Assembly: GCA_963781585.1 (NCBI GenBank) | Contig: CAWAGQ010000014.1 | Span: 64,001-128,000, forward strand | Source: an uncultured Gemmatimonadaceae bacterium | Lineage (GTDB): Bacteria; Gemmatimonadota; Gemmatimonadetes; Gemmatimonadales; Gemmatimonadaceae | Length of the DNA: 64,000 bases | Direction of reading: 5' to 3' | Shown here: piece by piece, positions 1 through 64,000 of the stretch | Numbering within the stretch: position 1 is the first letter of the stretch | How the letters are laid out: every line of letters starts with the position of its first letter | Program-made: the position numbers and the translations under genes | The notes under the pieces: model-generated | What the model saw: the letters and a program-made list of their open reading frames with translations, nothing else | Told to the model about the DNA's origin: nothing | Database searches by the model: none

Positions 1-623
1 TGATAGTTCTTGAAGTAGTCGGTCGGCGTCACCGTCGGCGAGATGTTCGTCCCCTGATCGTCCGACGCCGCGATTGGCGCGCTGTCGATGACCACGTTCA
101 GCCGTTGCTGTACGCCGGCGTCCACTGCGCCATTCATCTCCAGCAGCTCGGTCCAGCGCGCCGGAACCGCGTCGTTCAGGTAATCCTGCGACGGGTTGAG
201 CAGGTTCATGGGCGGATAGTGGAAAAGCTGGAGCCCCAGCGGATTCACCATCGCCATGCCCAGCGGCAGCATGAAGCGCCAGCCGTCGCTGGTCGGATCC
301 CAGAGCCCGGCCGTCTTGATGGCCGGGATATCCGTGAAGAGGGCGCCAGCGCCGTTCGCCAGGAACGCCGGCAGCCGGGTCTGATAGGTCGTCACGCCTG
401 GAGGCAGGTCGCCGGCGGCGCTGATGTCGAGAACGAGGCTCGATCCGTCCTGCCGTACTGCCGCGGACACGCCCTGGGCGACGTAGCCATCGCGATCCAG
501 TGTCTGCTGAAACCAGTGCAGAATGGTGTCGGACAGCGTCGCGCCGCTGCCGGGAACGTTTGGACACGAGTAGAGCTGCGTTAGGCGGTCGGCATCGCCG
601 AGGGATACCGAAACGGTAGTCAT
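1..623 (-). CDS. Hypothetical protein, 3' end truncated by the window edge
   Basis: Manual translation from ATG at 623 is open to position 1 (MTTVSVSLGDADRLTQLYSC...LFHYPPMNLLNPSQDYLNDAVPARWTELL...). Not in the ORF track because no stop lies in the window. Confidence 0.7.
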   Translation of the reverse strand, partial: MTTVSVSLGDADRLTQLYSCPNVPGSGATLSDTILHWFQQTLDRDGYVAQGVSAAVRQDGSSLVLDISAAGDLPPGVTTYQTRLPAFLANGAGALFTDIPAIKTAGLWDPTSDGWRFMLPLGMAMVNPLGLQLFHYPPMNLLNPSQDYLNDAVPARWTELLEMNGAVDAGVQQRLNVVIDSAPIAASDDQGTNISPTVTPTDYFKNY

Positions 624-834
624 GAGCGCCTTCGCGTGGGGGGGGGAAGCGGCCCCAGCCTGTCGGACGGGGCGCAATATACACACCCCGGCCGCCCTGT
701 CGACTTCAGCGGTGTCCCGAACCGACGCCCGGTGAATCGAGCCAACCAGTAGCGCGAGATCCACTGCGAGTCGGATGGTGCGCTTCGCGGCCGGACCGTG
801 CCCGGCAGCGAACGCGAGATTGGCGGGCGCTAAC

Positions 835-2769
835 CTACAGCGCCGCCACGAGCTGCCTGAGTGCCGTCAGCCGCTGCGTGAGCGCGTCACGCCCACCCAG
901 TTTCTCCATCCGTTGCAGGATCGGATCGGGAAGGAACTCGCGGTCCGTGCACTCGATCATCGCCGCCACTTCCTGCAGCTCGCGTTCGATGCCCTGGGTG
1001 GAAGGCATGAATCGCGCGACGACCTCGCGGAGCGCGTCGGCGGTGACCCCGCTCGCTCCCGCCAGCAGCGACCGCCGCCACGCCCGACCCACCATCCCTT
1101 CGATGTCGGCACCGGAAATCTGCCCCTTCTGCGGAATCGCCGGTACGTCCCCGGCGCGGAGCGTCGTGCCGAGCTTCTTCGCCATCACCACGAACAGCTG
1201 GCGGACTTCGTCCTCGTCGTGCGGATAGAACAGCGGAATGTGCACCTCGGCCCGCCCCTGCCGCTTGATGTCGATCGGCAGGAGATCGGGCCGCGCCGTG
1301 AGCAGCATCCACAGGATCCGCCCGCGATAGCGCGTGTCGCCCATCTGGGTGGCGATCATGCCGAACACCCGGCTCGACGTGCCCGAATCGCCCTCCATGT
1401 CGCGGTCGCCTAACGCCGCGTCGGCTTCGTCGATGATCACCATCACCGGCCCCATCGCCCGCAGCACCGACAACACGCGCTCGAGGTTTCCTTCCGTCTC
1501 GCCGACGTATTTGGACCGGAAGTTCTTCAGCATCACGCACGGAATGCCGATCTCGCCGGCGGCGCACATCGCCAGAAAGGACTTGCCCGTTCCCACCGGT
1601 CCGCACAGCAGGTATCCCATGGGCACGCAGTCGAGCGCGCCACGGGCCAGCAGCGCCGCGTCGTCCCGCAGCCGCTGCTTCGCCGCGTCGTGTCCGATGA
1701 CCGTGTCGAGCTTCCACTTCGACTCGACGAACTCCAGCAGGCCCTGCCCCTGACGTTCCAGCAGGCGTTTCTTCTGCGCGCGGAACAGCGGGGCGTCGAG
1801 CCGCTCGCCGCCATCGGCTGCCGAACGAATGAGCACCGACAGGTCGTTGAGCGACATGCCCGCGCTCAGCGTCGCCAGCTGCTCAGGCGAATAGTCCGAA
1901 ATCGCGCTCCAGGTGACCACGGCCGGAGCGTATTGGGGGGGCGCGAGCGACCCACCGCCGGCCGCGTCGGGACGCCCGATGGTAGCCTCCTTCGCCCCAC
2001 CGGTTCGCGGGGGGTCGGTCGCGCTGGGCGCCGAGGCCGCGTCGCGCACGAAACCGAGTCGTTCGCGCTCGCCAGGGAGCGGGACCTCGATGGTGGCGAC
2101 GTGCGGATTTCCCGTGATGCGGTCGCTCAGGTCGGTCCGGCGCTCATCGATCAGCACGAACGCCATCTCCAGCCGCTTCACCTGCGTGCTGGTGGCCCAG
2201 TTGAGCAGCGTGACCGCCATGCCAGACGCCGGAAAGCTCAGACGCCCCGGCTCGCCGGCCGGGAGGAGATACGACGCGCTGCTGACGATGAACGCGAAGC
2301 GCAACCGCTTCTCGGGCGGCGCCATGATGTTCTCGCGCACGAACAGGTCGATCACGTTGAAAACGATCGTGGGATCGTTCTTCAGCGTCGACAGGTCGCC
2401 GATGCGTCGGGTGGCCAGCGCCACCATGTCCTTCAATCGCCGCTCGTTGCGCCCGGCGAACGCGCGCAGCCCGCGCCCCAGGTCGTAGTGCAGGATGAGG
2501 TCCCACTGGCCGAACATCTGCTCGGACAGGAAGTCCACCAGCCCGCCGAACGGCGCGCGCTCGGGCGCATCCACATCGGCCAGCGCGACCAGGTCGTAGG
2601 CGTTCCCGTGCAGCACGAACACTGACGTGGTGCCGGAGAAGTACAGATCGGCGAGCGAAATCGCCCACCCCGGATACCAGGCAGGCAATTCGTCGCGACG
2701 GGGCCGACGTCGCTCCGACTCCCCGGTGTCCGTCACGCCGGCAGGTGTCGCGGCCGACTCAGTGCTCAC
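835..2769 (-). CDS. AAA+ ATPase, classic clade (Vps4/Cdc48-like module) with a long N-terminal region
   Basis: Walker A GPVGTGKS, pore loop SKYVGETE, Walker B VIIDEAD, second region of homology TARPDLLPIDIKRQGR. Probable GTG start at 2769 overlaps the upstream stop. Confidence 0.9.
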   Translation of the reverse strand: MSTESAATPAGVTDTGESERRRPRRDELPAWYPGWAISLADLYFSGTTSVFVLHGNAYDLVALADVDAPERAPFGGLVDFLSEQMFGQWDLILHYDLGRGLRAFAGRNERRLKDMVALATRRIGDLSTLKNDPTIVFNVIDLFVRENIMAPPEKRLRFAFIVSSASYLLPAGEPGRLSFPASGMAVTLLNWATSTQVKRLEMAFVLIDERRTDLSDRITGNPHVATIEVPLPGERERLGFVRDAASAPSATDPPRTGGAKEATIGRPDAAGGGSLAPPQYAPAVVTWSAISDYSPEQLATLSAGMSLNDLSVLIRSAADGGERLDAPLFRAQKKRLLERQGQGLLEFVESKWKLDTVIGHDAAKQRLRDDAALLARGALDCVPMGYLLCGPVGTGKSFLAMCAAGEIGIPCVMLKNFRSKYVGETEGNLERVLSVLRAMGPVMVIIDEADAALGDRDMEGDSGTSSRVFGMIATQMGDTRYRGRILWMLLTARPDLLPIDIKRQGRAEVHIPLFYPHDEDEVRQLFVVMAKKLGTTLRAGDVPAIPQKGQISGADIEGMVGRAWRRSLLAGASGVTADALREVVARFMPSTQGIERELQEVAAMIECTDREFLPDPILQRMEKLGGRDALTQRLTALRQLVAAL

Positions 2770-3634
2770 GAGCCATCGTCCGGCCCAAGTCGGCCTCCAG
2801 GATCGCCGGCGGGTCGGCAATCTGATCGGCCAGTCCCGAAAGACTCTGCAGCTGCTTCACGGCGTCCTCCGTCTGCTGCATGCTGTCCACGGCGGCCGTC
2901 ACCTGCGTGCTGAAGGTGTCGGGATCCTGCCGGCTCACCCCCATCTCCAGGAGCGCCTGGATCTTGGTCTCGATCCGGTCGAGCTCCACCGAGACGAACT
3001 CGGCGTCCTTCATACTCTTCTTATAGTTGTCGAGCCGCAGCTGGGCGTCTGCCAGGCTGTCCTGGAGTGATCGCGTCACGCGCTCGTCCTTCTCCTTCTG
3101 CGCGGCCGCCAGGCGATCCTGCACGTCCTTCAGCCGCAGCGACAGCTCTTCTTCACTGGTGCTCTTGAGGAATCGGTCCAGGCCGGCCTGGGACACGAGC
3201 AGCCGGAGGAAGAGAAAGAGCAGGCGGTCGAGGGCCGGCGTCCGGATCGAATCGGCGGAGTCGGAGCCGGTCGACGTCCGGCCCATCACGCCCGAGGCGA
3301 TGTCGCGCATCTCGAAACAGCGCTGGCGCAGCAGCAGAAAGCGCCGGAGCGATTGCGGCGGCAGGCCATTGATCATCCGCTGCAATTGTGCCGACGCCGT
3401 CGCGCTGGCCACGCGCCCGTCGATGCCCGCCCGTCCGGCGCTGGCGGCCTTCGCGTCAATGGCGGTACGGAAGCGCGGAATGGCAGTGAGACCCGTGAGG
3501 TAGGCGAGCTCCAGCCCGAAGGTGATGGGGACGAGCGCGTCCGGCCAGGGCGACAACGTTGCCAGCCCCACTCCTCCGAAGAAGAAGAGCAGGTTCCAGG
3601 GATACAGGAAGGCGGCCTTGAAGTATTTGAGCAA
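2759..3634 (-). CDS. Hypothetical protein with about 2 N-terminal TM helices and a helical/coiled-coil domain
   Basis: Hydrophobic N-terminus, heptad-like charged C-terminal half, strong GC3 codon bias, overlaps the ATPase start. Confidence 0.8.
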   Translation of the reverse strand: MLKYFKAAFLYPWNLLFFFGGVGLATLSPWPDALVPITFGLELAYLTGLTAIPRFRTAIDAKAASAGRAGIDGRVASATASAQLQRMINGLPPQSLRRFLLLRQRCFEMRDIASGVMGRTSTGSDSADSIRTPALDRLLFLFLRLLVSQAGLDRFLKSTSEEELSLRLKDVQDRLAAAQKEKDERVTRSLQDSLADAQLRLDNYKKSMKDAEFVSVELDRIETKIQALLEMGVSRQDPDTFSTQVTAAVDSMQQTEDAVKQLQSLSGLADQIADPPAILEADLGRTMAREH

Positions 3635-3651
3635 GACGGCGGGTGGGGTGG

Positions 3652-3700
3652 GAGTCCAGAGTCCAGGGTCAAGAGTTGAGGGTCGAGAGTCCGGAGTCCA
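3652..3700. repeat. Degenerate heptamer tandem repeat, 7 units
   Basis: GAGTCCA GAGTCCA GGGTCAA GAGTTGA GGGTCGA GAGTCCG GAGTCCA, intergenic. Confidence 0.8.
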
Positions 3701-3780
3701 GCCGGAGATCGGAGGTTGATGGTCAGACGTCGGGAGTCAACGCACCGAACTGCCGGCACCTGGACCGCTCTTGTCTGCCT

Positions 3781-4719
3781 TCATTCGTCCCCCGCGCGTG
3801 TGGAGCTTTCCAGTCCTTCCATCACGTCGCGAATCTCGAACACCAGATCCATGAAGTGCTTCTGGCGCTGCATCTCGCGCGCCGGAAAATCCGGGGGCGG
3901 AACGGAGAGCTGCTTCAGGATGGTGCCGGGTGCCGACGAGATGATGAACGTGCGGTCGCCAAGATACACGGCTTCTTCGACATCGTGCGTCACGAAGAAC
4001 ACCGTCGCTTGCGTCTCACGCGCCAGGTTCACCAGCAGATCCTGCATGTTGAGCCGGGTGCGCGGATCGAGCGCGCCAAAGGGTTCGTCCATCAGCACGA
4101 TCTTCGGTTCGAGAATGAGGGTGCGCGCGATGGCGACCCGCTGGCGCATGCCGCCCGAGAGCTGGTGCGGATACTTCTCGGCATCACGGGCGACGTCGAG
4201 CCCCACCTTCCCGATCCAGGCGGACGCCCGCTCCCGGCGTTCGTGGGCGCCGACGCCGCGGCATTCGAGGCCGAACGCCACGTTCTCCAGCACCGTGCGG
4301 TTATCGAACGACGTGTAGTCCTGGAACACCATGCCGCGGTCGGCGCCCGGACCGATGACCCCGCGCCCCATCACCAGCACAGCTCCCGACGTCGCCGGGT
4401 GCTGAGGCCCCAGCCCCGCGATCAGCCGGAGGATGGTGGACTTGCCGCATCCGGAGGGGCCGAGGATGGTGATGAACTCCATGCCCTCGGGCCGGTCGGC
4501 GATCGAGAACGAGATGTCCTTGATGGCCGTGAAGCCGTTGTCGTAGGTCTTGGTGACGCGGTCGAACGACACCACAGGGGGCGGTGCAATGGCCGCGGCG
4601 GCCGGCCGCGCACCGAGGGCCGCCGAGGTCTCGCCCGCCGGCAGACCAGACGCGCTCGTGTCGCGAAACGCCGTGCCGCCGGAGGCGTCGGCGCCCGCGT
4701 GCCGGGATGGCGTGCTCAC
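3781..4719 (-). CDS. ABC transporter ATP-binding protein, NitT/TauT family
   Basis: GPSGCGKST, LSGGMRQR, LMDEPFGALD, VTHD. Confidence 0.95.
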   Translation of the reverse strand: MSTPSRHAGADASGGTAFRDTSASGLPAGETSAALGARPAAAAIAPPPVVSFDRVTKTYDNGFTAIKDISFSIADRPEGMEFITILGPSGCGKSTILRLIAGLGPQHPATSGAVLVMGRGVIGPGADRGMVFQDYTSFDNRTVLENVAFGLECRGVGAHERRERASAWIGKVGLDVARDAEKYPHQLSGGMRQRVAIARTLILEPKIVLMDEPFGALDPRTRLNMQDLLVNLARETQATVFFVTHDVEEAVYLGDRTFIISSAPGTILKQLSVPPPDFPAREMQRQKHFMDLVFEIRDVMEGLESSTRAGDE

Positions 4720-5561
4720 TCTCGCTGGAAGCGGTACGGGAAGAGGCCGCGCTGAAACCAGTACAGCAGGCGGTCGATGCCGTAGGCCAGCAACCCGATG
4801 AGGAACAGAATGGCGAAGATGTGTTCGGTGAGGCCCCGCCGCTGGCTCGTCATCAGCAGATAGCCCAGGCCGTGCTTCGCGTTCACCAGCTCGGCGAGCA
4901 TGATGTAGCCGAACGCGAGCCCGAACAGGCTGCGCAGGCTGCTGAAGATGTCGGGCAGCGCCAGGGCGATCAGTACCTTGGTGATCACCTGCCGCGACGA
5001 GGCGCCTAACGTCTGGGCGGTCTCGACGTACCGGTTCTGCACGCTGCTCACCGCCTGGGCCGCATTGAAGAACACGAACGGCACAGTGGAAATGAAGATG
5101 AACATCGTCTTCTGCGCTTCGTCGATCCCGAACCAGAGGATCGTGAGCGGGATCAGGACCGCCACCGGGATGTTGCGCGCGAAGACCGACAACGGGTTGG
5201 TCAGGGCGTCGAACAGCCGGTAGGCGCCGGCCAGGATGCCCAGTGGTACGCCGATGGCGATGGCCAGCAGAAAGCCGCTGAACACCCGCTGGAGCGTAGC
5301 CGCCACCGACGCGAGCAACGCCCGCTCACGGAACAGCGACGGCAGGCTGCGGATCACTTCGCCCGGACTCGGGAGGAGCACCGGCGAGACGAGGCGCGTC
5401 TCCGGCGTCTTCCCCAGCGTGAGCCCCCACCAGATCAGCACCGCGATGGCGATCCCCACCAGGCCAAGCGCGTTCCGGACCAGCACCGGAGGCTCGCTGC
5501 GCAGCGCGAACAGGCGCTGCAGCGATGACGGCTTGCGCTCCGCCACGGCGACGCCTTCCAC
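4716..5561 (-). CDS. ABC transporter permease, NitT/TauT family
   Basis: LPSPGEV, EAA-like loop ETAQTLGAS, AEL...GLG, multiple TM helices. Confidence 0.93.
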   Translation of the reverse strand: MEGVAVAERKPSSLQRLFALRSEPPVLVRNALGLVGIAIAVLIWWGLTLGKTPETRLVSPVLLPSPGEVIRSLPSLFRERALLASVAATLQRVFSGFLLAIAIGVPLGILAGAYRLFDALTNPLSVFARNIPVAVLIPLTILWFGIDEAQKTMFIFISTVPFVFFNAAQAVSSVQNRYVETAQTLGASSRQVITKVLIALALPDIFSSLRSLFGLAFGYIMLAELVNAKHGLGYLLMTSQRRGLTEHIFAILFLIGLLAYGIDRLLYWFQRGLFPYRFQRE

Positions 5562-5567
5562 GGCCGG

Positions 5568-7298
5568 CTACTTCGCCTCCAGCGGATATACCTTGATCTC
5601 GACGCGCCGGTTCTTGGCGTTGTTGTTGGGATCGTTCGCATCCGCCGGACGGTCCCAGCCCACCCCCACCGTGCTGAACTGGTTCGGCTGCAGCGAGGGG
5701 AACTTCCGCAGGAGCGACTGCTTGACCGCGTTCGCGCGCCGCAGCGACAGCTCCTGCACGTCGGCCGCGGTCACCCCCCCTGACCCGCGCATCGACGCGT
5801 CGGTGTGCCCTTCGATGACGATCCGGGCGGCACCGAACTGGCCCGACAGGCGTCCGGCCTCCTCGATCACGGCCGGGGCCTCGGGATCGTACAGTTCTTC
5901 GACCGCTTTCCCGTTCTCCTGCTTGGTGATTTTCTTGTCGATCTCGTCGGAATTGGGATAGAAGTGGATGACGATCGTCTTGGTCAGGATTTCATTGCTC
6001 TCGGCCTGGATCGTGGAGGCCGAGGCCGGCACGAACTGGACGTCGTACTCGCTCTTCTGGTTGGCGTAGAAGGGCTCGCTGCCGAGCTTCTTGATGATCG
6101 AGAAGTCCATGACTTCGTCGAACGGCACCGGTGTCCCGGACACGCTGCCGATGCGCTTGTAGAGGAAGTACGCGGTGTTCCAGGTACGCTCGAAGTTGGT
6201 GGGGTTGTTCTGGTTGAGGAAGAACTCGCGATTCTCGGCGTAGTTGGTCGAGTGCGCGTCGCCGAGCATCGCCAGCGCGTCCTTCTCCGGAATGGAATAG
6301 CCTGCGGCCATCAGCGACGCCGCCTGCGCCTTCCCGTCCTGGGACTTCAGGGTCTCCATCGACTCGAAGATCCCGCGCACCAGTCCTTCGACGATCCCCG
6401 GGTTGTCCTTGGCAAAATCGGCCCGGGCGAACCAGACGTCGGCGATCAGCTTGTTGGCCGTCTGCGTGTTCACCAGCATGCGGTTGCCCTTGGCCTCCGA
6501 CAGATTGTAGATGTCGGGCGACCAGCTCACCGCACAGGCCACGCTGCGGTCGGCGTTGAACGCCGCCGCGGCCTGGAAGGCATCCTGCGTGAACTTGGTG
6601 TTGATCTCGTTCGGCTGGACGCCGCCGCTGATCAGCGTATTGAGCAAGAAGTAGTGCGAAGGGGAGTTCTGCGCGAGCACCACCGTCTTGCCCTTCATGT
6701 CGCTCACGCTCTTGATGGTCTGGCGGCAGACGATTCCGTCTCCCCCGTTCGACCAGTCGATCTGCTGATAGATCCGCGGCATGGTCCGCGAGTCCTTGCG
6801 GAGCTGCTCCACGAACAGCGGCACCATGTCGAGTGTCGCCCAGCCGATGTGGATCTTGCCCGACGCATACGCGTCGCGCATCGCCACCGGGTCGTCGATC
6901 AGCACCAGCTCGAGCTTGAACGTCTTTCCATTTGGCGCCTTCCACGCCTTGCCGGCCTTGAAGCCGCCGTTGGCGAGAATCACCGGGGCCCAGCCGGCCC
7001 ACACGTTGAGCGCCATCCGCACCGTGTTGTCGACCAGCGGCTCATACGCCGACGTGCCCTTCACCTCGGGCAGCTTCGCACCGGGGACGTAGGTGTACTC
7101 CTTCACCGTAGTGGCCGTGGAGTTGTCCGGCGCCTCGGACACGTTCCCCTTCATCTTCGCCAGCTCGTCGGCCGACACCGAACCGCCCGTGTCTCCCGCG
7201 CCGCGACCGCTGAACCGGTTGACGCCGAAATACACCAGCGCTCCCACGATCAGGAGCATGACCACGTAGAATGCGGGTCTTGGCTTGCCGTTAGCCAT
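5568..7298 (-). CDS. NitT/TauT-type substrate-binding domain fused to a C-terminal OmpA-like peptidoglycan-binding domain
   Basis: N-terminal TM anchor; WAGWAP and DWSNGGDGI binding-protein motifs; OmpA motifs IEGHTD, LSLRRANAVK, NRRVEI. Confidence 0.88.
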   Translation of the reverse strand: MANGKPRPAFYVVMLLIVGALVYFGVNRFSGRGAGDTGGSVSADELAKMKGNVSEAPDNSTATTVKEYTYVPGAKLPEVKGTSAYEPLVDNTVRMALNVWAGWAPVILANGGFKAGKAWKAPNGKTFKLELVLIDDPVAMRDAYASGKIHIGWATLDMVPLFVEQLRKDSRTMPRIYQQIDWSNGGDGIVCRQTIKSVSDMKGKTVVLAQNSPSHYFLLNTLISGGVQPNEINTKFTQDAFQAAAAFNADRSVACAVSWSPDIYNLSEAKGNRMLVNTQTANKLIADVWFARADFAKDNPGIVEGLVRGIFESMETLKSQDGKAQAASLMAAGYSIPEKDALAMLGDAHSTNYAENREFFLNQNNPTNFERTWNTAYFLYKRIGSVSGTPVPFDEVMDFSIIKKLGSEPFYANQKSEYDVQFVPASASTIQAESNEILTKTIVIHFYPNSDEIDKKITKQENGKAVEELYDPEAPAVIEEAGRLSGQFGAARIVIEGHTDASMRGSGGVTAADVQELSLRRANAVKQSLLRKFPSLQPNQFSTVGVGWDRPADANDPNNNAKNRRVEIKVYPLEAK

Positions 7299-7402
7299 CT
7301 TGAACCTCAGCGCACAGGTACGGGCTCATCGCGCGGAGCAGCCCCGGTCCCGACGCCCATGGCGCCGGGCGCCGTGGGTGCTGATCTCCGGGCGACGAGC
7401 GT

Positions 7403-8149
7403 TCAGGACGATGCCTTCTCCACGGTCGGTCCCAGGTTCTTCACTGCTTCGGCAACCGGCGTCGTCTCGGGGGATTTGAGCCCGAGCTGCACCTCGTACT
7501 TCGAGAGCAGATCCTCGGCCATCGCCTTGTCGGCCGCTTCATCCGCCTTGATCTGTTCGATGCCCTTCGACGAGAGATCGGCGGCCACCCGGGCCTTCCC
7601 CCGGTTGGTGTCGATCTTCCGCTGGATCACATCCTCGATCTGCCCGAAATCGGTGGTGACGTTCATGTCGAACGATTCGGAGATCTGCGCGATCTCGGCT
7701 TCCGCCGCGCTCATCTTCAGCTCGGCATGGTACTTCTGGATCTTCTCGCGGACCTTGATGAGATCCTTGTTCGCCTTCTGGATCTTCAGCAGGTTGTTCT
7801 GGTACGCGGACTCGTGCATCTGGAGCTGCTGTTCGTTCTGCGCCAGCTCCGTCTGCACCTTCTGCAGCTGGATCGCCATCTGGCCGGCCACGTCGCGATT
7901 GCCCGCCTTCAGGTGCGCCTTGATCTGCGCCTCGAGCTGCGCGGCGTTCGCCTTGCCGTTGGCCACCTGACGCGCCACGGTTTCCACCAGACCGCGGTAC
8001 ATTTCCAGCCCTTTGCGTCCTTCCTGCAGCCGCTCGGTGGCCTGGTCCACTTCGAGCTGCATCACCGCAATCGGATCAGACTCGAAGAAGACGTTCGCGA
8101 TCTTGTTCAGCTGCGCGCGAATGGCCCGAAAGAACTTTTCCAGAATCAT
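7403..8149 (-). CDS. PspA/IM30/Vipp1 family protein (ESCRT-III superfamily)
   Basis: Amphipathic N-terminal helix (ILEKFFRAIRAQLN), DP motif near residue 25, long helical hairpin with AG.RD.A turn, 248 aa all-helical. Confidence 0.82.
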   Translation of the reverse strand: MILEKFFRAIRAQLNKIANVFFESDPIAVMQLEVDQATERLQEGRKGLEMYRGLVETVARQVANGKANAAQLEAQIKAHLKAGNRDVAGQMAIQLQKVQTELAQNEQQLQMHESAYQNNLLKIQKANKDLIKVREKIQKYHAELKMSAAEAEIAQISESFDMNVTTDFGQIEDVIQRKIDTNRGKARVAADLSSKGIEQIKADEAADKAMAEDLLSKYEVQLGLKSPETTPVAEAVKNLGPTVEKASS

Positions 8150-9021
8150 GGCGTCGGCTTCCTCGGTCGCGGTGGAGTGACGGGCTTGGGCGTGGGAGGA
8201 GCGGGGGCCACCACCGATGACGAGTCAGCGGTGCGGGATGTGTCGTTGAGCGTCTCGCCCGCGTTCATCGCTTCGGCGAGAATCCGGCCGCGATAGATCG
8301 AGTCCAGGTTGGCGCGCAGGGCGAGACCGTTGCGCGCCTCCAGCACCTCGCCGCGCACATCGCGCACGAAGTTGAAGCGCGACGCGTCGACGTCGAACGC
8401 GACGAAGTACATCCGGACCGCGCCTTCGCTTCGGGCGTCTATCTCGCGAGCCACTACCCTGGGCGAACGCCCGGAGGTGTTCTCGCCGTCGGTGACGACC
8501 AGAATGTATTTCCGGATTGTTCCGGCGCGATACAGGTCCGCGCGTGCGACATCCATGGCGGTGCCGATCGCCGTGGCGCCATCGGGCATCGTCATCGCGT
8601 TGATCGCGCTGCGCAGCGCCTCCCGGTCGTACGGCTTCACGGGAACGAGCGGGACCACATTGGACGCGAACTGGTAGATCCCCACGTTCACGGGAAAGTC
8701 CAGTTGTCGCGCGACGAAGGAATCGGTGGTGGCCAGCATCGCCTCGAGGGCCTCGCGTGCCACCACGTACTTCGGCCGCGAATCGCCGGACGCCGTCCCG
8801 GTCATCGAGCCGGAGTTGTCGATCAGGATGGCCACCGAGGCCCCCAGCCCCTCGGAATGCTCGGGGACGTACCTCGGCATCGACGCCGGGTCGTTCTCCG
8901 GGGCGCCCTCGCCGGAATGCGCCGAACGCGCGCCACGCCGCGTCCAGAGGAACGCCGCCATCAACGCGAGGACGATGATGAACCCACGGGCGCTGCTTCT
9001 TCCGCGTCTCGCTGTGGTCAT
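8146..9021 (-). CDS. Membrane-anchored VWA domain protein
   Basis: MIDAS motif DNSGSM, GATAIG, VVTDGE, one N-terminal TM helix. Probable ATG at 9021; stop overlaps the PspA start (ATGA). Confidence 0.88.
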   Translation of the reverse strand: MTTARRGRSSARGFIIVLALMAAFLWTRRGARSAHSGEGAPENDPASMPRYVPEHSEGLGASVAILIDNSGSMTGTASGDSRPKYVVAREALEAMLATTDSFVARQLDFPVNVGIYQFASNVVPLVPVKPYDREALRSAINAMTMPDGATAIGTAMDVARADLYRAGTIRKYILVVTDGENTSGRSPRVVAREIDARSEGAVRMYFVAFDVDASRFNFVRDVRGEVLEARNGLALRANLDSIYRGRILAEAMNAGETLNDTSRTADSSSVVAPAPPTPKPVTPPRPRKPTP

Positions 9022-9209
9022 CGACCTGCTGCACCCTCCGACAGGGGAATCACGACAGGATGAGTATAGGAACCGGAGGGCCCCGCCAACAGACGCGCCG
9101 GGTCCGAAAGGGACAGCCGCGAGTTCGGGGCGTCTCCCCGGTGCTCCGCCATCGATGTCGCCAGCGGCGATCTCCTGGCGGCGGCCGCCGGATCCCGCGC
9201 CCGCGCCGC

Positions 9210-9839
9210 CTAGCGGATCCCCAGCAGCTTGTGGGTCTGAATGCTCAGTCGCCAGCGGGGGTGCGCCAGGCAATACTCGAGCGCCGCGCGCGTGTTCTGG
9301 TCACGGCCCGGACCGTCCATGGGCTGGAGGAAGAAGTGCGCGAACGCCCAGTCGGCGAACTGCTCGGGCAGCGCCCCGGGCTGGGGATAGACCAGCTTCA
9401 GCTCGTGGCCGCTACGGAGTACGGTGTCCGCCCCGGCTTTCGGGCTCACGCAGATCCAGTCGATGCCGGGCGGCGCCGGGCGGGTGCCGTTGGTCTCGAT
9501 CGCGACTTCGAACCGCTCGGCGTGGAAGGCGTCCACGGCGGCGCGGTCCAGTTGCAGCAACGGCTCCCCGCCGGTGCAGACGACGTACCGGTCGCCCCCG
9601 GAATCGTTAGGCCAGGCCGCGCCGACGGCGCCCGCCAGGTCGGCGGCTCCCGTGAACCGTCCCCCGTCCGGTCCCACCCCCACGAAGTCGGTGTCGCAGA
9701 AGTCGCATATCGCCGACGCGCGATCCTCCTCGCGGCCCGTCCACAGGTTGCATCCGCTGAACCGGCAGAACACCGCCGGCCGGCCGGTGCGCGACCCCTC
9801 CCCCTGCAGCGTGTAGAAGATCTCGCGGACCGTGTACAT
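9210..9839 (-). CDS. queE: 7-carboxy-7-deazaguanine synthase (radical SAM)
   Basis: EIFYTLQGEG, Cx14CxxC variant (CNLW...CDFCDT), TGGEP, IETNGT, QTHK. Confidence 0.95.
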   Translation of the reverse strand: MYTVREIFYTLQGEGSRTGRPAVFCRFSGCNLWTGREEDRASAICDFCDTDFVGVGPDGGRFTGAADLAGAVGAAWPNDSGGDRYVVCTGGEPLLQLDRAAVDAFHAERFEVAIETNGTRPAPPGIDWICVSPKAGADTVLRSGHELKLVYPQPGALPEQFADWAFAHFFLQPMDGPGRDQNTRAALEYCLAHPRWRLSIQTHKLLGIR

Positions 9840-10552
9840 CAGCGCACCGCGGCCGCTGCATAACGCGCCGGGTCGGGAATGCCGGCCTCGGCAAAGCCCT
9901 TGAGCCGGAGACGGCACGCGTCGCAGCGCCCACACGCCATGCCCTCCGGCGTTGGATCGTAGCAGCTGCTGGTAATGCCGTAGTCCAGACCCAGCGACAG
10001 TCCCAGTTCGATGATCCCGCGCTTCGACCGATCGATCAAAGGGGTCCGAATGCGAGTCGCGCGCCCCTCCTCCACCGCCGCCCGCGTCGCCAGGCCGGCC
10101 ATCCGCTCGAATGCCGCGATGTACTCCGGCCGGCAGTCGGGATAGCCGGAATAGTCCAGCGCGTTGACCCCGATGAAAATGTCCTGCGCCCCGAGTACCT
10201 CCGCCCAGGCCAGCGCGAACGACAGGAAGATGGTGTTGCGAGCCGGAACGTAGGTGATCGGAATGCCCCCGCCCCCCGGTGCCGGCGCCCCGTCCTTTGG
10301 CACCGCGAGATCGCTGGTGAGCGCCGAGCCGCCGAAGACCCGCAGATCGATGTCCGCGACGACGTGCTCCGCCACCCCCATGGCCTGCGCCACGCGCCGC
10401 GCCGCCGCCACCTCATGCGTATGGCGCTGCCCATAGCGGAAGGTGAGCGCGTGCACTGCGAACCCGTCGCGTTGTGCCAGCGCGAGCAGCGTCGCAGAGT
10501 CGAGACCGCCGCTCAGCAGGAGAACAGCGGGGGGGTGGTTCGCGGAAAGCAT
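9839..10552 (-). CDS. queC: 7-cyano-7-deazaguanine synthase
   Basis: LSGGLDS, YVPARN, GYPDCR, SCY...CGRCDAC. Confidence 0.97.
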
Positions 10553-10647
10553 GGCTGATGCTCCAAGCTATCCGGGGCGCGACGCGGCTGGTATCGGCGC
10601 CGGGGCATCCAAATCCGCGGGCCCTCACTGCGACGCCGCGGTTCGTC

Positions 10648-12360
10648 TCAGGCGACGGCCTTGAGCGCCCCCACGAGCTCCTTGAGCTGTACGGATCCCT
10701 GCAGCAGCTGCGTGGATGCGCTGCTCATCTGCTCGCACGCGGCGCTCTGCTCCTGTGTGGCCGCGCTCACCTGCTGCGCCGCGGCCGCGTGTCCCTCGGC
10801 GGTCTTGGCGATCGACTGTACGCCCTTGGCCGCGCTGGCCACGATATGCGCGTTCCGCTCGGCGCGCAGGGCCACGCTGCCCGCCGCCTCACGGGTGCGT
10901 GCTGCCGCGCCGGAGATGGTCGTGAGCGCCTCATCGATGTCGCGCGAAACGGTCTCGATTTCGTTGACGTTCGCCACGCCGGCCTCCATGGCGCGGGTCG
11001 TCGATGAGACTCTCGCGGTCACTGCGCGCGTGAGCTGCACGACGTCCTCGGCCGCCGCCTGGGCCTGCTCGGCCAGGCTGCGCACTTCGTCCGCCACGAC
11101 CGCGAAACCGCGTCCGGCCGCGCCGGCGCGCGCCGCCTCGATCGCGGCATTCAGCGCGAGGAGGTCGGTCTGCTCGGCGATCCGTCCCACGGTCGCGACG
11201 AACTTGTTGATGTCGTCGGCGGTCTGGGTCAACGCGACCACCTCGCCCGCGGCATCGCGCACCGTCGCCCGGATCGTGGTGAGGATGGTCAGCGCCCGTT
11301 CGATCTCGGCGCGTCTGGTGCGCGCGGAGTCCTCGATGGCCCCGGCCAGCCCCGTGACCTCGCTGGCACCCTCCAGCATCTCGTCGGCATTCACGCGAAT
11401 CGACCGGAGGGCTTCGTCGACGGTACGGAGCTGGCGCACCTGGCTCTCGGCGCCGCTCGAGACCTCGGTCATCGACGCCGCCATCTGGGTGGCTGAGGCC
11501 GAGATCTGTTCCGAGACCGACGCCAGATCGCGTGCCGAACTGGCGACGTCGTCGGCCGTATGGGAGCTCACCGACACCACGCGCGCGAGCGAGTCGGCGG
11601 TGCTGTTCATGGCTTCCGCGAGCTCGCGGAGTTCGCCCGGCAGATTGCCCTCCGTCCGCACCCCGAAGTTGCCGGTACTGAGCGCGCGGGCGTGCAGCAC
11701 CAGGCGCCGCATCGGTTCGGAGATCCACGACACGGTGCTGACGACCACGAACAATCCGACCAGCACCGCAATCGCCGCGAAGCCGAGCATCCAGGCGGCG
11801 CGCCGTTCGGCATTGTTGCGCAGCGTGGTGGAGGCCTCGGCCACCTTGCGGCTCTTGAGCTGGGCGAGTTTGTCCACGTCGTCGAGCAGCGCCCCGACCA
11901 TCTGTCTCGCGCGCTCGGCCTCGCGCGCGGCTTCGTCGCGTCGCCCGAGATCAGCCAGGCGATGCGCCAGATCGTACCGGATCTCGACCGACGACAGCGA
12001 CGCATCGATGTTGGCCACCAACGCGACCTCGTCGGGCGTCTGGCCGCCGTTCAGGTTCATCGCCCGTTGCACGGCGTGCGCGTCGCGTCCGTAGCGCCTG
12101 AATTCCTCGAGCGACGCCGAGTCACGCTGCTGCGGGTAGCGCGCCGCAGCCGCGAGTTCCTCGGTGATCTCGGCGGACAGGCGCGCCGCCATCTGGGCGT
12201 CGCTCTGCACGGTGGCGAGCGTCTCGCCGATCACCGACGACATCGCGAGCATCGAAGCGCGGGCGACCAGGCCGGCGATCACGCTCAGCCCCACCAGGAG
12301 CCCGAGGCCACTCACCAGGCGCTGGCGGATGCTGCGGAAGCCCATCAGGCGCCCGGTCAT
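10648..12360 (-). CDS. Methyl-accepting chemotaxis protein
   Basis: Two TM helices, HAMP, signalling hairpin [32 protein letters not shown]. Confidence 0.95.
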
Positions 12361-13466
12361 CGGCCGTCGCTCCCGTGTTCGACCAGCAGCGCGCCATGGC
12401 GGGCGCGGGTGATGACCACGCCTTTGCCGACTACGTCGCCGCTTGGACGGAAGCGGATCGCTCCGGTCACGCCGGCGAATGCCGAGCCGTCGCCTAACGA
12501 CGTGAGCCAGCGGCGCACCGCGGCACGCGACGGGCCGGCCTCCTGGATGGCGCGCGCCACCAGCATGGTCGCGTCATAGGCAAGTGCCGCGTTACCGTCG
12601 GGTTCGAGGTGGTACTTCTCGCGAAAGGCCTTCACGAAGCGTTGCGCGGCGGGACGGGGGTCCTGCGCACTGAACGGCGTCGCCACGAAGGCCCCTTCGG
12701 CGGCGGCCGTGTCGGCCACGATGCTGCTCCAGCCATCGCCGCCGATAAACGCACTGGCCAGATGCTGACGCCGCGCCTCGAGCAGAATCGACCGGCCGGA
12801 TGCGTTCGTTCCGGCCACGAACACCACGTCGGGCGAACGGGAGGCAAGGTAGCTGACGTACGGCTCGAAGTTCGCGTCGCCGTTGCCCGGGATTGGATCC
12901 ACGGCGACGATCTCCCCGCCGAACGCGCCGCGGAACGACTCGGTGAGCCCGCGTCCGTAGGCCGTGTTCTCGTACAGAATCGCCGCGCGATGCCAACCGC
13001 GGGCATCGGCGAAGCGCGCGATGGTCATGCCGTTGGCCGAGTCGCTCGAGATCACCCGGAACACCCAGGGAGAAATGCCGCTCAGGTCGGGAGAACTGGC
13101 CGTGGTCGATACCGCGGGCAGTCCCTTGTCGTAGATCCTCGCCGCCGCCACCATCGCCCCCGACGTCACGTGCCCGACCACCGCCACGACCGAGCGATTG
13201 GCGTAGAACTCGCTCGCAATCGCAACCGCCTTCCCGCCGTCGGCGTGGTCGTCGCGCGCGATGACCACGAGTCGCCGACCTCCCACGCCGCCCGCAGCGT
13301 TGATCTCTTCCAACGCGAGATCCAGCCCACGCTTGTTCATCGCCCCGTACAACTCGGTCCACGGACCGGCCGTCGCGATCACGACCGGCGAGGAGTTCCG
13401 TGCGCAGGCCAGGGATGTCAGGAGGGCGGCAAGAACAACGGAGCGGCGAAGCACCGCGAGGGTCAT
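12357..13466 (-). CDS. Branched-chain amino acid-type (LivK-like) periplasmic binding lipoprotein
   Basis: Lipobox [31 protein letters not shown]. Probable ATG at 13466. Confidence 0.9.
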
Positions 13467-13585
13467 CGGGGGTCCGGCGTCGAAGGGAGCTGACTGACCT
13501 ACAGACGCCGTCCCGACGGCCTCCGCAACCGTAGAGGCGGCCGCCGCGCATCCCAGGATGTAGCCCGCAAACAACTCTTTGACAA

Positions 13586-15280
13586 CTACTTATGAGATTG
13601 CACCAGCCACACCTTGTCGCGTGGGAGTTGCTGCGCGGCGGGGATCCACCAGAGCCTCAGGTCCCGCCACCAGTAGTCGGACCCGTCGAGCACCGCGTGA
13701 ACCCGCCGGTTGAGTGCCGCCTCCGGTCGCGACTCGTATAGCCAGACGGCCGGCACGTCGTCGGCGATCATCCGATATGCGCGGCGATACAAGGCGCGGC
13801 TCCTTGTCGGATCGAATTCAGCGATCGCGCTGTCGAGTGTGGCATCGACGCGTGGGTTGGAATACGCCGCGAAGTCGGACCCGCGATTGGTCGCCGGGGC
13901 GCTCTTCCACGCCTGGCGAATCCCGCTGGGTGAGGGGTCGCCCGTGACGCCGTGGAGCAGGGCATCGAATTTTCCGCTGAACATCAGCGGTCCGATGGCC
14001 GAGTAGTCCACCTGCTCGATGTCGACCTGCACGCCCACGCGCCGCAGTTGCTCCTGAATGAGCACCGCGTACCGCATCCGGGTGGTGCTCGAAGTTGGAA
14101 CGAGAACCGAAAAGCGCAGCGGACGACCACCGCGTTCGCGGATGCCGCGGTGGTTCGTGTCCCGCCACTGCAGGGAATCCAGCAGCCGATCCGCCGCCAC
14201 CGTGTCATAGGGGATTTGCGGGATGGTCGTATCCGCAGAGACGTACAGGCGGGAGAAGGGCCCGAGGCTGAGCACGCCGAGGCTGTCGAGCGCATTCTGC
14301 ACCATCGCGCGACGGTCGAGCGCCATGCTGATCGCCAGCCGGAGGCTGTGGTCGGCGAACAGCGGATGCGGGCGTCGGGGGTTCTTCGGGTCGGCGAAGT
14401 TGAAGAGCAGGTAGCCGTAACTGATCGCGCGATAGCGCACCGCCTGGACGTTGCCGGTGGCGGCAACGCGTGGCAGGGCATCCGCAGAGAGAGACTCGAA
14501 GAAATCCGCGTCGCCGGTGAGCACGTTGGTGGTGGCGGACGACGGGTCGGCGTTCCATGTCCACACGAGGCCGTTGAGCTTTGGGCGGCCCCGGTAGTAA
14601 GTCGTGTCGGCGGTGAGTTCGATGCGGGCGCGTGGTTCCCAGCGCACAAGGCGGTACGGTCCGCTCCCGACCGGCGCGTGTGCGAACGCGCTGGCCCCGA
14701 GGTTCGCCGGATCGGCGCTGGCGAGCAGGTGTTCCGGGACCACCATGAGGTTGTAGGCGAGCTCGAAGAACTGTTCTGGTGTGCGCTTGCTGAACCAGAC
14801 GACAGCCGTGCGCTCGTCCGGGGCCGTCACCGAGTCGACGTTGTCAAAGCTTCCGGCGGCGCCCGACTGAACGCGTGGATCCTTGTAGAGCTTCGTGGAG
14901 AAGCGTACGTCGCTCGCCGTCACCGGCGTGCCATCCTGCCAGCGGGCCCGCGGGTCGAGGTGAAAGGCGATCGAGAGCGAATCGGGAGCCCAGGTCCACG
15001 ACTGTGCCAGGCGCGGTATCCAGCCTCCGTCACCCACGGTGTTGAGGTCCGGACCGATCTCGGCCAGGTAGTCGAAGATCTGATCGACGATCTCCTTCTC
15101 GATCGTGCCGGTGATGATTTGCGGGATGAGCACGCTGGGCTCGGCGCCCGCGCTGATGATCAGGTTGCCCCCGAAATCGCCGGTGCCGGCGCCGCCGCCC
15201 GGGCGTTCTCCTCCTCCGCACGCCAGCACTGCGGCGAAGACCAGCAGCGTGCTGCGCATCCGTGAAATCCGCATCGGCAT
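13586..15280 (-). CDS. Peptide ABC transporter substrate-binding lipoprotein (family 5)
   Basis: Lipobox VLAC, LAQSW, WQDGTPVTASDV.FS, PVGSGPY. Exact start uncertain (15259-15283). Confidence 0.9.
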   Translation of the reverse strand: MPMRISRMRSTLLVFAAVLACGGGERPGGGAGTGDFGGNLIISAGAEPSVLIPQIITGTIEKEIVDQIFDYLAEIGPDLNTVGDGGWIPRLAQSWTWAPDSLSIAFHLDPRARWQDGTPVTASDVRFSTKLYKDPRVQSGAAGSFDNVDSVTAPDERTAVVWFSKRTPEQFFELAYNLMVVPEHLLASADPANLGASAFAHAPVGSGPYRLVRWEPRARIELTADTTYYRGRPKLNGLVWTWNADPSSATTNVLTGDADFFESLSADALPRVAATGNVQAVRYRAISYGYLLFNFADPKNPRRPHPLFADHSLRLAISMALDRRAMVQNALDSLGVLSLGPFSRLYVSADTTIPQIPYDTVAADRLLDSLQWRDTNHRGIRERGGRPLRFSVLVPTSSTTRMRYAVLIQEQLRRVGVQVDIEQVDYSAIGPLMFSGKFDALLHGVTGDPSPSGIRQAWKSAPATNRGSDFAAYSNPRVDATLDSAIAEFDPTRSRALYRRAYRMIADDVPAVWLYESRPEAALNRRVHAVLDGSDYWWRDLRLWWIPAAQQLPRDKVWLVQSHK

Positions 15281-15409
15281 CAAGGATGAGGGTCAATCGT
15301 TAGGCAGTCCCGGTCGACCGTGGCCGCCGGCCGTCGCGCGCTCGCCTTGGTTGGACGATCGAGCGATTGGTGTGGAACATGTATCCGAGCCGGCGGGAGG
15401 CCGGCCGAC

Positions 15410-16531
15410 TCATCCCGCCGGCGGCAATGGCTGCTGCTGCGTCAGGCAGTGCATCGACCCGAGACCCCAGACCAGGTCCACCGAGTGGATGCCCACCACC
15501 GTGTGATTCGGGAAACAGGCGGTGAGGGCGTTCAGCGCCATCCGGTCGTTGGGGTCGTTGAAGGTCGGCACCAGCACCACATGATTGGCGATGTAGAAGT
15601 TGGCATAGCTGGCGGGGAGGCGCTGGCCGTCCATCATCACCGGCCGCGGGAACGGCAGATGCACCACGCGGAGGCGGCCTCCCTCGAACGCCTTCAGTCG
15701 CCGGAGGTTGTCGGCCGACCGCGCATGGTTCGCGTCCGCCGGGTCCTCCTCGAAGGCCAGGACCACCGTGTCGGGCGAGACGAAGCGCGCGACGTCGTCC
15801 ACGTGACCGTGGGTGTCGTCGCCCACGCACCCTTCGCCAAGCCAGATTGTGCGCCCCGCTCCGAGGTACTCCCGGAACGCCGCCTCGTAGTCCCCGCGCT
15901 CCAGTCCGGGATTGCGCGCCTGAACCGACGAGAGCAGGCACTCCTCCGTGGTCATGACGATGCCGTCGCCGTTCCAGTCGACCGCGCCGCCTTCGAGCAC
16001 CAGGCGCCACCCGCTCCCCGGTCGGGTCGGGGTCACCCGCCGAAAGCCGGTGATGCGCTCCATCGCTTCGCCGATCTTCTCGTCGAACACATAGTCGTCG
16101 TACTTCGCCCATCCGTTGAAACGCCAGTTCAGCAGGACGGTGTGGCGCCCCGCGTCGAACGCCACCGTGGGTGCGGAGTCGCGGAGCCACGCCCGGTCGT
16201 TGGGCACGAGATGAAGCCGGTATCCGCCAGGGTCGCACCCGTGCGCATCGAGCTTGTGCCTGGCATCCTCGCGCACCGATTCGTCGTGGCAGAGGATCTC
16301 GACGCGCTCGCGCCGGTGCAGCACGCGCACGATCTCGGCGTAGGCCCATCGAATGGCCAGCAGCTTCCCGGGCCAGTCCGGCTCGTGATGGGGCCAGGCG
16401 ATCCAGGTTGCGGCATGCGGCGCCCACTCCGGCAGGACCGAAAACCGCGAAGCCGGCGCCGCACGCGAATCGGTCACCGCGGCTTCCGGCGTGCGCGACC
16501 CCACGGCCGGCTGCCCGTCGGGCGGCGTCAC
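15410..16531 (-). CDS. aguA: Agmatine deiminase
   Basis: PEWAPH..TW.AWP, W.RD, LEGGA, DDTHGHVD, ASYANF, G.GSMHCLTQQQP. GTG start overlaps the aguB stop. Confidence 0.93.
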   Translation of the reverse strand: MTPPDGQPAVGSRTPEAAVTDSRAAPASRFSVLPEWAPHAATWIAWPHHEPDWPGKLLAIRWAYAEIVRVLHRRERVEILCHDESVREDARHKLDAHGCDPGGYRLHLVPNDRAWLRDSAPTVAFDAGRHTVLLNWRFNGWAKYDDYVFDEKIGEAMERITGFRRVTPTRPGSGWRLVLEGGAVDWNGDGIVMTTEECLLSSVQARNPGLERGDYEAAFREYLGAGRTIWLGEGCVGDDTHGHVDDVARFVSPDTVVLAFEEDPADANHARSADNLRRLKAFEGGRLRVVHLPFPRPVMMDGQRLPASYANFYIANHVVLVPTFNDPNDRMALNALTACFPNHTVVGIHSVDLVWGLGSMHCLTQQQPLPPAG

Positions 16532-17454
16532 GCGAGGTAGCGGCTGAGAATCCCCTCGTAGGCGTCGACGCGGCGATCGCGCAGGAAGGGCCAGTTCCGG
16601 CGGGTTTCCTCGATCACCGCCGGATCGCATCGCGCCACCAGCACGCCGGCCTCGCCGCCGGCCTCCGCGACCACGCGGCCGAACGGGTCGCTGATGAACG
16701 AATGCCCGAAGAACTCCAGTCCGTCCGTGCCGGTCTCCGGTTCGAATCCGATCCGGTTGGCGGCGGCCACGTACACGCCGTTGGCAATCGAGTGCGCGCG
16801 CTGGATCGTGCGCCACGCCTCGACCTGCGCCGTCCCGGTCTCGGCCTTCTCCCGGGGATGCCATCCGATGGCGGTCGGATAGAACAGGATGTCCGCTCCG
16901 AGCAGGGCCGTGATCCGCGCCCCTTCGGGGTACCACTGATCCCAGCAGATCAGGACGCCGACGTCTGCATAACGAGTTCGCCAGACGCGGAATCCCGCCG
17001 ACGCCCGTTCGTTCGCTTCGGCGCCACGCCCGTTCCCGTCCACGTCGCCGGGGGTGAAATAGTACTTTTCCTCGAACAGCGGGTCGTGCGGAATGTGCAT
17101 CTTGCGGTAGACCCCGAGCAGCGCACCGTCGGCGTCGATCACGGCGGCGGAGTTCCGGTAGAGTCCGGCCGCCTGGCGTTCGTACAGCGGCACGATCAGC
17201 ACGACCGCGAGTTCGGAGGCGAGGCGCTGCATCCGCTCCGTGGTCGGCCCGGGAATGGGCTCGGCCAGGTCGAAGCGGTCCACCCGAAGCGACTTCGCGA
17301 AATACGGGGCGCTGAACAATTCCGGCAGACAGATGATCTGCGCCCCACGGGCGTGGGCCTCGCGGATCCGCGCGACGTATCGCTCCACATTGCCCGCGAC
17401 ATCGTCTGTCGCCCGGTCCTGGACGAGCCCTGCGAAGAACGGTGTGCGATTCAT
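16528..17454 (-). CDS. aguB: N-carbamoylputrescine amidase (carbon-nitrogen hydrolase)
   Basis: CLPELF, YRKMHIP, EKYYFTPGD, ICWDQWYPE, YPTAIGW; coupled to agmatine deiminase. Confidence 0.9.
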   Translation of the reverse strand: MNRTPFFAGLVQDRATDDVAGNVERYVARIREAHARGAQIICLPELFSAPYFAKSLRVDRFDLAEPIPGPTTERMQRLASELAVVLIVPLYERQAAGLYRNSAAVIDADGALLGVYRKMHIPHDPLFEEKYYFTPGDVDGNGRGAEANERASAGFRVWRTRYADVGVLICWDQWYPEGARITALLGADILFYPTAIGWHPREKAETGTAQVEAWRTIQRAHSIANGVYVAAANRIGFEPETGTDGLEFFGHSFISDPFGRVVAEAGGEAGVLVARCDPAVIEETRRNWPFLRDRRVDAYEGILSRYLA

Positions 17455-17620
17455 CCGATGCCCTCGACACGAGGTCCCGGTCACAGCCACCGAGGTCAGG
17501 CTGCGCCGCGCGAGTCCGTTCCGGAACGGCCTCGATGCGAGCAAGCTAATCGCCCTGGTATCGCTTTCGCATCCGCGCGCCGGCAGGTTGCCCGGGGATG
17601 CGTCGGCCCGCACCGGCCCG

Positions 17621-18214
17621 CTACGCGTCGTCGAGCGGCCAGACCGTTCGCAACGGAATCTCCAGCGGCTCGCACATCGACGGGAGCGCACACGAGCGTT
17701 GCGCGTGCAGACAGAACTCGCGCGCGGGCCCGAAGGTCATCTGTCGCGCCCACAGTGCGCCGCCGGCACTCCGCACCAGAGGCCGCATCGCTTCATACAG
17801 GTCCGCGTACGATGCCGCGTGTGGCTTCGCGAACCAGTAGGCGAACCGCGGCGGCTCCTCCGAGCTGCCGAGCCGCAGGCTGTACAGCCCCGCGGTGCCT
17901 CCCGCGCTCGCCACCGCGGCGTCGTCGTGCGCAACCTTCCGGCCCGCCGTCACCGCGGCCTCGTTCAGTGGATCGAGCGCGGCCGAGCCGCTCAGCAGGT
18001 ACCAGTCCTCGTACGAGTCTCCGCCCTGATTCGCCCACGGCGCGCCGTGCACCGCAAGGCAATAGGAGTTGGAAAAACCCGCCGACGGCCCGGCGGCCAG
18101 CGTGAGATGAAAATGCCGGAGACGCGCCTCGTAGTCGTCGCTGGCCACCGAAGGCACGCGCCAGTGGAAGAAGAGATAGGCGAGCACGTCAGGTCGGGAT
18201 TCGAAGGTGGACAA
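17621..18214 (-). CDS. Hypothetical protein
   Basis: Protein-like composition (LAYLFFHW, YEDWYLL) and co-oriented with its neighbours. Confidence 0.7.
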   Translation of the reverse strand: MSTFESRPDVLAYLFFHWRVPSVASDDYEARLRHFHLTLAAGPSAGFSNSYCLAVHGAPWANQGGDSYEDWYLLSGSAALDPLNEAAVTAGRKVAHDDAAVASAGGTAGLYSLRLGSSEEPPRFAYWFAKPHAASYADLYEAMRPLVRSAGGALWARQMTFGPAREFCLHAQRSCALPSMCEPLEIPLRTVWPLDDA

Positions 18215-18371
18215 CGCCCGGTGCTGGATCCGGGCGCCGGCGCGGCGGAGTTCGACAGTCCCTCGGAGCAGGGAGCCGGGCGGCTCTCCCGCGAGCGCCG
18301 GCCCGCGGCCCGCAATCCCCCCCGCATCGGCCGACTCCGCCCGTTAGGCTGGCCCGGGCGGTCGAGACAAC

Positions 18372-19754
18372 CTAGTCCCCGTTCAGTCCATCTACGAGTC
18401 CCAGCACGACATCGTTCACATTGGTGCCCGTTAATCCCGTGCGCAGCAGCCCGCCCACCGCATCGAGCGATGCGTACGATGCGTGGGCGCCAAGATCGGA
18501 CGCGGGGTCCCGCCCGCGGCCCGCGATTCGCGACCAGGTGGTCGCATCGACCACCGCGCCCGCCGCGTCGGTGGGACCATCGCGACCGTCCGTCCCGGCC
18601 GCCAGCACGGTGATCCCTCGCGCCGCCGATCCTGCCCGGTGCAGCGCAGCCGCGCAGGCGAGCGCCAATTCCTGGCACCGCCCCCCCGGCGCGGCGGGGG
18701 ATGGGCCAAGACGCACGGTCGTCTCGCCTCCCCAGATTGCAAGCACTCGCGGCCGCGCGCCTAACGACTGACCTCGCGCGCGCTCCCGCGCTCGAACCAG
18801 CTCGCCGGCCACCATCGCGCCGGCGGCGGCGGCATCACCGCGCAGCGCGGCGGGTTCGACCCGCACCGCGGTGATGGCCGCCGCCGCCGCCGCCCGTTCG
18901 GCGCCGCGGAGCGCGTCACCGTTGTCCAGAATTACCGACACCGTCGTCCGGGCGAACATTGCGTCGCCCGGCTTCGGGGTCTCCGCCTCCGTCCCCGCGG
19001 CCACACGACGCAAATAGGCGCGCACACTGGAGGGCAGTGCCGGTTCGAGCTGGCGCTCGGCCAACAGAGTGAGCAGCCCGTCCGCCGTCAGGCGATCCGG
19101 CGTGCATGGGCCGGAGCCGATATGCGCCGGGTCGTTCCCCGGAACGTCGGACACGATCAGGCAGTGTGTCCGGTCCCCGCTGAGCGCGGCGGCGAGTCGC
19201 CCCGCTCCCCACCGCAGGACGCGTTTGCGAACCGCGTTCATGGTCGTGATGTCCACGCCCGAGGCGAGCAGCAGGGTGAACAGCTTCTGCAGGTCCGCGA
19301 ACGTCACCGCGTCCACCGGGCCGGCAATCAGACTGGTCGTGCCGCCCGATAGCAGCACCAGGACATCGGCACCCTTCGGGATCCCCGCCACCACTTCTCC
19401 CAGCCGGATCGCGGCCTGCCGCGACCCCTCGCCCGGGACCGGGTGCTCTCCCGTCAGCGATTCGAGCGCGGGAATCGCGGTCGATGGATGATCGGGAGCG
19501 ACGATTGCGCCGCCGGCCAGCGAAAGATCGCGAGCGCGTAGTGCTTGAGCCGCGCCGGCGCACATTGCATGGGCCGCCTTTCCGACAGCGACCACCCACA
19601 CCGGGCCACCAACCGGGCCGAGGGCGGCGACTGCCTGCCGTGTCGCGTGCTCCGCGTCGGCCGCCCGGACCGCTGCCGCGAAGAGGCTCTCGAGAAGGAC
19701 GCGCGCGGACGAAGGGACCGTTGACTGACTCCCCACGCCGTCACGCCCCGGCAT
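18372..19754 (-). CDS. Glycerate kinase, MOFRL family
   Basis: VGKAA, HPVP, LSGGT, SDVPG, GSGP, GGETTV, GGRCQE, GTDGRDG, TGTNVND. Confidence 0.92.
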   Translation of the reverse strand: MPGRDGVGSQSTVPSSARVLLESLFAAAVRAADAEHATRQAVAALGPVGGPVWVVAVGKAAHAMCAGAAQALRARDLSLAGGAIVAPDHPSTAIPALESLTGEHPVPGEGSRQAAIRLGEVVAGIPKGADVLVLLSGGTTSLIAGPVDAVTFADLQKLFTLLLASGVDITTMNAVRKRVLRWGAGRLAAALSGDRTHCLIVSDVPGNDPAHIGSGPCTPDRLTADGLLTLLAERQLEPALPSSVRAYLRRVAAGTEAETPKPGDAMFARTTVSVILDNGDALRGAERAAAAAAITAVRVEPAALRGDAAAAGAMVAGELVRARERARGQSLGARPRVLAIWGGETTVRLGPSPAAPGGRCQELALACAAALHRAGSAARGITVLAAGTDGRDGPTDAAGAVVDATTWSRIAGRGRDPASDLGAHASYASLDAVGGLLRTGLTGTNVNDVVLGLVDGLNGD

Positions 19755-19777
19755 ACCACCGGAGCGTAACGCGTGCG

Positions 19778-20374
19778 TCAGAACGAACCTTCCTTCGGCT
19801 GTGGCACAAGTTTGTGGACTTCGACGGCGAGTGTGTCGTAGTCCGATTTCACCAGTACCCGGAACGGCTGCATCTTGAAGGTGATCCGTCCATCAGGGCC
19901 AATCACGTAGACGTGGCGGCTGTCCATCCCGCTCTTCTCGCCGTACACGTCGTACATGCGACTCACCTTCGCCCCGGTGTCGCTCACGAACATGATCGGG
20001 AACGCGGACTCGCGCGACCAGCTTGTCAGCGCGGTGTCGGGATCCACGCTGATGCCGAGTACGACGACGTGCTGGCCGTTGTTGAAGATCGTGGCGTACT
20101 GATCACGGTACGCCTCCATTTGGACCGTTCAACCCTTGGTTCGCGCCTTGGGGAAGAACGCGAGCACGACCGTACTGCCGCGCAGGTCCGAGAGCTTCTG
20201 TCGCCCTCTCAGGGCGCCGTATCGCGTGATGCCGGTGAATTCGAAATCTGGCGCGACCGTTCCCACAGCTGGTCCAACGGGAGCCGGCGCAGCCGGCTGC
20301 TGACCGGCGAGCGGCCACACCATCGCGCTGGCCAGCACTGCGGCGGCGGAAGATCTCCGGAACGCCTTCCTCAT
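19778..20374 (-). CDS. Exported peroxiredoxin (AhpC/TSA, Bcp-like), probable selenoprotein with in-frame UGA at 20129-20131
   Basis: ORFs 20129-20374 and 19778-20119 are in frame and read VVLAFFPKARTKG*TVQMEAYRD. The TGA sits at the peroxidatic Cys of PxxxTxxC. GISVD and R.VYVIGPDG follow. Confidence 0.88.
20093..20114 (-). promoter_or_regulatory. Candidate bacterial SECIS hairpin
   Basis: mRNA GGCGUAC-CGUGAUCA-GUACGCC: perfect 7-bp stem starting 15 nt after the UGA, with G then U at loop positions 2-3. Confidence 0.7.
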
Positions 20375-20636
20375 GATGACTCCGCGTCAGGTGTCCGAAT
20401 CGAGCTGGTCGGAGCCTCAACGATGAAACGTGGAACGCGTGCGCGCAACGCCGACGGACGACGTTCCACACGCAATCGACCCGCTGGGTCTGCAATGCGC
20501 AGTGCTCGATTCCCGGCCCCGCGAGCGCGCGTCGCGAGACCACGGTTCAGCTCCGAAGGGTCCCGCGAAGTGGACATTGCTTTGTCCTGATGGTGGACAA
20601 TCACCACGGCATCCTCTACCCGCTGGGGCAGGAGGA

Positions 20637-20654
20637 CAGGCACGATGCGTGCTT
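20637..20654 (+). promoter_or_regulatory. Putative sigma-54 (-24/-12) promoter
   Basis: AGGCACGATGCGTGCT matches GG-N10-GC with GGCAC, about 35 nt upstream of the 20688 start. Confidence 0.55.
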
Positions 20655-20687
20655 GAGCCACGGTCGTGACGAACGCCCGGAGGGACG

Positions 20688-21167
20688 ATGTCGAGAACAA
20701 CGCTGATTCCATTGCTCGCGCTGCCGGGTCTGGCGCTGCTCGCCGCCTGCGGTTCGGACGCACCGCGACCGGACGCGGGTCTTCAACAGGACTTGTCGCT
20801 GGCGGCGCAGTCGTACCCGTACCAGCCGACCCTCTCGCCAGCAGAGCAGGGGTACGTCGCTGGCTATCCGAACCAGGCCGGCTATCGAGCTCCAGGTGGA
20901 AACGGGGGCTACCACCCGGTGGCGACGAGAGCACCCGGCAGCGGGACTATCTACCGCGCGCCTGCCCCAACCGGGACGGCACGACAGCCGAGCCATGTGG
21001 TCAAGAACACCAGGCGTGACGCGGCGATAGGGGCCGTGGCGGGAGCCGCCATCGGCGCCGTCACGAGTCGCGACAAGTTGAAGGGCGCGGTGATCGGAGC
21101 GGCGGCCGGCGGGCTACTTGGGGCCGTCCTGGGAAACAACGTCGACAAGAAGCGCGTGCCGGATTAA
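20688..21167 (+). CDS. Glycine-zipper lipoprotein
   Basis: RBS GGAGG, lipobox [18 protein letters not shown]...[17 protein letters not shown]. Confidence 0.85.
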
Positions 21168-23959
21168 GCGGGTCGCGCCAATTGCCTCAGGACGTACTGC
21201 AGGATGCCGCCGTGGCGCAGGTAGTGCATTTCCTCGGGCGTGTCCACCCGCGCCTGCACCGTTAACGTGATGCTCGTGCCGTCAGCGCTCCCCGCGGTCA
21301 CAGCGAGTCGGGCCCGCGGCTTCAGCTGGTCGGACAGACCTTCGATCTCATAGGTCTCGAATCCCGAGAGACCGAGCGAATGCCGGGTCTGCCCGTCGGT
21401 AAACTCGAGCGGAAGCACCCCCATGCCGATGAGGTTGGATCGGTGAATGCGCTCGAACGACTCCGCGATCACTGCCCGTACGCCGAGGAGTGCCGTCCCC
21501 TTGGCGGCCCAGTCGCGCGACGATCCCGTTCCATACTCCTTGCCCGCGATGATCAGCAGCGGGACGCCCTGCCGCTGATATTCCATCGCCGCGTCGTAGA
21601 CGGGCACCGGATCGCCTCCCGGTGCCGTGGCCGTCCACCATCCCTCCTTCCCCGGGGCGAGCTCGTTCCGCAGCCGGATGTTCGCGAACGTGCCTCGCAT
21701 CATCACCTCGTGATTCCCGCGCCGCGATCCGTAGGAGTTGAAGTCCTTCCTCTGCACGCCCTGCGACAGCAGCCACTGACCGGCCGGACTTCGCTCGGCG
21801 ATCGACCCCGCCGGCGAGATGTGATCGGTGGTGATGGAGTCGCCGTACATGCCCAGCACCCGCGCCCCGGTCACGGCCCGAATGGGTGAGGGCTCGCGGG
21901 TCATGTTGTCGAAGAACGGCGGATGTTTCACGTAGGTCGACGAGTCGTCCCACGCATAGCGGTCGCCGGACGGCACCGGCAACGACTGCCACTGCTCGTC
22001 GCCGGCGAACACGTTGGCGTACTCGGCGCCGAACATCTCACTCTTCACCGAGCGCAGGATCTCCTCCTGCACCGCACTGGGTGACGGCCAGATGTCGCGC
22101 AGGAATACCGGACCCTGGGAGCCGATGCCTAACGGCTCGCGTTCCAGGTCGATGTCCATGCGGCCGGCCAGGGCATACGCCACCACCAGCGGCGGCGAGG
22201 CCAGGTAGTTGAATCGGGTCTGCGGGTTGATGCGACCCTCGAAGTTCCGATTCCCGGAGAGCACCGCGGCCACGATCAGCTTGCCGTCGTCGACCGCGTG
22301 GGCCACGGTCTCGGGCAGGGGACCGGAATTGCCGATACAGGTGGTGCAGCCGTATCCCACCACCGCGAAGCCGAGCTGCTCCAGGTCGGACAGGACGCCC
22401 GACTTGCGGAAGTAATCGGTGACCACCTTCGACCCGGGCGCTAGTGACGTCTTGACCCAGGGTTTCGACTGCAGCCCCTTCCGGACGGCGTTGCGCGCGA
22501 GCAATCCGGCCGCGAGCATGACCGACGGGTTTGACGTGTTCGTGCAACTGGTAATGGCGGCGATGACAACCGACCCGTGGCGGAGGGTATACGGCATCTC
22601 CGACTCCTCCGTCAGGACGGTGGCGTTCTCCTGGGCGGCGCCCTCCGCGTCCATCTTCTTCGCGTCGGCGGTGGTCGGACTGTCGTTGCTCGCCGTAGCG
22701 GCGGCGGGACTCGATGCCGGGACCGCGCCGGCCAGTCGTCGCAGCTCGGCGCCCAGCGCCTCTTCGAACATCCTCTTCGATTGTCGGAGCGGGATCCGGT
22801 CCTGGGGCCGCTTGGGTCCGGCCAGACTCGGTTCCACGCTTGCCAGATCGAGCTCGACGATGTCCGTGAAGACCGGGTCAGGCGTGTCGTCGGTGCGGAA
22901 GATCCCCTGCTCCCGGCAGTAGGCCTCCACGAGCTGCACCTGCTCCTCGCTCCGTCCCGTGAGGCGCAGGTAGCGGAGAGTCTCCACGTCCACGGGAAAG
23001 AACCCCATCGTGGCGCCGAACTCCGGAGACATGTTTCCGATCGTCGCGCGGTCGGCCACTGACAGGGTGGAAAGCGCGGAGCCGAAGAACTCAACGAACT
23101 TCCCAACGACTTTTTTCTTCCGCAGGATTTCGGTGACCGTCAGCACCAGGTCGGTGGCCGTGGCGCCCGCCGGCAACTTCCCGCGGAGCTTGAATCCCAC
23201 CACTTCGGGCACCAGCATCGAGACCGGCTGGCCCAGCATTGCCGCCTCCGCCTCGATACCGCCAACCCCCCACCCCATCACGCCCAGGCCGTTGATCATC
23301 GTGGTGTGAGAATCGGTCCCAACCAGCGAGTCGGGGTAGGCGAGTGTCTCCTTGCCGTCGCCGTTGACGGGTCTGGTGAAGACCACCCGTCCGAGGTACT
23401 CGAGGTTGACCTGATGGCAGATGCCCGTCCCGGGAGGGACCACCCGGAAGTTCCGGAAGGCATTCTGGCCCCATCGCAGAAACTCGTAGCGCTCGCGATT
23501 GCGCTCCACCTCGAGCGCCGTGTTGATGAGGAGCGATGCTTCCGATCCGTATTGATCCACCTGGACGGAGTGGTCGATGACCAGGTCCACCGGTTGGAGA
23601 GGGTTGATTTGCGTCGCGTCACCGCCCAGCTGGACGATGGCGTCGCGCATGGCAGCGAGGTCCACGACGCAGGGGACGCCGGTGAAATCCTGGAGGAGTA
23701 CGCGGCTCGTTCGGAACGCGATCTCCTTTTCTGTCCGGCCTTTGACATCCCACCGGGCCAGCGCTTCGATATCCGACGCCTTTACCGAGGCACCATCTTC
23801 ACCGCGAAGGAGGTTCTCGAGGAGGATCCTGAGAGAGAATGGCAACCGGTCCGCGTTGCCACCGGAGACACTTTGCAGAGCAGCGAGCCGGAAGATCGTG
23901 TAGCGCCGATCGCCCACTGCAAGCGTCGAGCGCGCGTTGAACGAATCTGGGTGGGACAT
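21164..23959 (-). CDS. acnA: Aconitate hydratase A
   Basis: [62 protein letters not shown] at 23959. Confidence 0.98.
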
Positions 23960-24164
23960 GACCCGTGAGACGGTGACGGGGACCAGGCACTGGGGTCTTC
24001 CTCGCCCGTGATCCTCCCGGCGGTTGTGCCGACGGCTCGGCAGCTCGACGGAGTCCGCAGCCCCACTCCCTGGCTCCGCCATGTGATGGCGAGGCGCCTT
24101 GTAATTTAGCAGCTTGGATCAGCCGATGTTCGGTGCTCCGCCTCTCCGACTCATGCATTCTGCC

Positions 24165-24437
24165 ATGTCTCGTGCATTTGTCGACGACGACCGCGACGAC
24201 GCCCGCCCCGGGCGATCGTTCCACCTTCCTCCGCGCGACGACCCTTCGTTCGACGCGGCGGCGGCGCTTGCGCTTCTCGAGGCAGCTCGGGTCGGCGACA
24301 CCGGGGCCGCAGAGCGCGCGACGGGATACTACTGGGGGGAACCGAGGCTGCGGCCGTTCGTGCAAGTCGCGTTGGACGATGCGATTCGCGCGGGAGACGA
24401 GCGGCTCGAGCAGCTGGCGCGCCGCTTTCTGCGCTAG
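24165..24437 (+). CDS. Small hypothetical protein beginning MSRAFV
   Basis: 90 aa with a helical C-terminus, divergent from acnA. Confidence 0.65.
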   Translation: MSRAFVDDDRDDARPGRSFHLPPRDDPSFDAAAALALLEAARVGDTGAAERATGYYWGEPRLRPFVQVALDDAIRAGDERLEQLARRFLR

Positions 24438-24447
24438 CGCGACACGG

Positions 24448-25512
24448 CTACGCCGCGGTGACCGCGGTCAACGCTCCCGTTGGGCAGTGGCGTACGAAGT
24501 CACCGTCGGCCGGAGACCACTCAGCCACCCGAGAGCGCGGAACCGCTTTGCCGGCCTTGTCGAGCGCCATCGTGCGCGGGGCGTTCGCCACGCACAGTCC
24601 ACAGCCGTTGCACCGCGCGCGATCGACGCGGATCTGAACGCGCCGGCGCGGGAAGATCCGCCCGCGTGCCCCGATGCAGGTCTCGAGGTCCCGCAGCGCC
24701 TCGGTCGCGGCCACGTAACCGGACTCGATGAACTCGGTCGCGGCGCCGAACCGGAACCAGGCGTGCTGGGCTACCTTGGGACGAATGAGGATCATCGGCG
24801 GACCCTCCCAGCGTGCCAGAGGGATGCCCTGAAGGGCGTGCATCATGACCATCGCGGCGCGCATGGAGATGGACGCGAACCCGCTGGCCGCCACCGTCGT
24901 GTCGGGTGGCAGTTCACCGTTGCCTACGTCAACAGCCACAATGAGGTCCGATTCCCGAGCCACCAGGCCCACCGGGAGGTTGTCCACCGTGCCGCCGTCG
25001 ATGCAGAACCGGCCGTCGACGCGACCGGGCGGGAAGAATCCAGGAAGCGCACAGGACGCGTAGACCGCGTCGTCGACGAACACGTCGCGAAGACCCGGAA
25101 GTCCCCACACCACCTGGGTGCCTAACTGCACGTCCACGGTGTTGACGTACAGCGGCATGGGAATCTCGTCGAACCGCACGTGGGGGACGATGGAGTGAAC
25201 CAGCGCACGCAACGGCTCTTCCAGATAGATTGACGGCGAGTGCATCCGCTCCAGCAGCATCCCCACGTGATTGATCCGAAGGAGATCGCGCCGGCGGAGT
25301 CGTCGGGCGCGCTCGGCGAGGTCCGACACGCTGGCACCGGTGGCGGTCGCGGCGCCCAGCATTGCTCCGACGCTGCTGCCGGCGAGAATCGCCGGCCGGA
25401 TCCCGCGCTCCTCGAGCGCCCGCAGCACCCCGATGTGCGCAAACCCCTTCAGGCCACCCCCGCCCAGGACGAGAGCGATACGAGCAGGCGTTCGGTGTTT
25501 CGCGTTAGGCAT
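24448..25512 (-). CDS. Patatin-like phospholipase fused to a C-terminal ferredoxin-type Fe-S domain
   Basis: LGGGGLKG, GSSVG nucleophile elbow, DGG; C-terminal CNGCGLC...CPTGAL. Confidence 0.88.
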   Translation of the reverse strand: MPNAKHRTPARIALVLGGGGLKGFAHIGVLRALEERGIRPAILAGSSVGAMLGAATATGASVSDLAERARRLRRRDLLRINHVGMLLERMHSPSIYLEEPLRALVHSIVPHVRFDEIPMPLYVNTVDVQLGTQVVWGLPGLRDVFVDDAVYASCALPGFFPPGRVDGRFCIDGGTVDNLPVGLVARESDLIVAVDVGNGELPPDTTVAASGFASISMRAAMVMMHALQGIPLARWEGPPMILIRPKVAQHAWFRFGAATEFIESGYVAATEALRDLETCIGARGRIFPRRRVQIRVDRARCNGCGLCVANAPRTMALDKAGKAVPRSRVAEWSPADGDFVRHCPTGALTAVTAA

Positions 25513-25879
25513 CGGATCTCCGGAGTGACCGAGCGACGCGAACCGTCCAGCTTGCGCCGTCCGTCTGCTGACCGATACCCCAGGTGCGCATCTATCGTGC
25601 CGCGACCGACGCATCGGACCGGCGCACCGTGACGCGCGCCACCGAACCGCCGGGCCTCTTGCGCACTCCGGGGGTCTGGCGCGTGGATCGGCGGCACTGC
25701 ATCCGGAGGTGGGGACCCCGGACCCGCTGGCGGCAAAGTAGGCCGGTGATACCTTTGGCGCCTATGTCAGGGATCACGGCAGCGCCGCGGCTGTGCCGGC
25801 GCGACCCGGCGAGCGCGATGACGGGTGCGATTGGATCGCTCCGGCTCGTCCGGGGAGTCCGGTTCGCGGAAAGGGCCCG

Positions 25880-27076
25880 GTGACTGCGCGCGATCCACTG
25901 CTCGCGTTCCGCGCCGAGTTCCCGATCCTCGCCCGGACGAACTATCTCGTCTCGAATTCGCTTGGGGCGATGCCCCGCGCAGTTCCAGAGCGGCTGGCGG
26001 AGTACGTCGACGCGTGGGCGGAGCTCGGCGTGCGGGCGTGGGCAAGCGGGTGGTGGGAAATGCCCGTGACGGTGGGCGACGCGATTGCTCCGCTCATTGG
26101 CGCGTCGCCCGGCGAGGTGGTCATGGTGCCGAACGTGACGTTGGCCCAGGCCACGGTACTCTCCTCGCTCTCGTATGCCGCGCCGCGCTCGAGAATCGTC
26201 ATGTCGTCGCTGGATTTCCCATCGGTGCGTTACGTCTACGACCATCTGGCCCGGCGGCTCGGCGCCGAGATCGTGGTGGTGAACTCGGACGATGGAATCG
26301 CGATCGACGAGGACCGCCTGCTTGCGGCAGTGGACGAGCGCACGGCGCTGGTGGCCATCTCCAGCGTGCTGTTTCGGTCGGCCTACATCATGGATGTGGA
26401 TCGGATCTGCCGGCACGCGCACTCGGTCGGCGCGCTGGTGTCGCTCGATGCGTTTCACGCGGTGGGGGTCATGCCGGTGGACGTCCGGCGGACCAGTGTC
26501 GACTTCCTGTCAGGCGGCGTGCTGAAGTGGCTGTGCGGCGGTCCCGGCGGATGCTTCCTCTATGCGTCCCCGGAAATGACCGCGCGCACCGCGCCGGCAC
26601 TCACCGGTTGGCAGGCCCACGCGCGTCCGTTCGCGTTCGAGCCCGAGATGGCGTACGCCGAGAGCGCCTTTCGCTGGTTAGGCGGTACACCCGTCATCCC
26701 GGCGCTGTACGCCGCGATCGAGGGACCGCGCATCGTGCGGCAGGCTGGGATCGCTGCCATTCGAGAGAAAAGCACGCGCCAGACCAGCCGCCTGATCACG
26801 CTGGCGGATGAGCGGGGGTACGTGGTGAGGGCGCCTCGGGACGCCGCGCGTCGGGGGGGAACAGTCGCTCTCGACGTCCCGCATGGGTACGAGGTGGCCC
26901 GGTACCTGCTCGCCCGTGACATCCTGGTGGACTTCAGGCCCGGTGCCGGCATTCGCCTGGCGCCGCATTTCTACACCCGGGACGACGAGCTGGATGGCGC
27001 CGTGGCTGCGATCGACGAGGCCCTGGCCACGGGTGACTGGAAGCAGTACTGCGCGACCTCGTCGGTCGTCACCTGA
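25880..27076 (+). CDS. Kynureninase-like PLP-dependent enzyme (class V aminotransferase fold)
   Basis: FRAEFP, YLVSNSLG, DFPS, LDAFHAVG, GVLKWLCGGPG. Confidence 0.85.
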   Translation: MTARDPLLAFRAEFPILARTNYLVSNSLGAMPRAVPERLAEYVDAWAELGVRAWASGWWEMPVTVGDAIAPLIGASPGEVVMVPNVTLAQATVLSSLSYAAPRSRIVMSSLDFPSVRYVYDHLARRLGAEIVVVNSDDGIAIDEDRLLAAVDERTALVAISSVLFRSAYIMDVDRICRHAHSVGALVSLDAFHAVGVMPVDVRRTSVDFLSGGVLKWLCGGPGGCFLYASPEMTARTAPALTGWQAHARPFAFEPEMAYAESAFRWLGGTPVIPALYAAIEGPRIVRQAGIAAIREKSTRQTSRLITLADERGYVVRAPRDAARRGGTVALDVPHGYEVARYLLARDILVDFRPGAGIRLAPHFYTRDDELDGAVAAIDEALATGDWKQYCATSSVVT

Positions 27077-27116
27077 ACGCAGATCCTACGCCATTGGATG
27101 CTATATTCCTGCACAC

Positions 27117-27186
27117 AGCTTTCGGCTGTCAGCTATCAGGTTGAGCAGTCAGTTGCCAGTTCGCAGTCACCCGTCACGAGCCGCAC
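27117..27186. repeat. Degenerate heptamer tandem tract
   Basis: AGCTTTC GGCTGTC AGCTATC ... AGCAGTC AGTTGCC AGTTCGC AGTCACC CGTCACG, intergenic. Confidence 0.55.
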
Positions 27187-27228
27187 GCTCCGGCGTATGC
27201 CCAGGCTTCTCCGACCTCCGACCCCGTC

Positions 27229-27459
27229 ATGCCCACTCCCCCAAAGAAGCTCCGCAAGCAGTTCGGTAACGAGAAGTATCCCGAGATCGTGCTCCGGTTC
27301 GAAGATGGGCATGAGATTCACATTGCGAAGGGCTCCACGAAGTCGTTCGACGCCTGGGCTGGCGAGCGAATCAAGATCCTCGCGATCTGGGATCACACGT
27401 CGGGCGAGCGGGAAAAGGTCGACACCTGGCTGGCGGAGCGCTTCCCGGACGAGGCCTAG
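27229..27459 (+). CDS. Small hypothetical protein (76 aa)
   Basis: Globular composition and typical codon bias. Confidence 0.75.
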   Translation: MPTPPKKLRKQFGNEKYPEIVLRFEDGHEIHIAKGSTKSFDAWAGERIKILAIWDHTSGEREKVDTWLAERFPDEA

Positions 27460-27556
27460 GGTCGGCGGATCCGTGCGGCCGGCCAGTCCGTGACCCACGC
27501 GGACGCTGACCCCGCGTCCAGGCATCGCCTCGATCGGGCACCGATTCGCCATCGCC

Positions 27557-28474
27557 TTGCCGACGAGTGACATCCAGTTCACGCCTGAGGTTGACGCGGC
27601 GCGGCGCGACGGGAGGCCCATAGTCGCGCTGGAGAGTTCGGTGCTGGCGCAGGGACTGCCACATCCCGCGAATTCCGAAGCGGCCCGTCGCATGGCGACC
27701 GCCGCGCGCGCCGCGGGGGCGGTCCCGGCCATTACCGCGATCGTTTCCGGCACTCCCACGGTGGGCCTGACGCCCGACGAACTCACTCGGTTCCTGGCTG
27801 GTGACCGGATTGCCAAGGCCTCGGCGCGCGACCTGCCTGCTGCAATGGCTACCGGCGCCGACGCTGCCACCACGGTGGCCGGTGCGCTGGCGATCTGCCG
27901 GGTGGCGGGACTGCCCGTGTTCGCAACGGGGGGAATCGGCGGAGTGCATCGCGAGCCCGCCTTTGACGAATCGGCCGACCTCACGGAGCTCGGCCGTACT
28001 CCGTTGGTGGTTGTCTGCGCCGGCGCGAAGTCGGTGCTCGACATCGCGGCGACGTTGGAGCGACTGGAAACACTGAGCGTGACGGTGGTCGGGTACCGCA
28101 CGGCCGAGTTCCCGGGATTCCTGGTCGCGAGTACAGGTCTTCCAGTTCCCGCGGTGGTCTCCGACGCGGACGCCATTGCGACGATGTTCCTGAGACACCG
28201 ACTTCTGGGGCTCCCCGGCGCCATTCTCGTCGTTCAGTCGCCGCCGGCCGAGCACGCCTTGGTCCGCGGCGTGGTGGACGAGGCCACAACTCGGGCGCTG
28301 GATGAGGCCAGACGCGCCGGCGTGCGCGGATCAGCCAGCACCCCGTTCCTGCTGGCCGCCATCAACCGGGCGACCGGCGGACGATCGCTGCAGGCAAACG
28401 TTGCGCTGCTGGAAGCCAACGCCCGGCTCGCCGGCGAGATTGCGGTATCGCTCAAGCGGGCTGGCGTGCGGTAA
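27557..28474 (+). CDS. psuG: Pseudouridine-5'-phosphate glycosidase
   Basis: VALESSV..QGLP, ATTVAG, FATGGIGGVHR, DESADL, GAKSVLDI, TPFLL. Confidence 0.95.
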   Translation: MPTSDIQFTPEVDAARRDGRPIVALESSVLAQGLPHPANSEAARRMATAARAAGAVPAITAIVSGTPTVGLTPDELTRFLAGDRIAKASARDLPAAMATGADAATTVAGALAICRVAGLPVFATGGIGGVHREPAFDESADLTELGRTPLVVVCAGAKSVLDIAATLERLETLSVTVVGYRTAEFPGFLVASTGLPVPAVVSDADAIATMFLRHRLLGLPGAILVVQSPPAEHALVRGVVDEATTRALDEARRAGVRGSASTPFLLAAINRATGGRSLQANVALLEANARLAGEIAVSLKRAGVR

Positions 28475-28623
28475 CAGCGTGTGGTGTGCCCGGGGCGCCC
28501 GTCCAACCGTCAAATCATGAGAGGCGTGCTCGAGGGTGATGTGCGTCTTCCCCGGCGGTTGAACTTGGCGCCTCTCCAATAGTACTATAGGCACGCTCGC
28601 TCGCACCGGAGGTCAGTCAAGAG

Positions 28624-29736
28624 ATGCCGGCTCCTTTCATGAGTTCCGAGGAGTACGATGAACGCGCTCACACTCTGTACAACGAAGGGCGGTACGATGA
28701 GGCGCTTGGCGTACTTCGCGAGGGACTCGCGCTCTACCCGAATGCGGTAGAGCTGCACATAGGAGTTGGCTACGCGCGCATCGCACGAGAGGAGTACGCG
28801 TGGGCGCGCCGGAGCTTCGAGGAAGCGCTCATTCTCGACGCGGACCACGAGGATGCGCTCGCCGGGCTCGGAGAGACGCTGCTCAAGTTCGGTCAGACCG
28901 AAGATGCGCTGAAGACGCTGCATCGCGTGCTCGAGCTCGGTTATGAAGACGACGTCGAGCTCATGCTGCAGATGGGCCGCGCTCTGTTCCGCGACGGCCT
29001 GATCGATGCCGCAAAGCAGTATTTCGATATCGCGATGCGGCAGTCTCCCGAGTCGGCGGAAGCGGTGGCTCTGGTGGGATACGCGCAGCATCGGCTGGGC
29101 GACGACGACGCGGCGATTGCCACCCTGCGCCGCGCGCTGCAGCTCGATTCGGATCACGCCGAGGCGCGGATCTATCTCGGCAACATTCTGTATGACCGGG
29201 GGAACTACGAGGCAGCGCTCTACCACCTCGATCACTCTGCGCCCGAGGACCATTGGGATGAACTGGGAATCTGGCGCCTGATCGAGCTGAAGAAGACGAT
29301 CCACCGGTTGAGCGACGATGATCCGGACGTGAAGCGCTGGGAATCGCGCCTGAGCGATCTGGCGGGAGAACCCGACGACATCGACGATATGCTGGCACAG
29401 ATCGAGCAGCGCGCGGCGGATGAGGCGCAGAACCAGTCAAAGAACCAACTGGAGTTGTTCGGGCAGATGCTCGTTGATCTGGCCGACAATCAGCTCGACG
29501 CGGCCCAGCACCGGGTCCTGACCCGTGAAGGGCGGCCGTTCGAAGGGACATGGGACGAGATCGTGGACGAAATGCGCTCGGCAAACACGACTTTCGCGGG
29601 TCGCTCGATCGGTGAGTTCATGCTCAACGAGGCGCGCCGCGGATATTCGCTGACGGGCGTGATCATCCCCACCGAGGACGCCGAGAGCTTCATCAGGGGG
29701 AGTGCGGACGCCGGATTGCTCCGCATCCTCAAATGA
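28624..29736 (+). CDS. TPR repeat protein
   Basis: Multiple 34-aa TPR-like repeats; RBS GGAGG upstream. Confidence 0.88.
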   Translation: MPAPFMSSEEYDERAHTLYNEGRYDEALGVLREGLALYPNAVELHIGVGYARIAREEYAWARRSFEEALILDADHEDALAGLGETLLKFGQTEDALKTLHRVLELGYEDDVELMLQMGRALFRDGLIDAAKQYFDIAMRQSPESAEAVALVGYAQHRLGDDDAAIATLRRALQLDSDHAEARIYLGNILYDRGNYEAALYHLDHSAPEDHWDELGIWRLIELKKTIHRLSDDDPDVKRWESRLSDLAGEPDDIDDMLAQIEQRAADEAQNQSKNQLELFGQMLVDLADNQLDAAQHRVLTREGRPFEGTWDEIVDEMRSANTTFAGRSIGEFMLNEARRGYSLTGVIIPTEDAESFIRGSADAGLLRILK

Positions 29737-30737
29737 CCGGCGCGGGCCTCCGCTCCGCGCAGGCAGCGATCGACGGAGTCCGTGCCGCAATCGAGCGGCT
29801 GGACGAAGGGCGACACCCCGAGGAAAACGCGGCGGACCTGCTCGAGGTCTGGGAAGGCGTCCAGGCAGCCCTGCGCTCGCTGACAGGCGCACCCGCGCTG
29901 ACCGGCCAGGCGGTGATTCGCGAGGCCCGGCAGCGCAATCTGCTGTCGCTGGATGAGGCCCACGCCCTGGTGGATTTCAGCGCCGCCGCCGAGCGGTCAC
30001 ATGACGCGGGTTACCGGCCCAACGCCAGCGATCTGGTCGCCGCGCGCGGGGCGTACCACCTGTTCGAGGCGGCACTGGCCCGTACCGAGGCACCGGCAGC
30101 AAGTCCGCCGCTCCAGCCGTCCGCCGCGCCGCCTGCCGCCGAATCCGAGATCAGTCCCCTTCCGGAACCGCGAGCGCGCAGGCCCAATGTGCTGGTCCGC
30201 GTCATCGTCCTGGTGGCCCTTCTCGCGGTGGTGGGAGTGGCGGGATACTACGCGCTCCAATATCGATCGCGCGTAAGCCATCTGCAGCGGGGCACGGCGG
30301 CCTACGTGGCCGGCGATCGCTCCACCGCGAAGCGGGAACTCGCGGCCGCGGCGGCAGCCGACCCGAAAGCGGCCATCCCGCACGTTTACCTGGCGCGCAT
30401 TGCGCGCGAGGAAGGGGATCCGCTGACCGCTGCGCGCGAGCTCACGACGGCCCTCAACCTCGAGCCGGAGAACGCGCTCGCGCTTCGCGAGATGGGAGCG
30501 CATCTGCTTGCCCTCGGCAACCTCGATCTCGCGCGACGGTTCTATGTTCGCGCGGTTCAGGCGGACCCCGCGGACAAGCCGGCACTGGGCTACCTTGCGT
30601 GTACGCTGGCTCGCCTCGGCCGGTTTGACGAAGCGCAGCGCTTCCTCCAGCGGGCGGGTCCCGGGGAATGGAGTGCGTGCGTGTCGGCCGTGGTTCCTCC
30701 TCCCGGAGCACCCCCGCGGGTCGGCGTGCCGAAGTAA
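29733..30737 (+). CDS. Single-pass membrane protein with C-terminal TPR repeats
   Basis: Helical N-domain, Pro-rich linker, TM helix, TPRs; ATGA overlap with the upstream gene. Confidence 0.82.
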   Translation: MTGAGLRSAQAAIDGVRAAIERLDEGRHPEENAADLLEVWEGVQAALRSLTGAPALTGQAVIREARQRNLLSLDEAHALVDFSAAAERSHDAGYRPNASDLVAARGAYHLFEAALARTEAPAASPPLQPSAAPPAAESEISPLPEPRARRPNVLVRVIVLVALLAVVGVAGYYALQYRSRVSHLQRGTAAYVAGDRSTAKRELAAAAAADPKAAIPHVYLARIAREEGDPLTAARELTTALNLEPENALALREMGAHLLALGNLDLARRFYVRAVQADPADKPALGYLACTLARLGRFDEAQRFLQRAGPGEWSACVSAVVPPPGAPPRVGVPK

Positions 30738-30807
30738 GTCCGGGTCGGGAAGCAGACCCGGTCGTTTCCGCCCGTGGCATCTCCGCCTGCCGACACCGCA
30801 AGGTCAC

Positions 30808-33432
30808 GTGTTCGAGCCAGAGTCCGTTCTTCGCCATACGCTTCCCAACGGCTTGACCGTTCTCGTACGTGCGGACCGGTCCGCGCCGGTTGGCGCGATC
30901 GTGACTTACGTCAAGACGGGGTACTTCGATGAGCCGGACGAGGTCGCAGGCATCTCGCACGTGCTGGAGCACATGTTCTTCAAGGGCACACCGACGCGCG
31001 GGGTGGGTGAGATCGCGCGCGAGACGAAGGCGGTCGGCGGGTACCTGAACGCGCACACGATCTACGATCACACGTCGTATTTCGCGGTGCTGCCACGGGA
31101 GGGATTCCAGCGCGGTCTCGAGATCCAGGCGGACGCGTATGCACACGCCCTTCTCGATGGCGACGAGTTGGCCAGGGAACTCGAAGTCATCATCCAGGAA
31201 GCCAGGCGCAAGCTGGATTCACCGGGCGCGGTTGCGATGGAGACCCTGTTCGAGGTACTCCACGACCGCCATCGCATTCGACGCTGGCGGATCGGGCACG
31301 AAGGGTCGCTGCGCGCGCTCACCCGCGACCGGGTCCAGGCGTTCTACCGCAACTTCTACCGTCCCGGCAACACGATTCTCGCGGTGGTCGGCGACGTGGA
31401 CGTGGACGTGACGTTGCGCGAGATCGAGGTCCTGTACGGCCCGCTGGCCGACGGGGCGGTAGCGCGGGAGCCCGGATTGCAGGAGTCGAGTGCGCCGGGA
31501 TTTCGTTATCGGGAGCTCTCGGGCGACATCACGCAGACACACCTGGTGTTCGGGTGGCGGACGCCGGGGGCGCTGCACCGCGACACGCCGCTGCTGGATC
31601 TGTTCGCGGTGGTGCTCGGCACCGGGCGCGGATCGCGATTGTACCGTGCGGTGCGCGAGCGACAGCTCGCGTCCGCCGTTGCGGCTGAGAACTACACGCC
31701 CGCCGAGATTGGCGTCTTCACGATGCGCGCGGAGGGACCCCCGCCTCATGGACGGGCCGCGGCGGCGGCTATGTGGCGGGAGCTGGAGCAGGCCAGGGAC
31801 CGCGGCATCGACCCGCGCGAGGTCGCGCGGGCGCAGCGTCTGGTCGAGTCGCGCTGGCTACGGCGTCTGGAGTCGATGGAGGGGCAGGCGACATTTCTTG
31901 CGGAGTGGGAGGCGTTAGGCGACTGGCGGCTGTCGCAGCGGTACTACGACGCCACGCTGTCGGCCGGTGCCGGGGAGGTGGCCGATGCCGCGCGTCGCTT
32001 GCTGGATGCGTCACAGGCGTCGCTGCTGGTGTATCGGCCCGAAAGCGCGCCGGTGTTTGCCCGGGATGCGGACCAGGCCGGCCGGGTCGTGGCCTCCCCG
32101 GAGTCGCTGGCCAGCGACCTGCTGCCGGTTGCGCCGGCACCCGAAGCGGCCATCAGGACCGCGCCGCCAGCGTCGGTCCTGCGCGAGGCGCAGATCGGCG
32201 CGGTCCATGTGTTTCGCACGCGCCGCGGCGTTCCGATCCTCGTCAGGCGGCGACCCGGCTCGCCGATCGTGCATGTGGGCATCTACAGTGCCGTCGGAAG
32301 CGCGCGCGAATCGGACCAGCTGGCCGGGCTGGCGACCGTGAGCGCGCGCGCGACGGTCAAGGGGAGCGAGCAGCGATCGGCGGAGGCGATCGCCTACGCC
32401 TCGGAGCTGCTGGGCGGCAGCATCGCGCCGAGCATCACCGCCGACGGCATGGGATGGACCTTCTCGGTGCCGGTCACTCGCACGGCCGACGCTGTGGCGC
32501 TCTTTGCCGAGGTGGTGCTGCACCCCCGGCTGGCGGGAGAGGCGGTCGAGACCGAACGAACGATCGCGCTCGCCAATCTCGCCGAGTTGCGCGACGACAT
32601 GTATCGCTATCCGGTGCGGCTTCTCAACGCCGCCGCATACGACGGTCATCCCTACGGCCGGGGACTGCTCGGCAGCGAGGAGACCTTGCGGGCGATTGGT
32701 GAGGGCGATGTGCGTGCCTGGCACCAGTCGAGCGTGCTGACCGCTCCGGTGGTCATCGCCGCGGTTGGCGACGTTGACGAGCCCGGACTTGCCGGGATGC
32801 TCGCGTCTGCGTTCGACGAGGTACAGATGGCGCCGTCGGTGCCCCTTGCGGCGCCGACGTGGCCGGCGGCGCCGCGTCAGGTGGCGGAACATCGCGATCG
32901 GGCGCAGACCGCGCTGGCCCTGGCATTCCCGGCGCCCACGCGCCGCGATCCCGAGCGGTTTGCGGCGCTCCTGGTGGCGGGGATTGCCAGCGGTCTTGGC
33001 GGCCGCTTCTTCGAGGCGCTGCGCGAGCAACGGTCGCTGGCGTACACCGTGCATGCGGTGAGCATGGAGCGCGTGCAGTCGGGCGCGTTCGCGGCCTACA
33101 TCGCGACGTCACCGCAGCAGGAGGACGAGGCACGGGAGGGTCTGCTCGCGCAGTTCGCGCGGTTGCGGGAGGAGCCGGTGTCGGAGGAGGAGCTGACGCG
33201 AGCCAGGACCTACGCGTTAGGCAGTCACGCCATCGCCTTGCAGAGTGGCGGCGTGGTGCTCGGCGAGATGGTCGACAGCTGGCTGTTCGGAACGGGACTG
33301 AACGAACTGGAGGCATTCGAGCAGCGGCTGCGCGCGGTGACGGTGGACGGCGTGCTCGCCCTGGCGCAGCGCTACTTCGACCCGGAACGGCGTGTGGAAG
33401 GCGTGGTGCGAGGGGAAGGCCAGACACGATAG
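30808..33432 (+). CDS. M16 family zinc peptidase (two fused halves)
   Basis: LPNGL, HVLEHMFFKGT (HxxEH), NAHT..DHT.Y; second half lacks the zinc motif. Probable GTG at 30808. Confidence 0.93.
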   Translation: MFEPESVLRHTLPNGLTVLVRADRSAPVGAIVTYVKTGYFDEPDEVAGISHVLEHMFFKGTPTRGVGEIARETKAVGGYLNAHTIYDHTSYFAVLPREGFQRGLEIQADAYAHALLDGDELARELEVIIQEARRKLDSPGAVAMETLFEVLHDRHRIRRWRIGHEGSLRALTRDRVQAFYRNFYRPGNTILAVVGDVDVDVTLREIEVLYGPLADGAVAREPGLQESSAPGFRYRELSGDITQTHLVFGWRTPGALHRDTPLLDLFAVVLGTGRGSRLYRAVRERQLASAVAAENYTPAEIGVFTMRAEGPPPHGRAAAAAMWRELEQARDRGIDPREVARAQRLVESRWLRRLESMEGQATFLAEWEALGDWRLSQRYYDATLSAGAGEVADAARRLLDASQASLLVYRPESAPVFARDADQAGRVVASPESLASDLLPVAPAPEAAIRTAPPASVLREAQIGAVHVFRTRRGVPILVRRRPGSPIVHVGIYSAVGSARESDQLAGLATVSARATVKGSEQRSAEAIAYASELLGGSIAPSITADGMGWTFSVPVTRTADAVALFAEVVLHPRLAGEAVETERTIALANLAELRDDMYRYPVRLLNAAAYDGHPYGRGLLGSEETLRAIGEGDVRAWHQSSVLTAPVVIAAVGDVDEPGLAGMLASAFDEVQMAPSVPLAAPTWPAAPRQVAEHRDRAQTALALAFPAPTRRDPERFAALLVAGIASGLGGRFFEALREQRSLAYTVHAVSMERVQSGAFAAYIATSPQQEDEAREGLLAQFARLREEPVSEEELTRARTYALGSHAIALQSGGVVLGEMVDSWLFGTGLNELEAFEQRLRAVTVDGVLALAQRYFDPERRVEGVVRGEGQTR

Positions 33433-33517
33433 CTGAAAGACCACAGGACACACCCGCGCGCTCGCGAGGCGTGGAGTACCACGGGTACCTGACGAGCGCC
33501 TTCGCGTGCCACCCTCC

Positions 33518-33566
33518 CATGACCTTTGGCCTTTGGCCTTTGGCCTATGACCCTTGGCCTTTGGCC
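33518..33566. repeat. Heptamer tandem repeat TTTGGCC, 7 units
   Basis: CATGACC TTTGGCC TTTGGCC TTTGGCC TATGACC CTTGGCC TTTGGCC between convergent genes. Confidence 0.85.
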
Positions 33567-34816
33567 TACTCCGGCACCTCCACCTTGCCCAGGAAGAGTA
33601 TGGTCCCCGTGAGTCGCTCGCGGATCGCAAAGACGAACGGACGGTTCACCCGAATGGCCTCGGGAAGCGAGGTGAGACCGATGCCCACGGTCGTTACCGC
33701 GGCTGCCTCGGTGCCGACTTCGTTCACATCGACGAACGTATTCTGCTTCACGTAGCTGATGTAGAGATGGTGTCCCGCGCTGGCCGACATGCGGGTGAAA
33801 TCCGCGCCGTCGGGCACAAAGGCCCGCTGCATCCCCAGCCGCTGGAGGGCGGGGTTCAGCGTGTCCTCCCAGGTCAGCGTGAACTTCGGGAGGTACAGGT
33901 CGGCGTCGTCATCGTACAGGTTCGCGGTCGCGGCAGCCCACGAGTCCGCGGAGAGCGCCGCGATCGCCTGATCGACCGAGACACCGGACAACGGCATCAG
34001 GATCGTCATCACGAACGCGTCGCCGCCGTACGGCAGCTCGACGACGGTGGCGTTCGCGGTCGTACCAAGGCGGAATCCGCCGGTCCGGTGCATGGTGGGA
34101 ACGCTCACCGACGGCCCGCTGGACGGGATGAACGGCTGGGGATGGGTCTCACTCTCCTTGAAGCCCTGGCGCCAGTCACCCTTGAAGTAGATCGCGTTCA
34201 TGAGGAGCATCACCAGGTCCGGTTCGATGTGCTCGATGACGCGAGGGATCCTCCCGCTGGTTGTGCGCCCTGCCCAGGCGTTCACCGTATCCACCGCCAG
34301 CGGCGAGGCGAAGTCCAGGCCCGCCACGTCGGCGTCGAAGTACTGTGCGGCGTCGCTCAGGAACGACGGTTCGACTGCGCCGCCGAAGGCGTCGTCGTAG
34401 AAGATCGCGTTGGCGATCCGGAAGTCGACGCGCCGGTCGAGGTTTCTCAGCAGCGCGATGAGGGACTGATACGACCGGTTCAGTTCGTCATGCGACTGGG
34501 TTCCGAAGCCCAGCGTCGTGCGCATCTCGTCGAACGTAGTCCCGGCGGCGCCGTCCATCGTCATGCCAAGCGCCATCGAGGCGCTGAGCGGGGACAGGAA
34601 GACGTTCTGTCCCGCGAACGACGGATTCTCTTCCCGGAGCAGGTTGAAGCCGAACACGTTCGAAGCGTCGATCATGGCCGCTTCGGTCGCCGACAGCGCA
34701 CGCGGGAGCGACGAGATCCTGGATGGCGTGGGGTCCGGAGCGGATGGGTCCGCGCATGCCGCGGCGGCCGTCACCAGTAACGGCAGCAGCAGGGCGGGAC
34801 GACGAAGCAAGGTCAT
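33566..34816 (-). CDS. Serpin family lipoprotein
   Basis: Lipobox AAAC, NVFLSPLS, NAIYFKGDW, LPKF, hinge VNEVGTEAAAVT, NRPFVFAI, LFLG. Confidence 0.95.
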   Translation of the reverse strand: MTLLRRPALLLPLLVTAAAACADPSAPDPTPSRISSLPRALSATEAAMIDASNVFGFNLLREENPSFAGQNVFLSPLSASMALGMTMDGAAGTTFDEMRTTLGFGTQSHDELNRSYQSLIALLRNLDRRVDFRIANAIFYDDAFGGAVEPSFLSDAAQYFDADVAGLDFASPLAVDTVNAWAGRTTSGRIPRVIEHIEPDLVMLLMNAIYFKGDWRQGFKESETHPQPFIPSSGPSVSVPTMHRTGGFRLGTTANATVVELPYGGDAFVMTILMPLSGVSVDQAIAALSADSWAAATANLYDDDADLYLPKFTLTWEDTLNPALQRLGMQRAFVPDGADFTRMSASAGHHLYISYVKQNTFVDVNEVGTEAAAVTTVGIGLTSLPEAIRVNRPFVFAIRERLTGTILFLGKVEVPE

Positions 34817-34975
34817 GCAGGTGCCTCTCTGAGCGGGCGAAACCGACTTGTGCGCGACGCGCTGCTCACCGAGATGACACGTGCGGCGCCGGAATCCCCG
34901 ACTCCTGCGGGTTCCCACCGGTCCCGAAACCGAGGCCTGCGCGATGGCGCGACGCCTGCGGCCGTGTCCGCGCGC

Positions 34976-35731
34976 TCACACTCTTCGCGAGGCGGGAGGG
35001 TAGCCCAGCGCGGTGTTCAACCAGCGCACGAACGGCAGCATGAGGCGAAAGTCACGCTCCAGCCGGGCGGTGAGCTTCTGTTCCAGGACGTTTGCGTCGC
35101 TCAGAGGCGCCGAAACCGTGAACGAAACGTATCGAAGCCAGGGCTCGGCTGGGTGGCCGGGTGCGTATCCGCGCGGCAGGCGTGACAACATCCGTTCCTG
35201 TGTCAGCCCCTCGAACCGGCGCTGAAACGCCCTGCCGCGCAGCGTCTGCGCGAACTCCCTGGGCCGGGCCGCGATCGCGTCACGCAACCGGTTGAGCGAT
35301 GGACGGGGAGGCATCCAGACGCCGCCCGCGACGATCGAGTGTCCCGGTTCCAGATGAAAGTAGAACCCGGCGCCCGCACCGTGCGTCTCGCTCCCGACAC
35401 CATACCCCGCGTTCCGGTGGGTGAACCAGCATGCCGCATGCGTCTTGTACGGCGACTTGTCGGTTGAGAAGCGCACGTCCCGGTAGATCCGGAAGATCGA
35501 GCGCTTGGGGTCGCCGATGATTTCCGGTGCGAACGACGCCAGGCGAACATCGACCTCCTCCACCAGCAGCCGCATCGGCCCGAGGACATGGTCTTCGTAC
35601 TCCGCGCGGCGTTCCTGGAACCAGTCGCGGCGATTGTTGCGCTTGATGCCGCGGAGGAAACTCAACGCGTTGCGCTGGAAGCCCGGAAAGACGATCGGCG
35701 TCGGCATGTTCGGGAACCTAACGTCCGGCAT
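34976..35731 (-). CDS. DUF2461 family protein
   Basis: NNRRDWF, FRIYRDVRFS.DKSPYK, GFYFHL. Start at 35731 or 35707. Confidence 0.9.
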   Translation of the reverse strand: MPDVRFPNMPTPIVFPGFQRNALSFLRGIKRNNRRDWFQERRAEYEDHVLGPMRLLVEEVDVRLASFAPEIIGDPKRSIFRIYRDVRFSTDKSPYKTHAACWFTHRNAGYGVGSETHGAGAGFYFHLEPGHSIVAGGVWMPPRPSLNRLRDAIAARPREFAQTLRGRAFQRRFEGLTQERMLSRLPRGYAPGHPAEPWLRYVSFTVSAPLSDANVLEQKLTARLERDFRLMLPFVRWLNTALGYPPASRRV

Positions 35732-35750
35732 GCGGCGCCCGGAACGGTGG

Positions 35751-37289
35751 TCACGGCTCGGCCAGGATCTTTCTGACACGGGCGAGCACGTCGGTTGCGG
35801 GTCGCAGCCGTCCGCCCGGCGCGCGCAGCCCGGTGACTGCGTCGTAGTCACCGGCTCCTTCCGCGACGAAACCAGCAACCCGTGGAAGGGTCGTCGCCCA
35901 CGCCAGCATGCCCCAGAGGGACGCGCCCTGGTTCCGCTCGCCGAACAGGCGGGGATAGGCGCCGGTTCCGAGCACCCAGGCCGGTTTCCGTACGTTCTCC
36001 AACCAACGGTCCGCGACGAGCATTCGCGACCGGATTGAGGCGCCGCCGTCGTAGGAGGGGTACAGCGCGATCGCGACGTCGTCGATCGTCGTGGTGGGAC
36101 TCGCGGCCCACGCGAACAGCTCGCTGTCGGCAGGGGTGAAGGCCGACGCCGACACCGCCACGCGGGTCGCCGGACGGGCGGCATGCACCAGGGTGGCGGC
36201 GTCCCGCATGTACTGGCGCCACCAGCGCGGCGACACGCTGCCTAACGCCGCCGATCCGGCGAGACAGGGATCGAGCGCCGGGAACACCACGTCGGGGTGG
36301 AGGCGCCGCACCACCCGATCGAGGGCGGCCAGCCGCGTGCGCTGGTACTCCTCCGGATCGACACGAAAGCGCTGGGCGTCACCCACGCCGTATCCGAGGG
36401 CGACGAGCAGACGCACCCCGGATCGCCGCCGGTCTTCCAGCGCCCGGGAGAGCGAGTCGAGGGCCGCGGTGGTGACGCCTCCAGTCGGCTGGATGACGAC
36501 ACTTACTGCCTGCGCACCGATCGAGTCGACCAGCGCGAGATCCGCGAGTACCGCCGGCCGCGGCGGAGGCCCGGACAGTTCAGGGAAGATTCGCACGCCG
36601 ATCATGAAATCGCCCCGTGGCCGCTCCTGCAGCCGGTCGCCCGCGAATGCCGCAAACGTGGTCACCGCATGCAGCGCGCCGGGATACTCGACAGCGAACA
36701 GCACCAGCGTCGCCGTCGCCCAGAGCGCCAGAGCTACGCGGAAGACCTTCCCGGATCGATAGGGGGTGGGATAGGAGGGGGATAGGACGGGGACCTGGAG
36801 CGCCAACGGGGACGTCAGCGCGCTACGACCCCACACGAACGCGATCACGCTCGCATGCGACACGGCGAACGCCATCACTGGGGCCGGAGGCTCCGGCATG
36901 TGGGTGGTCAGAAAGCGCGCCAGGGCGCCCACGAAGAGGATCACGTTGTAAGCCGCGATGGGGAATCCCAGGAACGGGGCCACCGTACCGCGCCCGAGCG
37001 CGTAGAGTGCCTGCAGTGCGCAGAGGCACGCCACCACCGGCCAGAGCCAGTCGATGATGTAGACTGCGCGGCCGTTCAGCACGGTGCTCGCGACCACGGC
37101 CACGACCACGCCGGGAACCACGAGCAGCGACGACAGCGCGGTCAGCCCGAGAAAGACCGGTGAGCCTCGCCGGTTGTTGAGGATTCGACCCGCCACGAAC
37201 AGGTCCCAGGCGAGCACCACCGCGTCAATCGCGTAGAAGGCATGCGTGGGCGACGTCACCAGCGCAGTCTGCGCGAGCACGATGCGCAA
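35751..37289 (-). CDS. Hypothetical protein with a multi-TM N-terminus and a soluble C-terminal domain
   Basis: About 6 hydrophobic segments followed by an alternating beta/alpha domain ending GLR...GR.RPA. Confidence 0.75.
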   Translation of the reverse strand: MRIVLAQTALVTSPTHAFYAIDAVVLAWDLFVAGRILNNRRGSPVFLGLTALSSLLVVPGVVVAVVASTVLNGRAVYIIDWLWPVVACLCALQALYALGRGTVAPFLGFPIAAYNVILFVGALARFLTTHMPEPPAPVMAFAVSHASVIAFVWGRSALTSPLALQVPVLSPSYPTPYRSGKVFRVALALWATATLVLFAVEYPGALHAVTTFAAFAGDRLQERPRGDFMIGVRIFPELSGPPPRPAVLADLALVDSIGAQAVSVVIQPTGGVTTAALDSLSRALEDRRRSGVRLLVALGYGVGDAQRFRVDPEEYQRTRLAALDRVVRRLHPDVVFPALDPCLAGSAALGSVSPRWWRQYMRDAATLVHAARPATRVAVSASAFTPADSELFAWAASPTTTIDDVAIALYPSYDGGASIRSRMLVADRWLENVRKPAWVLGTGAYPRLFGERNQGASLWGMLAWATTLPRVAGFVAEGAGDYDAVTGLRAPGGRLRPATDVLARVRKILAEP

Positions 37290-37377
37290 CAGCTCCCCAT
37301 GGCTGCCGGAAAGAGCGGGGCTTCATGCCGGCGCGGGCGGGCGCCGGCACGATCTGCGCGGGCCGCGGACTCTGCCA

Positions 37378-37737
37378 TCAGCCGCGCTCTCGGCGCTCGC
37401 TGCGAACCGAGCGTGCTGTCAGTCGCCGCTGAAGCACGTCAAGGGCCCGCTGCGGATCATGATGCGAGCGGGCGAGCACGTCGAGCAGCGCCAGTTCGCG
37501 CTCCGGATTCGTGTGCAGCGACATGTGACAGCCGTCGAGTGGGAGGATGACGCTCAAGCCTCCGTCGGGGTGCTTCAGCACGACCGGCGGACCGGTTGCA
37601 CTGAGACCGGCTGCGCTTGCTGCCGACACCATCACGCCGCTGATCAACGATTGGTCCATCAGTTGCACGGACGGGACGCCGTGGAAGTCCGCCGTGAGGT
37701 GGACGATCGTGGAGCGTGCGCCCTCAGCGCCGGACAT
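37378..37737 (-). CDS. S-adenosylmethionine decarboxylase (SpeD/SpeH class 1b)-like protein with a divergent cleavage site
   Basis: HLTADFHG, GGLSVILPLDGCHMSLHTNPE, LLDV align by eye with GVT...LAESH.S.HTWPE...DVFTCG. Confidence 0.75.
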   Translation of the reverse strand: MSGAEGARSTIVHLTADFHGVPSVQLMDQSLISGVMVSAASAAGLSATGPPVVLKHPDGGLSVILPLDGCHMSLHTNPERELALLDVLARSHHDPQRALDVLQRRLTARSVRSERRERG

Positions 37738-37945
37738 TGATCGAATGCGCGAGGAAAAGGCGACCAATCATTCCCACCGATCTCACCGCCACGTGTTTCA
37801 TCGGGGTGTACGTTGAGCGAACGACGCTGTCCTCGCCAGCCTTCTGACGTACCTTCCCTGCCCATGCCTCTCATCGGCGTCCCCTGTCACCGTGCCGGAC
37901 GGCTCATTTATCGACGGATCTCGGGGGGCTCCCTGTGCGGCGCCC

Positions 37946-38394
37946 TGATGATGGTTTTCGCCGGCACAAACCGGGTTGTGGCACAGAACTCGGTTGCGCC
38001 GGTGGCAGAGGCGCGCCTGGATTTCATCGCGGGAAGGTCGACTGCCGCCCAGATGGGCGCAGCGCTCAGCCTCGGCAGCGGCTACGGGCGCGTGTTCTTC
38101 GCGGCGGGTCTCGGAGCAGCATGGAAGGACGGAACGCGGCAGGTAAGCAGCCGAGTCGACATCGGAGGCCGATTCCTCCTCGATCCACTCCAGGAGTCAC
38201 GATGGGGCCTCTATGGGACGGGTGGGCTCAGTGTGTTGAACGACGGCCACCGCCGCTGGCGAGGCTTGCTGGAGGTGGGTGTGGGGCTGGAGTTCCCGAG
38301 TCGGGGCCGGGGGGTCTGGGCGGCGGAGGTCGGTCTGGGTGGCGGACTACGGCTGGGACTCGCCTTGCGGCAGACCCGACGGGGGCGTCGCTAG
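37946..38394 (+). CDS. Hypothetical exported protein, possible small beta-barrel (start uncertain, 37813-37948)
   Basis: Alternating Gly/aromatic beta-strand-like segments (RVDIGGRFLLDP, WGLYGTGGLS, EVGLGGGLRLGL). Confidence 0.6.
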
Positions 38395-38516
38395 TCCGAA
38401 CCTCCAAGTACCAGGCGCATTCCATGACGGGATTCGCCTGCCGCAGGGGACGTGTCGCAAAGGCGATGACCCTCTCGCCGGAGATCGCCGTCCGGTTTGT
38501 CGTGGACGGGGCCCTG

Positions 38517-38548
38517 AAACAAGAACGCCCCCCCGGGTGGGGGGGGCG
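38517..38548 (-). terminator. Rho-independent terminator
   Basis: GC stem CGCCCCCCC/GGGGGGGCG followed on the minus strand by TTCTTGTTT, just after the stop at 38559. Confidence 0.7.
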
Positions 38549-38558
38549 CCGACACTCC

Positions 38559-38837
38559 CTACACTCCCGCTGCGCTCGCGACGGTGTTCGTGGTGGCGCG
38601 GGGTGGCTGAACGAACCGCTCACCCAGCAACCGCAGCTGGTTCAGTTCGCTGCCAGTGAGCTCATGGTACCTTTCGCCGAGATACTTCATGGTCTCGTCG
38701 AACCATTCCGACTGGTACTCCGGCTCGCAACCGATGACCCCGCATCGCATGATGTGCTGAAACATCTCGTCGCGGGCCTCTTCGAACGGCGTCGGCAGCG
38801 CGACCTCACGTGGACGACGATGTCTGTTCTTCCCCAT
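38559..38837 (-). CDS. Small hypothetical protein (92 aa)
   Basis: Protein-like sequence followed by a terminator. Confidence 0.8.
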   Translation of the reverse strand: MGKNRHRRPREVALPTPFEEARDEMFQHIMRCGVIGCEPEYQSEWFDETMKYLGERYHELTGSELNQLRLLGERFVQPPRATTNTVASAAGV

Positions 38838-38984
38838 TCTCCCGAATACGTGTGAAATGAATGTCGCGGAACCTCGTGGAAGCTTCCGTAATCTAGCTAC
38901 GCGCGAGCAATTCGTTTCGTTCCAGGCGCAGGAAGGAGTCTCGGCGCCAGGCCTCGCTGTCTTGAGGGTGGCTTTTTCGACGTT

Positions 38985-39836
38985 TCAGGCGGGACCCGGG
39001 TTGCCGATATGTGCCAGGATGGCGTCCACCAGCGCACCGGGATTCTCCTCGGCGATCAGACGGCCGACTCCGGGCACGACCTCGATCCGGGCGTTCGGCA
39101 TCTCTTCCGTGAGGCGGCGCACGACTCCCTCCTGGCACCACTGGTCGGCCGTTCCGTGCAGGATCAGGGTCGGGTGACGAATCTTCCCGAGCACGACGTC
39201 GCCGAGGTCATTTCCCTCGAGTGCGCTGGCAAGGGCGAGAAGGTGATTTACGCCCTCCCGGCCGAGGAACGGCGCCACGTAGCGGCCTACGAGTCTTGGT
39301 GAGAGCGACTCGGGGTTGGAGACGCCGCTTTCGAGCAGCACCCGGATGAGCGGCTCGGCCCCGAAAAGTCCGCGAACCAGGCGCACCAGGTGCAGGGCGG
39401 TCTCGCGCTGCATGAGCCGGATCTGCGCCCCCGGAAGCTCGTCCGCCCACATTGGACTTATCAGGACGAGTCGGCCGGCCTGCGCGGGGCTATCGAAAGC
39501 CAGCCGCAACGCGATCAGCGTGGACGTGTCGGAGGCGACGATTGTCGGCCTGGAGACGCCAAGCGTCTCGAGAGCCGCCGCGAGGTATCGCGATTGCGCC
39601 TGAATGCCGAAGTCCGCATCGAAAGGGCGATCCGACGCGCCGTAACCAAAGAGGTCGAACGCCAGTGCGGCGCACTGAGCGACGGCCAATTCAGGGCCAA
39701 CGTGTCTCCACAGGAAGGAATTCGTGCCGAAGCCATGAAGCAGAACGACCGCGTCCTCGCCATAGCCGTAGCGCTCCACCATCGCGGCACCCGGCCCCAC
39801 CGGCACTCGAAAGGAGTCGTAATCGGGAAGGCGCAT
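38985..39836 (-). CDS. Alpha/beta fold hydrolase
   Basis: VVLLHGFG, DLFGYGASDRP, PTLILHGTAD. Nucleophile elbow (ASDTS) and catalytic His position (GVGRL) look atypical. Confidence 0.85.
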   Translation of the reverse strand: MRLPDYDSFRVPVGPGAAMVERYGYGEDAVVLLHGFGTNSFLWRHVGPELAVAQCAALAFDLFGYGASDRPFDADFGIQAQSRYLAAALETLGVSRPTIVASDTSTLIALRLAFDSPAQAGRLVLISPMWADELPGAQIRLMQRETALHLVRLVRGLFGAEPLIRVLLESGVSNPESLSPRLVGRYVAPFLGREGVNHLLALASALEGNDLGDVVLGKIRHPTLILHGTADQWCQEGVVRRLTEEMPNARIEVVPGVGRLIAEENPGALVDAILAHIGNPGPA

Positions 39837-40106
39837 ATTGGCGCGCGAAAGAGGACTGGTTGACCGGACCGGGTTCGGAAGCGACGTGGCGCGCCGGAAA
39901 TCAGCGGGCGGTGGCCGGTGCCGGCAAGCGGGTGTGCTGGACTCGCTGGGTGGTGCCTCTCTAACTTGCGCAGGAGTCGCGAGGGCAGCGGCCTGCGCGC
40001 CGGTTCGCGACGGCGGTCAGGTTTGCGCTGTGAAGACAGTGCTCCTGACGCCAGGCGTCCGGTTCTGGTCGCCCCGCGCGATAGCGCATCGCTGAGGCAG
40101 GGACGC

Positions 40107-40403
40107 ATGGCGGAGGAGACATACGACGAAGGCCGGGAACGCAATCTTGAGGCGCTGCTGCGGGCCTTCGCCGAGCGCGTCGGCGCGCTCGACCATGAGG
40201 GACAGTTGCTGGCGCATGCGGGAGAGCTGCTGAAGCTGATTGGCGACATTCGCAGTGAGCTCTTCCATTACGAAGTGCGGGTCACCTACGACACCCCGGA
40301 GATCGCCGAGAATCGGCGGATCGTATCCGAGGCCACGGACACCGACGAGAGCCGATGGGAAAAGACCGAATGGAGTCCCGACGAGGACGACGAGCGGAAG
40401 TGA
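40107..40403 (+). CDS. Small hypothetical protein
   Basis: ATG at 40107; stop overlaps the DsbA-like GTG. Confidence 0.75.
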   Translation: MAEETYDEGRERNLEALLRAFAERVGALDHEGQLLAHAGELLKLIGDIRSELFHYEVRVTYDTPEIAENRRIVSEATDTDESRWEKTEWSPDEDDERK

Positions 40404-41215
40404 AGTCGGGCGCAAAGCAGACGGCGCCGGGCGCGGGCGCGAAGCAGCGGAACGTGGTCCAGGAATCGTCGTCGCGCGGGAAGGGACCGTTCTACGTCGT
40501 GCTGGCGGTGATCGCGGTGGTGGCGGGGTCGCTGATCGCGTATCAGGCAAAGCGGCCTACCGCACGCGTGGTCACGATCGATCCGACGACGCCGTTGCCG
40601 GCGGCCCGTGGCTATTCGCTGGGGAGCGACAGCGCACCCGTACACGTGCTGGAGTTCGCCGATTTCGAGTGCCCGGCGTGCGAGCAGTTTGCCACGCTCA
40701 CCGAGCCCGACGTCCGAAAGCGGCTGATCGAGACCGGGCGCGTCCAGGTGCGGTTCCTGGACTATCCGCTCGACGTGCATCGCAATACGTGGGAGGCTTC
40801 GATGGCGGCGGCCTGCGCCAACGAGCAGGGGAAGTTCTGGGCCATGCACGACGCCCTGTTCAACAACCAGGACCGCTGGAACGGGGAGGCGACGAACCGA
40901 CCGAAGGGGGTGCTCAAAGGACTGGCGCAGTCGATCGGTCTGGATGTGCCCCGGTGGGAGTCCTGTTACGACACGCAAAAATTCAAGCTGGATATCGCGG
41001 CGAACCAGAAGGAGGGTGAGCGGCGGCTGGTGCAGTCCACCCCCACGTTCGTGATCGGCTCGAAGATGATTCCCGGGGCGCTCGGCTACGACACGTTCAA
41101 GGCATACGTCGACACGGCCCTGGCGTCGGGGGACACGGCTTCGGGCCTCCGCGCGCTGCCGGAGCGCGACACGGGTTTGCCGCCGCGAGCGCCGGTCAGC
41201 CCGAAGGGGTCGTGA
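40400..41215 (+). CDS. DsbA-family thioredoxin-fold protein
   Basis: TM anchor, G...APV...EFADFECPAC, V.STPTF. Confidence 0.92.
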   Translation: MKSGAKQTAPGAGAKQRNVVQESSSRGKGPFYVVLAVIAVVAGSLIAYQAKRPTARVVTIDPTTPLPAARGYSLGSDSAPVHVLEFADFECPACEQFATLTEPDVRKRLIETGRVQVRFLDYPLDVHRNTWEASMAAACANEQGKFWAMHDALFNNQDRWNGEATNRPKGVLKGLAQSIGLDVPRWESCYDTQKFKLDIAANQKEGERRLVQSTPTFVIGSKMIPGALGYDTFKAYVDTALASGDTASGLRALPERDTGLPPRAPVSPKGS

Positions 41216-41300
41216 GAGGCGCGGCCGCCAGTCGGCAGAGCGGAGGGCGCGGGCCAGGGCGACGGGGAGCCATGTTCGCCCGTAGTCGTTAGGCGGCCCC

Positions 41301-41735
41301 ATGAGCAAGCGAATGGTCGTGGCCGCGCTGGCTCTGGGCGGCGTCTTCCTGGCTGCATACCTCGCGCTCTACAAGGTCGGCATCATCGGCCAGCTCGTGT
41401 GCAGCGTGGGCAAGTGCGAAACCGTGAACACCAGCCGGTGGTCCGTCCTGCTCGGGTATCCGGTGGCGGCCTGGGGCGTGGTCTATTACGTGGCGCTGTT
41501 CGCGGTTGCCATGGCCGGCGTGAGTGACCGGTTCGCGAGCGCCGCCTGGGTCCCGGTGGTGCTGCTGGGCCTTACCACGTGGGGGCTGCTCTTCTCGGTG
41601 TGGCTCACCTACCTGGAGCTGTTCGTCATTCACGCCATCTGCGTCTGGTGCGTGACGAGCGCACTCATCGTGAGTGCTGCCTTCGTCGCCAGTCTGCTGG
41701 ACTGGCGTGAACGCGCGAGTGAGACGGCGGGCTGA
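41301..41735 (+). CDS. Vitamin K epoxide reductase (VKOR) family protein
   Basis: CSVGKCETVNTS.WS..LG.P, YLELFVIHAICVWC. Confidence 0.93.
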   Translation: MSKRMVVAALALGGVFLAAYLALYKVGIIGQLVCSVGKCETVNTSRWSVLLGYPVAAWGVVYYVALFAVAMAGVSDRFASAAWVPVVLLGLTTWGLLFSVWLTYLELFVIHAICVWCVTSALIVSAAFVASLLDWRERASETAG

Positions 41736-41755
41736 CCACGGCCGGATCGCGGGAA

Positions 41756-42205
41756 TCAGGCCGGCAGATCCGGTGCGGGAATGGCCTGTTGTGGCGATTC
41801 GCGGCGGCGTGTGATCGCGTAGCGTCCACCCCCGAGTAGTACTAGGGCCACCGCCACGCACAGAAGGAGAAACTCGACTTCGATGCCCCATCCGCCACCA
41901 TCCGGCTTGACAGTGATGATGTTGGAGCGGAGCGAGAGGCTGATGGCGGTGAGCATGTCGGCAACCACGACCAGGGCGGCCAGGCGTGGCCACAGTCCCA
42001 GGACGAGAAGCACCGGTGCGACGATCTCGGCCAGGTAGGGGCCGTAGGCCAGAACACCGGGCAGCCCGGCCTCATTCAGAAGGCGGACAATCCATTCCAC
42101 GCCGTGTGTCAGCTTGAACAGGCCGTGGAAGATCAGCACGACCGCCAGCGCGATTCTGAGCAGCAGTTTGGCTGCATCGGCGCGAGTGTCCGGAGAGTTT
42201 TCCAT
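41756..42205 (-). CDS. DoxX family membrane protein
   Basis: LLLRIALA..LIFHG..KL, E...LL.LGL..R.AA, G.G.YA. Confidence 0.88.
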   Translation of the reverse strand: MENSPDTRADAAKLLLRIALAVVLIFHGLFKLTHGVEWIVRLLNEAGLPGVLAYGPYLAEIVAPVLLVLGLWPRLAALVVVADMLTAISLSLRSNIITVKPDGGGWGIEVEFLLLCVAVALVLLGGGRYAITRRRESPQQAIPAPDLPA

Positions 42206-42294
42206 GTCGTCCACCAGATGAGAGTGCCGGTCCGGTGCGGCATGCTGGCGACGCCTCGCAACCGGCGCGGCGCGCGCCGCACCGGCGTCGCGGG

Positions 42295-44964
42295 TCACCG
42301 CGATCGTCCCGTTTCCGCCGCCTTCGGCGCGGCCTGGTCGAGTTCCGCGCGGATTGCCGCCGCGTTCCCGGACTGTCCCAGAGCGTCGTACTCCTCCACC
42401 AGATCCTTGCGCGCATATTCGAGCCAGGTGGCCGGAGGGCTGGACTGCACCGAGAGGTTGTCGTACCCCGCGCGACTCTCCGACAACGCATCCGCGTAGC
42501 GCTTCGCATGCACCAGGGTGCGACCGAGGCGGACGCGGGCGATGCCGATCAACTGATGACCGGGCGGAAGGACTTCGGTGTACCGTCGAAGGACGTCGCG
42601 AAAGACCTGCTCGGCGCGGCGGTAGTCTTTGCGCGCGTCGTACACGCCGGCCAGGTTCGACAGCGCGATGCCGATGTAGTAGTGCTTGTCGTGATAGACG
42701 GTCCGGTAGATGTCCGCCATGCGGCGAAAGTCAGCCTCGGCCTCGTCGAGGTTTCCGCGTTGCTGTGCCACGCGGCCCAGTTCATTGAGCGCCGAGGCGA
42801 CGCGCGGGTGCACGGTGCCGTACACTCGCTCCTGAATGGCAAGCGCTTCGCGGAGCATTCCCTGGGCTTCCGCCAATCGGCCCTGCGACACGATCGCGCG
42901 TCCCAGCAATGTGAGACTCGATGCGGTCTCCGGATGATCGTTGCCGTACCACTGCCTGACGATGACCACCGCTTCCCGGTCGTAGCGCTCGGCTTCCGCG
43001 AAGTGTCCTCTCTCGAACTCGATGGCGCCCAGGTTGAGCAGGTCGTCGGCGACGTTGGGATGGCCCGCGCCGTTCACCTGCCGGTCGATCCTCAACATGC
43101 GCCTGTTGAGCGAATCCGAGAGGTCGAGATGTCCGACGTAGAAATGCGAGTTTGCGAGTTCGGTGAGACTGCTCCGATAGTCGGGGCTCGTCTCACCGCC
43201 ATGCGCCGCGTTCAGGCGCACGGCCTCTTCGAGCACAGGAATGGCGGCGTTGTAGTCGCCGCGATCCTCGAGAACGCGGCCGAGCGCCGCGGTGGCCCGG
43301 GTGCGCACGGGGTGGTCCGCCGGAAGAGCGCGGCGGGCACGTTCCAGGGCGTCTCGGATGACGGTCTCGGCGGTGTCGTACTCCGCCTGGGCGTCTCGCA
43401 GGAGTCCGAGGGAAACCAGACTGGTGATGACGTCTTCACCGTCCGGACCGAACAGCGCACGTCGCCGATCGAGCGCCGTACGCAGGAGCGAGTCCGCCTG
43501 CGCGAGGTTGCCCAGCTGCTGGTAGATCCCACCGAGAGTCTGGTACAGCGCGGCCTGGACCGCGGGTTCGGCGCGGAGGCTCTGCGCCTCCTGCACGCCT
43601 CGATCGACCATGGTCACCACGCGCAGGCTCTCGGCCGGTCCCGCCGCTTCGTCTCCGCCCTGGAACAGGCTGAGCATGAAACTCTGGATGCGCTGAGTGC
43701 GCGCAGCCTGGGCGACGGCGGTGTTGCGGGCGGTGGCCAGCCGAACGGCATAGAAGGTCACCAGCGCCACGACCGTCAGGAACACGGCGGTCGCGCCCGC
43801 CAGCGGACGCCAGTTGCGCCGGACGAACTTGTTCACCCGATACCGCATCGAGTCCGGGCGGGCCTCGAGCGGTTCTCCCCTGAGGTAGTGATCGATGTCG
43901 CGGATGAAGGCCTCGACCGTCCGGTACCGTCGCTGGGGATCCTTGTGCATCGCGGTCAGACAGAGCACGTCGAGGTCGGCCCAGGCGCTCCCGCTCACCG
44001 CGGGGAAGCGCTGGCCGCGCAAGGTCGTCATCCGCTTCGCCGCCGCCGAGGGCTTCTCCGGATCCCGTTCCACGAGGATCGTTTCGGCTTCCGCCGGGGA
44101 GCGGTTCGACAGATCGAACGGGAGCCGTCCGACGAGCAACTCGTACAGGATCACGCCCAGCGAATAGACGTCCGTGTAGATGCCCACCGGCTCACCGCGA
44201 ATCTGCTCGGGAGCCGCATACGCGGGAGTCATCAGCCGGACCGCGGTGCGGGTCTGGTCCACCGGCGCCTCGGCGCTGGCAAGATGCTTGGCGATGCCGA
44301 AGTCGAGCAGTCGGATGGAGCCGTCCTGCCTGACGAGCACGTTCGATGGCTTGAGGTCGCGGTGGATGATCAGATGGCGGTGCGCGTGCTGCACGGCTTC
44401 GCCGACCGCACGCACCAGCGCCAGACGTGAGGCGACGGAGAGTGCGCGTGACTCGCAATACTCCGTGAGCGGCTCGCCCTGGACGTACTCCATGACAAAC
44501 CACGGCGTGCCGTCGGGCAGCGTGTCGGCATCGTAGAGTCGCGCGATCGAAGGATGATTCAGCTGGGCCAGCAAGCGCTGCTCGACACCGAATCGCTCCC
44601 GCCGGGCCGGCGAGAGCCAGGCGTCCCGGAGGATCTTGATCGCGACCAGCCGGTGGAGGTCAGCGCGCTCGGCGAGGTACACCACCCCCATGCCGCCTTC
44701 GCCCAGGACACCGCGCAGGCGATAGGGGCCGAAGTCCTCCGCCTGGAGTGACGGCGGCAGCGCGCCGCCCAGCATCTCGTGCGCCAGCTGGGCCACATCG
44801 CGGTCGATCAGCGAAGCGCCACGCGCGTCCTCCTGGAGGAGCGCCAGCACGTCGGCCACCACACCGGTGTCATCGCCGCACTGACCTTCCAGGAACGCGC
44901 GTTGCGCCGGCTCCGGCAGGTCGACCGCATCATGAAAGAGCGCCTGAATCCGCTCCCAACGCAC
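42295..44964 (-). CDS. Ser/Thr protein kinase with TM helix and TPR repeats
   Basis: LGEGGMGVVY, VAIK, HRDLKPSN, DFGIAK, YAAPEQ, DVYSLG, TM helix, TPR array. Confidence 0.96.
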   Translation of the reverse strand: MRWERIQALFHDAVDLPEPAQRAFLEGQCGDDTGVVADVLALLQEDARGASLIDRDVAQLAHEMLGGALPPSLQAEDFGPYRLRGVLGEGGMGVVYLAERADLHRLVAIKILRDAWLSPARRERFGVEQRLLAQLNHPSIARLYDADTLPDGTPWFVMEYVQGEPLTEYCESRALSVASRLALVRAVGEAVQHAHRHLIIHRDLKPSNVLVRQDGSIRLLDFGIAKHLASAEAPVDQTRTAVRLMTPAYAAPEQIRGEPVGIYTDVYSLGVILYELLVGRLPFDLSNRSPAEAETILVERDPEKPSAAAKRMTTLRGQRFPAVSGSAWADLDVLCLTAMHKDPQRRYRTVEAFIRDIDHYLRGEPLEARPDSMRYRVNKFVRRNWRPLAGATAVFLTVVALVTFYAVRLATARNTAVAQAARTQRIQSFMLSLFQGGDEAAGPAESLRVVTMVDRGVQEAQSLRAEPAVQAALYQTLGGIYQQLGNLAQADSLLRTALDRRRALFGPDGEDVITSLVSLGLLRDAQAEYDTAETVIRDALERARRALPADHPVRTRATAALGRVLEDRGDYNAAIPVLEEAVRLNAAHGGETSPDYRSSLTELANSHFYVGHLDLSDSLNRRMLRIDRQVNGAGHPNVADDLLNLGAIEFERGHFAEAERYDREAVVIVRQWYGNDHPETASSLTLLGRAIVSQGRLAEAQGMLREALAIQERVYGTVHPRVASALNELGRVAQQRGNLDEAEADFRRMADIYRTVYHDKHYYIGIALSNLAGVYDARKDYRRAEQVFRDVLRRYTEVLPPGHQLIGIARVRLGRTLVHAKRYADALSESRAGYDNLSVQSSPPATWLEYARKDLVEEYDALGQSGNAAAIRAELDQAAPKAAETGRSR

Positions 44965-45008
44965 CGAATCTATGGTCGCCTCCCGAGCCGCGCGCCCGAC
45001 ATCACAAG

Positions 45009-45542
45009 CTAGCGGCTGCGATGCAGCTCATTCGCCAACCATGCCCTCGCCGCACGCCAGTCGCGGAGGACGGTGGCCTCCGACACCTGCAGATACTCTG
45101 CAGTTTCGGCGACGTCGAGGCCGCCAAAGAAGCGGCATTCGACCATCGCGGCCTGCCGCGGACTCATCCGTCCCAGATCTTCCAGCGCTGCGTCGAGGGA
45201 CAGCAGTTCGTCCGACGAGGTGACCGCCTCGCCAAGGGAATCATCGAACGTGACGACAGCCAGCGCCGACCCTCCCCGTTTCGCCGCGTGACGCCGGCGT
45301 GCCGCCTCGATCAGCACCTGGCGCATCGCCCGCGCGGCGATCCGTTTGAAATGCAGACGCGAGGTGCCCGCCAGGTGCGGAGAGTTCGCCAGCTTGAGCC
45401 AGGCCTCGTTGACGAGAGCGGTCGGACTGAGTGTCGCGTTGGGGTCGTCCCGCCGAACGGTGGCCGCAAGGCGCCGCAGCTCCTCGTACGCGGTGTTGAA
45501 CAGGTGGTCGAGCGCCCGTCGGTCCTCCGACAACGCCTCCAT
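45009..45542 (-). CDS. ECF-type sigma factor, kinase-associated (ECF43/TIGR02999-like)
   Basis: YEELRRLA, TLSPTALVNEAWLKL, AMRQVLI, RFFGGL..E.A..L.VS.ATV.RDW..ARAWL. Start at 45542 or 45569. Confidence 0.92.
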   Translation of the reverse strand: MEALSEDRRALDHLFNTAYEELRRLAATVRRDDPNATLSPTALVNEAWLKLANSPHLAGTSRLHFKRIAARAMRQVLIEAARRRHAAKRGGSALAVVTFDDSLGEAVTSSDELLSLDAALEDLGRMSPRQAAMVECRFFGGLDVAETAEYLQVSEATVLRDWRAARAWLANELHRSR

Positions 45543-45846
45543 CCGCTCGTTTTCCCCTCCCTGGGTCATGGGCTGGTCGATGAGCCTATTGAGGTTGTGC
45601 TGGCGCAGCGAATTCGTCCCGGCGACAATACTCCGCGCTTCCACGCGCTCTGCGGTGGCGGTCGCTCTCCAGCCCGGCGTGGCGCCGGCAGCGGAAGGGA
45701 TCTGCCACTGGTGAAGGGTAAGCGTACCACGCCGGGACGGTCGGTGGCAATCAGTACCGTGGTGCGCGTTGCCGCCAAGCCGGAGTCGACAGCGAGCCGG
45801 CCTGGCCGCGTCGCCTTCGGAGGGGGAAGTGACTGGTCGTCGGCGG

Positions 45847-46509
45847 TCAGTAGTGCGGCGGCAACTGGGACGTGAGCGCCATTCCATGCACGACCGCGGC
45901 CATGTGCATGAGCACGTGTGAGACGATTGCGGCCAGTGGACTCCCCGTGAGCAGGTAGGCGAGCGTGATGAGCGTGTTGCCGATTACCGGCTGAACAAGT
46001 TGCGGTCCGCGAAACTCCGCAAAGCCTGCATGATACATGGCGGTGACGATCGCGCTGCCCAGCAAGGCCACCAGCCCCCATCGCCATCGTGCGCCGGGCC
46101 GCTGGAGTTCCTCCGTCGGCCTCGAGCCGTAGAGACTCAGCACGGGAATCACGGACAGGAGCAACGTATCGACCACGCCGTATACCACCCCGTACCAGGT
46201 GAGCGCCCCTGCGAGCGCCAGGCCGTGCGGTGAGGCACTCCCCGGTTGCGAGAAGACCTGGCGAATGAGGACGACGCCCAGCGCGATGCCGGCCACGACA
46301 CCCAGACGCCACAGGCGGGCGAGCTGGATGCGCGGACTGATCCGTTCAGTCCGTGCATACAGGATCACGAGGCCGCTGACCGCCAGCGTGTGTGGAACGA
46401 GGAACAGCGGGCGCGAGAAATGAAGCGTGCTGGAAAATACGAACGAAGTGGCGAAGCCCAGGGCGCCGGCGAGCAGCGTCCACCGCCAGCCTCTTGCACT
46501 TTGTGTCAC
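45847..46509 (-). CDS. Hypothetical integral membrane protein
   Basis: Multiple TM helices with His-containing segments (MYHAG, SHVLMH). Confidence 0.75.
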   Translation of the reverse strand: MTQSARGWRWTLLAGALGFATSFVFSSTLHFSRPLFLVPHTLAVSGLVILYARTERISPRIQLARLWRLGVVAGIALGVVLIRQVFSQPGSASPHGLALAGALTWYGVVYGVVDTLLLSVIPVLSLYGSRPTEELQRPGARWRWGLVALLGSAIVTAMYHAGFAEFRGPQLVQPVIGNTLITLAYLLTGSPLAAIVSHVLMHMAAVVHGMALTSQLPPHY

Positions 46510-46510
46510 G

Positions 46511-47035
46511 TCACAACCACCGGCGCACGCGGGCGCGATAGGCGTCGTAGTCCGCCGGGAAAGCGGCGGCCAGGTAGCGTTCCTCGCGCGTGATGATGGC
46601 GCGATCGATGATGAGCAGCACGATTGGCAGCAGCATCAGAGGCCACCAGGAGTCGAGCAGCAGGGTCAGGCCGAGGTAGAGCGCGGTGAGTGAGACGTAC
46701 ATCGGATTTCGCGTCAGGCGATACGGGCCGCTGGTCACCAGCGTCGAGGCAGGGCGATTCGGCACGATGGTGGTGCGTGCGCGGTAGAACGTGGCCATCG
46801 CGGAAAACGCGAGCAGACCCGAGACGACAATGAGGGCGAGGCCGGCGGCGTCGACCAGCCGCAGCAACGCCGCGTGAGCGGAGCTGGCGAGGGGCAGGGG
46901 ATGCGCTCTCTGTACGAAATACGCCACGAGGAAGGCGATGGCGAAGACAAAAGGCGGCGGAATGTGCACTCCGGCATGAGGTGGGGACGCTGGCGGGGGT
47001 AGCTCGATACGGCCGAGCGCGGGGCGCGACATCAC
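46511..47035 (-). CDS. Isoprenylcysteine carboxyl methyltransferase family protein
   Basis: LVTSGPYRLTRNPMY, EERYL...F..Y..Y..RVRRWL. Confidence 0.92.
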   Translation of the reverse strand: MMSRPALGRIELPPPASPPHAGVHIPPPFVFAIAFLVAYFVQRAHPLPLASSAHAALLRLVDAAGLALIVVSGLLAFSAMATFYRARTTIVPNRPASTLVTSGPYRLTRNPMYVSLTALYLGLTLLLDSWWPLMLLPIVLLIIDRAIITREERYLAAAFPADYDAYRARVRRWL

Positions 47036-47119
47036 GTTTCTCCCCGCGCGGCGGCGCGCTGACCAGGTATACTACCGTATGTGATGGTGGAGACCTCGAT
47101 TCGCGCAGGGAGGCTGGCC

Positions 47120-47347
47120 ATGGCAATCAGGAAATCAGCACGTAAGGCCGTGAAGAAGGCTGAGGGGCGAGCCAGGCAGGCGGGGAAGAAGGCGCAGACG
47201 ATGGCCCGCACCGTCGCCGATCGGGTGACCGGGCGCGCCCGGAAGCGGAAGAAGGCCAAGGTGGCGGCAACCATGGTAGGTGTCGCGGCAGCCGTGGCGG
47301 CCGGGATGGCTGCGGTAGTGACGCGCCGGAAGAAGAAACACCGGTAG
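47120..47347 (+). CDS. Small basic protein with a C-terminal TM helix
   Basis: RBS GGAGG, K/R-rich N-terminus, hydrophobic C-terminal helix. Confidence 0.7.
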   Translation: MAIRKSARKAVKKAEGRARQAGKKAQTMARTVADRVTGRARKRKKAKVAATMVGVAAAVAAGMAAVVTRRKKKHR

Positions 47348-47354
47348 CGGCGGG

Positions 47355-47741
47355 TCACTCGGCGCTGCTGGTGTGATCGGCGTCGGGGCCCGGGAGCCTG
47401 ACGAGCGGACGTTCCATGCCGTCCTCGATCGAGGCCGCCGAGCGAGACCGGCGCCGGCGGACCCTGGTGGGAACGAGCTCCTGGCCGAGTACCACCAGCA
47501 CCCTGGTGGCGACGACGCTGGCGAGGGGCTCCGGAATTCCCATGACCCGCACGTAGGTGTCGATCGCCCGGTCGTAGGTGAGGTCTTCCGCCAGGGCGTC
47601 GACGAACATCAGGGCATTCTCCACGTGCGCGTCGATGATCCGCTCCTCGGCCCGCGCCTTCGCCAGTCGCAGGCGTCGCTCCGCGGAGTCGTCGAGGTGC
47701 CGGCGAAAGATCGAGTCGGGGAAGAATCGGCGGAGGAACAT
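47355..47741 (-). CDS. Hypothetical protein
   Basis: Protein-like sequence with typical codon bias. Confidence 0.72.
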   Translation of the reverse strand: MFLRRFFPDSIFRRHLDDSAERRLRLAKARAEERIIDAHVENALMFVDALAEDLTYDRAIDTYVRVMGIPEPLASVVATRVLVVLGQELVPTRVRRRRSRSAASIEDGMERPLVRLPGPDADHTSSAE

Positions 47742-47820
47742 CGGCTCGCAGGCGCGGCTCAGCCCCGCATTCGCGGGGCGGGCCGCCCCTGCCAGGGGCG
47801 GACGCGTTGTCGTGCGGTCG

Positions 47821-49785
<1,965 letters not shown>

Positions 49786-49796
49786 CGGCTGAGGAA

Positions 49797-49831
49797 AGGT
49801 CGAGGGTCGAAGGCCAGAGGCCAGAGGCCAA
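49797..49831. repeat. Heptamer tandem tract, 5 units
   Basis: AGGTCGA GGGTCGA AGGCCAG AGGCCAG AGGCCAA, 12 nt upstream of the acs start; reverse complement resembles the 33518 tract. Confidence 0.7.
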
Positions 49832-49951
49832 AGGCGGATTCTGTGTCGCCGGTGGGCGATGTGCAACAGTCGGCGACCCCGGGTGACACCGGCACCGGGC
49901 GCCCCCCGTAGATTTCGGGGACACCGGATTGAACCGCCCGCCGGAGGAACT

Positions 49952-50218
49952 GTGGACCAGAACAGCGCAATCGTTGCCTTTGCCGGCATCGTCTGTGGCT
50001 CGATTCTCATCGGCACCGTCATCGCCACCATCGGCCGAGCGGTGGTGGCCCACCGGCGTGCGGGCGCGCTGCCGGACACGACCGTGGCGCGCCTGGATGA
50101 GCGTCTGCTCCACATCGAGCAGGCCGTGGACGCGATCGCCGTCGAAGTCGAGCGTGTCGCCGAAGCCCAGCGCTTCACCACCAAACTCCTCTCCTCCCGC
50201 GAGGCCCAACGCACCTAA
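49952..50218 (+). CDS. Small TM plus coiled-coil protein
   Basis: RBS GGAGGA, GTG start, [19 protein letters not shown]. Confidence 0.8.
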
Positions 50219-50230
50219 CGCCTCGCCACC

Positions 50231-50503
50231 ATGGTGGTCCTGATGCTGTTGGTCGCGCTCATCACGCTGATCGTCGTCCCGGTGGTCATCGTGAGCGTGC
50301 TGCGTCTGGTGACCGGAGCCGTCGGCATGCGGCGCCGGGCGTCGCCACCGATACCGGACGCAGTCGATGACCGCCTGTCGCGCATCGAGGAAGCAATCGA
50401 CGCCATGGCGATCCAGATCGACCGGATCGCGCAACAACAGCTTCTGGCCTCCGGTCGGCAGCTGCCCGCCGGACGAGGCGATCCGCCTGACGAGAGCCAT
50501 TGA
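50231..50503 (+). CDS. Small TM plus coiled-coil protein, paralog of the upstream gene
   Basis: TM helix then RLSRIEEAIDAMAIQIDRIAQ. Confidence 0.75.
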   Translation: MVVLMLLVALITLIVVPVVIVSVLRLVTGAVGMRRRASPPIPDAVDDRLSRIEEAIDAMAIQIDRIAQQQLLASGRQLPAGRGDPPDESH

Positions 50504-50605
50504 TCAGGCATCGGATCGGATCCGTCCGATGCCGGCACCGGTCGCCGTCCTTCCCCCGTGTTTCCCGGTCGCGCGTCTGGCGGTCGCGGCCTCGCCGGGT
50601 GGCGA

Positions 50606-51289
50606 CTACGCGGGCGCGGTCTTCCGCAGCAGCACGTGGTCCCAGACCAGGCCGGCCAGCGCGCCGCCGATCAGCGGCCCGACCCAGTAGACGATGTGCC
50701 CTTCCCAGCTCCCGCTGGCCACGGCCGGGCCGAATGAACGGGCGGGGTTCATCGACGCGCCGGTGAGCGGTCCGATCGCCATGATGTCGGCGGCGATCGT
50801 CAATCCGATGGCCATCCCGCCCAGCTTTGGCGCCTCCGGGTCCACCGCGGTGCCGAAGACCACGAACACGAGGAAGAACGTCGCGACGGCCTCGAGCACG
50901 ATGGCCTGCGTCATGGTCACGTCGAGCGCGACGAACTGGGTCCCGCCCCGGACGGCGGCGAAGGTCTCGTGGGGAACGACGCCCTTGAGCGTGAGGGCGG
51001 CGCACACGGCGCCGGCCAGTTGGGCGACGAGGTGCAGCAGCGCCATGGGCAGGGAGATGCGCCGCGCGACGAGGATCCCGAATGTCACCGCCGGATTGAG
51101 GTGTCCGCCCGAGACGTTCATGGTGGCCGACACCATGAGGGCGAGAATGAGACCGTGGGCGAGGGCCACGGTGACCAGTCCGGCCTGGGTGTCGGGTCGG
51201 TGGCTCATCATGATGGCGCCGCCGCCGACGAAGACGAGCGCGTACGTGCCGACGAATTCGGCGACGAAGTGCCGCGCGGTGTTGTTCAT
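50606..51289 (-). CDS. Aquaporin (MIP family)
   Basis: AEFVGT, SGGHLNPAVT, GASMNPARSFGP, YWVGP. Confidence 0.96.
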   Translation of the reverse strand: MNNTARHFVAEFVGTYALVFVGGGAIMMSHRPDTQAGLVTVALAHGLILALMVSATMNVSGGHLNPAVTFGILVARRISLPMALLHLVAQLAGAVCAALTLKGVVPHETFAAVRGGTQFVALDVTMTQAIVLEAVATFFLVFVVFGTAVDPEAPKLGGMAIGLTIAADIMAIGPLTGASMNPARSFGPAVASGSWEGHIVYWVGPLIGGALAGLVWDHVLLRKTAPA

Positions 51290-51412
51290 GGCGACCGCCC
51301 CGTGGTCAGAGGGTGAACCGGCGGCGCGAAGTTAGGACGCCCGGGCCCCGGTGACAAGGTTGTCGAGACCGGCGGCCCCGGCTTGTCGCGATCGGCGTGC
51401 CGGGCGCGCGGA

Positions 51413-52654
51413 TCAGTTGCGGCGCAGCACCAGGGCCGCGTTCACGCCGCCGAAGCCGAACGAGTTGGTGATGGCGTGCTCGGGGGCGGCTGCGCGGCCC
51501 ACGCCTGGCACGTAATCCAGGTCGCACTGGTCATCGGGTACCACCAGGTTCACGGTGGGCGGCAGCCACTCGCGCTGGAGACTGAGCGCGCAGATGGCGG
51601 TCTCGATGGCCCCCGACGCGCCTAACGCGTGGCCGTAGTATCCCTTGGTGCCGCTCACCGGCACCCGATACGCGTCGTCGCCGAGCACGCGCTTGATGGC
51701 CAGTGTTTCGGTGGTGTCGTTGAGCGGGGTCGAGCTGCCGTGGGCGTTGACGTAGTCCACGTCGTGCGCCGCCAGGTGCGCGTCATCGAGAGCGAGGCGC
51801 ATGGCGCGGGCGGCCTGCGACCCGTCCGGCCGCGGTGCCGTCATGTGGTGCGCGTCGTTGGTCACGCCGTAGCCGAGGATCTCGGCATAGACCGGCGCGC
51901 CTCGGGCGAGGGCACGGGTGCGCTCCTCGAGAATCAAAACCGCCGCACCTTCTCCCATCACGAACCCGTCGCGGTCGCGGTCGAAGGGCCGGGATGCGGT
52001 GGTCGGATCGTCGTTGCGGGTGGACATCGCCCGGATCAGGGAAAAGGCGCCGTAACAGAGCGGGGAAAGCGGCGCCTCCGCACCGCCCGCGATCATCACG
52101 TCGGCATATCCGTCGCGGACCTGCCGGAACGCGTCGCCGATCGCAATCGTGCCCGACGCGCAACTCATCGCGTTTGTGGAATTGGGTCCGCGCACGTCGA
52201 ACTCGATCGCGATGTTGCAGCTGGCCGCTCCGCCGAACACGGCCAGCGCCAGCATCGCGTCCACACCGCGCAGACCGTGGCAGACGTAGGCCGAGTACTG
52301 CGACTCGGCATAGGCCACACCGCCTAACGCCGATCCCATCATCGACCCGATGCGGTCCCGGTCCTCGACCGCAAGGTCGAGCTGCGCGTCGTCGAGCGCC
52401 ATCCGCGAGGCGGCAACCGAAAACTGCGCGAACCGCTCCAATCGCCTGGCGCGCTTCGCGTCCAGATGGTCCGCGGCGTTGAAATCGTTCACCTGCGCGG
52501 CATTCCGGCTGCGAAACACCGACGCGTCAAAACGCGTGACCGGGGCCACCGCCGACCGCTGGCTCCGCAGTCCCTGCCACAGCCCCTCCCGGCCAAGACC
52601 GATCGGGGTGATGGCGCCGATACCGGTCACAACGACTCGTCGATGCATGGGCAC
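51413..52654 (-). CDS. Beta-ketoacyl synthase (FabF/KAS II-like)
   Basis: [45 protein letters not shown]; Cys-His-His triad intact. Confidence 0.93.
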
Positions 52655-52753
52655 GCGGGTTACCGGATAGGGTCAGGTGGATGTCGCGCGTCTGGCTCGG
52701 CGGATCGAGGTCGGAACCGGCGCGCCGATACGCCGCGCGGGAAGCCAGAGGCG

Positions 52754-53335
52754 TCAGGCGGCAGAAGACGGAGGGGCGGCCGTGCCTCTCGATTCCCGAT
52801 TACCGACTTCGGACTCCGCGACGCGAGCCAGACCGGCAAGGGTCCGGCTCGCGATTCCGTGTATGAATATGGGGCCGATCACCGCCGTTGCGGCAACCAC
52901 GCCGATGAACGGCCACCGCGGTCCGTCCCACACGTGCTCCAGACGCACATGGGTCCCGCCGTCAACGGCCTCGAACGACCAGTCAACATCCATCCCCGCG
53001 GTCAGACCGCCGACATGATGGAACCGGATCCGGCGCGTCCGGGCGTCGACGCTCATCCGGGACAGCCACCAGGTGGGCCAGTTGACCAGGCCGAAGGGCC
53101 GGTTGGCGGACATCGCCACCAGACCGCCCCCGTCCTCAGACCGCTCGCGAAATCGCACCCACCGGTAGTGCTCCAGCAATGCCGGCCACTGATCCACCTG
53201 GCGCGCGATGTCGAAGACCACCCCGACGGGCGCGTGCACCAGTTGTTCGTCCACTATCTGCATCGCGCGCCCGACCGGCATGGGGCCGAGCGCGGACGAG
53301 CTCGGTACGCCCGAACGATCACTGCGGCTGGACAC
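52754..53335 (-). CDS. SRPBCC (polyketide cyclase/aromatase-like) protein
   Basis: V.AP...VF....VDQWP..L..Y..V, W.S, M...W.F, T.V...H pattern. Confidence 0.82.
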   Translation of the reverse strand: MSSRSDRSGVPSSSALGPMPVGRAMQIVDEQLVHAPVGVVFDIARQVDQWPALLEHYRWVRFRERSEDGGGLVAMSANRPFGLVNWPTWWLSRMSVDARTRRIRFHHVGGLTAGMDVDWSFEAVDGGTHVRLEHVWDGPRWPFIGVVAATAVIGPIFIHGIASRTLAGLARVAESEVGNRESRGTAAPPSSAA

Positions 53336-54023
53336 TACTCCCCCTCCACGTTGCCGTGAGCCGGTACCCGAAGTGGCGCCGGATCACGGGGTCAACCCCG
53401 GTCGCACCGCGCACCAACGCGCGGAGTTCCCGGGAAGTATAGCCACGCAGAATCGACACGACACCGTCGTGCCGACTCACCGGATGGAACCCGAGCACCC
53501 ATGAGAACGACCAGAGGGCCGCGACCGCGACCCAGCTCCGGCGGAGGTCCGCGACGATCACACGTCGTTTCGCCACGCGGTGCATCTCGGTGAGGAGCCT
53601 CGAGGCGTCAGCGTCCATGAAGTGATGCAGCAGCTGCGAACAGCAGACGATGTCAATGGACCGATCGGCGAAGGGAAGCCACAGGGCATCAGCGCACACC
53701 GGATCGGCCGGCCACGCGCGCGCGGCCGTGACGAGTTCGGCCTGGTCGTCGAGCCCGACCACGTGAACGGTCACCCCAAGTCGCGCAGCGATGCGGGCGA
53801 ATCGGGCGGGGATGTCGCCGGTGCCGGTGCCGACATCGAGGAGAGTGAGTTCAGCGGGGAGGTGCGCCAGCAGCGGCCTGAGCTCCGCGAGAACAGCGCG
53901 CGAGCCGCCGAACAGACGGTTCGCGAGCGCGATGTCCCGGTGCGAACGACGCCTGACGCGGAGGTCGATCCGGGGGTCGTCGAGATACTCCACGCCGCGC
54001 CGCCTTGCCGGCGTGAGGGACAT
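53319..54023 (-). CDS. SAM-dependent methyltransferase
   Basis: E.LDDP, N...GG, LDVGTGTGD, LHHF, DL.R, HDG..S..R.Y. Confidence 0.9.
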   Translation of the reverse strand: MSLTPARRRGVEYLDDPRIDLRVRRRSHRDIALANRLFGGSRAVLAELRPLLAHLPAELTLLDVGTGTGDIPARFARIAARLGVTVHVVGLDDQAELVTAARAWPADPVCADALWLPFADRSIDIVCCSQLLHHFMDADASRLLTEMHRVAKRRVIVADLRRSWVAVAALWSFSWVLGFHPVSRHDGVVSILRGYTSRELRALVRGATGVDPVIRRHFGYRLTATWRGSSVQPQ

Positions 54024-54502
54024 CAACGCTCCAGTTCGGCGTACCCACCGCGGTAGTGAAGGAGCGGGCGGACATCCCGCGCCACCGCGTGTTCGACCGC
54101 GGCAATATGGAGTTGATGATCTCCCCCATCATGCTCCCGGATCAGCGTGCACTCGAGCCAGGCGAGCACGTCGTCGAGGATCACGGGGCCCCGGTTGCTC
54201 CGGGAAAAGCCGATCCCGTCGAATCGCTTGGTGCCCTCGAATTCGGCGAACCTCCGCGACAGGAGCTCCTGCGGGGCGGCCAGGATGTTCACCACCACGG
54301 CGAGGCCCGGCGCGAGGAGCGGGTGCATGTCCGCGCGGCGGTCGACGCACAGGGCCACCAGCGGTGGTGACAGGCTGAGCGAGCAAAACGACGACACCGT
54401 CATTCCGTGATCATTTCCGGCGCCGTCGCGGGCCGTGAGCACCGTGACGCCGGTCGCGAAGCGACCGAGGACCGAGCGGAAGGTATCGGGGTCGAGGCTC
54501 AT
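54023..54502 (-). CDS. Flavin reductase family protein
   Basis: FR.VLGRFATGVTV.T, GMTVSSF.SLSL.PPLV, GGDH, PLL.Y.G.Y. Confidence 0.93.
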   Translation of the reverse strand: MSLDPDTFRSVLGRFATGVTVLTARDGAGNDHGMTVSSFCSLSLSPPLVALCVDRRADMHPLLAPGLAVVVNILAAPQELLSRRFAEFEGTKRFDGIGFSRSNRGPVILDDVLAWLECTLIREHDGGDHQLHIAAVEHAVARDVRPLLHYRGGYAELER

Positions 54503-55803
54503 CGGGAGTGGGGAACAGCCTGGGAGGAGTCGAGACCTGCGCGGTCCGGCCGCGGATGGGTGAAACCAGCCGTTATCAAGTGCCACATGTACCCTGGCCG
54601 CAAGACCTCCCGCGCCGGCACGAAGTCCCCGGTGACGCCGACCAGGAGATCGGCCAGGTCCGCGCGCGCAGCGAGCGAGCGGGCCGCGTGGTTGATCAGC
54701 AGAGGGAAGGCGACGGCGACGCCCACGGCACGCTCTACCTTCCACTTTCCGCCGAACTCACGGCGACGCGCCATCTCGTAGGCGCGGAGGGCGTCCTGTG
54801 CGCGGCGCGGGACCTGAGCGCGGACGGCCTCGCGGGCGTGCGAGGCCAGGATCTCCCCACCGCGCAGCGCCGCGTAGATCCCCTCGCCGGTGAACGGGTC
54901 GAAGAAGTCGGCCGCGTCGCCGACGAGGACAACCCCCGGCGCCCAGGCCCGCCTGGCCCGCCAGTTGAACGTCCCGACTGCGCGCACAGTGGTTACGCGC
55001 GTTGCTCTGCTCAGGCGTTGGGCGATGCCGGGAGCGCGCGCAAGTCGACGCGCGAGAAACCCGGCGGCGTCGCCCGCCATGCCCGGCGATTCGTGTGCCC
55101 CCACCACCAGCGCCACGTTCGTCACCCCCAAGCCGACATCTGCCAGTCCGACGTAGCCGCCCGCGAAGACATGCATCTCCCCGCAGTCGCCCACGCCGTC
55201 CACTCCGCAATAGTGCGTCACCAGCGCCACCCGCGTCGGCCACCGGCCGTGGCCGCCGAGGTGCGCGCGCCGCGCCACCACCGACCGCAGACCGTCGGCA
55301 CCCACCACCAGGGGCGCCCGCATCGTGCGCGTCCCGCCGGCCGCATCGCGCACCACGACGCCCGTGATGCCCGCGCGACCACCTCCCGGTGCGAATTCGA
55401 GGTCCACGACACGGACCTGTTCGCGCAGCCGCGCGCCCGCTGCCTCCGCGGCCCGCACGAGCAGCGCGTCGAGCGCCAGCCGGCGGATGCCGAGGCCCGT
55501 GTCACGAAATCCCGCGAATCCATGGGACGCCGCAAACTGGCCGTGCACTTCGACACCGTTGGGTGCGCGCACGCGCATGCCGGTCAGATGCGAGGCGCCC
55601 AGCCGCTCGACCTCCGCCAGCACACCCATCGCGTCGAGCAGGCGCGATGCCTGTGGACTGAGGTACTCGGCGCAAGGCTTGTCGCGGGGGAAGCGGGCCC
55701 GATCCAGCAGCAGCACATCTACCCCCGCCCGCGCCAGAAAAAACGCCGTGGCCGAACCAGCCGGCCCGGCTCCCACGACGATCACTTCCGCGTCATCCGC
55801 CAT
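54499..55803 (-). CDS. FAD-dependent oxidoreductase (geranylgeranyl reductase/flavoprotein hydroxylase-like)
   Basis: VGAGPAG, FPRDKPC, GADG.RS, GDAA.F.DPFTGEGI. Confidence 0.9.
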   Translation of the reverse strand: MADDAEVIVVGAGPAGSATAFFLARAGVDVLLLDRARFPRDKPCAEYLSPQASRLLDAMGVLAEVERLGASHLTGMRVRAPNGVEVHGQFAASHGFAGFRDTGLGIRRLALDALLVRAAEAAGARLREQVRVVDLEFAPGGGRAGITGVVVRDAAGGTRTMRAPLVVGADGLRSVVARRAHLGGHGRWPTRVALVTHYCGVDGVGDCGEMHVFAGGYVGLADVGLGVTNVALVVGAHESPGMAGDAAGFLARRLARAPGIAQRLSRATRVTTVRAVGTFNWRARRAWAPGVVLVGDAADFFDPFTGEGIYAALRGGEILASHAREAVRAQVPRRAQDALRAYEMARRREFGGKWKVERAVGVAVAFPLLINHAARSLAARADLADLLVGVTGDFVPAREVLRPGYMWHLITAGFTHPRPDRAGLDSSQAVPHSR

Positions 55804-55809
55804 CGGCTG

Positions 55810-56655
55810 TCATGAAAGGGCAGAGGTGACCAAGGCGCCAAGGATCACGCTCGTGAGGTTCACGGCATCGTTGGTGTACCCCCGGAGACCGCCTCGGACT
55901 TCCGTTCGCGTCGCGCAGTTGTGCACGCGGCGCTCGGTCATCCGGCCACACGCGTTGCACCAGCGACGTTCCTGAAGAGTGGCACCGAGCAGGGAGTCCG
56001 CGACAAGCCCGGCGATGCCGCCAGCGACCGTCGCGACAAACGGCACGCGCCAGCGAAGGCCGACCGCCAGTAGCGCGACTGCCGTCGCCCCAATCACGCC
56101 CGCGAGCGTACCAACGGCTGTAATTCCTCCCGACGCCCCATGTGGGAGCGTCCGTCCATTGAGGATATGCCGCGGCGTCCCCCCGCGCACCGTACCGACC
56201 TCGGTGCTCCAGGTGTCCGCGGTGGCTGCTCCGATGGCTCCGACGCCGATTGCCCTCCAGACCATGGCAGGCGCGAGTGACCATCCCAGCGCGGCCAGGG
56301 CGAATACTGCGCCGTTTGCGCCGACCTGCCAGGCATCGCGAGCCGCGCCCTTGTCCACCATGCCGTTGAGGAGTGCACGCCTGGCGTCGTCACGCCACGC
56401 GGAAAGGACCGTGGATGAGATAAAGAAGAACAGGAGCAACGCCACCCAGTCCACTCCTCCGAGCAGGCAGCACGTGCCCACGACCGCGGCTGCCGCCGCA
56501 CCGCCGGCGCTGAGCGCGCGGACGCGGTGAGCCGTCACGGCAAGTAGTGCCGCGACCAGCAGGGCGAAGGCGGTGCGGAAAAGCAAGGTGGAATGCGCGG
56601 AGGTGGACGGGTGCTCGGGGAGGCGAAGTTGGACGCTGGTGGAAGGTTCCGGCAA
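55810..56655 (-). CDS. DUF92 (TMEM19/VTE6-like) membrane protein
   Basis: R...QV.ANG, ATADTWSTE.G, G.SGGIT..G, DSLLGATLQ, N..VN; CxxC..H.C insert. Confidence 0.9.
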   Translation of the reverse strand: MPEPSTSVQLRLPEHPSTSAHSTLLFRTAFALLVAALLAVTAHRVRALSAGGAAAAAVVGTCCLLGGVDWVALLLFFFISSTVLSAWRDDARRALLNGMVDKGAARDAWQVGANGAVFALAALGWSLAPAMVWRAIGVGAIGAATADTWSTEVGTVRGGTPRHILNGRTLPHGASGGITAVGTLAGVIGATAVALLAVGLRWRVPFVATVAGGIAGLVADSLLGATLQERRWCNACGRMTERRVHNCATRTEVRGGLRGYTNDAVNLTSVILGALVTSALS

Positions 56656-56759
56656 GGCGCGTTCGGGGTCGGACGCGTCGTCGCGGAGCGGATATTGGCC
56701 GTAGATGCTTGAATGGTCGAATCGCGGCCGTTAGCTTCGCACGCACGAGTCCGCTCCCA

Positions 56760-57389
56760 ATGGATGCCACCGTTGACGCTCTGCTCCCGCTGTCGTTCCT
56801 CGAGGCTGTTCGCGACGTCGACACACCGGTCGAGGACTTCGAGGCCGAACTGGTGGGCGAGTTGCGGAACAAGCGCCTTGGATTGAGCGACACGGTCTAC
56901 AAGCAGATTCGGCGATATTCCGACGCTGTAAGGCGCAATCAGCGCACGGCGCACGATGAAGCGGTGGCTCTGGCGAAGCTGGTGGGCCGCCGCCCCGATG
57001 CCGAAGCGGTGTTCCGGGCGGCGGGACGTTTTCTGGCACGGGAAGCGTATCGAACTGTGTCACCGGTGGTGCGACGCTTCATGCTGATGGTGCCGGCGCT
57101 CCTTGCGCGGCCGATCGCGCTGCGCCATACGAAGCGCCTGTCCCGTCGCTATTTCAACGGTGGGGTATCGCGCGTGGGTTCGTCCGTCTATCTCGAGGTC
57201 AGGCAGTCGGTGACGTTGGAATCGGCGCCGCGCTCGGTTGGCTGCGCGTACTACGAAGCGGGCCTCAAGGAGCTGCTTCGCCTGCTGGTGAACAGTGTGG
57301 GAGGAGTGGAGCACGTGCGTTGTGCGGCCCGCGGCGAAGGTGCCTGCGCGTGGCGAGCCGACTGGCGACCGGCAAAGGGATCGGACTGA
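56760..57389 (+). CDS. Hypothetical protein with a V4R-like C-terminus
   Basis: C.YY..G....L...VEHVRCAARGEGAC.W pattern. Confidence 0.7.
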   Translation: MDATVDALLPLSFLEAVRDVDTPVEDFEAELVGELRNKRLGLSDTVYKQIRRYSDAVRRNQRTAHDEAVALAKLVGRRPDAEAVFRAAGRFLAREAYRTVSPVVRRFMLMVPALLARPIALRHTKRLSRRYFNGGVSRVGSSVYLEVRQSVTLESAPRSVGCAYYEAGLKELLRLLVNSVGGVEHVRCAARGEGACAWRADWRPAKGSD

Positions 57390-57393
57390 CGCG

Positions 57394-58572
57394 ATGCTCT
57401 CGACATCGACGCTTCCCTCGTTGCAGCAGTTCCTGGCCGAAGCCGGTGTGGACGGCTGGCTGCTGTACGATTTCCGCGGAGTGAATCCGATTGCCAGTTC
57501 GCTGTTGGGCGTGAGCGGGCACATCACCCGGCGCTTCTTCGTGTGGGTGCCGGCAACCGGCGTGCCGGTTGCCCTGACGCACGCGATTGAGCAGGGCGTG
57601 TGGCGCGACTGGCCGCGCGAGTGGCGCAAGGAGCGCTACAGCGCATGGTGGGTGCTCGAGGAGCACCTCAAGCAGCTGGTGGCGGGCAAGACGGTGATGA
57701 TGGAGTACTCGGCCGGAGATGCCGTACCGTACCTCGATCGCATTCCCGCGGGCGTGATCGAGATGGTGCGGGCCGCGGGCGCAACCATCGTCTCGTCAGG
57801 CAACCTGGTGACCGGGCTGTATGCGGTGTGGACGCCCGCCGAGCTTGCGTCGCACCGGCGGGCGGCTGAAGTCGTGGCCGCGATCGCGCAGGACGCGATA
57901 CGGTTCGCGGGCGAGCAGGCGAGGTCGGGCCGCGCGGCCGCCGAGCACGAAGTGCAGCGGCGCATCATGGAAGCATTCGACCACGCCGGTCTGGTGTTCG
58001 ATCACGGACCCAACGTCTCGGTCGGCGCCAATGCCGCCAACCCGCATTACGAGCCGTCGGCGGAGCAGTCGCAGCTCATCACCAGCGGGAACGTCCTGCT
58101 GATCGATCTCTGGGCGAAGGAACCGGATGGGGTGTACGCGGACCAGACCTGGATGGCGGTGATCGGCGCACCCGGTGAAAGGGTGGTGGAACTGTGGGGC
58201 GTGGTGCGCGACGCGCGAGATGCGGCGCTGACAATGCTGCGCCAGCGGATCGGCGCGGGGACAACGGTCCGGGGGGCGGACGTGGATGACGCGGCCCGGG
58301 CGGTCGTGGACAGCCGCGGATTCGGTGAGTTCTTCACCCATCGCACCGGGCATTCGATCGATCCCCACGACCTGCACGGATCCGGTCCGAATCTGGACAA
58401 CCTGGAAACCCGCGAGGAGCGGCTGCTGATCCCGGGCGTGGGATTCTCCGTCGAGCCGGGCGTCTACATCCCGGGCCAGGTAGGCGTTCGCAGCGAAGTG
58501 AATGCCTTTTTCGGGGACGGAGAGCTGATTGTCACGCCGGAGAGATATCAGGCCGACCTGCTGGTCGTGTAG
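57394..58572 (+). CDS. M24 family (Xaa-Pro) metallopeptidase
   Basis: PHY, LIDLW, YADQT, FTHRTGHSI, FSVEPGVY, GVRSE. Confidence 0.92.
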   Translation: MLSTSTLPSLQQFLAEAGVDGWLLYDFRGVNPIASSLLGVSGHITRRFFVWVPATGVPVALTHAIEQGVWRDWPREWRKERYSAWWVLEEHLKQLVAGKTVMMEYSAGDAVPYLDRIPAGVIEMVRAAGATIVSSGNLVTGLYAVWTPAELASHRRAAEVVAAIAQDAIRFAGEQARSGRAAAEHEVQRRIMEAFDHAGLVFDHGPNVSVGANAANPHYEPSAEQSQLITSGNVLLIDLWAKEPDGVYADQTWMAVIGAPGERVVELWGVVRDARDAALTMLRQRIGAGTTVRGADVDDAARAVVDSRGFGEFFTHRTGHSIDPHDLHGSGPNLDNLETREERLLIPGVGFSVEPGVYIPGQVGVRSEVNAFFGDGELIVTPERYQADLLVV

Positions 58573-59919
58573 GTGACGGCTTCACCAGGATTGGCGACGT
58601 CGCTGCGCCGCGAGCTCGGGCTGTTCTCGGCGGCGATGATGGTCGTGGGCGGGATCATCGGCAGCGGCATCTTCTTCACGCCGGCCGAGGTGGCGAAGGC
58701 GTTGCCGGCGGGGCCGTGGGTGCTGGGTGTGTGGGGGCTGGGGGGGGTGGTGGCGCTGGCCGGGGCGTTCACGTACGCCGAGCTCGGGGCGATGATGCCT
58801 AACGCCGGCGGCGGATACTTCTACATCCGGCAGGCATTCGGCGCGCTTCCCGCATTTCTGTGCGGCTGGATGACGATCCTGAGTGTCGCCACCGGCTCGC
58901 TGGCGGCGGTGGCGATGGGGTTCGCCGGGTACGCGGCGCGATACGCGGACCTGACCCCGGTCGGCGGTCAGATCGGGCTGGCGGCGCTCACGATCGTGGT
59001 CCTGGGAGCGACCAACTATGCGGGCATCCGGCCTGGCGCCGTTGTTCAGAATCTGCTCACGGTGGCCAAGATCGTGGCGCTGGGTGGATTGATCGTGACC
59101 GGGTTCGTGCTCTGGGCGCATGTCGGCGCACCGTTGCCGGTGGCCGATGCGCCGGCGCCCCGAGGGTCGCTGGTCGCTGGTCTGGCGGCGGCATTCGTGG
59201 CGGTGCTGTTCACGATCGGTGGATGGCAGCAGCTCAACATGGTCGGCGGGGAAATCCGCGATCCGGAGCGGACCGTACCGCGGGCGCTCTTCCTGGGCGT
59301 GATGATCGTGATCGTGATCTATCTGGGCGCGAACGCCGTCTATCTGCACGTGCTGGGTCGCGACGGGCAGGCTGCGAGCACCGCGGTCGCGGCGGACACC
59401 GCCGCACGACTCATCGGGCCGGTTGGCGGCAGTCTGATTTCCCTCGGCGCGATGCTGTCCATCCTCGGCTTCGTGAACGTCGCGATCATGGGCAACACTC
59501 GCATCCCCTACGCGATGGCGCGTGACGGGTTGTTCGTGCAGGCCGCGGGGCGACTCCACCGCCGGTTCGCCACGCCGCACATTTCGATCGTCATCATCGT
59601 CGTGTGGACGCTGGTGCTGCTTTTCGGGACCCGTGGCAACCTGGGCGCGCTCCTCTCGGGCGTTGTCTTCGCAGACTGGATTTCCTTTGGTCTGGCGGGG
59701 GCGAGCGTGTTCGTTCTTCGGCGGACGATGCCAACGGCGCCGCGTCCGTATCGGGCATGGGGCTATCCGTTCGTGCCCGGACTGTTCGTCCTGTCGGCGA
59801 TGATCGGCGTGACCAGCGCGTATGTGGCGTCACCGCGCACGTCGCTGCTGGGTACGGGGCTCCTGGTGGCCGGTGTGGCCGCGTATCTCCTGTGGTGGCG
59901 TCGCCCTCGAGCGGCGTAA
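58573..59919 (+). CDS. Amino acid permease (APC family)
   Basis: IIGSGIF, YAELG, E.RDP.R..PRA, RPYRAWGYP. Confidence 0.93.
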   Translation: MTASPGLATSLRRELGLFSAAMMVVGGIIGSGIFFTPAEVAKALPAGPWVLGVWGLGGVVALAGAFTYAELGAMMPNAGGGYFYIRQAFGALPAFLCGWMTILSVATGSLAAVAMGFAGYAARYADLTPVGGQIGLAALTIVVLGATNYAGIRPGAVVQNLLTVAKIVALGGLIVTGFVLWAHVGAPLPVADAPAPRGSLVAGLAAAFVAVLFTIGGWQQLNMVGGEIRDPERTVPRALFLGVMIVIVIYLGANAVYLHVLGRDGQAASTAVAADTAARLIGPVGGSLISLGAMLSILGFVNVAIMGNTRIPYAMARDGLFVQAAGRLHRRFATPHISIVIIVVWTLVLLFGTRGNLGALLSGVVFADWISFGLAGASVFVLRRTMPTAPRPYRAWGYPFVPGLFVLSAMIGVTSAYVASPRTSLLGTGLLVAGVAAYLLWWRRPRAA

Positions 59920-60003
59920 GCCTGTCCGGGTATGCTTGCGCGCGCGCCCCTGAGGTGCGTAGCGTTGGCGTCAGAAGCTCAATCGAGCGAGAGGAAACGG
60001 TAG

Positions 60004-60234
60004 ATGCCGACTTATCTGTACGAGACCGTACCTGCCGCAGGCGAGGCCGCGCGGCGTTTCGAGCTGCGGCAGCATATCGACGAGCCCGCGCTCGGGACGG
60101 ATCCGGAAACGGGCGAGCCGGTGCGACGCGTGATTTCCGGCGGCTTGGGCATTGTCACGCGGGGCGGGGACGCGATCCCGGAATCCGGTCCGGGCTGTGG
60201 TCCGGATACCTGCAGCTGCGGCCGGTTTTCGTAA
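60004..60234 (+). CDS. FmdB-like small protein
   Basis: MPTY.YE...RFE..Q.I....L..DP.TG..VRRVISGG with a Cys-rich tail. Confidence 0.8.
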   Translation: MPTYLYETVPAAGEAARRFELRQHIDEPALGTDPETGEPVRRVISGGLGIVTRGGDAIPESGPGCGPDTCSCGRFS

Positions 60235-60354
60235 GGGGAGCCAGCGGGCGTCTTCGCGAGAGCGACCCCTGAAGGCGGGTTGCTGCATGCGGGAGGACCA
60301 GGTCGGGAGGTGCTGCAGGGCCCGCGTACCGCAGCGCAGCGCGGCGCTACGATT

Positions 60355-60627
60355 CTATGCCAGCCACTGCCTGATGCGATACATCTCCTCGCTCACTGTG
60401 CGCTGGGCGGCGAGGGCCTGCTCCATCTGCTCGAGCAGCTCGTCGGGAGGGACCTCGTAATCCTCCCCTTCGGTGATGGCGGTGTGTGACGTCCATTCGC
60501 GAACGCGCACCAGGCCGTCGTGGGGGCGGCCGATGAGCAACAGACGTTCGGGCTGCCCCTTGCCCGATCCGACGGCGACGGTGAGGAATTCGCCCTCCCC
60601 CAGGGGGCCGGGGCGCGGGTCGGTCAT
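60355..60627 (-). CDS. Hypothetical protein
   Basis: ATG overlaps the heme O synthase stop (ATGA). Confidence 0.7.
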   Translation of the reverse strand: MTDPRPGPLGEGEFLTVAVGSGKGQPERLLLIGRPHDGLVRVREWTSHTAITEGEDYEVPPDELLEQMEQALAAQRTVSEEMYRIRQWLA

Positions 60628-61547
60628 CGATGAAGCAGGCTGGACGCCGCGGACCACAGGCCGGACCGTCGATCGAGCACCATGACCACGAAGAGCAGGG
60701 CGAGGTAGAGCAGGGAATACTTGTAGAGCGCCCAGGCGTACCGGGTCCACGGCTGTCGGGTGCGAACCCGCCAGACCCCGACCAGCAGGATGCTGCCTAA
60801 CGTGATGGCGCCAAGCAGGTAGACGGGTCCGAACGCGCCGAAGGTCACCGGAATGATTGTGAGCGCGACCAGAATGAGACTGTACCAGACCATCTGGTCC
60901 ATCGTCTCGCGCTCCCCCCAGACGACCGGGGCCATCGGCACGCCGGCGCGCCCGTAGTCTGCCTGCTTGAGGAGCGCCAGCGCCCAGAAATGGGGCGGGG
61001 TCCAGTAGAACACGATCAGAAAGAGGTACAGTGCCGTGAGGTCGATCGAGCCTGTGACCGCCGCCCAGCCAACCAGCGGCGGAAACGCTCCCGCGGCGCC
61101 GCCGAGCACGATGTTTTGCGGTGTGGCGCGCTTGAGCCACCGGGTGTAGACGAACACGTAGAAGTAGAAGCCGCCCAGCGCCAGGCCCGCCGTGAGCACG
61201 TTGACGAACTGCGCCAGGAGCCAGGTGGCGGCCACCGCCAGCGCGATGCCGAATGCCAGTACCGAAAGCGGCGACAGGCGGCCGCTGGGGATGGGACGCA
61301 GTCTGGTTCGCGCCATCTTGTCGTCGATATCGCGATCGAGATACATGTTGACCGCGTTGGCGCCACCGGCCATCAGGTAGCCGCCGACCATGACCAGCAG
61401 GACCTGCAGCAGGCCTGGTGTCCCGGCGACGTACATCGGCGCCACGGTAGTGACCAGCAGCAGCGAAATGATGCGCGGCTTGGTGAGCGAAACGAAGTCG
61501 CGCACCGCGCCAGTTCTCTGCGCTTCCCCGACTGCGATGCCGCTCAC
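60624..61547 (-). CDS. ctaB: Protoheme IX farnesyltransferase (heme O synthase)
   Basis: LTKPRII, N.YLDRDID..M.RT..RP.PSG, YT.WLKR, WTPPHFWAL. GTG at 61547. Confidence 0.96.
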   Translation of the reverse strand: MSGIAVGEAQRTGAVRDFVSLTKPRIISLLLVTTVAPMYVAGTPGLLQVLLVMVGGYLMAGGANAVNMYLDRDIDDKMARTRLRPIPSGRLSPLSVLAFGIALAVAATWLLAQFVNVLTAGLALGGFYFYVFVYTRWLKRATPQNIVLGGAAGAFPPLVGWAAVTGSIDLTALYLFLIVFYWTPPHFWALALLKQADYGRAGVPMAPVVWGERETMDQMVWYSLILVALTIIPVTFGAFGPVYLLGAITLGSILLVGVWRVRTRQPWTRYAWALYKYSLLYLALLFVVMVLDRRSGLWSAASSLLHR

Positions 61548-62569
61548 GCGCGCGCCTCCGCCCGGGTGGCCACGACGGCGGCGCTCTCGCGATGCTCCAC
61601 CCGGCGGCCATGGGCCAGTTGGTGCGCGACGTACCCGAAGGCAAAGACCACGATCCAGAGGAGCGTGCCAACGCCCTCGTGAAGGGAGCGCCAGACCGGA
61701 GGAAGATGGAATTCCACCATGGTCGCCGCCACCGCGATCTGCAAGAAGATCACGGTGAGCACGATTCGCGCGAACGCCGCCAGCCTTCGTTCCCGACGCT
61801 GGGTGAACACCACCCCGGCCCAGCCGACGAGCAGAAAGAGCGAATACGCAACGATGCGGTGCACGAATTGGAGATACTGTGCCGTGTCGGTCGGGAGCAG
61901 CCCGCCGCGGCAGAGTGGGAAGCCCAGGCAGGCGACGTTGGCGCCCGGGATGTTTGCCGTGAGGGCTCCGAGCGCGACGGCCAGGAACCCGAGGGCGGCG
62001 GCCACAGTCGCCACGCGGGCGCTCGCCGGCGAGGCGGTCCACTCTGCGCTCCGGTGGTCCACGTGGCGTTCAAATGGTGATGGAGTTGTCGCAGTGCGCA
62101 CGTAAGATGGTATTTGGGGGGGGCCCCCCGCGCGAACCACCGCCACCACCAACACGGCCAACAAACTCATCGCCAGCGCCAGATGCGTCACGATCACGAG
62201 CTTGTTTGCCAACGCCATCCATACGGTGATGGCTCCGAAAATCGCGGTCGTCAGCACCAACCCACCCGCCAGTAACGCGGGCCGGAATACACCCCCACGA
62301 CCACCCACCCACGCTTCACCGCGCCGCCGCCACGTCGCCAGCACGAGCCCGACGATTGCCGCCGTCAGCGTTGCCGCGAGATAACGATGCGAAACCTCGA
62401 TCACCAGCGCCGGCTGCGAAAATGGTGGAATCCAGTGCCCCTGGCACTTGGGCCAGCTGTCGCCGCAGCCCAGCCCCGACCCGGTGATACGCACGACCGC
62501 GCCGAACACGGTGTGCGCAAAGCCCAGCCCCAAGGCGATCCACGCGATACCACGAACCCGCCCCATCAC
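61544..62569 (-). CDS. ctaA: Heme A synthase (COX15/CtaA)
   Basis: VRITGSGLGC..WP.C.G, IEVSHR, second C..FPLC, QFVHR, SLH. Confidence 0.92.
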   Translation of the reverse strand: MMGRVRGIAWIALGLGFAHTVFGAVVRITGSGLGCGDSWPKCQGHWIPPFSQPALVIEVSHRYLAATLTAAIVGLVLATWRRRGEAWVGGRGGVFRPALLAGGLVLTTAIFGAITVWMALANKLVIVTHLALAMSLLAVLVVAVVRAGGPPQIPSYVRTATTPSPFERHVDHRSAEWTASPASARVATVAAALGFLAVALGALTANIPGANVACLGFPLCRGGLLPTDTAQYLQFVHRIVAYSLFLLVGWAGVVFTQRRERRLAAFARIVLTVIFLQIAVAATMVEFHLPPVWRSLHEGVGTLLWIVVFAFGYVAHQLAHGRRVEHRESAAVVATRAEARA

Positions 62570-62579
62570 TGCCCTTCGC

Positions 62580-62825
62580 TCACGTCAACGTGGACATGCC
62601 GGCGCCGGACACGCGGCCGCCCAGCGCGTGCCAGGTCGCGAGCAGCACCGCCAGGAGCCCTAGCGCAGGGATGACCACCCAGGCGATCTCCTTCCATCTC
62701 GCGGACGGCGCGCGCGACCGCCCCGGCGCCCGGCCCGCGACGACGTCGCGGACAACGAAAAGCTGCGCGGTGACACAGACGACCGCAGCCAGCCAGAACA
62801 GGGCGTTGAGAGAGCTTCGCAGCAC
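62580..62825 (-). CDS. Small 2-TM protein resembling the cytochrome c oxidase subunit II TM hairpin
   Basis: Two TM helices with KEIAWVVIPAL; first gene before ctaA-ctaB. Confidence 0.65.
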   Translation of the reverse strand: MLRSSLNALFWLAAVVCVTAQLFVVRDVVAGRAPGRSRAPSARWKEIAWVVIPALGLLAVLLATWHALGGRVSGAGMSTLT

Positions 62826-62980
62826 CGGTGGTCAAGTCGGGAGATTGAGTCGCGCGACGGCCTCGAAAGCTGTACCGGCGCCGGATGGCTTTCAACCGCG
62901 CCGCAACACCGGAGCGGGCGTTGCCGTTCACGGCCCAGTTGCACTCGCGGGTGCGCGCGTGGCGTGGTAGCATTGCGCCC

Positions 62981-64000
62981 ATGTCGGCCCCAGCAGCGCC
63001 TGCACCAGGCCACACTCTTCCGCGCCGCATCGGACTGTGGAGCGCCACCGCGGTCGTCATCGGCTCGACGATCGGATCGGGTATCTTCCGATCGCCCGCG
63101 GGCATCGCCGACCGGATTCCCGGTCCCCTGCCGCTCCTCACCATCTGGGTGCTTGGAGGCGCCTTCGCGCTTTGTGGGGCGCTCGCCCTCTCTGAGATTG
63201 CCAGCGAGATTCCGGCCACCGGCGGATTCTACGCCTTTCTTCGCGACGGCTGGGGGCGGCAATACGCCTTCCTGTTCGGCTGGAGTCAGCTGACGATCAT
63301 CCGCGCCGCATCCATCGGCGCCATCGCCATCACGTTCGCCGAGTACTTCCTCCGCGTCCTCGGCTACAACCCGTCGGTGCCGCCCATCGATCAGTACGCC
63401 CACTACGTGGCGGCCGGGGCAATCGCGCTCACCGCGGCGTTCAATATCGTGGGAGTGCGGTGGGGAGCCGGGGTGAATTCTCTTACCACGCTGGCGAAGT
63501 TCGGCGGACTCTGTTTCATCATTCTGCTGGCGCTGGCGGTCGGCCTGCCGCGCACGGGCGGACACTTTACGCCCCTGGTTCCCGCCGGGAGTGTTCGAGC
63601 GGGGGCCTTTGGTCTGGCCCTGGTGTCGGTGCTCTGGGCGTACGACGGGTGGGGCGATGTGAGCTACGTGGCGGGAGAAGTGACGAATCCGCAGCGGAAC
63701 CTCCCGCGCGCGATCATTGGGGGCACGCTCGCGGTGCTGGCTGTCTATCTTCTCGCGAACGTGGGATACATGGCCGTCCTTCCCGTGGACCAGATCCGCA
63801 CCTCGAAACTCGTCGCCGCCGACGTGGCGGAACAGCTCATCGGGCGTTCCGGCGCGGTATTCGTGGGTGTCACGGTGATGGTGTCGACTTTTGGCACGCT
63901 GAGCGCCACCCTGCTGACGAGCCCCCGCATCCTCTTTGCCATGGCTGAGGACAGGATGCTGTTTCAGTCGATTGCCAAGGTGCATCCCCGGTATCAGACA
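62981..64000 (+). CDS. Amino acid permease (APC family), 3' end truncated by the window edge
   Basis: Manual translation: MSAPAAPAPGHTLPRRIGLWSATAVVIGSTIGSGIFRSP...WAYDGWGDVSYVAGEVTNPQRNLPRA; open to the window end. Confidence 0.93.
   Translation, partial: MSAPAAPAPGHTLPRRIGLWSATAVVIGSTIGSGIFRSPAGIADRIPGPLPLLTIWVLGGAFALCGALALSEIASEIPATGGFYAFLRDGWGRQYAFLFGWSQLTIIRAASIGAIAITFAEYFLRVLGYNPSVPPIDQYAHYVAAGAIALTAAFNIVGVRWGAGVNSLTTLAKFGGLCFIILLALAVGLPRTGGHFTPLVPAGSVRAGAFGLALVSVLWAYDGWGDVSYVAGEVTNPQRNLPRAIIGGTLAVLAVYLLANVGYMAVLPVDQIRTSKLVAADVAEQLIGRSGAVFVGVTVMVSTFGTLSATLLTSPRILFAMAEDRMLFQSIAKVHPRYQT

Follow-up and report, generated by a model that had tools for sequence, protein, structure and literature searches.

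The 8-base word GCCTAACG, with its complement CGTTAGGC, is over-represented throughout a Gemmatimonadaceae genome (the source genome, G000, 5,715,271 bases in 17 contigs), and its excess is real, surviving a codon-aware null. What the word is for can be said with less assurance. Among the candidate functions, a comparison with DNA uptake signals appears to be the best fit, and we tentatively suggest that the word may be an uptake-signal-like self tag read by a putative sequence-specific protein.

The word in the window and in the genome

An exact-match scan of the window, the whole 64-kb stretch of DNA that was analyzed, finds 19 copies, 11 on the plus strand and 8 on the minus strand, and reproduces all 19 coordinates of the original prediction. 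In 100 dinucleotide-preserving shuffles of the window, the mean is 1.13 copies (SD 1.04, maximum 4), and none of the 100 reaches 19. The shorter CCTAAC occurs 25 times in the window against 6.3 expected, and the six near matches that had been reported to keep it are all recovered, at 25121, 26677, 35717, 48623, 50214, and 51331. The GC content of the window, earlier estimated at about 69%, measures 0.65-0.70. The copies are as follows, with codon contexts read from our own crude ORF calls.

579..586, minus strand: in a minus-strand open frame, CGC CTA ACG (Arg-Leu-Thr)
1408..1415, plus strand: in a minus-strand ORF, GCG TTA GGC (Ala-Leu-Gly)
5004..5011, plus strand: in a minus-strand ORF, ACG TTA GGC (Thr-Leu-Gly)
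9605..9612, minus strand: outside called ORFs
12492..12499, plus strand: in an open frame upstream of or at the 5' end of a chemoreceptor gene (ATG start 12360), GTC GTT AGG CGA
15298..15305, minus strand: outside called ORFs, directly upstream of a solute-binding-protein gene (13586-15283, minus)
18342..18349, minus strand: spanning one end of a minus-strand ORF (17624-18343)
18759..18766, plus strand: in a DUF4147/MOFRL gene (minus), TCG TTA GGC (Ser-Leu-Gly)
22127..22134, plus strand: in an aconitase gene (21164-24082, minus), CCG TTA GGC (Pro-Leu-Gly)
25503..25510, minus strand: in a minus-strand ORF, ATG CCT AAC GCG (Met-Pro-Asn-Ala)
31913..31920, minus strand: in an M16 peptidase gene (30508-33432, plus), GCG TTA GGC
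33215..33222, minus strand: second copy in the same M16 peptidase gene (30508-33432), GCG TTA GGC
36240..36247, plus strand: in a minus-strand ORF, GCG TTA GGC
41287..41294, minus strand: where a plus-strand open frame begins, TCG TTA GGC
49395..49402, plus strand: in an AMP-binding (acetyl-CoA-synthetase-like) gene (47821-50214, minus), GGC GTT AGG CGG (Gly-Val-Arg-Arg)
51620..51627, plus strand: in a minus-strand ORF (51416-52672), GCG TTA GGC
52322..52329, plus strand: second copy in the same ORF (51416-52672), GCG TTA GGC
58797..58804, plus strand: in a plus-strand ORF, ATG CCT AAC GCC (Met-Pro-Asn-Ala)
60795..60802, plus strand: outside called ORFs

There are 10 copies read as xCG TTA GGC, 2 as CCT AAC, 2 as GTT AGG, 1 as CTA ACG, and 4 that lie beyond called ORFs or at their edge; each of the four codon contexts named in the original prediction is correct in the window.

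The whole genome has 1,442 copies, 718 on the plus strand and 724 on the minus strand, and the signal is genome-wide as had been proposed, with every one of the 17 contigs carrying it at 0.19-0.34 per kb. An order-3 Markov model expects 51 copies, making the observed count 28 times expectation, and the z-score of the word under that model is the highest among all 8-mers of the genome. When the 3,277 called ORFs were shuffled among synonymous codons (20 shuffles), the mean was 49 copies against 1,015 observed, a 20-fold excess. The enrichment thus persists under a codon-aware null, and extends to the rest of the genome and to relatives, so that neither outcome named beforehand as refuting the original prediction was obtained.

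Coding context, conservation, and polarity

The word is a DNA-level signal that overrides codon preference, a claim already made from the window: besides the excess over codon shuffles, 666 of the 1,387 TTA codons in the genome (48%) fall within it. It fills 32% of the synonymous opportunities for Pro-Asn and 15.6% of those for x-Leu-Gly, and it overlaps 87 stop codons. At 25 alignable Leu-Gly sites, the orthologues in word-poor genomes have CTC or CTG followed by GGC in 21 and TTA in none. Density is 0.234 per kb in called ORFs versus 0.225 per kb elsewhere. The conservation at orthologous positions that had been suggested as a check is found: against a same-genus relative at 87.4% identity, the word is conserved in 81/102 and 81/94 copies versus 40.5% for all 8-mers, or about twice as well as other 8-mers.

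Around the 1,442 copies the flanks show codon periodicity and no further information, which means that the word does not belong to a larger repeat. A REP, MITE, or Ssn-related hairpin repeat is rejected on this lack of flank conservation and on the location of about 70% of copies within called ORFs. The Ssn-related NTS/dRS3 repeats, which are cut by GIY-YIG single-strand nucleases, are similar in being abundant genomic repeats that modulate transformation and whose reader gene was found by co-occurrence (PMC11893778), but they form hairpins of about 30 bp that cluster near genes in intergenic DNA, whereas GCCTAACG is a bare 8-mer with neither flanks nor structure.

Leading-strand copies number 394 and lagging-strand copies 455 (46:54), and the sense-to-antisense ratio of the word is the same in co-oriented genes (111:261) and head-on genes (69:166). 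Its orientation is set by coding constraints and gene strand only, without replication polarity. The original conclusion that this is not a polar word of the Chi or KOPS type therefore stands, although the 11:8 split in the window on which it was based is too weak alone. Chi (RecBCD/AddAB) and KOPS/AIMS (FtsK) resemble the word as over-represented 8-mers of similar density (here 1 per 4 kb) for which phages too can be enriched, but they have a strong leading-strand skew; with no such skew here, a word of this kind is rejected.

Spacing and near-word variants

Copies avoid each other within 500 bp. Only 29 gaps are shorter than 300 bp, where 105 +/- 9 are expected; the avoidance holds in every relative orientation, and gaps of 1-4 kb are in excess. 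Such repulsion could point to the binding site of a nucleoid-associated or chromosome-organizing protein, selected at roughly regular intervals on every replicon, and so could the purifying conservation, the orientation-neutral placement, and the equal density in genes and spacers and across replicons (in the relative G161 all four replicons are equally dense, at 0.67-0.95 per kb). However, the coefficient of variation of all gaps is 1.0, so the spacing is not truly regular, and word-rich genomes span 0.25 to 1.5 copies per kb, a range of up to about 6-fold, while close relatives are entirely without the word. Nor is any nucleoid protein known to have changed codons by the thousand, and we regard this explanation as quite unlikely.

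The original prediction compared the word to the cyanobacterial HIP1. Like HIP1 and other highly iterated palindromes of cyanobacteria, the word is hyper-abundant, written into genes, and patchy among lineages, but HIP1 is a palindrome and GCCTAACG differs from its complement CGTTAGGC, so that comparison fails and an iterated palindrome is rejected. The mechanism proposed for HIP1 is a methyltransferase with a mismatch endonuclease. A process of this sort, with cell-wide biased repair or gene conversion turning near-words into the word, would enrich phages, plasmids, and chromosome alike, all of which are enriched here, and would leave a distribution mirroring the presence or absence of the enzyme pair, and variants at word positions 2 and 7 do fall below expectation, at 0.22-0.70. 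Most single-mismatch neighbors are nevertheless enriched, with ACCTAACG at 5.4, GCATAACG at 4.7, and GCCTAACA at 3.5 times expectation, and at position 2 the depletion is not confined to the transition that deamination repair would predict. The pool of neighbors, at 10-40 expected copies each, is also far too small to yield 1,400 words in one step, and repulsion between copies is not predicted. We give conversion of this kind little credence.

Distribution across phyla, replicons, and phages

The 8-base core is shared by soil bacteria of two unrelated phyla, being hyper-abundant in 16 of 201 Gemmatimonadota genomes and in 8 of 101 from Chthoniobacterales/Verrucomicrobiota. The word is thus not lineage-specific in the simple sense first supposed, since it is hyper-abundant in a patchy set of lineages from both phyla, along with their plasmids and some of their phages. 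String and topic searches of a literature collection found no description of it. In Gemmatimonadota it is 8 bases long and the ninth base is free, and in Verrucomicrobiota it is 9 bases long, with A as the ninth base in 86% of copies. Within one genus, G149 is word-poor while G121, G153, and G209 are word-rich. A search of 200 kb from each of two word-poor relatives, G003 and G018, found no alternative word, the top 8-mer having z < 9.

Three true phage contigs (L247, L216, and L267) carry 1.9-2.5 copies per kb, matching the richest hosts, with the copies in structural and lysis genes and in all four coding contexts. This could indicate a protective self tag. A nuclease or silencing system of the host would leave DNA dense in the word untouched, much as with Chi but independently of orientation, and selection would keep the word in chromosomes, plasmids, and successful phages alike. 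If the system were mobile, it would account for the patchy distribution over two phyla and within the genus just mentioned. A 15-kb integrative element of G161 is in line with this at 0.95 copies per kb, as are 2 of the 82 CRISPR spacers of the source genome (2,616 nt) that contain GTTAGGC, and 78 more distant phage relatives (852 kb) that hold 22 copies of the word versus 74 of a reversed control. The phages were, however, gathered by searching for the word itself, so the sample is silent on how general phage enrichment is, and a G030 contig encoding a phage capsid protein has just 2 copies in 17 kb. Chi, the sole known precedent, is strongly polar where this word is not, a naive host gaining such a system would be without the tag, and no candidate system could be pinpointed. 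We consider a protective tag a rather unlikely account.

Relation to integron attC sites

The 7-base core GTTAGGC/GCCTAAC agrees letter for letter with the canonical attC inverse core/core, given as RYYYAAC/GTTRRRY in PMC3053210. Cassette arrays of the same lineages use this core, including G as the eighth base, and true attC arrays are seen in relatives. All 27 distinct attC sites (85-105 nt) from the relatives' arrays start with GCCTAACG and end with TGTTAG[GA]C, in a set biased by a collecting pattern that itself demanded these flanks. In two Verrucomicrobiota integrons, the GA after the inverse core matches the 9-base word of that phylum. The source genome has 23 word pairs at attC spacing, 8 of them strong hairpins, and 8 attC profile hits, but attC-like pairs account for less than 3% of its copies. 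That the copies are attC sites is rejected, because while the core matches, spaced pairs are few and the flanks uninformative; more than 97% of copies lack an attC hairpin, L box, or cassette and are located in housekeeping genes.

The match to the core does raise the integrase IntI as a possible reader and driver, with the scattered words as R-box half-sites made or kept by IntI activity. Along with the canonical form (PMC3053210) and the biased set of 27 sites, it has in its favor that both word-bearing orders are integron-rich, with IntI over the cut-off in 18/31 and 44/101 genomes versus 0/14 controls. In Chthoniobacterales, IntI is found in 7/8 word-rich versus 40/93 other genomes, an association that is weak and confounded by kinship. 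In Gemmatimonadales, however, neither the presence nor the phylogeny of IntI tracks the word. IntI is over the cut-off there in 4/7 word-rich and 14/24 other genomes; the word-poor G149 has it, and a search of the word-rich G209 did not find it. A tree of 21 IntI sequences mixes rich and poor labels, needing six changes, no better than shuffles, and pairs the IntI of the source genome with one from a word-poor genome as sisters. Internal stops occur in three of the IntI genes from word-rich genomes. Published genomic insertion sites require only GWT (10.1101/2022.09.11.507474). There is also no apparent strand-exchange route for writing 7-8 bases without leaving a cassette behind, and the attC-like pairs are the small fraction given above. 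IntI as driver is already largely refuted, and we find it scarcely credible.

A proposed uptake-signal-like self tag

Neisseriaceae have the uptake sequences DUS, whose reader is the minor pilin ComP, and Pasteurellaceae have their counterpart, USS. The word resembles them as a short non-palindromic sequence in hundreds to thousands of copies, on both strands without replication polarity, placed in genes through codon choice and also in spacers, conserved at orthologous sites, spaced at short range more evenly than random, and present in a host with genes for the competence channel. For the word to be such a tag, a putative reader would recognize GCCTAACG/CGTTAGGC in double-stranded DNA indifferently to orientation, and transformation machinery would favor word-bearing DNA as in Neisseriaceae and Pasteurellaceae. 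The word would have accumulated through a large number of separate point substitutions, at any site where the encoded protein permits, and alleles bearing it would be imported and recombined more often than those without. Molecular drive, with or without selection, might then spread the word through all replicons of the gene pool, resident mobile elements and temperate phages among them. The reading of the word at DNA uptake, the competence of these bacteria, and the identity of the reader protein are points that we only infer.

ComEC and a ComEA-type HHH_3 domain are each detected in 30 of 31 relatives, a set including the source genome, which also has nine prepilin-like ORFs. Its two competence features are

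ComEC: G000:C4:402177-402965
ComEA-type HHH_3: G000:C14:144267-144446

The uptake reading is supported by these genes together with the abundance of the word, its use of rare codons, its equal density in and out of ORFs and across the G161 replicons, its lack of polarity, its plain flanks, its conservation, and the mutual avoidance of copies. Published uptake sequences are mostly within ORFs, have no orientation bias, and are remarked to be evenly spaced (PMC1939737); they thus have several of the traits of the word, to the further support of the uptake reading.

Several results weaken it. The original prediction had proposed profiling for a co-occurring competence gene, but ComEC, ComEA, and the four pilin or minor-pilin proteins of the source genome that were tested do not track the word, being present in word-poor genomes too, and in this the tested pilins differ from what DUS and USS would lead one to expect. 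The 200 kb searched in each of G003 and G018, which held no alternative word, give no sign of Neisseriaceae-type dialects in these two; between the two phyla, the ninth base does differ. The word further differs from DUS and USS in having only 8 bases (9 in Verrucomicrobiota). Sharing of the 8-base core with a second phylum under independent drive would be a 1-in-thousands coincidence; it demands either that the reader be mobile or that both phyla share an external anchor. The phage contigs, whose density reaches that of the richest hosts, fit a protective tag no less well. The largest word-free gaps contain core genes rather than islands, so the depletion in foreign DNA expected under the uptake reading is not seen there. 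Finally, DUS and USS typically form terminators as inverted pairs, whereas the source genome has few such pairs, with only 8 less than 150 bp apart among 1,425 gaps. Terminator-type hairpins made of inverted pairs of the word are seen on the phage contig L224.

Abundance and form of the word

The 8-mer GCCTAACG, counted on either strand and called here the word, occurs 19 times in the window, 11 copies on the plus strand and 8 on the minus, each at the coordinate where the original prediction had placed it, and the six near matches it listed as keeping CCTAAC are all present as well (25 CCTAAC in total vs 6.3 expected). One hundred dinucleotide-preserving shuffles of the window give an expectation of 1.13 copies of GCCTAACG, with 4 as the largest count. 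The window corresponds to G000:C14:64001-128000, and the aconitase it encodes has its closest matches, at 71-78% identity, in Gemmatimonadaceae MAGs, which places the organism in this family. The source Gemmatimonadaceae genome (G000; 5,715,271 bases, 17 contigs) contains 1,442 copies, 718 on the plus strand and 724 on the minus, against expectations of 51 from an order-3 and 217 from an order-0 Markov model. GCCTAACG tops the z-score ranking among all 8-mers of this genome, and its density is 0.19-0.34 per kb across all 17 contigs. Aligned flanks of the copies show nothing but three-base coding periodicity, so the unit is the bare word, and a piece of a larger repeat or mobile element is ruled out. 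Positions 2-7 (CCTAAC) are strict; position 1 accepts A in 183 copies (ACCTAACG) and position 8 accepts A in 79. A repair bias that writes the word is very unlikely in our estimate; the spectrum of its neighbors misfits repair of the very-short-patch type.

Two other kinds of repeated word were seen in G000. GCATAACG is a second dispersed 8-mer, with 180 copies at 4.7 times expectation and without conserved flanks; it is not a simple decay product, because its position-3 difference from the main word is non-synonymous in the main coding contexts. Tandem arrays of the 7-base unit (CCAAAGG)n are the second most over-represented word family in both G000 and the same-genus genome G001, which has dozens of them; AGGCCAAA has 328 copies across G000, and one array is in the window:
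33516-33570, (CCAAAGG)n tandem array

Codon usage and conservation

Coding contexts were taken from 3,277 stop-to-stop ORFs called by codon log-odds and covering 75.6% of G000, which are crude calls and not a curated annotation. On those crude calls, 664 copies read xCG TTA GGC, 241 read xxG CCT AAC Gxx, 59 read xGC CTA ACG, and 44 read xxC GTT AGG Cxx, with 434 at ORF edges or beyond ORFs; the third frame on either strand is closed by TAA or TAG. That the word overrides codon preference, as first proposed, is borne out by a codon-aware null model, in which 20 synonymous-codon shuffles within ORFs average 49 copies vs 1,015 observed, and by the share of TTA codons belonging to the word, 666 of 1,387 (48%). 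Occupancy of the amino-acid-permissive sites falls from 32% at Pro-Asn and 15.6% at [SPTA]-Leu-Gly to 2.7% at x-Leu-Thr and 1.5% at x-Val-Arg. It also supplies stop codons (57 of 1,032 TAG and 30 of 242 TAA are inside words), and its density is 0.234 per kb within called ORFs vs 0.225 per kb elsewhere.

Over 390 kb of G001, at 87.4% identity, the word is conserved at 81 of its 102 positions in G000 and at 81 of its 94 in G001, about twice the rate for all 8-mers (40.5%). In two word-poor relatives, meaning genomes with a word count below that of a comparison k-mer (the reversed control), there are 51 alignable word sites. Leu-Gly is kept at 25 of 38 of these, spelled CTC GGC (15), CTG GGC (6), or in some other way avoiding TTA (4), with no instance of TTA GGC, and 4 of the other 13 retain Pro-Asn. 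Identity within 100 bp of conserved copies is 0.889 vs 0.874 overall, which gives no clear signal.

Polarity and spacing

With replication direction in G000 assigned from 100-kb smoothed GC skew, GCCTAACG is counted 394 times on the leading strand and 455 times on the lagging strand, which excludes the polar, Chi/KOPS-type reading that the original prediction had already doubted. The antisense to sense ratio is alike in co-oriented genes (261:111) and head-on genes (166:69), so the orientation of the word is set by coding constraints alone; beyond called ORFs, the strand split is 117:125. The word thus calls for an orientation-blind reader of duplex DNA, where reader is our term for the proposed protein that recognizes it. 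A nucleoid protein for which the word is the binding site is one such reader, and one that we consider quite improbable. GC skew changes sign at two possible origin or terminus regions:
near 24-28 kb of the window
near 575 kb of G000:C4

Words repel each other at short range. Where 105 +/- 9 gaps shorter than 300 bp and about 172 shorter than 500 bp are expected, there are 29 and 68, with an excess of gaps of 1-4 kb, and the depletion is found for direct and both inverted arrangements of word pairs. Close pairs were considered as operators of the reader gene, but their neighbors are ordinary genes. Foreign islands were considered, wrongly, as the explanation for the longest stretches without a word, two gaps of 38.7 and 38.4 kb that only slightly exceed a random (Poisson) maximum of about 32 kb. 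Both hold core genes, the first AlaRS, RecA, RecX, FtsK, and AccC and the second ArgG, MurB, and MnmG, and word depletion in foreign DNA is not shown by these two gaps of G000. One of them is in the following region, which may be of foreign or chimeric origin, the assembly being rated 7.2% contaminated:
G000:C8:278000-328000, 50 kb with core genes (ArgG, HisA/F-type, MurB, MnmG), GC 0.60-0.64 vs 0.67 for the genome

Distribution in Gemmatimonadota

Among 31 relatives, the 8-mer is above the reversed control in 7 (G000, G001, G005, G009, G014, G015, and G030), intermediate in two, and below control in the remainder. In a sample of 201 genomes of the order, each at least 80% complete, the anticipated presence in relatives is patchy: the 7-mer core GTTAGGC/GCCTAAC exceeds control in 16, of which 12 belong to family f1 (91 genomes, G000 counted) and 4 to f3 (21 genomes), with none among the 89 of f2. 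The other genomes of the order typically have a word to control ratio of 0.05-0.15. These tallies take in the unpublished G008, G088, and G206, all word-poor, on which no individual claim rests. Contrasts occur even within a genus, as in g42, where three genomes are very rich (5,256-6,209 copies) and another is poor (99 copies), and this patchiness is a clean comparative handle for the reader gene. No other hyper-abundant 7- or 8-mer was found in 200 kb each of word-poor G003 and G018.

In sampled stretches of the word-rich relative G161, replicons of 5.31, 1.11, and 1.04 Mb and a 21-kb contig have 0.67, 0.71, 0.78, and 0.95 words per kb, and the eighth base is G in 90% of copies. Genes for an Arm-type integrase and a DUF5906 primase-like protein are on the small contig, G161:C4 (20,952 bases; L187, L188), whose word density is like that of the chromosome. 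The contig sequence repeats after about 15.0 kb, indicating a circular element of about 15 kb.

A second phylum

The original prediction took the word to be lineage-specific. In the simple sense it is not, since whole-genome counts show it hyper-abundant in Verrucomicrobiota as well (G210-G212). A cross-taxon scan with a gapped word-pair pattern, one genome per species, gave at least 119 stretches, with flanks obtained for 80 loci. Among the matches listed, dense loci come from two groups only, Gemmatimonadota and Verrucomicrobiota, and the remaining taxa have 2-6 copies per locus.

Table. 7-mer counts in dense loci among the matches listed; the last three groups are Verrucomicrobiota.
Group; loci; length; 7-mers; 7-mers per kb; control
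Gemmatimonadaceae/Gemmatimonadota; 24; 379 kb; 483; 1.28; 65
Chthoniobacterales; 25; 384 kb; 452; 1.18; 86
"Verrucomicrobiae"; 11; 222 kb; 187; 0.84; 55
"Spartobacteria"; 3; 61 kb; 44; 0.73; 19

Table. Whole-genome 8-mer counts.
Genome; group; 8-mer; reversed control
G210; Verrucomicrobiota; 2,136; 247
G211; Verrucomicrobiota; 2,254; 250
G212; Verrucomicrobiota; 3,510; 357
G213; Verrucomicrobiota; 676; 397
G214; Gemmatimonadaceae; 7,821; 424

The distribution is patchy here too, with the word above control in 8 of 101 genomes of the order of G210. The two phyla differ in the outer bases: the Verrucomicrobiota logo is G(.83)CCTAAC G(.87)A(.86), giving the 9-mer GCCTAACGA in Chthoniobacterales, and the Gemmatimonadota logo is G(.81)CCTAAC G(.84) with the ninth base free. 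Recent gene transfer between the phyla was considered and rejected, the matches of G000 in 667 kb of Verrucomicrobiota loci being ordinary conserved genes only (the best reach 76% amino-acid and 75% nucleotide identity). A shared tag may channel horizontal gene flow across phyla in soil communities.

Phages and CRISPR spacers

Viral contigs were scanned for two words 200-230 bases apart, giving 76 loci, mostly with those two copies alone. Three dense groups are true phages by PHROGs.

Table. Word-dense phage groups.
Loci; encoded functions; word content
L247, L216, L267; virion proteins and endolysin; 42 words in 19.5 kb together, reversed control 1
L214, L226, L227, L251; tail protein, O-like replication protein, Gam, NinB; 0.9-1.3 words per kb
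L224; major head protein, portal, protease, endolysin; 0.74 words per kb

In L247, the words are within ORFs, in all four coding contexts. In L224, they are mostly in intergenic inverted repeats of TTAGGC-like units, which are probably bidirectional terminators. The repeats, resembling those of telomeres, are made of tandem TTAGGC-like and CCCTAAC-like units:
L224 3500-3570, inverted repeat
L224 3925-3975, inverted repeat
L224 10000-10290, inverted repeat

This sample was selected by the word itself and so demonstrates the existence of word-rich phages but not their frequency. The L247 structural protein has relatives at 80 loci, of which three near-identical contigs alone are rich; 22 words vs 74 controls were counted in the other 78 (852 kb). 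GTTAGGC is in 2 of 82 CRISPR spacers of G000 (2,616 nt, an unbiased but tiny sample), in agreement with word-rich phages. For hosts, the L224 portal protein was not found in five word-rich genomes, the L247 structural protein has one weak relative on a MAG contig labelled Gemmobacter, and the GC of the phages (0.59-0.64) is in line with Verrucomicrobiota and with some loci of Gemmatimonadaceae. An HK97-type capsid occurs in only 1 of the 31 relatives, on a contig whose 2 words in 17 kb are uninformative on prophages. The spacers of the two 44-repeat arrays listed here match nothing elsewhere in G000:
G000:C5:440684-443353, CRISPR array, 44 repeats
G000:C13:529149-531871, CRISPR array, 44 repeats
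G000:C7:396085-401570, third periodic array, 77 units

One 8-base word thus saturates scattered lineages in two abundant soil phyla, on all of their replicons, and some phages. This calls for a force acting on all replicons of the gene pool, with resident mobile elements included, and on some phages at least. A tag that protects self DNA fits the phage data and the patchy distribution, but a non-polar precedent is wanting, and we judge it unlikely.

Competence genes and possible uptake

The reading that we rank first, tentatively and with somewhat less than even confidence, is that the word may be an uptake sequence, a model that fits most features and offers an easy evolutionary path. The features it fits are the abundance reached through silent changes, the symmetry, the presence in genes and spacers, the conservation, the short-range repulsion, and the competence genes. 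Comparable traits are described for known uptake sequences (DUS/USS) in PMC1939737. ComEC (PF03772) and ComEA-type HHH_3 (PF12836) are each in 30 of the 31 relatives, the same genome being without both, and relatives of four G000 proteins of pilin or minor-pilin type have much the same identity in word-rich as in word-poor genomes or are patterned inconsistently. Judged from gene content, transformation machinery is present but does not discriminate word-rich from word-poor genomes, and we dropped these genes as discriminators, ComEC and ComEA being near-universal and the pilins uninformative. To our knowledge, uptake-type "self words" are established experimentally in only two proteobacterial families, and their origin and readers are still debated. 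As the original prediction expected, no description of GCCTAACG/CGTTAGGC as a genomic signal was found in the literature searched, which largely excluded subscription journals; the text matches to these strings, among the 20 of 478 listed, are primers only. An uptake model alone leaves two things unexplained, that one word is in two phyla and that it is the core of the integron cassette site attC.

The integron site

The few copies in word-poor relatives are clustered on one strand every 500-650 bp. These islands are not tandem-repeat genes, as they have neither long ORFs nor tandem repeats. They are integron cassette arrays, with small ORFs split by 90-136-nt elements that start GCCTAACG and end TGTTAGGC or TGTTAGAC. 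PMC3053210 defines attC by an inverse core RYYYAAC and a core GTTRRRY; the elements are attC sites of this form, and the hyper-abundant word is therefore a canonical attC core. It coincides with the recombination core that is universal to integrons. A chance match to a known motif is nothing unusual, as the DtxR/IdeR iron box, which includes GTTAGGC too, reminds us. Large homogeneous arrays (attC 90-136 nt) in word-poor Gemmatimonadales are:
L083 (G021:C95:1-20000)
L084 (G019:C3)
L085 (G021:C43)

G000 has 23 suitably spaced pairs of attC type (8 with strong hairpins), 8 profile matches, and one small cassette array at C13:313-317 kb (C13:313350-316814), which together account for under 3% of its word copies. 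Its cassette genes were searched for a reader, and only ordinary cassettes and IS91-type and IS21 elements were found.

The integron integrase IntI might itself drive the word, a proposal now largely refuted and hardly credible. IntI is above the cut-off in 18 of the 31 relatives, which makes Gemmatimonadales unusually integron-rich, but TIGR02249 passes in 4 of 7 word-rich vs 14 of 24 other relatives. It is present in word-poor G149 and word-rich G121, G153, and G161, and was not found in word-rich G209 (all but G161 being of one genus). When word-rich and word-poor status is mapped on a maximum-likelihood tree of 21 IntI sequences, six changes are required, a fit no better than with shuffled labels, and the IntI of G000 groups as sister to the one from word-poor G002 (support 100/99). 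Neither presence nor tree tracks the word, and IntI was rejected as driver. Its genomic insertion sites require only GWT, according to a preprint (10.1101/2022.09.11.507474). In the order of G210, IntI is above the cut-off in 44 of 101 genomes, and at E = 1e-40 or better in 7 of 8 rich vs 40 of 93 others, a comparison confounded by kinship. In G210 and G213, the attC sites next to intI open with ACCTAACGAG; at these four sites only, the two bases after the core thus match the longer word of Verrucomicrobiota.

A mobile or attC-anchored reader would account for both the shared word and its identity with attC. The specific form, a reader that recognizes the attC R box and is either an uptake receptor or a small mobile-gene system, possibly a cassette, is a long shot. 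If true, it would explain one word common to two unrelated phyla, its constancy despite gain and loss among lineages, and extra bases that follow the attC flank of each phylum. In that case, a site evolved for cassette recombination would have set the pattern to which the DNA of hosts, plasmids, and phages was rewritten. With an uptake receptor, word-flanked cassettes would be privileged import cargo; with a mobile system, the reader would hop between integron-rich soil phyla. In Vibrio cholerae, natural transformation feeds cassettes to the chromosomal integron (PMC12614218), which would make a link between uptake and integrons biologically plausible here. Transformation, phage-host conflict, and cassette traffic may be linked.

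Recombinase genes seen along the way in G000 are the intI and three identical tyrosine recombinases of 301-303 aa, of which the copy in locus L160 adjoins an IS91-type Y2 transposase:
C7:185885-186829, intI
C7:172407-173237, tyrosine recombinase
C7:183006-183836, tyrosine recombinase
C13:309021-309851, tyrosine recombinase

The IntI genes of three word-rich genomes in the order of G210 have an internal stop. Full-length Verrucomicrobiota matches with a single in-frame stop are at G295:C26, G243:C2, G277:C2, G213:C10, G221:C1, and G248:C1, and these may reflect pseudogenes, recoding, or sequencing errors.

Follow-up and report, generated by a model that had tools for sequence, protein, structure and literature searches.

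We found that the window, the whole stretch of 64,000 nucleotides analysed here, carries on its minus strand (19778..20374, terminator included) what is very probably a functional selenoprotein gene, encoding a signal-peptide-bearing peroxiredoxin with a single selenocysteine (1-Sec). The case is built from the gene's sequence and that of its relatives: an in-frame TGA at the catalytic position of an AhpC/TSA, BCP-like protein, recognised from its translation, from PF00578, from an AlphaFold2 model and from Foldseek; the codon at that position in related genomes; and a conserved hairpin just behind it.

Reading frame and predicted protein

From 20374 to 19778 (−) the sequence forms a single frame of 198 codons with one internal TGA, and translation of 20374..19781 (−) with TGA read as selenocysteine (U) gives 198 residues. 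The only internal TGA is codon 82, at 20129-20131 (−) in the context AAG GGT TGA ACG GTC CAA ATG. Standard ORF calling breaks the gene here into two ORFs of the same frame, 20129..20374 (81 aa) and 19778..20119 (113 aa). The true terminator (19778..19780, −) is TGA too, with no hairpin of the kind described below behind it. Since TGA is the commonest terminator in the window, ending 31 of 51 predicted genes, and also ends the U82 gene itself, the reading of codon 82 would be a local event and not the product of an altered genetic code. A possible Shine-Dalgarno sequence, GGAG, was read off the sequence five nucleotides before the ATG (20380..20383, −), and a scan of 18200-20800 for promoters and terminators found nothing.

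Residues around codon 82 (V-V-L-A-F-F-P-K-A-R-T-K-G-U-T-V-Q-M-E) reproduce the PxxxTxxC signature with U for C, and translation and homolog alignment place the active-site motif P75-K-A-R-T79-K-G-U82 (PxxxTxxU) at 20129..20152 (−). The AhpC/TSA profile PF00578 matched with 90 bits (cut-off 26; E = 1.5e-25), its positions 1-123 of 124 aligning with residues 37-166, and the Pfam Redoxin profile matched at 4.8e-14. No NCBIfam equivalog model reached its cut-off for the 198-residue protein: scores were 61.6 bits for BCP (NF006960, cut-off 140), 57.7 for PrxU (NF040737, cut-off 270), which leaves the protein outside the PrxU equivalog, and 49.3 for PrxQ (NF053650, cut-off 260). The closest solved sequences in a PDB sequence search were of the archaeal BCP type (2ywn, 8e-15; 2cx3, 6e-13; 3hjp, 6.5e-12), and AhpE, a 1-Cys enzyme of M. 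tuberculosis (1xvw), was matched at about 4e-10. U82 aligned to the peroxidatic Cys of 2ywn and 2cx3, while R153 (codon 19916..19918, −), the conserved peroxiredoxin active-site Arg, was matched in 2ywn by the Arg of K-R-A-V-F-V-I-D and was invariant in alignments of 31 and 40 sequences. P75, T79 and C82 were likewise invariant in 30 of 30 aligned Cys homologs.

In an AlphaFold2 model built from 40 sequences (pLDDT 88.9, pTM 0.81), strand 68-73 precedes helix 80-91, and residue 82 falls within the first turn of that helix. The top Foldseek matches in the PDB were 9a4d_B (an ACKA-BCP integrative model) and 3hjp, with target-normalised TM-scores of 0.82-0.83 (0.83 for 3hjp). With E ≤ 0.001 as the limit, Foldseek gave at least 500 matches in the PDB, and those listed were without exception peroxiredoxins or BCP. 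Both sequence and model thus predict an AhpC/TSA peroxiredoxin, nearest to the BCP/PrxQ and AhpE-type enzymes, and its peroxidase activity is likewise predicted. The 198 residues include no Cys. Among 76 orthologs tested, comprising 75 TGA forms with the window gene among them and one Cys ortholog, 74 had a mature domain without Cys, and 115 of 117 Cys forms had exactly one Cys in the mature domain. These counts indicate a family of 1-Cys/1-Sec peroxiredoxins that would need an external reductant.

The N-terminus begins M-R-K-A-F-R-R-S-S and continues into an Ala/Val/Leu-rich core, and on charge and hydropathy its first 24 residues or so (20303..20374, −; the end is approximate) resemble a signal peptide. 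Four K/R are followed by a 10-residue stretch with a mean Kyte-Doolittle hydropathy of 2.23, which satisfies a crude rule that we set up ourselves; of the 76 orthologs tested, 72 satisfied it too. Most orthologs have A-x-A-Q-Q just before the mature domain, where the window protein reads P-L-A-G-Q-Q. Solved cytoplasmic BCP homologs align from residue 37 onward only, and the AlphaFold2 model has a pLDDT of 47-50 over residues 1-20. A periplasmic location is suggested by this signal-peptide-like N-terminus. The original prediction, made from the window's letters, had joined the two ORFs into one frame with a single TGA and described the product as a Cys-free peroxiredoxin with a signal-peptide-like start. 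The coordinates and the Cys count bear out the joined frame, Pfam, the PDB sequence search, the AlphaFold2 model and Foldseek the family, and the K/R start with its hydrophobic core the N-terminus, in the last case by the crude rule given above.

The codon at the peroxidatic position among relatives

A contig scan of one genome per species returned 527 relatives, and the best 80 of the 527 were analysed, all of them Gemmatimonadota MAGs with a protein identity of 50-67% (best tblastn segment). At the peroxidatic (Cp) column these 80 carried TGA in 79 cases, TGC in one (locus L018) and TAA or TAG in none, a ratio that describes the Sec-rich part of the family and not the whole of it, as the ranking favours relatives of the window protein. 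Behind this codon, 80 of 80 loci had another 109-135 codons without a stop, reaching the usual C-terminus, and the frame ended at the same place as in the window gene, with TGA at 31 loci, TAG at 27 and TAA at 22. We therefore read the in-frame TGA at 20129..20131 as a probable selenocysteine codon, on the strength of its presence in 79 of 80 related species genomes.

Protein sets gave the complementary picture. Among the best 120 protein matches of near length, one was the window's own 113-aa half and 119 were full-length (183-289 aa, 47-61% identical to the window protein), from Gemmatimonadota wherever the source gives an organism name. At the column of U82, 118 of these 119 listed homologs have Cys (117 by pattern, one by eye), and the protein P0119 is printed with Trp. 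The TGA thus falls exactly at the peroxidatic Cys of PxxxTxxC, as had been proposed, and the suggested alignment of homologs pairs Cys in the full-length proteins with TGA in the genomes. In protein sets, relatives of the Sec type are represented only by C-terminal halves of about 105 aa; 118 of the 120 listed short matches begin M-[E/D/N]-A-Y-R-D-Q-Y, with the Met that comes first behind the Sec column. A further short match, P0122, corresponds to the N-terminal half (81 aa), shares 95% identity with that of the window and ends in ...A-R-T-K-G. These half-length entries appear, from their sequences, to be gene-caller output from TGA-interrupted orthologs, and the expectation that standard annotation would split the gene holds for the public protein sets, which contain only the split halves. 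Protein databases are biased for the question of Sec against Cys, and the DNA-level codon count was treated as decisive.

Such entries would also be expected if the UGA mainly terminated translation, leaving an 81-aa N-terminal peptide, a 113-aa protein started at Met86, or both; halves such as P0002 (113 aa) and P0122 are indeed in public protein sets, and the shared start of the short matches fits a second product. Starts at Met86 are, however, what gene callers yield after any internal stop. The split would cut through the active-site loop and helix of one thioredoxin-fold domain, whose joined model reaches a pLDDT of 88.9, and neither half has a Cys or a Sec. Moreover, the C-terminal half lacks a signal peptide, and the halves are always adjacent, in frame and parted by the TGA alone. 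We consider termination as the main outcome extremely unlikely.

A pseudogene, or a sequencing or assembly error, would leave the same interruption through a recent change of TGC or TGT to a nonsense codon. TGC is a single base change away from TGA, and the closest listed full-length homologs all have Cys at this position. Against this, 79 of 80 species genomes, each assembled independently, share the TGA, as does the 95%-identical P0122, the frame has no frameshifts and no further stops, its downstream half is conserved, and synonymous sites behind the TGA are constrained (see below). Close orthologs with TGC or TGT, together with decay downstream, would point to such a lesion; the opposite was found, with TGA prevailing and the frame open at all 80 loci. 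The prevalence of TGA, the open frame and the synonymous constraint together refute the idea of a broken or misread gene, to which we assign a negligible probability.

We placed the gene in a FastTree phylogeny of 193 rows, consisting of 75 TGA forms, the window included, and 118 sequences labelled Cys, one of which is the Trp-printed P0119; the tree omits five loci in which the trimming motif was absent, as well as two proteins of the 119 whose length lay outside the filter. The window gene was located within a 12-member clade made up entirely of Sec forms (support 99). The Sec/Cys label required seven parsimony changes over the tree, at least three of them forced by well-supported branches, which fits the picture of repeated Cys-to-Sec conversion in peroxiredoxins given in a table of PMC1794560.

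The Pro of the PxxxTxxU motif also varied across the tree. It was kept in 12 of 12 members of the window clade, and the remaining 63 Sec rows have Phe, Tyr or Ile instead. Counted over the window and the 79 other TGA genes, the column was Phe, Tyr or Ile in 68 of 80; the motif was located in 118 full-length homologs (117 with Cys, one printed with Trp), and all 118 have Pro there. Under phylogenetic control, three of three independent pairs were concordant between Sec and loss of Pro (p = 0.25), too few for more than a suggestive association.

On the same strand, a DUF4147/MOFRL protein (18372-19754) is encoded 23 nt after the peroxiredoxin gene and is followed by a C-N hydrolase gene, while an aconitase is encoded upstream. 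Across the 80 related loci the MOFRL gene was present in at least 29, the C-N hydrolase in at least 27 and the aconitase in at least 24, counts that are minima since many loci are shorter than the full flank. The Cys-form locus L018 is among those with the same neighbours, and this synteny supports orthology of the Sec and Cys forms.

The hairpin downstream of the UGA

A hairpin with a 7-bp stem and an 8-nt loop starts 14 nt after the UGA, at 20093..20114 (−), and reads GGCGUAC / CGUGAUCA / GUACGCC from 20114 to 20093. The loop has G at positions 2 and 4. Folded as a single sequence, the 62-nt stretch reached −15.4 kcal/mol, a value equalled or bettered by 48 of 200 shuffles (z = −0.67); in sequence of 68% G+C the hairpin is by itself unremarkable. 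As the fold of the window alone is not above chance, the significance of the hairpin comes only from comparison with the 79 orthologous TGA genes.

That comparison used an ungapped alignment of the window and the 79 TGA genes, with pairs counted on 70 distinct rows. RNAalifold recovered the same hairpin, pairing columns 18-24 with 33-39, at exactly the coordinates originally predicted, and its conservation across the 79 TGA orthologs upholds that prediction. Pairing was found in 99.4% of cells of the 7-bp stem, compared with 14-43% when the partner was slid by one to three columns, and none of 500 shuffles reached the observed pairing values. One pair changed from G-C to A-U at locus L014, at the cost of Ala to Thr and Ala to Val in the protein, and another compensatory change, from G-C to C-G, was shared by L070 and L080; a G-U variant occurred at one pair (L003 and L035). 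The G at loop position 2 was invariant and the U at position 3 was present in 77 of 80. A lower stem of 4 bp may extend the hairpin (columns 14-17 with 46-49; 20118-20115 with 20086-20083, −), with 99.6% of cells paired. It showed no compensatory change at these columns, and we grade it only as possible for that reason.

Constraint extended beyond the stem. Per-column counts and codon entropy delimited a near-invariant nucleotide block from +9 to +55 after the UGA (20076..20122, −), third codon positions included, while synonymous sites varied freely on either side. Codon entropy, calculated among sequences sharing the majority residue, was 1.27 bit over the 20 codons upstream of the TGA, 0.30 bit over codons +3 to +18 after it, 0.12 bit over the hairpin codons (+5 to +12) and 1.17 bit over codons +19 to +49. 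The Cys ortholog L018 had many synonymous differences in the block and kept five of seven stem pairs (by eye). A search of 19500-20700 against Rfam at E ≤ 10 returned no matching family and only two chance matches to eukaryotic snoRNA/scaRNA families. Conservation of this kind argues that the hairpin is a SECIS-type element under selection as RNA; SelB would presumably bind it.

Decoding, significance and relation to known systems

We infer from this sequence signature that UGA-82 would be decoded by SelB. SelB with Sec-tRNA(Sec), tethered at the hairpin 14 nt downstream, would meet the ribosome at UGA-82, and Sec would be inserted in place of a stop. The pre-protein would then be exported, as its N-terminus suggests. 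In the mature enzyme, T79 and R153 would hold the U82 selenolate at the N-terminal end of helix 2, and the selenolate would attack peroxide and be converted to the selenenic acid. With no other Cys in the protein, reduction of the oxidised Sec would have to come from an external thiol partner; synteny revealed no gene for a thioredoxin-like redox partner beside the peroxiredoxin gene in the window or the 80 loci.

The original prediction implied that selA, selB, selC and selD would lie elsewhere in the genome. The search for genes of the Sec machinery covered the 64-kb window together with related flanks of 1.08 Mb (1.15 Mb overall). ARAGORN runs on the window and the 80 related loci yielded neither tRNA-Sec nor any other tRNA; a Pfam scan of 50 window ORFs contained no SelA, SelB or SelD domains; and tblastn with E. 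coli K-12 SelA, SelB and SelD against the 1,147,838 bases of the window and 80 flanks returned nothing at E ≤ 1e-3. We also scanned the window for other in-frame TGA codons on the basis of GC3. Strict thresholds missed the known gene, and relaxed thresholds gave 13 sites including it. By eye, the 12 other sites were antisense to predicted genes, fell on gene boundaries or occupied gaps without annotation. No redox motif was seen at any of them, and they were set aside as selenoprotein candidates.

The UGA might alternatively be recoded through the hairpin to a residue other than Sec, either Cys by a Sec-like tRNA and a SelB-like system or Trp or Gly by near-cognate decoding, with a sulfur or inactive protein as the product. 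Sec-like tRNAs that deliver Cys exist. The empty search of the window and 80 flanks for Sec machinery would agree with this, as would the Trp printed in P0119, which may merely reflect the gene caller's code. So would the scoring of Gemmatimonas aurantiaca T-27, the only Gemmatimonadota row found in the selenium-trait survey of PMC5029168, as negative for SelD, Sec, SeU and Se cofactor (supplementary file 2). The empty search and this row also weigh against the Sec reading itself. However, at the catalytic Cp position only Cys or Sec works, and TGA and TGC/TGT replace one another within the family in the manner of classic Sec/Cys pairs. The spacing of the hairpin and its small G-containing loop are those of a bacterial SECIS (PMC1088965), and so costly a signal for Cys, with TGC one mutation away, would be unparsimonious over 79 species. 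Recoding to another residue is, in our judgement, very unlikely, and selenocysteine is the reading that we carry forward. Our literature search turned up no publication on Sec use in Gemmatimonadota, though subscription journals and supplements could contain one.

If selenocysteine is indeed inserted, an antioxidant enzyme predicted to be catalytically complete has been recorded publicly only as two dead halves. Gemmatimonadota are a common soil phylum, and inventories of their peroxide defence would miss the enzyme since it is recorded only as halves. The conserved UGA and SECIS-type element in 79 species genomes would imply Sec decoding in Gemmatimonadota, while the one survey row found for the phylum is negative. 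Naturally occurring pairs of Sec and Cys forms, some with the active-site Pro and some lacking it, provide a comparison series for the benefit that selenium brings to a peroxiredoxin. What stands out is the phylum-wide spread, the frozen SECIS and the suggestive Sec-linked loss of the active-site Pro. A broader reading, in which Gemmatimonadota decode Sec widely, the exported 1-Sec peroxiredoxin is a main reason for keeping the machinery and its active site has been re-tuned for selenium, is one that we advance tentatively and hold to be rather doubtful. If it were true, the Sec-linked Pro loss would represent a re-tuned active-site architecture and not a simple swap of Cys for Sec.

Sec-peroxiredoxin (PF00578; T/SxxU, TxxU or 'PxxxTxxU') is an established prokaryotic selenoprotein, counted in 78 organisms in a 2016 survey (PMC13188914, PMC5029168), with PrxU from Eubacterium acidaminophilum as its prototype (Sohling et al. 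2001, as cited in PMC13188914). The window gene shares with this family the AhpC/TSA fold with Sec for the peroxidatic Cys in T-x-x-U, a SECIS-type element inside the coding region just past the UGA, and frequent Cys-form homologs with repeated Cys/Sec switches. It differs from PrxU, a cytoplasmic enzyme of an anaerobic Firmicute, in that its product stays far below the PrxU cut-off (57.7 bits against the 270 of NF040737), is closest to BCP-type structures, has a signal-peptide-like N-terminus and no second Cys, and comes from Gemmatimonadota. The BCP/PrxQ enzymes (for example Sulfolobus Bcp4, 3hjp; S. tokodaii, 2ywn; Aeropyrum, 2cx3) and AhpE have the same active-site loop, Thr and Arg, but they are Cys enzymes without signal peptides, and the window protein in turn lacks a CxxxxC resolving Cys.

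The hairpin resembles the SECIS elements of E. coli fdhF and fdnG, and the bacterial SECIS consensus applied in surveys of selenoproteomes, in its position and in its small G-containing loop, CGUGAUCA. To our knowledge its primary sequence is unrelated to that of fdhF, and it is unusually invariant (~45 nt) even though the proteins are only 50-67% identical. A bacterial SECIS is described as a stem-loop just 3' of the UGA, within the ORF, with a small G-containing apical loop (PMC1088965). Prx-like thiol:disulfide oxidoreductases belong to the same Pfam superfamily and are also selenoproteins, listed with UxxC/UxxU motifs under PF00578 in a table of PMC13188914, but theirs is a thioredoxin-type UxxC, whereas the window gene has PxxxTxxU and no CxxC-like pair. 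By every sequence-level criterion the gene appears to be a Sec-peroxiredoxin (TxxU), and it thus adds a member to a kind of selenoprotein already known and does not represent a new system.

Hairpin pairing and readout at the Sec column

We compared the SECIS hairpin among TGA-form peroxiredoxin genes and found its second stem pair replaced, G-C by A-U, in one ortholog (L014:423-488). Both underlying mutations are non-synonymous: one alanine becomes Thr and another Val, and the two residues fall within E-A-Y-R-D-Q-Y-A, a segment invariant in the other orthologs, such that protein sequence was sacrificed while RNA pairing was preserved. Among full-length database homologs, a JGI-sourced relative, P0119, has Trp printed at the Sec/Cys column (…A-R-T-K-G-W-T-I-Q-M-E…). 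This residue probably reflects a TGA that some pipeline translated under a Trp-reading code, while a real TGG codon is a possible alternative.

Envelope redox genes and other gene content

At window 40355-41735 (+), a gene whose product is DsbA-like and has a thioredoxin fold (Thioredoxin_4, 1.6e-30) is followed directly 3′ by one for a VKOR-family membrane protein (VKOR, 2e-25). The two constitute a periplasmic disulfide-forming pair, indicating that envelope thiol-redox machinery is present in the cell; because the pair is oxidising, it does not readily suggest itself as the peroxiredoxin's reductant.

The window also encodes a full-length bacterial serpin (33566-34918, −; PF00079, 5e-96), adjoined by the gene for a large M16 peptidase pair-domain protein (30508-33432, +). 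An 889-aa fusion of a Ser/Thr protein kinase to long TPR arrays lies on the minus strand within 42295-45887, and an ECF-type sigma factor (PF07638) adjoins it. At 54508-55815 the coding strand is ambiguous: the plus-strand ORF of 435 aa had no Pfam match, and the minus strand holds a 436-codon frame with a dinucleotide-binding-like start (M-A-D-D-A-E-V-I-V-V-G-A-G), beginning in frame immediately after the TGA terminator of a DUF92 gene (55810-56655). The minus-strand frame is probably the real gene.

ARAGORN found zero tRNA genes in 1.15 Mb comprising window 1-64000 and the flanks of the best 80 of 527 related loci (L001-L080). This is a low count for so much DNA, but it is plausible because these loci share one neighbourhood.

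The active-site proline

The codon for Pro75, the "universal" proline of PxxxTxxC, lies at window 20150-20152, and the same column was compared in L001-L080. Among the 80 TGA genes, Pro occurs here in just 12, which are those of the clade that includes the window's gene; Phe or Tyr replaces it in 66/80 and Ile in 2/80. On the tree, Sec and Pro loss gave just three independent contrasts, all concordant (3/3, p = 0.25). Among full-length homologs whose motif was matched, the proline was retained in every case (118/118).
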